Source: Rhodothermales bacterium (GTDB lineage: Bacteria > Bacteroidota > Rhodothermia > Rhodothermales > VXPQ01). From it: DNA of 33,164 nt. The stretch lies in NCBI GenBank assembly GCA_040904565.1, contig JBBDTI010000079.1:16998-50161 (forward strand), read 5' to 3'. Below are positions 1 through 33,164 of the stretch, piece by piece. The notes under the pieces are model-generated. The model had not been told where the DNA came from. It made no database searches and saw nothing but the letters and a program-made list of their open reading frames with translations. The translations under genes were made by a program, and so were the position numbers. Positions within the stretch are counted from its first letter, which is position 1. Each line of letters opens with the position of its first letter.

Positions 1-6
1 TGGTGA

Positions 7-52
7 GCTGTGCTGGTATGCTCTGCTGGTATGCTGTGCTGGTACGCTCTGC
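7..52. repeat. 13-bp tandem repeat GCT(G/C)TGCTGGTA(T/C), about 3.5 copies (may extend past the window start)
   Basis: Units at 7-19, 20-32, 33-45 and partial 46-52, with G/C alternating at unit position 4. Confidence 0.8.
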
Positions 53-79
53 GGGGCCTACGGACTCGGCGATCTGTCA

Positions 80-934
80 TCAATCGGTTTCGTCGATGCG
101 GCGGAGTTCGTTCTCCAGCTCGTCCAGTTCCTCGCCGCCGGCCATGAGCGTGATCATCTCCTCACGTGATATCTCGGATTTCGGGAAGGTGCCGTAACTC
201 CGGCCGCGGTTCAAGATCGTAAACCGATCGCCGATCGGGTAGGCGTGGTGGATATTGTGCGTGATGAAGATGACGCCCACGCCGCGTTTCCTGGCCTGGG
301 CGATATACCGGAGCACGATGGCCGCCTCCTTGACGCCGAGCGCGGAGGTTGGTTCGTCGAGGATGAGCAGGCGTGCCCCGAAATATACGGCCCGTGCGAT
401 GGCAACGGATTGCCGTTCTCCTCCGGAGAGGGTTCCGACGGCCTGGGAGGTATCGCGCACGTCGATGCCCATCCTCCCCAGCTGCTCCTTGGTAACGGCG
501 TCCGCCGTGGACATATCGAACCGTCGGAACGGCCCCCATCCCGTGGTCGGTTCGGCGCCCAGGAAAAAGTTGCGCGCGATGCTCATGAGCGGAATCATCG
601 CGAGGTCCTGGTAGACCGTGGCGATCCCGTGTCCGATAGCGTCGCGCGGTGAGGCAAACCGTACGGGCCGGCCGTCGACGAGCAGCTCGCCCTCGTCCGG
701 CGCATGCACGCCGGAGAGGCACTTGATAAGCGTCGATTTCCCGGCTCCGTTGTCGCCCAGGAGGCACATCACCTCGCCGGGATGCACCGTCATGGATACG
801 TCGCGGAGGGCGACGACGTTGCCGAAGAACTTCGATACGCTCCGCAGCTCGATCAGGGGGGCATCGTCGCTCGGTTCGATATGCGCTGCGCCGGGCGTCT
901 CGAGTCGGGAGGGAGCATTCGATTTACCGGTCAT
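80..934 (-). CDS. Sugar (probably inositol) ABC transporter ATP-binding protein
   Basis: Walker [10 protein letters not shown], signature LSGGERQ, Walker B LLILDEP, H-loop ITH; single ABC domain at the end of the iol cluster. Confidence 0.93.
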
Positions 935-935
935 G

Positions 936-1976
936 CTAGCCCACCTCCATCGCTTTCTGTCGTACCCAGTTGTTGATCAGCACGGCCAGCAGCAGCATGC
1001 CGCCGAGAAAAACCTGAAACCAGTCGGCGTCGACGCCGCTGAAGACGATGCCCTGGCGGACCATCCCGAAGATCAGGGCACCGAAGACGGCGCCGATGGC
1101 CGTGCCGTAGCCGCCCGTGAGGAGCGTGCCTCCGATGACGACCACGATGATGGCGAAGAACTCGCGCAGCTCGCCCCGCAGCACATCCGCCCCGGTGAAC
1201 CCGACGGCCTGAATGACCCCTACGAGGCTCGCGGCGAGCGCCGTCAGGATGAAGAGCGTGATCTTGACGCGGTGGACCGGTACTCCCGCGTTTCGCGCGG
1301 CGGCGGGATCGCCGCCCACGCCGTAGATCCAGTTGCCGAAGGAGGTCCGGCGGAGCACCCAGGAAGCCGCCCCGGCCACGACGATCCACCAGAGAATGGA
1401 GACGGGAAATCCCGTGCCGCCAAGCGACATCTCGCTGGCGAAGACGGCGTGTGCCGCGTCGTAGCCGGGCACCCGGCCGAGTCCGCCCACCTGCGTTCGT
1501 CCCGCGATGAGGCGCGTAATACCGATCGTCGCCCCTCGGAAGATGAACAGGGTAGCGAGCGTTACGATAAAAGAGGGGAGGCCCGTGCGGATGACCAGAT
1601 AGCCGTTGAAGAATCCGGCCGCGACGGCGAAGGCGACCACGGCGAGCAGGGCGGCCCAGAGCGGCCATCCGTAGACGACCGAAAGCAGGGTCATGAGCAT
1701 CCCGCTGGCGCCGATCATCGACCCGACGGAGAGATCGAATTCACCGCCGATCATGAGGAGCGCGACGGCGGCGGCGAGGATGCCCAGCTCGGCCGACACC
1801 TCCAGATAGGTCGCCGTGCCGGCGAGCGTCAGAAAGCCTCGATCGCCCGCAACGATCGCGAAGAAGCCCCATACGAACAGGGCGCCGGCCACCGCGCCCA
1901 GTTCCGGTCGGGCGATCAGGCGCTGGAGGACGGACGTGGCGAGCACCCGTTCGTCTGTGGAAGCGGCGGCGTCCAT
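936..1976 (-). CDS. Sugar ABC transporter permease (RbsC/BPD_transp_2 family)
   Basis: [19 protein letters not shown] and [10 protein letters not shown] motifs, many TM helices; start set at ATG 1976 (MDAAAS), just after the stop of the binding-protein gene. Confidence 0.9.
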
Positions 1977-1977
1977 C

Positions 1978-2949
1978 TCAGCGGGTCCCTCGTTCCGTGA
2001 GCTCTCTGATTCTGGCGACGTTTTCCGACGTGATGAAAACGGGGCCGGTGCGTACGACGTCGTTGGCGACCTCGTTCTCGTTCCGGAGGCGGAGAGCGAG
2101 CAGATTGACGGGGAGGTAGCCCTGCAGGTAGGGCTGCTGGTCAATGGCGAAGACGATCTCGCCGGCCTCGATCGCTTCGAGGATCTCGGGGGATACGTCG
2201 AACGTGGCAAACGTAAGCTCGCCGAGGACGTCCCGCGCGCTCAGGGCGCGGAGTGCGGGCATCGTGCTCGACGGGCCCAGCGTGATGATGCCGTCGACGT
2301 CCGGGTTGGAGGACAGTCCGGCCTGGATCCGCTGCTGCGATTCGGTCGGATCGCCGACCTCCACGGCGAGCACGCTCGACGTCGCGCCCGCCTCCCGCAT
2401 GGCGTCCGCTACACCCTGACAGCGAAGGTCGAGGGCGGTGTTTCCGACCTCGTGGTTGATGCAGAAGGCGCTCGTGACGCCGGCGGCGGCAAGTCGTTCC
2501 CCGCCGCCGTAGCCGGCTTCGTACTCCGTCTGGCCGACGTGCACCATGGCGCCGAGCTCCTGGGCAACCTCGTACCCCGAGTTGATGGATACGATGGGAA
2601 TCCCCGCGGCGACGGCCTTTGCGACCGCGCCGCGCAGTGCATCGGCGTCGGGCATGCTGATGACGAGTCCGTCAGGAGACGAGGCCACGGCGGCGTCGAT
2701 GAGCTGCGACATGGCGACCATGTCGAACGATTCCGGTGCCTGGTACTCGACGCGTACCCCCGCGTCCGTGCCGGCCTGCCGGGCGCCGTTCTGCACGACG
2801 CTCCAGAAGGGGTCGGAGGCCTGTCCGTGCGTCACGAAGATGACGCGGAGGGTCTCACGTTCGCCGTCGGCGCGGCCGGTGCAGGACGCCAGGATGCCGC
2901 CGACGAGCAGGCAGAGGAGCGCGGCGGTCCACGTAGGTGTTCGCATCAT
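1978..2949 (-). CDS. Sugar ABC transporter substrate-binding lipoprotein (likely inositol)
   Basis: Lipobox LASC; [14 protein letters not shown] and [10 protein letters not shown] motifs of Peripla_BP_4 proteins. Confidence 0.9.
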
Positions 2950-3004
2950 CGGTCGTTCGAGTCGGTGGAGTCGTAGGGCTGGGTAGCGACGTTCATGTTC
3001 CGGC

Positions 3005-4909
3005 TCAGGTGACGTCGTCGTCTGCGAACGGGGGCTTCAGGTACGTGCGTTCCCGGACGCGCATGGCTTCCCATTCCCGTCGGGCCTCTTCGACGGAGGG
3101 ACGGTCGCTCACTTCCGCCACCGGCACGTCCCACCAGCTCTCGTAGCCGGGGACGTCGACGTACCGGTCGTTCTGCACGTAAATGACGGTCGTGCGATCG
3201 ATTGCACGCGATGCTTCGAGGGCGTCGGCAACGTCGTCGCGCGAGGTGCACCGGATCACGTGTGCACCCAGGCTCTCCGCATTCGCGGCGAGGTCGACGG
3301 GCAGCGTATGCGTGGTGGAGACATTGTCTCCGGGCAGTGCGCCGTCGGCCGGAAAGGCATAGCGTGTGCCGAAGCCTTTCTGCCCCAGCGATCTGCTAAG
3401 CGCCCCGATGCTCTTGAAACCGTGGTTGTCCATCAGCACGATCGTGAGCTTGTAGCCTTCCTGGATCGACGTCACGATTTCACCCGAAAGCATCAGATAG
3501 CTGCCGTCGCCGACGAGCACGTAGACCTCGCGGTCGGGGTCGGCCATCTTGATGCCGAGCCCGCCGGCAATTTCATAGCCCATCGTGCTGTATCCATATT
3601 CGAGATGATACTGCTTGGGGTGGCGAGCCCGCCACAGCTTGTGGAGGTCGCCCGGGAGGCTACCGGCGGCGCAGACCATCACGGCGTCCGCATCCCCCTG
3701 CTCGTTCACCGCCCCGATCAGCTCACCCTGGCTGGGGAGCGGTTCGTTGCGGACGGCGTAGATGCGGTCGACTTCATCCTCCCACTCGCCGTGGAGTTTC
3801 GAGGCCGCCTCCCTGTAGCCCGGAGGCGCGCTCCACTCGTTGAGCGCGCCCATGAGCTCCTTGAGCGTCGCCCGCGCGTCCCCTACGAGCGCGAGCGCGC
3901 TGTGTTTGAAGGCGTCGAACTCGGCCACGTTGATATTAACGAAGCGGACGCCGGGGTGCTGAAAGGCCGTCTTGCTGGCCGTCGTGAAATCACTGTAGCG
4001 CGTGCCGATGCCGATTACGAGGTCGGCCTCTCTCGCGATGCGATTCGCGGCGAGCGTACCCGTGACGCCTACCGCGCCCAGGTTCAGGGGATGGTCGAAC
4101 CGCAGGCTGCCCTTCCCGGCCATCGTCTCGCCGACGGGGATGCCCGTGGCGTCGACGAAATCGGCCAGCAGGTCCGTGGCCTCGCTGTAGATGACGCCGC
4201 CACCCGCTACGATCATGGGACGCTCGCTGGCGCGGATCCAGTCGGCCGCGCGTTGGATCAGGTCGCGGTCGGGCCGGTTTCGGGGGATGGTCCACGTCCG
4301 GCGCTCGAAGAGTTCCGAGGGGTAGTCGTAGGCCTCCGTCTGGACGTCCTGCGGCATGGCCAGCGTTACGGTGCCCGTGTCGGCCGGACTCGTCAGCACG
4401 CGCATCGCCTCCGGAAGGGCGGTGACGAGCTGGTCCGGACGGTTGATGCGGTCCCAGTAGCGGCTTACGGGCTTGAAGCAATCGTTGACGGAGAGGTCCT
4501 GCGAATGCTCCGACTCGAGCTGCTGGAGGACCGGTGCCACGTTGCGGCGGGCGAAGATGTCGCCGGGCAGCAGCAGCACGGGCAGGCGGTTGATCGTCGC
4601 AACGGCCGCGCCGGTGAGCATATTGGTCGCTCCCGGACCGATGGACGACGTGCAGGCGAACGTCTGCAGGCGGTTCTTCATCTTGGCGTACGCCGCCGCC
4701 GTGTGGACCATCGCCTGTTCGTTCCGAGACTGATAGTACCGAAAGTCGGGTTCCTGCTGGAGCGCCTGGCCGATACCGGCGACGTTGCCGTGCCCGAAGA
4801 TGCCGAAGCAGCCGGCGAAGAAGGGCTGTTTGGCGCCGTCACGTTCGACGTACTGATGCTTGAGAAACCGGATGACGGCCTGTGCGGTCGTGAGGCGGAC
4901 GGTCTTCAT
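3005..4909 (-). CDS. iolD: 3D-(3,5/4)-trihydroxycyclohexane-1,2-dione acylhydrolase (TPP-dependent)
   Basis: [12 protein letters not shown]-terminus, [23 protein letters not shown] motif [16 protein letters not shown]; start set at ATG 4909. Confidence 0.95.
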
Positions 4910-4941
4910 GGTCCTTGGATGCGATGGGTGCGTGGATGGAC

Positions 4942-4999
4942 TCGATCTCGGTAGTTCGATCTCGGTAGTTCGATCCCGGCAGGTCGATGGCAGGTCGAA
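4942..4999. repeat. Degenerating 14-bp tandem repeat (TCGATCTCGGTAGT) in the iolB-iolD spacer
   Basis: tcgatctcggtagt twice, then tcgatcccggcagg, tcgatggcagg, tcgaa. Confidence 0.7.
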
Positions 5000-5030
5000 C
5001 TGCGTGGATTGATTGCGGCAGCTGGATCTC

Positions 5031-5945
5031 TCAGTACGTCGTGAGCGACGACTCGGGCACGTCGTAGATCGGGATGGCGGGATTTCGTGTCGTGTACGTA
5101 TCCTTGACCCACGCATGCGCCGGGTCGTCCGTGTTGGCGAGCGACTGGGCGCTGCCCGCCAGCACGTTGAGGTAATACGTGGTGTATCCCGGCGGGCTGA
5201 CGACGGGGTGATAACCTTCCGGTACGAGCACGACGTCCTGATCTTTAGCCATCACTACTTCGTCGAACCCTTTTCCGGCAGCATGTAGAGGTGACTCGGG
5301 ATCGGTGTAGACGCGCTGATAGGCGAAGCCGCCTTCCCGGTCGATACGATAATAATAGATTTCTTCGAGGTCTGCTTCGATGACGTTCCCGTCGTCGTCG
5401 GTTTTGTGGATGTCGTGCTTGTGGGGCGGGTAGCTCGACCAGCCTCCGCTCGGCGTGTAGACCTCCACGATGACGAGGCGGTGGCAATCGAAGCCGGGTG
5501 GTATGATGCCGTTGATCTGGCGCGTCGCGTTGTCGCCCCCGCGGATCTCGACCGGCACGTCGGCGGGTGTGACGAGCTGTGGGGAATGGTCCTCGCCGGT
5601 CGGTACGCGGGCGACGGCGTACTCGGCGTCGGAGGCGGCGGTGATGGTGAAGTCCGTCTTGCGCGGAAGATAGAGCGCATAGGGCAGCCCGTCGAAGACG
5701 TTTTTTCGTCGGCCCACGCCGGTCCAGCTCCCCCGGCTGGAATCCACGTCGATCGTGCCGCCGAGGACGACGAGTGCGAGTTCGTCGCCGCCGGTGGCAT
5801 CGTTCCACGAGGCGCCGGCCGTCAGGCGCCGGCTCTGAAAGCGGATGAGCTCCCAGCCGGCGCGTTCGGGGGTAACCTCGACGAAGACGTCGGCGTTCGG
5901 GTCGGCGGTACCGCGAATGATGAGGTTGTCGGCGTCGTATTGCAT
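5031..5945 (-). CDS. iolB: 5-deoxy-glucuronate isomerase
   Basis: EVYTPSGGWSSYPPHKHD, LEEIYYY, VPEGYHPV and YYLNVLAG motifs of the KduI/IolB family; start set at ATG 5945. Confidence 0.93.
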   Translation of the reverse strand: MQYDADNLIIRGTADPNADVFVEVTPERAGWELIRFQSRRLTAGASWNDATGGDELALVVLGGTIDVDSSRGSWTGVGRRKNVFDGLPYALYLPRKTDFTITAASDAEYAVARVPTGEDHSPQLVTPADVPVEIRGGDNATRQINGIIPPGFDCHRLVIVEVYTPSGGWSSYPPHKHDIHKTDDDGNVIEADLEEIYYYRIDREGGFAYQRVYTDPESPLHAAGKGFDEVVMAKDQDVVLVPEGYHPVVSPPGYTTYYLNVLAGSAQSLANTDDPAHAWVKDTYTTRNPAIPIYDVPESSLTTY

Positions 5946-5958
5946 GCTAGGTGGGCGG

Positions 5959-6984
5959 TTATGTGGGTGTCCATCCTGTGCGGATTGCCTCGAGCGTGAC
6001 GGGTCCGCCCGTCGCGGCGGCATACGTTGCCGCGAGTGCGATTTCGAAGGCTGCGAGGGCATCTCGACCGGAAGGTTTCGGCTCGATGCCACGCCTTACG
6101 CAATCTACGAAATGCCGGATTTGCTTTCGGTAGGCCGGACCAAATCGATGCGTCAGATAATGCTCTCCATGGTCAACCGGTCGCGGCTGCGGTCTCGTGC
6201 CGTAATCCGCATGGCCAACGCGGACGGCGGATCGTGAACCGAGCACTTCGGCACGGATGTCATACCCATAGGATGCGTTGCGAGACACCTCTACACTGCC
6301 GATGGCACCGGTCGCGAATCGCAAGTTGACGACGGCATTGTCGAAGTCGCCGACGGCCCTGAGCTCGTCGCACACCAAGTTAGTACCTTCGGCGGAGACG
6401 CGAACGACCTCACTGGCCAGGAGCCACCGAGCCAGGTCGAAGTCGTGGATAGCCATATCCATGATGAGTCCGCCGCTATGGCGGGGATCCGCATAGGTGG
6501 GGTCCGGACAGAACGGATCACGGCCGACCCCTTTAAACGTTATCGGTCGACCGATCCGCCCACTGGCGATGGTAGATTTGGCCGAGGCAAATCGTTCGTC
6601 GAAACGCCGCATAAATCCGACCTGCAGGGGCACGTCTGCTTGATCGACGGCGTCCAGCATACGCCGCGTGTCTTCGAGGGACAGTGCGAGCGGTTTCTCG
6701 CAGAAGATGGCTTTTCCGGCTGAAGCTGCCCGAATGACGAAATCGGCGTGCGTGCTCGTGGGCGTGGCGATGATGACGGCGTCCACCGCCTCCAATTCGA
6801 ACGCGGCGTCGGCCGATTTAAACTGATGGGCTACGTCTATCTCGGACAGCATCTGCTGCTGGTCATCGATATCGAGGCTTGCCACGGCAGTGAGGCGTGC
6901 ATCGTTCATACGGTCGATCGTACGGGCATAGATCTTCCCCATGCGGCCGAGCCCGATAAGTGCGACGTTTACAGGTTCGTTCAT
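5959..6984 (-). CDS. iolG: myo-inositol 2-dehydrogenase (Gfo/Idh/MocA family)
   Basis: GLGRMG Rossmann motif, CEKP, GFMRRFD, DMAIHDFD, YGYDIRAEV; adjacent to iolB and iolD. Confidence 0.85.
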   Translation of the reverse strand: MNEPVNVALIGLGRMGKIYARTIDRMNDARLTAVASLDIDDQQQMLSEIDVAHQFKSADAAFELEAVDAVIIATPTSTHADFVIRAASAGKAIFCEKPLALSLEDTRRMLDAVDQADVPLQVGFMRRFDERFASAKSTIASGRIGRPITFKGVGRDPFCPDPTYADPRHSGGLIMDMAIHDFDLARWLLASEVVRVSAEGTNLVCDELRAVGDFDNAVVNLRFATGAIGSVEVSRNASYGYDIRAEVLGSRSAVRVGHADYGTRPQPRPVDHGEHYLTHRFGPAYRKQIRHFVDCVRRGIEPKPSGRDALAAFEIALAATYAAATGGPVTLEAIRTGWTPT

Positions 6985-7070
6985 GCTATCGACGCCATAA
7001 AATGGTCCCCGCGGCGACGTCGAACTGCCAGCGCTCGGCGGCGTGACCGTATCCTGCAGCCCGATCTACG

Positions 7071-7739
7071 TCAGAGCCCCCCTTCCTTGCCTACCAGTGG
7101 AACGAAGCGAAAGATGTGGGCCTCCTCGCGTTCGAACTCTTCTCCGCCGACGCGGCGGAAGAGATTCATCTTCTGTCCCTTCTCGTCGCCGATCGGGATG
7201 ACGAGGCGCCCGGCCGGCTTGCCGTCCTCACCCTCGATGCGAAGCTGATTGAGGAGCGGTTCGGGTACGTCGGACGCCCCCGCGGTAACGACGATGCCGT
7301 CGAAGGGCGCGAAGGCGGGCCAGCCGAGCGTCCCATCACCGTGCTTGAGCACGACGCGGTATCCGAGGGAATCGAGAATGCTGCGTGTGCGGTCAAGCAG
7401 CGGCCGGTGCCGTTCGATCGAAAAGACACGTGCACCCATCTCGCAGAGCACGGCGGCCTGATATCCGCTGCCCGTCCCGATCTCCAGAATGCGGTCGCCC
7501 TTCTCGGGGGAAAGCAGCATGGTCTGGTAGGCGACCGTAAACGGCTGGGAAATCGTCTGGCTCATCCCGATGGGAAGGGCCTCGTCCTCGTAGGCGCGCG
7601 CCCTAAGGGCCGGCTCGACGAACTCGTGGCGTGGCACGGCACCGATGGCGGCCAGCACACGTTCGTCGGTAATCTTATTTTCGCGAAGATGGTCGACGAG
7701 GCGGCGGCGCTGGCGCTGGTACTTTCGGTCGTCGGACAT
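7071..7739 (-). CDS. pcm: Protein-L-isoaspartate O-methyltransferase
   Basis: VPRHEFV, QTISQP, LEIGTGSGYQAA, APFDGIVVTAG, FRFVPL. Confidence 0.96.
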   Translation of the reverse strand: MSDDRKYQRQRRRLVDHLRENKITDERVLAAIGAVPRHEFVEPALRARAYEDEALPIGMSQTISQPFTVAYQTMLLSPEKGDRILEIGTGSGYQAAVLCEMGARVFSIERHRPLLDRTRSILDSLGYRVVLKHGDGTLGWPAFAPFDGIVVTAGASDVPEPLLNQLRIEGEDGKPAGRLVIPIGDEKGQKMNLFRRVGGEEFEREEAHIFRFVPLVGKEGGL

Positions 7740-7774
7740 GGACGGCGACGGGACTGAAGGAGGTAGAGTCGCTG

Positions 7775-7813
7775 CAAGATGCTGTCAAGATGCTGTCAAG
7801 ATGCTGTCAAGAT
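7775..7813. repeat. 11-bp tandem repeat CAAGATGCTGT, 3.5 perfect copies, in the dacA-pcm spacer
   Basis: Units at 7775-7785, 7786-7796, 7797-7807 and partial 7808-7813. Confidence 0.9.
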
Positions 7814-7856
7814 ACGGTGCGAGAGGCAATAAGGTGGAGGCCGGGTCCTGCGTGTG

Positions 7857-8663
7857 CTACTCGGATTCGGCTGTGGTCAGGGCCTTGGTCGTATCCTGCG
7901 ACTGCATGGTAAAGGCGTCCCGCAGGTGGTTGCGGAGCTCGTTTACGGTAAGGTTCGAGATAAGCTCGCCGTCCATCGCGACGGATATGGTCCCGGTCTC
8001 CTCGGAAACCACGACGACGAAGGCATCCGTCTGCTCCGTAAGCCCGACGGCAGCCCGATGGCGCAGTCCGAGGTGCTGGCTCAGCTTCATGCTCGTGGAA
8101 ACGGGCAGAATACATCGAGCGGCCTCGAGGCGCCGACTGGAAATGATGACGGCTCCGTCATGGAGAGGATTCTGCCCGTAGAAAATGGTCACGAGCAGGT
8201 CGCGGGTGACGCTCGCCTGGAGGAGCGTCCCCGTTTCGATGTAATTGCGGAGTCCGGATGACCGCTCGAATGCAATGAGGGCTCCGATGCGATTCTTGCT
8301 CATCTCCGCGGCGGCCGCGGTGACTTCCGCGAGCATATCCTCGTGGGCGGAGGACGTGACGAATCGGCGGACGAGCGGATTCTGGCCGAGCAGGAGCAGC
8401 ACGCGCCGAATCTCCGGCTGGAACAGGATGATGATGGCCAGAACGGCCACTTCACCGATGGACGCGAAAAGAGCGGGGAGCATGGTCATGTCGATCGCAG
8501 CGACGATAACCTGCACGGCGTAGAGTGCCATCAGCCCAAGAAAGATCTGCACGGCGATCGTGCCGCGCATGAACATGTAGAGCTTGTAAAGCAGGTACGA
8601 TACGACCGTGATCTCAAGGAGATCGACAACACGTATCGGTATGATCCAGTCTATCAGCTCCAA
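7857..8663 (-). CDS. dacA: Diadenylate cyclase (CdaA/DacA type, c-di-AMP synthase)
   Basis: Three N-terminal TM helices, FQPEIRR, catalytic PLHDGA and GLRHRAA motifs, VVSEETG; TTG start. Confidence 0.93.
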   Translation of the reverse strand: MELIDWIIPIRVVDLLEITVVSYLLYKLYMFMRGTIAVQIFLGLMALYAVQVIVAAIDMTMLPALFASIGEVAVLAIIILFQPEIRRVLLLLGQNPLVRRFVTSSAHEDMLAEVTAAAAEMSKNRIGALIAFERSSGLRNYIETGTLLQASVTRDLLVTIFYGQNPLHDGAVIISSRRLEAARCILPVSTSMKLSQHLGLRHRAAVGLTEQTDAFVVVVSEETGTISVAMDGELISNLTVNELRNHLRDAFTMQSQDTTKALTTAESE

Positions 8664-8742
8664 CGTCTTAAATGGCTCGTTTATGAATTACGAGATGTCC
8701 GCTTCCCCCGGGATCCCACCAAAGGAAAAGCGGCCGGGCAAA

Positions 8743-9672
8743 TTAACTGTTTAACGCGGCCCCTATTAGACTAAGCATTTCCATGGTGGGACGGACGTCG
8801 TGGGTTCGGACGATGGAGGCACCGCGTAGGACGCCGACGGCGGTGGCCCCGAGTGAACCGTACAACCGGTCGTCTACCGGTGCCGGCCTCTCCGGCGTAC
8901 CGAGGACGGCGCCAATCGTGCTCTTTCTGGATACGCCGATCATGACGGGCCGGCCGAGTTCGAGTATTCTTTCGACATCGTTGAGAAGCCTGAGGTTCTC
9001 TCGAGGCGTTTTTCCGAAGCCGAATCCCGGATCGACGATCACGTGCCGTACGCCCGCTTCCACCGCCTTCTGTACGCTCAGCGAGAGCGATTCAGTGACC
9101 TCTCGTAGGACATCCTCGTATGTGTGGGCCTGCGGCATATCTCCCGGCTTGCCGAGCGAGTGCATCAGTACGAGCGGTACGTCGAAGTCGGCCGCCGCCG
9201 CGGCCGTCTCGGTCGTGTACCGGAGTCCGGTGACATCGTTGATGAGATGTGCTCCGGCTTCGAGCGCCGCTCGGGCTACGTCGGGCTTCCACGTGTCCAC
9301 CGATATCAGGGTCGTCGGGAACCGCTCTGCCACCGCGCGGACGACGGGTACCACCCGGTCGATCTCCTCCCTTACCGGAACGCCCGACGCCCCCCGGCCA
9401 TACGTCTTTCCCGTCGGCCGCGAGGACTCACCGCCGATGTCGACCAGGCGGGCTCCTTCGCTGAGCATCTCCTCGACGCGGGCAAGTGCGGCAGGAAGGG
9501 TCGTGTATCGCCCGCCATCCGAAAACGAATCAGGCGTTACGTTGAGGATCCCCATAACGTGCGCTCCAATCTCCTTGGCCGGTCGGCAATCGAGCGTCCG
9601 CCCGCGGAAATCCAGCATGAAGTGCTCGGGATCGAAACCGGCAGGCATAGGGTTATCGTTGGTCGTGTACAT
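8743..9672 (-). CDS. folP: Dihydropteroate synthase
   Basis: MGILNVTPDSFSDGG, DIGGESSRP, DPGFGFGK, GVSRKS, RTHDV; start uncertain (ATG 9672 or 9699). Confidence 0.95.
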   Translation of the reverse strand: MYTTNDNPMPAGFDPEHFMLDFRGRTLDCRPAKEIGAHVMGILNVTPDSFSDGGRYTTLPAALARVEEMLSEGARLVDIGGESSRPTGKTYGRGASGVPVREEIDRVVPVVRAVAERFPTTLISVDTWKPDVARAALEAGAHLINDVTGLRYTTETAAAAADFDVPLVLMHSLGKPGDMPQAHTYEDVLREVTESLSLSVQKAVEAGVRHVIVDPGFGFGKTPRENLRLLNDVERILELGRPVMIGVSRKSTIGAVLGTPERPAPVDDRLYGSLGATAVGVLRGASIVRTHDVRPTMEMLSLIGAALNS

Positions 9673-9778
9673 TGGTGCGCGCTTTCCGTGCGCCGGCATG
9701 GCCGCCGCTGCTACATAGTATACGCTGCTCGCGTCACCGTTCGCTCGATATTACCTCAGCTGGATCTTATTGTACGAC

Positions 9779-11368
9779 ATGGTTACTTCGTCCGATTCTC
9801 GAGCGTCCACGGCGACCTGGCTGCGCAATGCGACGGCCGAGGTTACCTCCCGGCTCCCCGTGCGGGCGCGGCGCAGCGTAGGTAGATTTATCGACCATCC
9901 GGAGAGCGCGCAGCGGAAGCTGCTGCGCCGGTTGCTTCGCCGGGCCGCGGACACGGAGTGGGGGCGGCGACTGGACTTCGAGGAGATCAGCCGGGCGCCG
10001 GACATCGTCGACGCTTACCGAGTGAGCGTGCCGCTGCACGACTACGGCGACCTGCGGGACGACGTGCAGCGTCTCCGGGCCGGGGCCCGGGACGTGATCT
10101 GGCCCGGCACGTTCGGCCACTTCGCCGTTTCGAGCGGAACGGCATCCTCCGGTAAGATCATTCCGGTGAGCGACGCCATGTTGTCGAGCAACCGTGACTT
10201 CAGCATGGCTGTCGGGCTCAGCTACCTGCAGGAGACGGGGAATCTGGATTTTCTGCTGGGGAAGCATCTCACCCTTCCCGGCCGCATCGAGGAGGACCCC
10301 AATTTCCCGGGTACGATGATCGGTGAGGTGAGTGGGCTTCAGGCGGAGCATGCACCGTTGCTGTTTAGTCACCTTCTTCAGGCGGTGCCGAACGAGGTCG
10401 CTTTTCTTCCGAACTGGGAACGAAAGCTTCGTGCCATAGCCGAGCGCACCGTCGATATGGACATTCGTTCCGTAGTGATGGCACCGACGTGGGCCCTGGT
10501 TTTCTTCCGGGAACTGATCCGGCTGCGGAACGACGGCACCGGTTCATCGGTCGAGACCGTCGGCGAGGTGTGGCCGAATCTGCAGGTCTTCATATCCGGC
10601 GGTGTGGCCCTTTCGTCCTATCGCGGACTCCTGGAGGAGGTCATCGGTTTACCCGGTCTGCATTTTCTGGAGACGTACGGCGCCTCCGAAGGGTTCTTTT
10701 CGTTTCAGGATCGCGTACACGATGCGTCGATGCTTCTGCATCTGGACAACGGCGTCTATTTCGAATTCGTGCGAATGGACGAACTGGGGTCGGACGAGCC
10801 CTCACGGTATTCGATCGGTGAAGTGGAGACGGACGTACGCTACGCGCTCTACGTGACCACCTGCAGCGGTCTCTGGGCTTACAATGTGGGCGACGTCGTT
10901 CGGTTCACCGGTACGGCACCTCATCGGATCGTCGTCGCCGGCCGCACGAGTGAGATGCTCGACCGGTACGGCGAGGCCGTATTCGGTGAAGAAATGCGGG
11001 CTGCGCTTCGATCGGCGTGCGAGCGAACGGGTGCCCACGTCAGGGATTTTCACGTTGCCCCGCGTCCGGCGGAACTTAACCGTCTCCCAACTCATCAATG
11101 GTTAGTAGAATTCGACCGGCCTCCGGAGAGCGAGGAGGCCTTCGGGTCCGCCCTCGACGAATACCTCATCGACGTGAATCGTCATTACCAGATTCGGAGG
11201 GAGGCCGGAGCTTTTGATCGGCCGGAAGTGGTCGTTCTTCCAAAGGGCGCCTTCTATGCGTGGCTCAAGGCCACGAAGGAGCGGGTCGGCGGACAGACGA
11301 AAGTTCCGCGGATGAGCGAAGAACGAGACGTCGCAGACGGTGTGCTCGCTCAGGTGACCTCGGGGTAA
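9779..11368 (+). CDS. GH3-family acyl-acid amido synthetase (GH3 auxin-responsive promoter family)
   Basis: SSGTASSGKIIP adenylate-forming motif, ETYGASEGF, GLWAYNVGDVV, GGQTKVPR; ATG 9779 preferred over TTG 9770. Confidence 0.88.
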   Translation: MVTSSDSRASTATWLRNATAEVTSRLPVRARRSVGRFIDHPESAQRKLLRRLLRRAADTEWGRRLDFEEISRAPDIVDAYRVSVPLHDYGDLRDDVQRLRAGARDVIWPGTFGHFAVSSGTASSGKIIPVSDAMLSSNRDFSMAVGLSYLQETGNLDFLLGKHLTLPGRIEEDPNFPGTMIGEVSGLQAEHAPLLFSHLLQAVPNEVAFLPNWERKLRAIAERTVDMDIRSVVMAPTWALVFFRELIRLRNDGTGSSVETVGEVWPNLQVFISGGVALSSYRGLLEEVIGLPGLHFLETYGASEGFFSFQDRVHDASMLLHLDNGVYFEFVRMDELGSDEPSRYSIGEVETDVRYALYVTTCSGLWAYNVGDVVRFTGTAPHRIVVAGRTSEMLDRYGEAVFGEEMRAALRSACERTGAHVRDFHVAPRPAELNRLPTHQWLVEFDRPPESEEAFGSALDEYLIDVNRHYQIRREAGAFDRPEVVVLPKGAFYAWLKATKERVGGQTKVPRMSEERDVADGVLAQVTSG

Positions 11369-11641
11369 TGTCGCGCGAGGCGGGACGAGCGGACCGGCGG
11401 TAGAGGTCGCCGTTGCCGGCAGACTCGGTCTGTTCTCGTGGACATGCGTACTGAAATAGTACATTGACCGGAACATCCGTTATCGATAGACGTGGATTTC
11501 AGCCGGATCGCCAAAAGCACCATCGCCGAGGTCCGGCTACGCGGACAGCCTCTCCGCGCCGGCGACGCAGCCTGCAGCACTCATCAAGTAGACGACGACA
11601 CCGCGAATACCGCTACAACCACCTAAATAGCTGATTGGCCT

Positions 11642-12481
11642 ATGTATGTCCCACGCCAGCAGCGGATGCTGGATCAGTATCTCCAGGAGATCGGCCAGAT
11701 CCCGCTCCTTACGCCAGATGAAGAAGTGGACCTGGCTCAACGCATCCATAAGGGAGATCAGGAAGCGCTGCACAAATTGACCCGAGCGAATCTGCGTTTC
11801 GTTGTTTCGGTCGCCAAGAAGTATCAGGGCCAGGGTTTGACGCTGGCCGACCTGATCAACGAAGGCAATTACGGGCTGATCAAAGCGGCGCAGCGCTTCG
11901 ACGAGACCCGTGGGTTCAAATTCATTTCCTATGCTGTCTGGTGGATTCGCCAGGCGATCCTGCAGGCGCTCGCAGAGCAGAGTCGGGTAGTCCGACTACC
12001 GCTGAACCGCATCGGTACGATTTCGAAGATCCGAAAGACCAGTGCGAAGCTCTCGCAGGAGCACGAGCGGTCTCCGAACATCGAGGAGCTCGCGGACGAG
12101 CTCGAGATCGACGTCAGCAAGGTGCGAGAGGCGATGCAGCACACGGGGCGACATCTGTCGATGGATGCTCCCTTCAACGAGGACGACGACAACAGCCTGC
12201 TCGACGTGCTGCCGGACAACGAGGACACCTCGCCGGACGACATATTGCTTGATGAGTCGGTCAAGATCGATATCGAGCGCGCCCTCAGTCTTCTTCATCC
12301 GCGTGAGGCGGAGATCACGCGGCTGTACTTTGGCATTGGGCGGGAGCATCCGTTGACGCTCGAAGAGATCGGTCAGCGTTTCGGCCTGACGCGCGAGCGC
12401 GTGCGTCAGATCAAGGAGAAGGCACTACGAAAGCTGCGACAGAAGCATCGTCGCGAAGAGTTGCAAATGCATATCGGCTGA
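11642..12481 (+). CDS. rpoD: RNA polymerase sigma-70 factor, short Bacteroidota-type RpoD/SigA family (no region 1.1)
   Basis: [50 protein letters not shown]...[13 protein letters not shown]; may be a paralogue rather than the primary sigma. Confidence 0.88.
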
Positions 12482-12516
12482 CGTCACTTCGACGTATCGG
12501 ATATTATCGTCATGTG

Positions 12517-12552
12517 AGGGCATGCCTTCGCGAAGGCATGCCCTTGCTTTTT
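12517..12552 (+). terminator. Intrinsic terminator after the sigma factor gene
   Basis: Perfect 28-bp palindrome AGGGCATGCCTTCGCGAAGGCATGCCCT (12517-12544) followed by TGCTTTTT. Confidence 0.85.
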
Positions 12553-12769
12553 GCGCCGGGTTCAGTCGAGTATGCTGAAGCCCGGTCACCACTGCACCAG
12601 GTTCTCGATAAAGGAACGCATGCACCTTTGTATGCTCGACGACGCCTACGAGGAGAGCACGTCGGAGCTGGCCGACGTAAAGCCCTGCCGCGGCCGGATT
12701 GCGAACCAGCCGGGTCGCCCCGCGTTGATTCCGAGGAATCCAGACGAAAAAGAAATTTAGTTTTATGGC

Positions 12770-14392
12770 GTGGTCGATCAGATAGACGGTAATCGCGGGG
12801 CCATCAATCGCGGGCCCACAGCGCTGAAGCAGCAGTCGGCGGTCGCTCGCTTGGGCCTCTTCGCTCTGGAAAGCCATTCGCTGTCGGAGGTCATGCGGGA
12901 GACCGTTCGCGTCGTCGTCGATGCGCTCGGCGCAGACTTATGCTCCGTCCTTACCTTGCGAAAGGTCGACGGTTCGTTTCTCGTGCGCGCGGGTCACGGT
13001 TGGAAGGAGGGGCTCGTCGGAAGCGCCCGCGTCGGCTCCGACGAGGACGAATCGCTGGCGGGATACACCCTGGCGACGGGTAAGCCCGTGATGGTCGACG
13101 TCCTTGACGAGGAAACGCGGTTCTTCGTGGCACCGCGATTGGTCGACCACGACATCGTGAGTAGTCTCTCCGTGCTGATCGAAGGCGAGGAAGAGCCGTA
13201 TGGTGTCCTCACCACACACACGAAGCACCGGCGCGAGTTCTCTGAGATGGACGTGAACTTCCTCCAGACGGCAGCGAACGTACTGGCGGGAGCGATCGAG
13301 CGGAAGCGCGTAGAGGACGCCCTTCGCGAGAGCGAGGCACGGGCTCGCGCCGTTCTTAATACGACCGTCGACGGGATCATCACAATCGATGTGAACGGTA
13401 CGATTGAATCGTTTAACGCCGCGGCGGAGCGAATCTTCGGTTACGAAGCCGATGAGGTTGTCGGGAAAAACGTGCACATCCTCATGCCGCCCCCGTACAA
13501 GGAGGAGCACGACGAGTATATCCGCAGCTATCTGGACACGGGGCGACGCAAGATTATTGGGATCGGACGAGAAGTCGTTGGCCTTCGAAAGGACGGCTCG
13601 ACGTTTCCGCTCGATCTGGCTGTCAGCGAGGTGTATCTGAACGAACGCCGCATCTTTACCGGCGTAGTGCGCGACATCACGGACAGGCGGCACCTCGAAC
13701 ACGAGATCCTCCGCATCAGCGAGCAAGAACGTCGACGGATCGGGCAGGACCTTCACGATGGACTGGGTCAGATGTTGACCGGTATCGGTCTCATCACACG
13801 CAACCTTGCCAGACGGCTTGACGCCGAGAACGAGAAACACGCGGCCGACGTCGCCGAGATCGCCGAACTGCTCAAGGAAGCCGACGAGTTTGCCCGGGCG
13901 CTGGCTCGCGGACTCGTGCCCGTGGATCTCGAAAAGAATGGCCTCCAATACGCTCTGCAGCGCCTGGCGTCCGGGGCCGAGAAGCTTTTCGGCGTTCGCT
14001 GTACGTTCGAAGAGACCGGCAGTGTGGCGATAGAGGATAATTCCGTCGCCACGCACCTGTACCGCATCGCCCAGGAAGCCGTGAGCAATGCCGTAAAGCA
14101 CGGCAGGGCCGAGCACGTACGGGTCTATATCGCCGGCGGGGATCGGCTCATTCGCCTGCGCATTCACGACGACGGCGTGGGATTCCCAGACGATTTCGAT
14201 GCGGTTTCGGGCGATTCCGGCATGGGCGTGCGTATCATGCGGCACCGCGCACGCATCATCGGAGCGAACCTGGAAATTACGGGCGGGCTTGACGAAGGCA
14301 CGACGATCACGTGCACCCTGCGGAATCACGGATCCTCGTTACCGGCCGGCGGTGAAGAGTATATTCGTAATCGAGAATTACACACTCCATGA
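12770..14392 (+). CDS. Cytoplasmic sensor histidine kinase: GAF + FixL-type heme PAS + HisKA_3 + HATPase
   Basis: PAS segment LMPPPYKEEHDEYI...IIGIGREVVGLRKDGSTFP matches FixL; H-box RIGQDLHDGLGQ is NarX/UhpB type; N-box RIAQEAVSNAVKH; DDGVG; no TM helix. Confidence 0.9.
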   Translation: MVDQIDGNRGAINRGPTALKQQSAVARLGLFALESHSLSEVMRETVRVVVDALGADLCSVLTLRKVDGSFLVRAGHGWKEGLVGSARVGSDEDESLAGYTLATGKPVMVDVLDEETRFFVAPRLVDHDIVSSLSVLIEGEEEPYGVLTTHTKHRREFSEMDVNFLQTAANVLAGAIERKRVEDALRESEARARAVLNTTVDGIITIDVNGTIESFNAAAERIFGYEADEVVGKNVHILMPPPYKEEHDEYIRSYLDTGRRKIIGIGREVVGLRKDGSTFPLDLAVSEVYLNERRIFTGVVRDITDRRHLEHEILRISEQERRRIGQDLHDGLGQMLTGIGLITRNLARRLDAENEKHAADVAEIAELLKEADEFARALARGLVPVDLEKNGLQYALQRLASGAEKLFGVRCTFEETGSVAIEDNSVATHLYRIAQEAVSNAVKHGRAEHVRVYIAGGDRLIRLRIHDDGVGFPDDFDAVSGDSGMGVRIMRHRARIIGANLEITGGLDEGTTITCTLRNHGSSLPAGGEEYIRNRELHTP

Positions 14393-15039
14393 AGAAGATT
14401 ATCATTGTTGACGACCACCCTCTGATGCGGAAGGGGCTCGCCCTGTCGCTGAACGGCGAAACGGATCTAAAGGTCGTCGCGCAGGCAGCTGATGCCGAGG
14501 AGGCGCTGGACATGCTCGAAGACCAGGAGTTCGATGTGGCCATCGTAGACATCTCGCTGCCCGGTATGAGCGGTCTCGAGCTGATCAAGCACATGCAGGC
14601 CGTCTATCCGGAAATCCGGTCGCTCGTCGTTTCCCGGCACGACGAGGCACTCTACGCGGAGCGCGCCATCCGCGCAGGTGCACGGGGGTACGTGATGAAG
14701 CTGGAAGCGGCGGACGAGATCGTCAAGGCCGTACGACGCGTGTTGGCCGGGGGGATCTACGTCAGTGACGAGATCAACGAGCGATTGTTGATGGGGCTCG
14801 CGGCGGGACGTGACGAGCTGGCCCAGTCGCCGCTGGAAATCTTAAGCGACCGGGAGCTCGAGGTCTTCGAGCTCTCCGGGCGCGGACTCGTCACGCGCGA
14901 GATTGCCGAACGGCTTCATCTCTCTCCCAAGACCATCGAGTCCTATCGCGCACGAATCAAGGAGAAGTTGAATCTAAAGACGGCCGCCGAGCTCATGCAG
15001 CACGCGGTGCAATGGGTCGAGGGCGAAGGGAAGGGGTAG
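14389..15039 (+). CDS. NarL/LuxR-family response regulator
   Basis: IVDDHPL, phospho-acceptor VDISLP, HTH LSDRELEV...LSPKTIESYRARIKEKL; ATGA overlap with the kinase. Confidence 0.94.
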   Translation: MKKIIIVDDHPLMRKGLALSLNGETDLKVVAQAADAEEALDMLEDQEFDVAIVDISLPGMSGLELIKHMQAVYPEIRSLVVSRHDEALYAERAIRAGARGYVMKLEAADEIVKAVRRVLAGGIYVSDEINERLLMGLAAGRDELAQSPLEILSDRELEVFELSGRGLVTREIAERLHLSPKTIESYRARIKEKLNLKTAAELMQHAVQWVEGEGKG

Positions 15040-15070
15040 TGAAGCCCATCGTTGCCGCTCCCTTTACCGC

Positions 15071-16753
15071 CTAGAAGAATCGGAAGCCCGGCGAGACGAA
15101 GTTCGGCGGCAGATACGTGGCGAAAAACGGGCCGTACGCGATCAGAATCAGCACGATCGCGACGATCACCCAGAAACCGATGCGATCGAACGACTTCGAC
15201 CAGCGGGACTCATGCGGGGTCAGGAGCGTTTCCGACCAGGGTATGTCTTTCGGCCCATATCCCTTCTTCCCGAAGAAGACGGTCATTAATACGACGATGA
15301 AAAACATCAGGATGCCGACGAACATCATCGTGCCGCCGATTCCCGTCAGCGCACCGCCGAGGTCCCAGGCTTCCTGATCGTAGGCCGCCTGCACGCGGTA
15401 AATGCGCCGCGGCATGCCTTCGAGTCCGGCCGAGATCATTCCACGCGCGAAGACGAACACGCCGATGGAGTAGATCCACGACGACCATAGGGCCATCTTC
15501 CGCCCTCTGAGCTCGCGGTCGGTCAGGTACGGCACCATCCAGTAGGCCACGCCCATCAGCGTGAGCGCGACGGCACTGCCCACGGTCATGTGGAAGTGGC
15601 CCGGCACCCAGGTCGTGTTATGGATGATCTGATTCATCGTGAAGCTGGCGTTGATCAAACCGGTAATGCCACCGAACACGAACGTGATCATGGCCAGGAG
15701 CTGGGCCGTGAGCGACGGGTTACCCCATGGAAGCTTCGGGATCCATCCAAGCAGGCCCTTGCCGCCCGCAGCTCGCCCGCCCATTTCCAGCGAGGCCATC
15801 ACCGAGAAGGCCGTGGCCAGGCTGGGGAAGAACACGCCGAAGGTCAGGACGGCGTGGATGGCCTTCATCGTCGTCGAGATGCCCGGATCGGTGTATTGAT
15901 GATGGAATCCGGTCGGGATGGAGAGCAATAAAAAGAGAATGAAGACGAATTTCGTCAACGTGTTGCTGACGATCTTGCCGCCCGCCTGTCGCGGGACAAG
16001 GGCATACCAGGCGACGTAGGCTGGAAGGAGCCACGCGTATACAATGGCGTGGCCCGTGAACCAGAAGAGCGTCCGAGTCAGAAGGGGATCGGTCTTTTCA
16101 ACGAGTCCCGTCGTCCACGGCAGCAGGAACACGAGAAATTCGACCGCGATCGGCAGCGAGGCGATGAACCACATCACGTAGCTTACGACCGAGATGTGCG
16201 CGAGCAGCGGCATATCCGCGTCCGGGTGCTCCTTCTTGAACCCGCGCCACGCAAGGAGCATGGCTGCCAGCGCCAGCCACGTGCTGACGACTACCAATAC
16301 GAGGCCGAAGTAATACGTCCAGTGTGCCTGGAGAGGGGCGTAGGACGTGTAGAGGACCGTGGCCCGATTCGTCGCGATGGCGAAAACGACGAGCACATTG
16401 CCGGCGACGAGCGATCCCAGAGACGCCCAGAGCAGCGACGTATTCAGCTTGCGCGACAACGCCCGTGCCGTCATCAGCGGCAGGAACGCATTGCTGAACG
16501 AGAAGGTGAAGATCAGCGCGTTTGCTACGCCGTGGGCCGTCAGCCCCTGATAGTAGCTGCGCAGCGCCGGGAAGTACTGGAGGATGTCGATGTTGGCATA
16601 GGACAGTGCCTGGGCCAGACCGTGAAAAATGCCGGCTGTCAACGCGGCGTAGCCGATGTAGAGGCTCCATCGCAGCGGACGTTGCTGCACCTCCGGAAGG
16701 CGGAACGGCGTGCGGTCGAAGACGGATGCGGCGAGGGACGTTTGCGTGCTCAT
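15071..16753 (-). CDS. cbaA: ba3-type (B-family) heme-copper oxygen reductase subunit I
   Basis: YYQGLTAHG, TLFWFTGHAIVY (CuB His plus cross-linked Tyr), GFHHQYTDPGI, WVPGHFH, K-channel PAYVAWY and PSLAT; start at ATG 16753 overlapping the cbaB stop. Confidence 0.93.
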   Translation of the reverse strand: MSTQTSLAASVFDRTPFRLPEVQQRPLRWSLYIGYAALTAGIFHGLAQALSYANIDILQYFPALRSYYQGLTAHGVANALIFTFSFSNAFLPLMTARALSRKLNTSLLWASLGSLVAGNVLVVFAIATNRATVLYTSYAPLQAHWTYYFGLVLVVVSTWLALAAMLLAWRGFKKEHPDADMPLLAHISVVSYVMWFIASLPIAVEFLVFLLPWTTGLVEKTDPLLTRTLFWFTGHAIVYAWLLPAYVAWYALVPRQAGGKIVSNTLTKFVFILFLLLSIPTGFHHQYTDPGISTTMKAIHAVLTFGVFFPSLATAFSVMASLEMGGRAAGGKGLLGWIPKLPWGNPSLTAQLLAMITFVFGGITGLINASFTMNQIIHNTTWVPGHFHMTVGSAVALTLMGVAYWMVPYLTDRELRGRKMALWSSWIYSIGVFVFARGMISAGLEGMPRRIYRVQAAYDQEAWDLGGALTGIGGTMMFVGILMFFIVVLMTVFFGKKGYGPKDIPWSETLLTPHESRWSKSFDRIGFWVIVAIVLILIAYGPFFATYLPPNFVSPGFRFF

Positions 16754-17217
16754 TCGACGATGACGGTTCCGTACATGAGATGGTGACCTGGGCCGCAGTA
16801 CTCGTGGCAGATAATGAGATACTCGCCCGGCTCGGTGAAGCGGTACGAATTGCGTGACACCTGACCGGGTATCAGCATCATATTCAGGCGCGTCCCTTCC
16901 ACGTTTAATCCGTGCAGCACGTCGGGCGTCGTGGCGACGAACGTCACGTTGGCTCCGGCCGGCACCCGTATCTCGGCGGGCTCGAAGGACCACATCCGGC
17001 CGATCATTACCGCTTCGTACTCGTCGCCGCCGAGGTGTCGAACGCCGGGATTATCGAACGGAGGCGTCGTCGTGATCGCCGCAGGATCCACCTCCACGTC
17101 CTTGCCCGGTAAATGAATGCCGTGGGCCAGGCTCGCATACAGCAGGGCCCCGAGGCAGCAGACGAGCAGTACGGCTCCCAGCCAGAGGAAAGCCTTTTCG
17201 TACAGGTGAACTTTCAT
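16750..17217 (-). CDS. cbaB: ba3-type oxidase subunit II (CuA)
   Basis: Single N-terminal TM helix after YEKAFL, DVLHG, CuA motif CHEYCGPGHHLM. Confidence 0.93.
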   Translation of the reverse strand: MKVHLYEKAFLWLGAVLLVCCLGALLYASLAHGIHLPGKDVEVDPAAITTTPPFDNPGVRHLGGDEYEAVMIGRMWSFEPAEIRVPAGANVTFVATTPDVLHGLNVEGTRLNMMLIPGQVSRNSYRFTEPGEYLIICHEYCGPGHHLMYGTVIVE

Positions 17218-17311
17218 AAATCGTATAGACGGTTCATTTCACGGTGAACGGGTCCCGGTTTCTCGGAAAGCTCACGTGCGGTTGATGCCTGGACGGCTCG
17301 GTCGGCACCCG

Positions 17312-17461
17312 TCATCGGCCCAGCAGCATGAGATACATCATGATCCAGAAACCGAATATCAACATCAGCAGAATGAGCGTCAGGAAGACCGTCCCGGTCG
17401 TGCGGGGCTCTTCCTCGTCAGGAAGAGCCCGATCGTCGGAAGGAGGGGGCGATTCAGGCAT
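17312..17461 (-). CDS. cbaD: ba3-type oxidase subunit IIa, 49 aa (not in the ORF track)
   Basis: Hand translation MPESPPPSDDRALPDEEEPRTTGTVFLTLILLMLIFGFWIMMYLMLLGR*; single TM helix ending FW-x3-Y-x5-R like Thermus subunit IIa; directly upstream of cbaB. Confidence 0.82.
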   Translation of the reverse strand: MPESPPPSDDRALPDEEEPRTTGTVFLTLILLMLIFGFWIMMYLMLLGR

Positions 17462-17478
17462 GGCCGGGCGTAAACGGG

Positions 17479-17694
17479 TTAAGAGTTATCTCGGTCGAGC
17501 GTGCGGCTGAGGGCAAACAGGATCCCACCGAGCACCGCCGCTGCAGGCAGGGCGATCCACAGCCGGGCGCTAAAGTCGAGCGCGAGAATATGATTCAGCG
17601 ATTCCCATAGGACCGCGACAAACGGAATGCCCAGAACGACGAACATCGCCATGATCCAGAAAATCCGCCGGCCGTTTTCTTCGGACGTGGTCAT
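17479..17694 (-). CDS. Small hypothetical membrane protein (71 aa, two TM helices), first gene of the cba operon
   Basis: Two hydrophobic stretches; stop lies 17 bp before the cbaD start on the same strand. Confidence 0.65.
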   Translation of the reverse strand: MTTSEENGRRIFWIMAMFVVLGIPFVAVLWESLNHILALDFSARLWIALPAAAVLGGILFALSRTLDRDNS

Positions 17695-18099
17695 CTCGGT
17701 GATGATCTGTTGATGGAAGGCTCGGCGGGACCGTGAGGGACGGCCCGCGGCCCTCGCTGCAACGGATTCGTCATCTACGGGACCTTTCTAATTCGGTTCG
17801 ACGCGTTTGGAGAAGTGAGCGATCCCCCAGCTGCGTCGTAGGTGAATTCCTTACAAGCTGTCGCCCGAGTCAGGGCGGTAAACGAGTAAGACTTTCGGGT
17901 TGGGGGAGGTACACGCCGCGTGGACGGCGAGGTTGTGCGCATCTCACCTGCATCAAAATGAAGGCTTGCCCTACAAGCAGATGCCGTAAGGCCCTGCAAC
18001 CGTATTGATGCCGCTATCCGATTATAACAGCGACCTGAGACATGGTCAAGTCTCAGCTACCAACATATATCTATTACATTCGCGATGGGAGGTATGGTT

Positions 18100-18291
18100 A
18101 TGATCAGGAACGTAGGACTCGCAGATCGTCGCATTCGCATCGTACTGGGGGTGATTATCCTGGCGCTCGGCGTGTTCATGGAAAGCTGGTGGGGTCTGAT
18201 CGGGTTGATTCCGCTCGCGACGGGTTTCGTGAGATGGTGTCCGCTCTATGCGCCGTTCAAGTTCTCTACCACGAAACGCGAGACCGCATAA
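18100..18291 (+). CDS. DUF2892 (YgaP-like) small membrane protein
   Basis: MIRNVGLADRRIRIVLG...GLIPLATGFVRWCPLY pattern; GGAGGT at 18088-18093 favours ATG 18100. Confidence 0.85.
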   Translation: MIRNVGLADRRIRIVLGVIILALGVFMESWWGLIGLIPLATGFVRWCPLYAPFKFSTTKRETA

Positions 18292-18345
18292 CTTCATCCT
18301 TCTGAAGGAGAAGGCTCTTCGCTGCCAAGAATCCCGCAACCTGCT

Positions 18346-19290
18346 ATGCTGAACGTCAGAAACATACTCGTCACGACCGATCTGGCAGAGGACAGCCTGT
18401 GGTCGATTCGCTATGGATGGACGCTGGCCGCGCGCTTCGGAGCTGAACTCCACGTGTTCTATGCGGACGTGCTGCACGGTCCGTTGCACGGTGCGAGTGA
18501 TACGGTTCGAGCCGATACCGAGGTGGCTTCGCGTCTCGACGAGTTGACGACGCGGATCGCCGATGAGGATCGAGATGGAAGCCGCGTGAAGGTCCGCTAT
18601 GCCATCGAGCGAGACGTCTATCCCGCGCCTGCTATCCTCGACTACGCCGACAATCAAGACGTGGATCTGATCGTCATGGGCACGCATGGTCGGCGCGGCG
18701 TAAGCCGGCTCGTGCTGGGTAGCGTGGCGGAGGAAGTCGTCCGGGAGGCGAAGTGTGCCGTGATGACGATCCGGAAGCCGGAGGGCGAGGTGCCCGACCA
18801 CGTCGACATGACTTCGGTGCTCGTTCCGTTCGACTTCTCGGAGCACGCCGAACAGGCGCTCGCGCATGCCAAAGAGCTGGCAGCGGCATTCGGTGCGCGC
18901 ATCGAGCTGTTGCACGTGATCGAGGAGCAGCTCCATCCGGCTTTCTACGGGATTACGGTGCAATCGATATATGATCTGGATCCGGACATCGAGCAGAAAT
19001 CGGTCGACCATATGAAGGAAGCCTTCGAGTCGATCGCCGGACCTGACGTACGCGTTGCATATGAGGCGCGAGGCGGCTCACCGGCACGTGAGATTGCCGA
19101 CTATGCCGACGAGATAGGTGCAAGTCTGATCGTCATGGGAACGCACGGCCTGACGGGGCTCGAACACTTCTTGCTCGGAAGTACGACTGAACGCGTACTC
19201 AGGCGAGCGAAAGTACCCGTTCTCGCGCTGAAGAGTCTGGAAAAGTCGCTACTCGACACACCCGCTGGAACTCAGGCTTCAACCGCCTGA
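18346..19290 (+). CDS. Tandem-domain universal stress protein
   Basis: Two USP domains: DLIVMGTHGRRGVSRLVLGSVAE and LIVMGTHGLTGLEHFLLGSTTE. Confidence 0.93.
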   Translation: MLNVRNILVTTDLAEDSLWSIRYGWTLAARFGAELHVFYADVLHGPLHGASDTVRADTEVASRLDELTTRIADEDRDGSRVKVRYAIERDVYPAPAILDYADNQDVDLIVMGTHGRRGVSRLVLGSVAEEVVREAKCAVMTIRKPEGEVPDHVDMTSVLVPFDFSEHAEQALAHAKELAAAFGARIELLHVIEEQLHPAFYGITVQSIYDLDPDIEQKSVDHMKEAFESIAGPDVRVAYEARGGSPAREIADYADEIGASLIVMGTHGLTGLEHFLLGSTTERVLRRAKVPVLALKSLEKSLLDTPAGTQASTA

Positions 19291-19353
19291 CGGCGGCGCG
19301 AACCGGTGAATCCCCAAAAAAGACGAGCATCACCCCCAAAAGCATTGAATACC

Positions 19354-20619
19354 ATGGAGACGACTCGCACGGAAATAACGGGAGAAAGCCACGTAGGGAT
19401 CGGTGTGGGACGAACTCATCACGAGGTGGTGATCATTGGAGGAGGTACCGGCGGCATCACCGTCGCCTCGCAGCTGCTTCGCGCCCGCGAAGGGATGGAC
19501 ATCGCCGTCATCGAGCCCTCCACGGAGCATTACTACCAGCCGCTGTGGACGCTCGTGGGCGGGGGTATCTATCCAAAAGAACGGTCCAGGCGCAGTGAAA
19601 TCTCCGTCATGCCGGACGGCGTAGAGTGGATTCGGGAGCGGGCCACCCACGTGGATCCGGATCGTCAGATCGTCGAGACCGGATCCGGACGAAAGGTCGG
19701 CTATGACTTCCTGGTCGTAGCACCGGGCTTGACGATCGATTGGGGCGGTGTCAAGGGTCTGAAGGAAACGGTGGGCAGGAACGGCGTGTGCAGTATATAC
19801 GATTACGAACAGGCCGAGGTGGTCTCGCAGATGCTGCACGAATTCGAAGGCGGCGAGGCTTATTTCACCTCACCGGCCACGCCGATCAAATGCGGGGGCG
19901 CTCCCCAGAAGATTATGTGGCTGGCGGACGATCTGTGGCGGCGGCGGAAGGTCCGGGACCGCACCGAGATCACGTTTGCAACGGCGGGGACGGTCATTTT
20001 CGGCGTGCCGGGCTTCAAGGAGGCCCTCGAAGAACTCGTCGAGGAGCGGGAGATACATACGCTTTTCGAACACCACCTCGTGGAGATTCGTCCCGAGCAG
20101 CGGGAGGCCGTATTCGCTCCACTGGCGCCGGACGGTGAGACGGAGGTACGGTCCTACGACCTCCTTCACGTGACTCCACCCATGAAGGCCCCCGACTTCG
20201 TGTCCGGCAGTACGCTTGCGCATGCGGAGGGTGAATCAAAGGGATGGATGAACGTCGATATTCACACGCTGCAGCACCCCGACTATCCGAACGTGTTTGG
20301 CGTGGGTGACGTAGCGGCCCTGCCGACGGCCAAGACGGGAGCGGCCGTTCGGAAGCAGGCTCCCGTCGTCGCAGGTAATCTGCTGCGGGTCGCCGACGGG
20401 GGCACGCTCGGCGACGATGCGTCGCGCTACGACGGGTATTCCTCGTGTCCCATCGTCACCGGGTACGGCCGCCTCATCCTGGCCGAATTCGGTTATGACA
20501 ACGAGCCCATGCCGACCTTCCCGTTCGATCAGACTAAAGAACGACGAAGCATGTACATCCTGAAAAAATACGGCCTGCCGCCCCTCTACTGGAATCTGAT
20601 GCTGAAGGGGCGGGCGTGA
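19354..20619 (+). CDS. sqr: Sulfide:quinone oxidoreductase, type II-like
   Basis: GGGTGG FAD motif, HYYQPLWTLVGGG, catalytic Cys pair IKCGGAPQK and YDGYSSCPIVTG, LAEFGY, YWNLMLKG; start set at ATG 19354. Confidence 0.88.
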   Translation: METTRTEITGESHVGIGVGRTHHEVVIIGGGTGGITVASQLLRAREGMDIAVIEPSTEHYYQPLWTLVGGGIYPKERSRRSEISVMPDGVEWIRERATHVDPDRQIVETGSGRKVGYDFLVVAPGLTIDWGGVKGLKETVGRNGVCSIYDYEQAEVVSQMLHEFEGGEAYFTSPATPIKCGGAPQKIMWLADDLWRRRKVRDRTEITFATAGTVIFGVPGFKEALEELVEEREIHTLFEHHLVEIRPEQREAVFAPLAPDGETEVRSYDLLHVTPPMKAPDFVSGSTLAHAEGESKGWMNVDIHTLQHPDYPNVFGVGDVAALPTAKTGAAVRKQAPVVAGNLLRVADGGTLGDDASRYDGYSSCPIVTGYGRLILAEFGYDNEPMPTFPFDQTKERRSMYILKKYGLPPLYWNLMLKGRA

Positions 20620-20804
20620 CCCTCTCGATACCTCCGGGCAGCCCGCCCGCTACCCGGGTCGTCGTAGCCGGTGGTGTTCAGCAGCGTGAGCGCAGCTCGG
20701 GAGGGGGCACCGATGTAGGGGTTTCCCCCTCATGCCCGGATTGATTCCCCCGCATGGGGCCATTCGCCTTCCCCGATGCCCGCGGGAGGGTACGGGCTGT
20801 CATA

Positions 20805-20826
20805 TTAAGACTAATTGGTCTTTTAA
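20805..20826. promoter_or_regulatory. Candidate operator AAGAC-N6-GTCTT upstream of the nos operon
   Basis: AT-rich palindrome TTAAGACTAATTGGTCTTTTAA in GC-rich DNA, about 90 bp before the cyt c start. Confidence 0.5.
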
Positions 20827-20910
20827 CATGCCAGGGCTCGTTGGGAAACATTCCGGAAACACCCCCCGCACGAGCCACTCGATCCCCCATTCAACCAGAT
20901 ATTGACCGAC

Positions 20911-21378
20911 ATGCGAATCACCACTCTATTCATCTTCCTCCTTCTCTTCGCTGCCTGCGGTGGCAACGCCGATCAGAGCGGTGGAGAGGCTACGAACGGA
21001 GCCGCTACGGAAGGCGGGCTGACGCAGAGTCAGCTCGAAAACGGCATCGGCCCGGTAGAGAGCGTGGACCTGGGTGCTATCGACGAAGCGCTCGCGGCAC
21101 AGGGAGAAGAGATCTTTCGGACCAAATGCTCTGCCTGTCACAAGATGGACGAGCGCTACGTGGGTCCGCCCATGGAAGATATCGTCGAAAACCGCACGCC
21201 GGCCTACATCATGAACATGATGCTCAACCCGGAGGAGATGCTGCAGAAGCACCCCGAGGCGCGTGCGATGCTCGGCGAGTACATGACGCCGATGCCAAAC
21301 CAGCAACTGACGGAGGACGATGCCCGCGGCGTGCTGGAGTATCTGCGCTCAACGACCGGCGCATTCACCGGAGAATAG
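20911..21378 (+). CDS. Monoheme cytochrome c lipoprotein of the clade II nos cluster
   Basis: Lipobox FAAC, CSACH heme motif, YVGP, MMLNPEEM, distal Met region MTPMPNQ; directly upstream of nosZ. Confidence 0.9.
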   Translation: MRITTLFIFLLLFAACGGNADQSGGEATNGAATEGGLTQSQLENGIGPVESVDLGAIDEALAAQGEEIFRTKCSACHKMDERYVGPPMEDIVENRTPAYIMNMMLNPEEMLQKHPEARAMLGEYMTPMPNQQLTEDDARGVLEYLRSTTGAFTGE

Positions 21379-21483
21379 ACCCGGGAACCCCTTGGCACGA
21401 GTGTGCCGACACGTTACCAACGGCCACGGCACGCACGTGCCGACATAAAGGTGCCGAAACTTCAACGAACCTACATCAAGACC

Positions 21484-23436
21484 ATGCCCAACTCTTTCAA
21501 GAACATCGCACTGGCCATCGGGGCCGTGATCGCGGCCGGTGCCATCTTTTTTGCCTGTCAGTCGACGGGCGTTCAGCAGGGCGACGGAGATGCCGCGTCC
21601 GAGGTCTACGTTCCGCCCGGAAGCTACGACGAGTACTATGCCTTCATGTCGGGCGGCTTCAGCGGCAATCTGACCGTCCACGGATTGCCCTCCGGGCGCC
21701 TCTTGAAGACCGTGGCGGTCTTCTCCCAGCACCCGGAGAACGGATGGGGATATTCGGATGAGACGAAGGCCATGCTGGAAACGTCATACGGATTCATCCC
21801 GTGGGGCGACGCCCATCATCCGGAGCTCTCCATGACGGACGGCGTGCCCGACGGGCGGTGGATTTTTATCAACGAAAACAACACGCCGCGCATCGCCCGG
21901 ATCGACCTGACGACGTTCGAGACCGATGAGATCATCGAGATTCCCAACTCGGCCGGGAATCACGGATCGCCGTTCATCACGCCCAACTCGGAGTATGTCG
22001 TAGCCACGACGCGCTTCTCCGTGCCCGTCCCGCAGCGCGACATGCCGATCGACGAGTACAAGGGCAACTTCAAGGGGATGCTGAGCTTCATCCGCGCGGA
22101 CACGCCGGGTGAGATGGACGTCGCGTTCCAGATCATCGTCCCGGGGTACAACTACGATCTGGCGCATGCAGGTAAAGGTCCGTCGAACGGGTGGATGTTC
22201 TTTACGTCCTACAATAGCGAGGAAGCCCACACGCTGCAGGAAATCAACGCCTCGCAGAATGATAAGGACTTCATCGCGGCGGTAAACTGGCATCGGGCCG
22301 AAGAATGCGTGGCAGAGGGCTTGACGACCACGATGGACGCTGAATACGCCCACAACCACATGGACGAGCGCCACATCGCGGTCAGTGAAATGCGGACCGA
22401 GGTCACGGTGCTGGACCCCGCCGACTGCTCCGACATGGTGTACTTCCTGCCGACGCCGAAGTCGCCGCATGGTGTAGACGTGGATCCAACGGGTCAGTAT
22501 ATCGCCGCCGGCGGCAAGCTGGCGACGGTCATTCCGGTTCACTCGTTCGCGAAGATGATCGATGCGATCGAGAACGAGCAGTTCATCGAAGTCATCTCGG
22601 GCATTCCCGTGCTCGAATACGAGGCGATTCTGCACGGCGAGGTAGAGAATGCCGGACTGGGACCGCTCCACACGGAGTTCGACGGAAACGGATATGCCTA
22701 TACGACGGCCTTCATCTCCTCGGAGATCGTCAAATGGGATATCGAAACCACCGAGGTCGTGGATCGCATTCCGGTCTACTATTCGGTCGGTCACCTGATG
22801 ATACCGGGTGGAGATAGCCGCGCACCGGAGGGCAAGTACCTCGTGGCGCTGAACAAGATCACGAAGGACCGCTACCTGCCGACGGGTCCGGAGCTGGCGC
22901 ATTCCGCGCAGCTGATCGATATCAGCGGCGAGAAGATGCGCATGTTGCTGGACTTCCCCACGATGGGTGAGCCGCACTACGCGCAGGCCATTCGGGCGGA
23001 TCTGATCATGGACAAGCAGGTGCGGATGTATCAGCTGTCGGAGAACCGGCACCCGTACCGAGCCACGAGCGAGTCGGAAACGCGCATCGAACGAGAGGGC
23101 AACGAGGTGCACGTCTACATGACGACCATCCGCAGCCACTTCTCGCCCGATAATATTGAGGGCGTCAAGATTGGTGACGAGGTCTTCTTCCACGTCACGA
23201 ACCTCGAGCAGGACTGGGACGTGCCGCACGGCTTCGCCGTCGTCGGTGCGAACACCGCCGAGCTGCTCGTCATGCCGGGCCAGACGCGGACCCTCAGGTG
23301 GACGCCGCAGCGCATAGGCGTCTATCCGTTCTACTGCACCGACTTCTGCTCGGCACTGCACCAGGAGATGCAGGGGTACGTGCGCATCTCGCCGGCGGGA
23401 TCGGACGTTCCGCTCGCCTATAGCACGGGGGAATAA
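21484..23436 (+). CDS. nosZ: Nitrous oxide reductase, clade II (Sec-dependent)
   Basis: CuZ His motifs DAHH, GNHG, SPHG, GPLH, VGHL, EPH; CuA motif CTDFCSALHQEM; no twin-Arg, lipobox FFAC; start set at ATG 21484. Confidence 0.96.
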   Translation: MPNSFKNIALAIGAVIAAGAIFFACQSTGVQQGDGDAASEVYVPPGSYDEYYAFMSGGFSGNLTVHGLPSGRLLKTVAVFSQHPENGWGYSDETKAMLETSYGFIPWGDAHHPELSMTDGVPDGRWIFINENNTPRIARIDLTTFETDEIIEIPNSAGNHGSPFITPNSEYVVATTRFSVPVPQRDMPIDEYKGNFKGMLSFIRADTPGEMDVAFQIIVPGYNYDLAHAGKGPSNGWMFFTSYNSEEAHTLQEINASQNDKDFIAAVNWHRAEECVAEGLTTTMDAEYAHNHMDERHIAVSEMRTEVTVLDPADCSDMVYFLPTPKSPHGVDVDPTGQYIAAGGKLATVIPVHSFAKMIDAIENEQFIEVISGIPVLEYEAILHGEVENAGLGPLHTEFDGNGYAYTTAFISSEIVKWDIETTEVVDRIPVYYSVGHLMIPGGDSRAPEGKYLVALNKITKDRYLPTGPELAHSAQLIDISGEKMRMLLDFPTMGEPHYAQAIRADLIMDKQVRMYQLSENRHPYRATSESETRIEREGNEVHVYMTTIRSHFSPDNIEGVKIGDEVFFHVTNLEQDWDVPHGFAVVGANTAELLVMPGQTRTLRWTPQRIGVYPFYCTDFCSALHQEMQGYVRISPAGSDVPLAYSTGE

Positions 23437-24542
23437 TGCGTAGTAAAGAGGAGACATATGAAGGAATGGAGCGGCGGAGTCGCATGTCGACCGGTTCGCG
23501 CGTCGTGCTGGCGATTGCGTCGCTCCTTCTCCTCTCGGTCTATTTCTTCCCGATATGGAAGATCAGTCTCGAGGCTCCCCAGTATCCGGAAGGACTGGGG
23601 ATGTATATCGAGGTGGACGACATTCGAGGGGCGTCACCGGGCAACCTGGAGAGCATCAACGGGCTGAATCATTACATCGGGATGAAGGAGATTCATCCCG
23701 ATTCGATCCCCGAGCTGAAGATCATGCCCTGGTTGTTCGGGGGGCTGATCCTGCTGGGCCTGCTAGCGGCGGCTTCAGGCAGGAAGGGGATTCTCTATAC
23801 GTGGGTAGGACTCTTTCTCGTTCTTGCCGTCGTCGGCCTGGTCGATTTCTACCTTTGGGAATACGACTACGGGCATAATCTGGATCAGGAACGGGCCATT
23901 ATCAAAGTGCCGGGGATGACCTATCAGCCGCCTCTAATTGGCCGCAAGACGATGCTGAACATCACGGCGGTCTCGCTGCCGGCCCTCGGGGGCATGCTGA
24001 CCGTCGTGTCGCTCCTGATGGGGATGGGTGCGGCGGCGTGGGAGAAGCGCCGCAGCATGCGGCTCACCAAGGCGCCCGTCCTGGCCGCCATGGTTTTTGG
24101 CGCCGCGCTGATGGCGGGATGCTCCACCGGCCCTCGCCCGATCGCCTACGGAGACGACGTCTGTCATCACTGTAAGATGACAGCGAGCGACGCCCGGTTC
24201 GGCGCGGAATTCGTCAACGAGCACGGCAAGGTGTTCGTCTTCGATGCGATAGAGTGCCTGGCCGCGTTCGTTGCATCGAATGAAGTCGCCGCGGGCACGG
24301 CCTACGTTACCGCGATCACGGCGCCGGGTGCCCTCATCTCCGTCGAGGACGCCTTCTTCGCACGGAGCGAATCGATCATGAGTCCGATGGGCGCCCACCT
24401 GGGTGCCTTCGACTCGGCGCAGGCCAGAGATTCGTTTCTCGATGAGAGCGGCGGCGAAGCGCTCGACTGGGAAGACGTCATAGAAATCGGTGCGCGCGGG
24501 CACCCGGTCGGATCTGACGACGGCATGGCCGCAATCCCATGA
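23436..24542 (+). CDS. nosL: NosB-NosL fusion protein
   Basis: N-half WKISLEAPQYPEGL, NGLNHYIGM, DYGHNLD, YQPPLIG (NosB-like membrane protein); C-half CHHCKM, FDAIEC, SPMG (NosL Cu chaperone). Confidence 0.83.
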   Translation: MRSKEETYEGMERRSRMSTGSRVVLAIASLLLLSVYFFPIWKISLEAPQYPEGLGMYIEVDDIRGASPGNLESINGLNHYIGMKEIHPDSIPELKIMPWLFGGLILLGLLAAASGRKGILYTWVGLFLVLAVVGLVDFYLWEYDYGHNLDQERAIIKVPGMTYQPPLIGRKTMLNITAVSLPALGGMLTVVSLLMGMGAAAWEKRRSMRLTKAPVLAAMVFGAALMAGCSTGPRPIAYGDDVCHHCKMTASDARFGAEFVNEHGKVFVFDAIECLAAFVASNEVAAGTAYVTAITAPGALISVEDAFFARSESIMSPMGAHLGAFDSAQARDSFLDESGGEALDWEDVIEIGARGHPVGSDDGMAAIP

Positions 24543-25834
24543 CGACGTGGACGCGCATAGCAATGATCGCGGCGCTCACGCTGCTGCCTACGGGTGCGCT
24601 CAAAGGGCAAACCGTGGTTACGGTGAGTCCGGATGGCCCCATCTCGACGATCGAGGAAGCCGTTCGAACGGCGGAGGACGGTGCGCGCATCATCGTCGAA
24701 GCCGGGCGCTACCGTGTCACGACCGTCGAGATCCGGAAACCGGTCACCATTTCGGGTGAGCCCGGCGCCGTGCTCGTAGCGGTCGACGGGAATCAGATCT
24801 TTACGGTACTGGCCGATGGAGTGACCATTGAAGGCCTCACGCTGCGCGGTATTTCGACGAGCTTCATCGACGATCGAGCCGCCATACGCATCGAGCGTTC
24901 CGCCGGATGTCGGATCGCGAACAACTTCATCGACGATGCCTTCTTCGGCATTTATCTCGCTAAGGCGAACGATTGCGTCATCGCTGCGAACGTGTTTACG
25001 GCACGGAAGCCGACCCAGACGACGTCGGGGAACGGAATCCATCTCTGGTACTCCGAAGACATAGACATTCGAGACAACCGCATCCGGGGACACCGGGACG
25101 GCATCTACCTCGAATTCTCGTCCAATGTCGTGGTGACGAACAATGAAGCGCGCCGCAACCGCCGTTACGGGCTCCACTTCATGTTTTCAGACAACTGCCG
25201 GTACCTCGACAACACGTTCGCGGAGAATGATGCCGGCGTTGCCGTTATGTATTCGAGGGACGTTGAGATGATGCGAAATCGTTTCGTAGACAATTGGGGT
25301 CCCTCCGCGTTCGGACTTCTGCTGAAGGATATCACGGACAGTCGCATCGAAGGCAACGTAATCGAAGGTAACACGGTGGGAATCTACGCGGAAGGTGTCA
25401 ACCGCGTGCAGGTCATGCATAATGATTTCGTGGAGAACGGCCGGGCCGTAAAGCTCCTGGCCAACTCCATGGAAACCGAATTTAGAGCAAACAATTTCGT
25501 CGCCAACACCTTCGACGTCACGACGAACAGCCGTCAGAGCTACAGTACGTTCGAAGGGAACTACTGGGATGCGTATCGCGGATACGACCTCGATCGCGAC
25601 GGCACGGGCGACGTTCCCTTCTATCCCGTTCGCCTCTTCGCGTTGATCGTCGAGCGGAACGAACCGGCCATCATCTTGATGCGCAGTCTCTTCGTCCACC
25701 TGATGGATGCCGCGGAACGCGTACTGCCTACCTTGACGCCCAAAGCCGTCGTGGACGAGCGGCCGCTCATGAAGCGGGCACGGACGCCGGACCTCCATGC
25801 AGCACAATCCCCAATCATCCCCCAGCCGTCATGA
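24539..25834 (+). CDS. nosD: Nitrous oxide reductase maturation protein NosD
   Basis: Signal peptide, beta-helix repeats GNGIHLW, HRDGIYLEF, RYGLHFMFS, GNYWD, GYDLDRDGTGDVP. Confidence 0.94.
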   Translation: MTTWTRIAMIAALTLLPTGALKGQTVVTVSPDGPISTIEEAVRTAEDGARIIVEAGRYRVTTVEIRKPVTISGEPGAVLVAVDGNQIFTVLADGVTIEGLTLRGISTSFIDDRAAIRIERSAGCRIANNFIDDAFFGIYLAKANDCVIAANVFTARKPTQTTSGNGIHLWYSEDIDIRDNRIRGHRDGIYLEFSSNVVVTNNEARRNRRYGLHFMFSDNCRYLDNTFAENDAGVAVMYSRDVEMMRNRFVDNWGPSAFGLLLKDITDSRIEGNVIEGNTVGIYAEGVNRVQVMHNDFVENGRAVKLLANSMETEFRANNFVANTFDVTTNSRQSYSTFEGNYWDAYRGYDLDRDGTGDVPFYPVRLFALIVERNEPAIILMRSLFVHLMDAAERVLPTLTPKAVVDERPLMKRARTPDLHAAQSPIIPQPS

Positions 25835-26550
25835 ATCCCATTATCGCGCTACGCGATCTTCGAAAATCGTTCGGGCGGCTTGAGGTCCTTAAAGGCGTCG
25901 ACATGGACGTGATGCCGGGACGCGTCACGGCCGTGGTCGGACACAACGGATCGGGTAAGACCACGCTCATCAAGTCGATCCTCGGTCTCGTCAAGCCCGA
26001 CGCCGGAACGATACGTTTCGGGCAGGAAGAGCTCAACGGTGACTCGGAGTACCGCCGGCGAATCGGCTACATGGCGCAGTCCGCCCATTTCCCCGACAAC
26101 CTGACGGCGCTCGATCTGTTTGCCATGCTGGAGGATCTGCGTGGCAATGCTGGCGCGCGGAAAGAGACACTCATCAAGTCGTTCGGGCTGTTTCCGGAAC
26201 TCGAGAAACCGGTCCGCACGCTTTCCGGCGGCAATCGTCAGAAGGTGTCGGCCGTCATGGCGTTCATGTTCGAACCGGAGGTGCTCATCCTCGATGAACC
26301 CACGGCCGGACTGGACCCGGTCTCCAGCAGCGTGCTGAAGGATCTGGTCCACGCCGACAGAGCCCGGGGACGCTCCTTCATCCTTACGTCTCACATCATG
26401 AGCGAAATAGAGGAACTGGCCGATCACGTCGTCTTTCTTCAGGACGGACGCGTACGGTTCGACGGTCCGATCGACGACGTGCGGACGGGTACGGGCGAGC
26501 AGAATCTCGAGCGGGCGATTGCCCAATTGATGATGGAGGTCGAAGCATGA
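25831..26550 (+). CDS. nosF: ABC ATPase NosF
   Basis: GHNGSGKTT, LSGGNRQK, LILDEPTAGLDP; lies between nosD and nosY with ATGA overlaps. Confidence 0.9.
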   Translation: MNPIIALRDLRKSFGRLEVLKGVDMDVMPGRVTAVVGHNGSGKTTLIKSILGLVKPDAGTIRFGQEELNGDSEYRRRIGYMAQSAHFPDNLTALDLFAMLEDLRGNAGARKETLIKSFGLFPELEKPVRTLSGGNRQKVSAVMAFMFEPEVLILDEPTAGLDPVSSSVLKDLVHADRARGRSFILTSHIMSEIEELADHVVFLQDGRVRFDGPIDDVRTGTGEQNLERAIAQLMMEVEA

Positions 26551-27392
26551 GCCGTTCCATTACGCTTTCGCGAATTTTTGCCTCAACGGAGTCGACAGCG
26601 ACCTCGAACGCGACCCTCAAGCTCGCGAAATACGAGTTGCGCGACGTCATGCGCAGTCGCTGGATCCTGCTGTACGGGTTGTTTTTTCTCGGCTTAACGG
26701 AGGCCCTGCTCCGGTTCGGGGGCGGCACGACGCATGCCCTGATCAGTCTCATCAACGTGGTCCTGCTCATCGTTCCCCTCGTAGGGATCGTATTCGGAAC
26801 CATGTATCTCTACAGCGCGCGAGAATTCGTGGAGCTGCTCCTCTCTCAACCGGTCAACCGGAGGCAGCTCTACGTCGGGCTCTACGTGGGACTCGTCGGG
26901 CCGCTTACGGCGGCATTTCTGGTAGGCACGGCCGTGCCCTTTCTGGCCCGGGGATTGACGGCGGGCGACCTTTCGGCCTTTCTGTCGCTGCTCGGCGCGG
27001 GGACCTTCCTGACGCTTATTTTCGTCGGTTTTGCGTTTCCTATTTCCATCGGGAGTGACGAGCGGGTACGGGGCCTGGGCCTGGCGCTGGCCACGTGGCT
27101 CGGCCTCTCGGTCGTCTACGACGGATTCGTGCTCTTCATCCTCCAGGCGGCGGCGAATTATCCCCTCGAAGGGGCGGCGCTGGTGATGACGATGCTGAAT
27201 CCGGTGGACCTGGCGCGGTCGTTACTGCTGCTCCAGTTTGACGTCGCCGCTCTGATGGGCTACACGGGAGCCGTGTTCGAGCAGTTTTTCGGCAGCGCAT
27301 TCGGCACGGCGACGGCTCTGGCCGTGCTGGTCGTCTGGACCGCGCTTCCGTTCGGCATAGGGATGGCACGTTTTCGGAAGAAGGATTTCTAG
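26547..27392 (+). CDS. nosY: ABC permease NosY
   Basis: REFVELLLSQP, LNPVDLAR, ALMGYTGA, FRKKDF; multi-TM. Confidence 0.9.
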   Translation: MSRSITLSRIFASTESTATSNATLKLAKYELRDVMRSRWILLYGLFFLGLTEALLRFGGGTTHALISLINVVLLIVPLVGIVFGTMYLYSAREFVELLLSQPVNRRQLYVGLYVGLVGPLTAAFLVGTAVPFLARGLTAGDLSAFLSLLGAGTFLTLIFVGFAFPISIGSDERVRGLGLALATWLGLSVVYDGFVLFILQAAANYPLEGAALVMTMLNPVDLARSLLLLQFDVAALMGYTGAVFEQFFGSAFGTATALAVLVVWTALPFGIGMARFRKKDF

Positions 27393-27415
27393 GAATCGAA
27401 TGGACGGGCGGACCT

Positions 27416-28642
27416 GTGAGTGGCGGTAGTAGTGACATACGTCGAGTCGTGATTGTCGGCGGCGGCCTCGCCGGCCTCGAAGCAGCGCTGTATCTCGGAA
27501 CGGTACTCGGAGACGACGTGTCGATCACGATGATTTCGAATCGCGACAGGTTCGTTTATCGGCCGTTCCTGACCTACCTCGCATTCGGACTTTCGCCGGA
27601 TCGCATCGAGATCGACCTCGAAGAGTTTGCGACACAGCACGGGATTCGACTGCACGTCGGAACGGTCGAGTCGGTTGATCCGCAACGACGCATCGTAGAG
27701 TTCAACGGACATTCGCTCGCGTACGACGCGCTTATTCTGGCCACCGGGGCACGATCCGTGGAGGAGCCTATCCCCGGCCTGCGGGGCGGCCACACGATTT
27801 GGGACAGGGCGGACATGCTGCGGCTCCGCGAGCGGCTTACAGAGGAGGTCGAGCGGGCGTCGCCAGAGCGGCCGACCCGCGTGCTCTTTCTCGTTCCGCC
27901 AGGGAATGCCTGGTCGGGTCCGGTATACGAGCTGGCCGTCATGACCGCTTCGTGGCTGGCCGAACAGGGGGTGCGAGCCGCCTTCGATCTGCAGCTGATT
28001 ACGGCGGAGCACCGACACGTCGAAGCCATGGGCGAGAAGGTGGGCGAGCGGGTCGCAGACAGCCTGGCCTTCCACGGCATTCACGCGCAGACGGGGCGCG
28101 AGGCGATACGCGTGGAGCCAGGACACGTCGTCTTCGAGGAGGGCACCGACGCCGGCTTCGATATACTGATCAATGGCGCGGTATATGCTGGTGCCGGGCC
28201 GGTGGAGGGACTGCCCGTCGACGAGGAGGGCTTCTATCGAACGAGAATGGAGAATCGCGAACTCCAGTCGATCGATCGAATATACGCTGTGGGCGACGGC
28301 TCGGATTTTCCCGTGAAACAGGGGTTCCTCGCGCTGCTTCAAGCCGACGCGGCCGCGGAGCATATAGCGGCTCGTATATTAGGCCGGGACCCCCAATTTA
28401 CGTTCACGGCGACGCTATTCTGGTTGATGGATGAGTTCGATCAGGTGCTGTTCGCTCGCGGCGAGAGGGACATGGTCAGCGCGGACGTCGACAACTTCGC
28501 CGCCGGGAAGCTGCGCAGGCTCGAGACCATGGGCTACCTGCCGCGTCAGCAGCGACTCGGCAACCCGCTCTACTCGGGACTTCTCTGGAAAGGGACGGAC
28601 ATCGGCCTTTCGCTTATCAAGAACCTGGAGTCGGACCGGTAG
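27416..28642 (+). CDS. SQR/FCSD-like FAD-dependent oxidoreductase with no cysteines
   Basis: GGGLAG, FVYRP, YDALILATG, WSGPVYE, IYAVGD, PVKQGFLA; no Cys in 408 aa. Confidence 0.8.
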   Translation: MSGGSSDIRRVVIVGGGLAGLEAALYLGTVLGDDVSITMISNRDRFVYRPFLTYLAFGLSPDRIEIDLEEFATQHGIRLHVGTVESVDPQRRIVEFNGHSLAYDALILATGARSVEEPIPGLRGGHTIWDRADMLRLRERLTEEVERASPERPTRVLFLVPPGNAWSGPVYELAVMTASWLAEQGVRAAFDLQLITAEHRHVEAMGEKVGERVADSLAFHGIHAQTGREAIRVEPGHVVFEEGTDAGFDILINGAVYAGAGPVEGLPVDEEGFYRTRMENRELQSIDRIYAVGDGSDFPVKQGFLALLQADAAAEHIAARILGRDPQFTFTATLFWLMDEFDQVLFARGERDMVSADVDNFAAGKLRRLETMGYLPRQQRLGNPLYSGLLWKGTDIGLSLIKNLESDR

Positions 28643-28750
28643 GCGTCCCATTCATGGATTCGCCTACATGGGCAGGGTCGGTTTCCTCGCAAGGATGCGT
28701 CCGTCGAATCGGTAATCTTTATCAGTATGGTAAGTGAAGGAGAGGATGCG

Positions 28751-29365
28751 ATGAAAGAAGATGACTCGACACGCGACCGCCTGGTGTCTCTCGATGTGGC
28801 GAAAGATTTCTGGTCGCGCTTCCACGTCGTGGCGCCGTTGGTCGTGATCGGCACGATCGAAGGAGACGGATATGACCTCGCCCCGAAGCACATGGTAACG
28901 CCGCTGGGATGGGGCCCGTTTTTCGGGTTCGTCTGTACGCCGCGTCACGCCACGTATCGAAACGCGAAGGAGACGGGGTTTTTCACCGTCACGTTCCCCA
29001 ATCCGTCCCACGTCGTGCTCGCGAGCATTACGGCTCAGCCGCGATGCGGCGACGGCGGTGAGAAACCCGGGCTGGACGACGTGCCGACCTTCCGTGCGAC
29101 CGAGATCGACGGCGTGTTTCTGGAAGAAGGGTATCTGTTCCTGGAATGCAAGGTCGACCGGACGATCGACGGATTCGGCAAAAACAGTCTCGTCGTGGGC
29201 TTCATCCAGGCCGTTCACGTCGATGAAGCGCATCTTCGCGCCAGCGACGTGGAGGAGGGGAAAATGATTCACGAGGCCCCACTTCTGGCTTACATCAGTC
29301 CGGGCCGATATGCCGAAATCAAAGACACGAACGCCTTTCCGTTTCCAGCCGGTTTCGAGCGGTGA
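28751..29365 (+). CDS. Flavin reductase-like (DIM6/NTAB, split-barrel) protein
   Basis: PLVVIGT, DLAPK, HATYRNAKETGFFTV, LECKV; start at ATG 28751 (or 28727). Confidence 0.78.
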   Translation: MKEDDSTRDRLVSLDVAKDFWSRFHVVAPLVVIGTIEGDGYDLAPKHMVTPLGWGPFFGFVCTPRHATYRNAKETGFFTVTFPNPSHVVLASITAQPRCGDGGEKPGLDDVPTFRATEIDGVFLEEGYLFLECKVDRTIDGFGKNSLVVGFIQAVHVDEAHLRASDVEEGKMIHEAPLLAYISPGRYAEIKDTNAFPFPAGFER

Positions 29366-29369
29366 GAAG

Positions 29370-30578
29370 ATGTACGATGCCGAGGCACAGCACGTTTTAT
29401 CGTATCTGGAACGACGGAAGGACGAGATGGTCGACCTTCTCCGACGTTTCGTTATGTTGGAATCTCCGTCTACGGATCCGTCCGCTCAGGTCGAACTGTT
29501 GGAGGTTATCGCAGCGGAGTTCGAACGGTCGGGTTTCGAGTCTACGCGCGTACCGCGGCCCTCCTCGGGCGGATATCTCTACGCCGCACCGCTGGATCGG
29601 CGGCGAGGTCGACCGTATCAGCTCCTCCTCGGTCACTGCGATACGGTCTGGCCTGCAGGCACGATTGACCGCATGCCGTTTCGGCGTGAGGATGGCGTAG
29701 TCCGCGGTCCGGGAGCCTTCGATATGAAAGGAGGCCTCGTCCAGATGATCTTTGCACTTCGCGCAATGGCCGAGCTGGGTCTGGATCCCGACGTTACGCC
29801 GGTCGTGCTCGTTAATTCGGACGAGGAGATCGGGAGCAGGGACTCCGTGCACGCCGTTCGAAGACTGGCCCGGCACGCGGATCGAGCCTTCGTGCTCGAG
29901 CCCGCGCTCGAACCGGTGGGAAAGCTCAAGACCTCGCGTCGTGGGGCAGGCAAGTTTGTCATCGGAGTTCGCGGGAAAAGCGCGCACTCGGGCATCGAAC
30001 CCGGAGCAGGCGCGAGCGCAATTCTCGAACTGTCTCACGTCATTCAGAAACTTCACGAACTGAACGATCCGGCCGAGGGGATCAGCATCAACGTGGGGAT
30101 GATCGATGGGGGAAGCCGATCCAACGTCGTCGCGGCGGAAGCCAGTGCCATCGTCGACGTTCGTGTAGCGCGCTCGGAGGATGCCGAACGCATCGTTCGG
30201 CAGATCAGGGCCATTACTCCCGTAGTACCCGGTACCGAGATCGTCGTCGAAGGCCGCTTCGGGCGAGACCCGATGGAACCTACGCCGAGAAATCGAGCGC
30301 TCTGGAAGCGGGCCGTCCGTGCGGCGGAGGTGCTGGGGCTTCAGATCGACGAAGGTCGCTCAGGCGGCGTTTCCGACGCCAACGTTACCAGCCGGTTTAC
30401 GGCCACGCTCGACGGACTCGGATCCGTCGGAGACGGGGCGCACGCCGCGCACGAATATGTAGACGTGGGCCGGATGCCCGAGCGAGCGGCCCTGCTTGCG
30501 TTGCTTGTGTTGCAGCCGCCACTGTCGCCGGAAGAGGTGGAGGCCATCGACGAACGAGCTGCCCAGGAGGTCGAATAA
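29370..30578 (+). CDS. M20 family metallo-amidohydrolase (carboxypeptidase G2-like)
   Basis: GHCDTV, GPGAFDMKGG, SDEEIGS, VLEP, GKSAHSG, GGVSDAN, GAHAAHE. Confidence 0.88.
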   Translation: MYDAEAQHVLSYLERRKDEMVDLLRRFVMLESPSTDPSAQVELLEVIAAEFERSGFESTRVPRPSSGGYLYAAPLDRRRGRPYQLLLGHCDTVWPAGTIDRMPFRREDGVVRGPGAFDMKGGLVQMIFALRAMAELGLDPDVTPVVLVNSDEEIGSRDSVHAVRRLARHADRAFVLEPALEPVGKLKTSRRGAGKFVIGVRGKSAHSGIEPGAGASAILELSHVIQKLHELNDPAEGISINVGMIDGGSRSNVVAAEASAIVDVRVARSEDAERIVRQIRAITPVVPGTEIVVEGRFGRDPMEPTPRNRALWKRAVRAAEVLGLQIDEGRSGGVSDANVTSRFTATLDGLGSVGDGAHAAHEYVDVGRMPERAALLALLVLQPPLSPEEVEAIDERAAQEVE

Positions 30579-30580
30579 CC

Positions 30581-31606
30581 ATGCGGTACGTCCATTCGTC
30601 ACTCACCCGCATCTCCAACCTGGCCGACGAACGGTTCGACGTGCGGCGGACCGATCGGAGCGGATGGCGTACGGGAGATTACGTCGTCGGCGAAGTCTAC
30701 GGCGTGCCCAGCAGCCTCTATCGTATCGAGCTCGCGAACGGACGCCACATGCCCGTCATGGAGGGGGATTGCGTCGTCGGGGCGTTCGGTCGTCGATCGG
30801 CTACGCTGGAAGCAAATGGAGACTGGGAGCACATTGATGAGGATGGCAGGATGGATGCGCTGACCGGCGGCGGATTGTTCGGACGCTGCACGTCCCGGTC
30901 CGCCATGATGCCCTCGCTCTTGAAGATGAAATACATGGGCCACGTCTGGTTGGACGGCCGTCCCGCGCGCATGAAGGATTACGTCGAACGAGTGGATGCG
31001 ACGCCGTTCACGACGCCGTCCATTCTCCTGATCGGTTCGTCCATGTCCTCCGGAAAGACCACGGCGGCGCGCACGCTGATCCGACTCCTGAAGACGATGG
31101 GTGCTACCGTACTCGGCGCGAAACTGACGGGCGCCGGCCGATTTCGCGACGTACTCAGCATGCACGACGCGGGCGCCGATCACATCTTTGACTTTGTGGA
31201 TGTTGGGCTGCCGTCGACCATCTGCGACGAAGCATCGTACCGATCGTCGCTCCGTGGATTGTTACACCGGATGGGGGCCGTCGACGCCGACGTCGCCGTC
31301 ATCGAATCCGGCGCGTCGCCGATGGAGCCGTACAACGGGGCCGCGGCCGTCCATGAAATCAAACCGCACATTCGCCTGATGGTACTTTGTACGTCGGATC
31401 CGTATGCGGTGATCGGCGTGCGGGACGCATTCGGCCATGCGCCCGATCTGGTTACCGGGCCGGCGACCAACACGGAGGCCGGAATCTCGCTGGTCGAACA
31501 TCTATCCGGCATTCAGGCGCTCAACGTACTCGATCGCAGCTCGCATCCGGAGTTCGAGCGCATTCTGCGGACGAAGCTGGACTGGTCGAACGGGGAAGGC
31601 TCTTGA
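30581..31606 (+). CDS. DUF1611-like P-loop protein
   Basis: IGSSMSSGKTT, AKLTGAGRFRD, DAGA...DFVDVGLPST pattern. Confidence 0.72.
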   Translation: MRYVHSSLTRISNLADERFDVRRTDRSGWRTGDYVVGEVYGVPSSLYRIELANGRHMPVMEGDCVVGAFGRRSATLEANGDWEHIDEDGRMDALTGGGLFGRCTSRSAMMPSLLKMKYMGHVWLDGRPARMKDYVERVDATPFTTPSILLIGSSMSSGKTTAARTLIRLLKTMGATVLGAKLTGAGRFRDVLSMHDAGADHIFDFVDVGLPSTICDEASYRSSLRGLLHRMGAVDADVAVIESGASPMEPYNGAAAVHEIKPHIRLMVLCTSDPYAVIGVRDAFGHAPDLVTGPATNTEAGISLVEHLSGIQALNVLDRSSHPEFERILRTKLDWSNGEGS

Positions 31607-31669
31607 GGCGATAGGAACAGAGCAGACGTCGATGGCGAGGACCACGCTTCACATCGACCGGGACAGGCC

Positions 31670-32272
31670 ATGGAGGTAAAGATGAACCCGCGAATACGAC
31701 ACCGCCGCACCCTGGATACGTTGAACGACGAGGATCTGATGACCGAGCTCCAGGGCGGCACCGACGAAGCACTAGACATACTTCAGCGTCGACACGGTAC
31801 GCGCATATTCCACTATCTGCTCAAATTCACGCGTAACGTCCAGACGGCAGAGGATCTCATGCAGGAGACGTTTCTGCGAGTATACCGGAGCCGTCAGACG
31901 TACCGGCGCATCGCCAGGTTTACGACGTGGCTTTTCACGATTGCCGGCAACCTGGCGCGTTCTGAATACAGGAGAAAGCAGCGGGTCACGATCTTTTCGA
32001 TGAACGCTGCTCGGAAGCCTGACGGTGCCGAATGGGAACTACCGGATGAAACAGATATCCCTGATGAACGGGTCGATCGTGCGATGGAGACGGAGCGCGT
32101 CTTTCACGCCATCGACCATCTTCCCGAACACTTTCGCGATCTCGTCATGATGCGCGGGCTTCAGGAACTCAGCTACGAGGAGATGCACCTGCTGACCGGC
32201 GTTCCGCTCGGGACGATCAAGAGTCGGATCCACCGCGGGCGTACGCTTCTTACGAAGATGCTGGCCGAGTGA
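31670..32272 (+). CDS. ECF (RpoE-like) sigma factor
   Basis: Region 2 AEDLMQETFLRVY...FTTWLFTIAGN; region 4 LSYEEM...VPLGTIKSRIHRGR; start may be ATG 31682. Confidence 0.9.
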   Translation: MEVKMNPRIRHRRTLDTLNDEDLMTELQGGTDEALDILQRRHGTRIFHYLLKFTRNVQTAEDLMQETFLRVYRSRQTYRRIARFTTWLFTIAGNLARSEYRRKQRVTIFSMNAARKPDGAEWELPDETDIPDERVDRAMETERVFHAIDHLPEHFRDLVMMRGLQELSYEEMHLLTGVPLGTIKSRIHRGRTLLTKMLAE

Positions 32273-32522
32273 CGAAAGGATTCTTTTGGACGCACCCAGC
32301 ATCTCGACGGTAGCCCCTGGGTATTTCTCGTACAAGGCTGGTAGCCGCCCTCCTACGACGATGTGCGTGTTTGCCTCTCAGCGTTCGTTCCGTGCGGACG
32401 GTATCCTGGTTTTAACGGTATAGCTCAATAAGGGTATCCGTCAACGGCATCACCAATGAGGGTGGCCGTGGTGACGGTCGTACCATGTAAACGTTCAGGA
32501 TTTAGACGCGCGGAGGAGTGCC

Positions 32523-32963
32523 ATGACAAACCTAACACGCTATCGTCCCTTTATGCCGATGAGGCAACTGCAGCGGGAAATCGACCGGGTGTTCGGCGAC
32601 TTCGTACCGTTCTTCGGATCGGAGGAGATGGAAAGTGCAGTGTGGGCCCCCAAGCTGGACATCACGGAGAGTGACACCGAATACGTGGTCAAAATGGAGG
32701 TCCCCGGTATTTCGAAAGATCAGATCAAGGTCGATCTGGAAGATCACCGGCTCACGGTCAGCGGCGAGCGAAACGAAGAAAAGAAAGAAGAGGCGGAGAA
32801 TCGCCTCGTTGTGGAGCGAAGCTATGGGAGCTTCTTCCGGTCGATATCGTTGCCGAAAGCCGCCGTCGAGGCGGCAGTCGACGCAAAGCTAAAAGACGGC
32901 GTTCTGGCCGTCACGGTCAAGAAAGAGGAAGTATCAAAGCCCCGCCGGATCGACATCAAGTAA
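32523..32963 (+). CDS. Hsp20/alpha-crystallin small heat-shock protein
   Basis: WAPKLDITE, EVPG, ERSYGSFFRSISLP, AKLKDGVL, C-terminal IDI; strong RBS GGAGGA. Confidence 0.95.
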   Translation: MTNLTRYRPFMPMRQLQREIDRVFGDFVPFFGSEEMESAVWAPKLDITESDTEYVVKMEVPGISKDQIKVDLEDHRLTVSGERNEEKKEEAENRLVVERSYGSFFRSISLPKAAVEAAVDAKLKDGVLAVTVKKEEVSKPRRIDIK

Positions 32964-32997
32964 CGGTGTAATGTGGGACCATTGGATGGACTGTCGA

Positions 32998-33036
32998 CGA
33001 GGCCGCCCCCGCAGGGCGGCCTCGCGTCGTTATTTC
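32998..33036. terminator. Terminator-like hairpin between Hsp20 and a convergent ORF
   Basis: Stem CGAGGCCGCCC / GGGCGGCCTCG (32998-33024) with a 5-nt loop, then a T-rich tail (GTTATTT). Confidence 0.65.
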
Positions 33037-33047
33037 GCGTCCCGGTT

Positions 33048-33164
33048 CTATTCGGAGTGATTGCCGCGCACGTCCCTGTCAGGTTCATTCGGCGCGTCGG
33101 GATGCGGCGTTTCCGGTTCCGTGGGACGACCGGGCGTTTCCGGTTCGGAGGGATGCCCGGGCGT
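33048..33164 (-). CDS. Probable 3' end of a Pro/Glu/Thr-repeat protein, truncated by the window edge
   Basis: Open frame TPGHPSEPETPGRPTEPETPHPDAPNEPDRDVRGNHSE* explains the ~27-bp DNA repeats. Confidence 0.45.
   Translation of the reverse strand, partial: TPGHPSEPETPGRPTEPETPHPDAPNEPDRDVRGNHSE

Follow-up and report, generated by a model that had tools for sequence, protein, structure and literature searches.

The closest described counterparts of the locus considered here are the FixL-FixJ system of rhizobia and the DosR(DevR)-DosS/DosT system of Mycobacterium tuberculosis. In the former, a kinase with a heme-PAS and a HisKA domain has a REC + GerE regulator as its partner and is linked to a high-affinity oxidase; in the latter, a NarL-family regulator works with a kinase that combines HisKA_3 and heme-based sensing (the heme being in GAF-A). 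The Dos regulon includes USPs, Hsp20, CBS-domain proteins, P-type ATPases and nitroreductases, and the core of the DosR box reads GGGACT-NN-AGTCCC. Control of nos genes, for its part, can involve Rrf2/NsrR-type regulators, and in Bradyrhizobium low O2 acts on nos through FixK2 (PMC5582078).

The DNA analysed here ("the window") is a stretch of 33,164 nucleotides from an uncultured Rhodothermales bacterium (genome G000, 4.02 Mb). The whole study is computational, and the relatives compared are kin, not independent samples. An earlier note had read a contiguous block of the window as a DosR-like regulon governed by its own two-component pair, and this reading is partly supported overall. Its gene inventory stands: ORF calls and a Pfam and NCBIfam domain scan of 40 ORFs place every gene that it named at or near the expected position (Table 1; regions called "intergenic" owe this label to a GC3-based ORF picker made for this analysis). 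Table 1 adds genes that the note does not name: the YgaP-like gene, the SQR/NDH-2-like flavoprotein, the flavin reductase, M20 peptidase and 341-aa protein of the triad, and the sigma-70-family gene. Its remark that the window lacks FNR, Rrf2 and NosR regulators holds as well, with no Crp/Fnr, Rrf2 or NosR-like domain among the 40 ORFs. The block is not a complete unit, however, since it belongs to a low-oxygen island, roughly 33 kb long, that has its left two-thirds within the window and runs on for about 12 kb past it, and since the predicted regulon reaches other contigs. We consider it reasonably probable that the heme-PAS kinase, the regulator and a palindrome co-control the ba3 operon, ygaP-USP-SQR and cytC-nosZLDFY in this island.

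Table 1. Features of the window (positions counted from its first nucleotide)
Feature	Position	Strand	Basis or remark
Sigma-70-family gene, just upstream of kinase	11642-12481		
Sensor histidine kinase, GAF + FixL-type heme-PAS (predicted) + HisKA_3 + HATPase_c	12770..14392	+	Pfam, NCBIfam, PDB
NarL/DevR-family response regulator, REC + GerE	14389..15039	+	Pfam, PDB
ba3-type (B-family) heme-copper oxidase subunit I	15071..16753	-	PDB Thermus ba3
ba3 oxidase subunit II, CuA cupredoxin	16750..17217	-	COX2 + CoxB matches
49-aa membrane ORF, possibly oxidase subunit IIa	17312..17461	-	CoxIIa 17.7 bits, below 20.7-bit cut-off
71-aa membrane ORF, first gene of putative ba3 operon	17479..17694	-	coding-type GC3
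Palindrome site 1, GTAGGTGAATTCCTTAC	17838..17854	.	between ba3 operon and ygaP-USP-SQR
Extra half-site pair CCCTAC-N11-GTAAGG, non-canonical spacing	17969..17991	.	
YgaP-like transmembrane protein	18100..18291	+	PF11127, 78 bits
Tandem universal stress protein	18346..19290	+	Usp, two stretches, 213.8 bits
Sulfide:quinone oxidoreductase SQR, mitochondrial-like type	19306..20619	+	SQOR structures 6oi5, 6mo6, 395 bits
Palindrome site 2, GTAGGGGTTTCCCCCTC	20715..20731	.	15.4 bits, upstream of cytC-nosZ
Monoheme cytochrome c, first nos-operon gene	20911..21378	+	CSACH motif
NosZ, Sec-dependent (clade II) nitrous-oxide reductase	21484..23436	+	TIGR04246
NosL-domain protein, NosD, NosF, NosY	23436..27392	+	Pfam, NCBIfam
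SQR/NDH-2-like flavoprotein after nosY	27416..28642	+	Pyr_redox_2; PDB matches weak
Weak palindrome-like site upstream of flavin reductase	28651..28667	.	8.4 bits only
Flavin reductase + M20 peptidase + unknown 341-aa protein, conserved triad	28727..31606	+	Pfam
ECF sigma factor	31670..32272	+	Pfam
Hsp20	32523..32963	+	Pfam

The heme-PAS proposed earlier for the kinase is borne out by PDB alignment to FixL heme domains (1d06, E 3.7e-36; 8js5, E 3.3e-33; with 1dp6, E values range from 1e-30 to 1e-36). The segment "EEHDEY" of the kinase aligns with "HEHDGY" of 1d06 and "SRHDSY" of 8js5, so that the proximal His is retained, as is "IGIGR" with its Arg; the predicted sensor is a FixL-type heme-PAS. 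There are differences from FixL as well: the NCBIfam FixL model reaches 148 bits (cut-off 850) over residues 176-309 only, an N-terminal GAF is present, and the phosphotransfer domain, whose H-box reads "LHDGLGQ", is a HisKA_3 (PF07730, 48 bits), whereas the Pfam scan gave no match to HisKA (PF00512) in the kinase. HisKA_3 is shared with DosS/DosT, from which the kinase appears to differ in that its recognisable heme signature sits in the PAS; no match of a DosS/DosT GAF to it was seen, and the matches to these proteins cover the ATPase domain only.

If the analogy with FixL holds, this cytoplasmic kinase would be switched on when its heme-PAS loses O2, and we infer that O2 is the signal. The same circuit might instead respond to NO, CO or redox through the heme-PAS or the GAF, the island then being an NO/denitrification-stress response. 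NO and CO, besides O2, are ligands of FixL-type and DosS/DosT hemes, the targets include nos and SQR, and the GAF, which is missing or replaced in many orthologues, represents an extra input; moreover, the residue that we take to be Arg206 of FixL is not conserved, a Ser being aligned to it in the kinase with an Arg one position before. We find this alternative improbable all the same, because the core common to all kinase orthologues consists of the heme-PAS and kinase domains and because the predicted regulon is mostly O2-related (cbb3, ba3, PFOR, HemN, fumarate reductase, LDH).

With O2 as the preferred signal, the kinase would pass it on to its co-transcribed partner, the NarL/DevR-family regulator, by phosphorylation via the HisKA_3 dimerisation domain; the two genes share 4 nt where the one stops and the other starts (translational coupling). 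Among solved structures the best match of the regulator is DevR (3c3w, 98.6 bits), with a marginal lead over NarL (91.6 bits). FixJ orthology was considered and ruled out (57.5 bits to the FixJ structure; 80.9 bits to the NCBIfam FixJ model, cut-off 255). The comparison with DosR made in the earlier note survives in part: DevR/DosR is the closest solved relative of the regulator, and USP-rich surroundings of the pair recur. The USP-rich island has six USP genes in about 44 kb beside CBS-domain, P-type ATPase and Hsp20 neighbours, and nitroreductases occur in relatives. On the other hand, the recognition helix differs (K-T-I-E-S-Y against K-T-V-K-N-Y in DevR), and a search of the window for the DosR-box core, allowing up to two mismatches, gave no match, the candidate operator being another palindrome. 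Furthermore, respiratory enzymes (ba3/cbb3, NosZ, molybdoenzymes) are among the predicted targets, and USP genes have sites while Hsp20 has none.

Regulator orthologues (63-91% identity) are found in 30 of 41 genomes, and the 11 genomes without one all belong to genus g8; every genome in which the pair was found belongs to the class of Rhodothermales and Balneolaceae. Within g8, the pair is present in G018 alone, and so is nosZ; this genome carries kinase, regulator, cytC and nosZLDFY in that order on one contig. Linkage to nos recurs just in G018 and in G019 (two of 15 NosZ-bearing relatives), and linkage to ba3 fails the synteny criterion of the earlier note, the pair adjoining ba3 in none of the seven relatives that have it. 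Other genes recur beside the pair: tandem USP (9/26 loci), cbb3 oxidase genes (6/26), YceI (5/26) and nitroreductase (3/26). No FixO (cbb3) was found in G000. The pair appears to be a general low-oxygen regulator of the class, with an oxidase that varies (cbb3 in six relatives, ba3 in G000), and the cbb3 neighbours recall the oxidase link of FixL-FixJ.

The oxidase of the window is, as judged from its sequence, a B-family (ba3) O2 reductase: subunit I (start placed at the ATG overlapping the cbaB stop) matches Thermus ba3 (1ehk) with 470 bits, and its active-site His...Tyr segment "GHaivY" aligns with "GHpivY", the cross-linked His-Tyr being what separates such enzymes from B-family-derived NO reductases (PMC11214002). 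The 71-aa membrane ORF that opens the putative operon has no Pfam family match. As for NosZ, the Sec model TIGR04246 gives 942 bits (cut-off 625) and the Tat-type model TIGR04244 gives 404 bits, below its cut-off; nosL, nosD, nosF, nosY and a c-type cytochrome gene accompany it, as in clade II clusters, and no NosR-like ORF turned up among those scanned. A cytochrome c gene precedes nosZ in all 14 nos loci compared. The order NosL-domain protein-NosD-NosF-NosY is kept in L022, L029 and L041, and the flavoprotein after nosY is also present in L039 and L041.

A 17-bp palindrome, GTRGGGGAWTCCCCYAC, lies beside the pair in many genomes. An inverted repeat of this length fits a GerE-type regulator dimer, and the regulator is its probable binder. 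In the window, sites of at least 9.5 bits occur at 17838 and 20715 only, both in predicted promoter regions. Site 1 (19.8 bits) is the third best match in the 4.02 Mb of G000 and was not in the training set of the matrix; site 2 has its centre some 189 nt ahead of the start of the cytochrome c gene, a position class shared with six other genomes. Since the palindrome is found in the ba3/ygaP divergent region and upstream of cytC-nosZLDFY, the three units would be controlled together by the regulator dimer, although both the binding and the sign of regulation are matters that we infer. The idea of shared control would apply to these units. There is no site of at least 7 bits before the ECF sigma gene, none before Hsp20 (32273-32522) and none before the kinase-regulator operon of G000, and membership of the ECF sigma factor, or direct membership of Hsp20, is not supported. 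A terminator-like hairpin follows Hsp20 (32998-33024). The flavin-reductase triad, weakly marked here, adjoins the pair in L072, where the orthologous triad has a palindrome site of 19.1 bits.

At the scale of the genome, 14 matches of at least 15 bits were counted in G000, four of them within 26 kb of contig C79, where two USP genes outside the window have sites (C79:52089 and C79:60475). Outside the window, co-control would extend to CBS-USP, YceI-USP, an Arr/Psr-like molybdoenzyme operon, SulP-thioredoxin, a PLD-like gene and P-type ATPases. The total of 14 is not clearly above that of palindromic column permutations (mean 7; 14 or more in 5 of 40), about six of the 14 matches fall in coding DNA and are probably due to chance, and a first enumeration of exact dyads was borderline (three loci, where the null reached at most 2-3).

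That about half of these matches look like chance would suit a reading without any common control, in which separately regulated operons were juxtaposed by chance or horizontally, the window sites are fortuitous, and nos is under, for example, an unlinked Rrf2/NsrR-type repressor. The ba3-kinase adjacency is indeed unique to G000, and an Rrf2 gene stands immediately upstream of cytC-nosZ, at the position of the palindrome, in 7/14 related nos loci; G000 itself has Rrf2 paralogues elsewhere, of the same subfamily and 47-64% identical to these nos-linked Rrf2, which could act on nos in trans. We regard this reading as very unlikely, given that the two window sites occupy the block's only two long promoter regions and nothing else in 33 kb, and that orthologous nos and ba3 promoters, including some unlinked to the pair, hold the palindrome at similar distances, where the genome background rate gives by arithmetic about 0.02-0.03 chance matches in each promoter set. 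The palindrome is near nos in 7/14 loci and missing in 7/14, and it is the Rrf2-free loci that have it. In G039, G023, G001 and G025, which were not in training, sites of at least 15 bits are centred 149-226 nt upstream of cytC (G040 and G018, which also have sites there, were both in the training set); in the complete genome G039, 2.7 Mb separate nos from the pair, and nos still has the palindrome upstream. Among ba3 operons, those of G000, G023 and G028 (3/8) have it and 5/8 do not. The palindrome precedes the Rrf2 gene in front of nos in G020 and, with less clarity, in G019; such a relay would be analogous to that of FixK2 in Bradyrhizobium. In G000, where HTH_Crp_2 gave no match over the cut-off, no FixK/Fnr-type relay was detected, and control of nos by the palindrome appears direct.

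Common control being preferred, it may be asked whether the regulator is the factor that binds. In 13 of 26 primary loci the 900 nt in front of the kinase contain a site of at least 15 bits, against 0/26 for 900 nt of kinase coding sequence, a count that is circular, the matrix having been trained on the same loci; the pair is probably autoregulated in many relatives, as in the DosR system. Allowing up to two mismatches, the 29 genomes with the pair give 112 matches (reversed control 21); counts of this kind do not divide the genomes cleanly. The palindrome could also mark a low-oxygen regulon bound by another, unlinked transcription factor, the pair being a frequent target or the neighbour of one. 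It is true that the kinase-regulator operon of G000 has no upstream site, that 12 genomes without a kinase match still hold 16 matches (reversed control 5; one of these genomes, G001, does have the regulator), that in the Balneolaceae-like family the number of matches does not follow the kinase (3 matches in 5 genomes with it, 3 in 5 without), and that contig C72 of G000 encodes a regulator paralogue of 49% identity. But half of the loci have sites close to the pair, the only perfect match in G326 follows the regulator gene directly (at most about 200 nt from its end), the inverted repeat suits a GerE-type dimer, and no other regulator gene recurs beside the sites, so we hold an unlinked factor to be a rather unlikely explanation.

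The flanks of the sites agree with a low-oxygen role for the pair and its palindrome. Fifteen matches in relatives were surveyed, a choice made by eye that mostly favoured the closest, out of the first 76 of the 129 places listed at up to two mismatches. Genes of energy metabolism adjoin most of them: PFOR, cbb3 subunit I, molybdopterin oxidoreductases (2), multiheme cytochromes (at least 2), cytochrome b/c and PEPCK. Electron flow may switch between O2 and N2O, as put forward in the earlier note. If our reading is correct, these data point to an undescribed route by which members of the class that holds Rhodothermales may switch on N2O consumption.

The genes listed in the earlier note are all present in the window according to ORF calls, Pfam and NCBIfam, and they are set out in the table together with the sites discussed here. 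The genome to which they belong (G000; the window lies on its contig C79) is an assembly of 95 contigs, 95% complete. The relatives with which we compared it (other G numbers for genomes, L numbers for loci taken from them or from other contigs) are uncultured Rhodothermales for the close ones and Balneolaceae for the more distant ones.

Features of the window and predicted sites
Feature	Position	Strand	Description
Inositol-like cluster	80-6984	-	myo-inositol-catabolism-like genes (IolD-type TPP enzyme, IolB/KduI, Gfo/Idh/MocA dehydrogenase) and ABC sugar transporter
Sigma-70-family factor	11642-12481		279 aa; regions 1.2, 2, 3, 4; directly upstream of kinase
Kinase	12770-14392	+	GAF, PAS, HisKA_3, HATPase_c domains
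Regulator	14389-15039	+	REC and GerE domains; 4-nt overlap with kinase stop
ba3 operon		-	71-aa ORF, 49-aa ORF, subunit II, subunit I; tail-to-tail with regulator
Palindrome site 1	17838-17854		19.8 bits; 144 nt upstream of first ba3-operon ORF, 262 nt upstream of ygaP-USP-SQR
Promoter-like match	18021-18049	-	TTGACC, 17-nt spacer, TG-TATAAT; near sigma-70 consensus; faces ba3 operon
YgaP-like to cytochrome c		+	YgaP-like TM gene, tandem USP, SQR, cytochrome c
Palindrome site 2	20715-20731		15.4 bits; centre 189 nt upstream of cytC-nosZ
nos genes		+	NosZ, NosL-domain protein, NosD, NosF, NosY
NosL-domain protein	23436-24542	+	368 aa
Flavoprotein	27416-28642	+	SQR/NDH-2-like; directly 3' of nosY
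Triad	28727-31606	+	flavin reductase, M20 peptidase, 341-aa protein
Stress genes		+	ECF sigma, Hsp20

The reading of the sensor as a heme-PAS kinase is well supported by homology, because its PAS domain aligns over its full length to the heme domains of FixL from Rhizobium and Bradyrhizobium (E 3.7e-36 and 3.3e-33) and keeps both the His-bearing stretch and the 'IGIGR' motif of FixL. For phosphotransfer the kinase has HisKA_3, as do NarX, DesK and DevS, whereas FixL has HisKA. The nearest relative of the regulator with a solved structure is DevR/DosR (98.6 bits), followed by NarL (91.6), and FixJ scores far lower (57.5); its recognition helix reads KTIESYRARI, that of DevR KTVKNYVSRL. The system resembles FixLJ in the sensor and in being linked to a high-affinity oxidase; the HisKA_3 kinase, the DevR-like regulator and the USP island recall DosRST. 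It departs from the defining features of these two systems in the type of phosphotransfer domain, the heme-signature domain, the predicted operator sequence and the orthology of the regulator. Searches of openly accessible full texts gave no description of it. The sigma-70-family gene next to the kinase has a hairpin-like repeat 3' of its stop, and one relative (G038, locus L037) has a similar gene at a distance of about 3 kb from its pair. The inositol-like cluster at the other end of the window looks ordinary.

As for the respiratory genes, ba3 subunit I scores about 470 bits against the Thermus enzyme and keeps the His...Tyr pair, which distinguishes O2 reductases from B-family-derived NO reductases (PMC11214002). 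The 49-aa ORF of the same operon shows a weak likeness to subunit IIa. The SQR is of the mitochondrial type (395 bits) and NosZ is Sec-type (TIGR04246, 942 bits against a cut-off of 625). In the 'NosL' protein the NosL domain occupies residues 240-348 only, and the N-terminal ~230 residues match no family. An SQR/NDH-2-like flavoprotein directly follows nosY in three genomes (the window; L039, 410-1633; L041, 12132-13292), and it may serve these clade II nos clusters as an accessory protein or a point of electron input that has gone unrecognised.

Repeats of the form AGAC-N4-10-GTCT, seen by eye in two promoters, gave 4 matches against 3.4 expected, and were therefore dropped as a candidate operator. 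Exact dyad enumeration yielded a weak lead in the intergenic sequence near the pair, borderline taken alone, and a palindrome emerged once mismatches were allowed and a matrix was built: the inverted repeat GTARGG-N5-CCYTAC has 12 intergenic and 5 coding matches, from which a symmetric matrix with the consensus GTAGGGGAATCCCCTAC was made. Sites of at least 15 bits occur within 900 nt upstream of the kinase at 13 of 26 loci, and inside the kinase gene at none of the 26. The comparison is circular because the matrix was trained on the same loci, but it shows that the sites are placed specifically.

The window stood outside the training set, and it contains only two sites of at least 9.5 bits, one between the divergent ba3 and ygaP-USP-SQR genes and one before cytC-nosZ. 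The whole genome (4.02 Mb) has 14 matches of at least 15 bits, four of them within 26 kb of C79. Sites are centred 149-226 nt upstream of cytC in four further genomes that are independent of the training (G039, G023, G001, G025) and in two that were part of it (G040, G018), and three of eight ba3 operons have one (G000, G023, G028). Chance, calculated from the genome background rate, would give about 0.02-0.03 sites per set for either nos or ba3; the remaining five ba3 loci, and seven of the 14 nos loci, have no palindrome nearby. The genome-wide total does not exceed that of matrix permutations, and the palindrome is absent upstream of the kinase gene of G000 itself. Motif counts per Mb differ only about 2-fold with kinase presence in the order, and in the Balneolaceae-like family they are 3 in kinase-bearing and 3 in kinase-lacking genomes, so that the presence of the pair is not cleanly tracked.

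The idea that the block forms a DosR-like regulon is supported in part. Neither hsp20 nor the ECF sigma gene of G000 has a palindrome upstream, so that their membership is not supported, and the window has no core match to the DosR box. The FNR-box core TTGAT-N4-ATCAA is found at none of the window promoters; its one 1-mismatch match lies within the nosZ coding sequence, at chance level.

The most likely sequence of events is one in which the deoxy-heme would activate the kinase, by analogy with FixL, and the phosphorylated regulator dimer would bind the palindrome and so control ba3, ygaP-USP-SQR and cytC-nos, and with them the USP/CBS/YceI genes further downstream and operons for anaerobic respiration that are not linked to the block; both the sign of control and the signal (O2, as against NO, CO or redox) are putative. 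A scan for sigma-70-type promoters and terminators gave one strong match on the minus strand (18049 to 18021) and a hairpin 3' of hsp20, and nothing decisive on operon structure. If that promoter is used, site 1 would be transcribed as part of the leader, and this would favour repression over activation there.

The comparison of nos loci bears on what the palindrome may replace. As the earlier note had it, the usual nos regulators are missing from the window, whose scanned ORFs showed no domain of the Crp/Fnr, Rrf2 or NosR-like kind. Upstream sequence was available for 14 nos loci. In seven the palindrome is present without a regulator gene (G000, G001, G018, G023, G025, G039, G040); in the other seven (G019, G020, G022, G029, G030, G031, G034) an Rrf2 gene immediately precedes cytC, and the 420 nt before cytC contain no strong palindrome. 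Near cytC the two are mutually exclusive (Rrf2 loci L054, L055, L056, L057, L058, L061, L022). In G020, which has two tandem Rrf2 genes, a 21.1-bit palindrome lies between them, just upstream of the second, and in G019 one of 19.0 bits lies about 0.5 kb upstream of the Rrf2 ORF. This pattern of sequences suggests that the palindrome takes the place of the missing regulator in the window. Control of nos by an Rrf2 protein acting in trans is a possible alternative in G000, since Rrf2 genes of the same subfamily as the nos-linked ones are present on its other contigs.

Past the window, C79 encodes LDH, a CBS-domain protein (site at 52089), four tandem USPs and a P-type ATPase, then a 91-aa gene (site 59784), YceI (site 60475) and another USP. 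The sole perfect-consensus palindrome of the genome (contig C60, 11551; L042, ~3052) has a moeA-like fragment on one side and, on the other, an arsD / 4Fe-4S / NrfD / molybdopterin-oxidoreductase operon adjoined by arsA. This operon may encode a respiratory reductase of the arsenate or polysulfide type that is controlled in the same way. Other sites precede SulP-thioredoxin, PLD-like and P-type ATPase genes; the first two families also adjoin the pair in G006, and the third recurs in the C79 island. The triad, whose 341-aa protein has no Pfam or NCBIfam match, is conserved in L072 (10636-13486), where it adjoins the pair and has a 19.1-bit palindrome upstream.

In the relatives we examined 15 matches to the palindrome, which were picked by eye among the first 76 places in a list of 129 with at most 2 mismatches. 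They mostly flank PFOR, cbb3 subunit I, molybdopterin oxidoreductases (2), multiheme cytochromes, cytochrome b/c and PEPCK; two lie within coding sequence (an FG-GAP gene and frdB), a few adjoin genes without obvious relevance, and one perfect match is directly 3' of the regulator gene in G326. The theme of these matches is low-oxygen energy metabolism.

Of 41 genomes, 30 have an orthologue of the regulator (63-91% identity), and the 11 without one all belong to the genus g8. A sample of 301 genomes from across the phylum yielded the heme-PAS and kinase core (E 1e-70 or better) in 28, 16 of the same order (G000 included) and 12 of the same class, with none elsewhere among the 301. The linkage to ba3 proposed from the window is not conserved: seven relatives have ba3 orthologues, near the pair in none, at 473 kb (G039) and 761 kb (G020) in complete genomes and on other contigs in the rest. 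Linkage to nos holds in two of the 15 relatives with NosZ, the pair and nos adjoining in G018 and lying 16 kb apart in G019; in G020, G031 and G039 the pair is far away on the chromosome. Among the 12 g8 genomes G018 alone carries the pair, and no other of them has nos. In G003 and G040, nos genes have a paralogous or distant pair nearby. At the 26 primary pair loci, many of them on short contigs, the neighbours include tandem USP (9), cbb3 genes ccoN/O/P/G (6), YceI (5), nitroreductase (3), AAA_33 (3) and HemN (1). G000 has no FixO match, so that ba3 holds the place of its relatives' cbb3. HTH_Crp_2 has full-length matches above 50 bits in nine of 41 Rhodothermales genomes and matches over the cut-off in 14; G000 has none over the cut-off, and its family none above 50 bits.

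Taken at the level of the Rhodothermales/Balneolaceae class, we give slightly less than even credence to the view that the pair fills the role that belongs to FNR elsewhere, one palindrome directly switching on clade II N2O reductase, cbb3 or ba3 (whichever is present), molybdoenzyme reductases, PFOR and a USP-rich survival island, and that nos has switched back and forth during evolution between such direct control and control through an interposed Rrf2. Organisms with clade II NosZ are important sinks for the greenhouse gas N2O, and we know of no described regulation of this enzyme in Bacteroidota-related lineages. The analysis yields a sensor-regulator pair and a putative operator sequence with exact coordinates, for which the seven palindrome-type and seven Rrf2-type nos loci form a natural comparison set. 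If the view is true, nosZ and the choice of high-affinity oxidase would receive a direct heme-based O2 input in a group where most genomes searched lack a Crp/Fnr-type regulator, and the combination of heme-PAS, HisKA_3 and DevR-like regulator would constitute a third architecture beside the FixLJ and DosRST paradigms.
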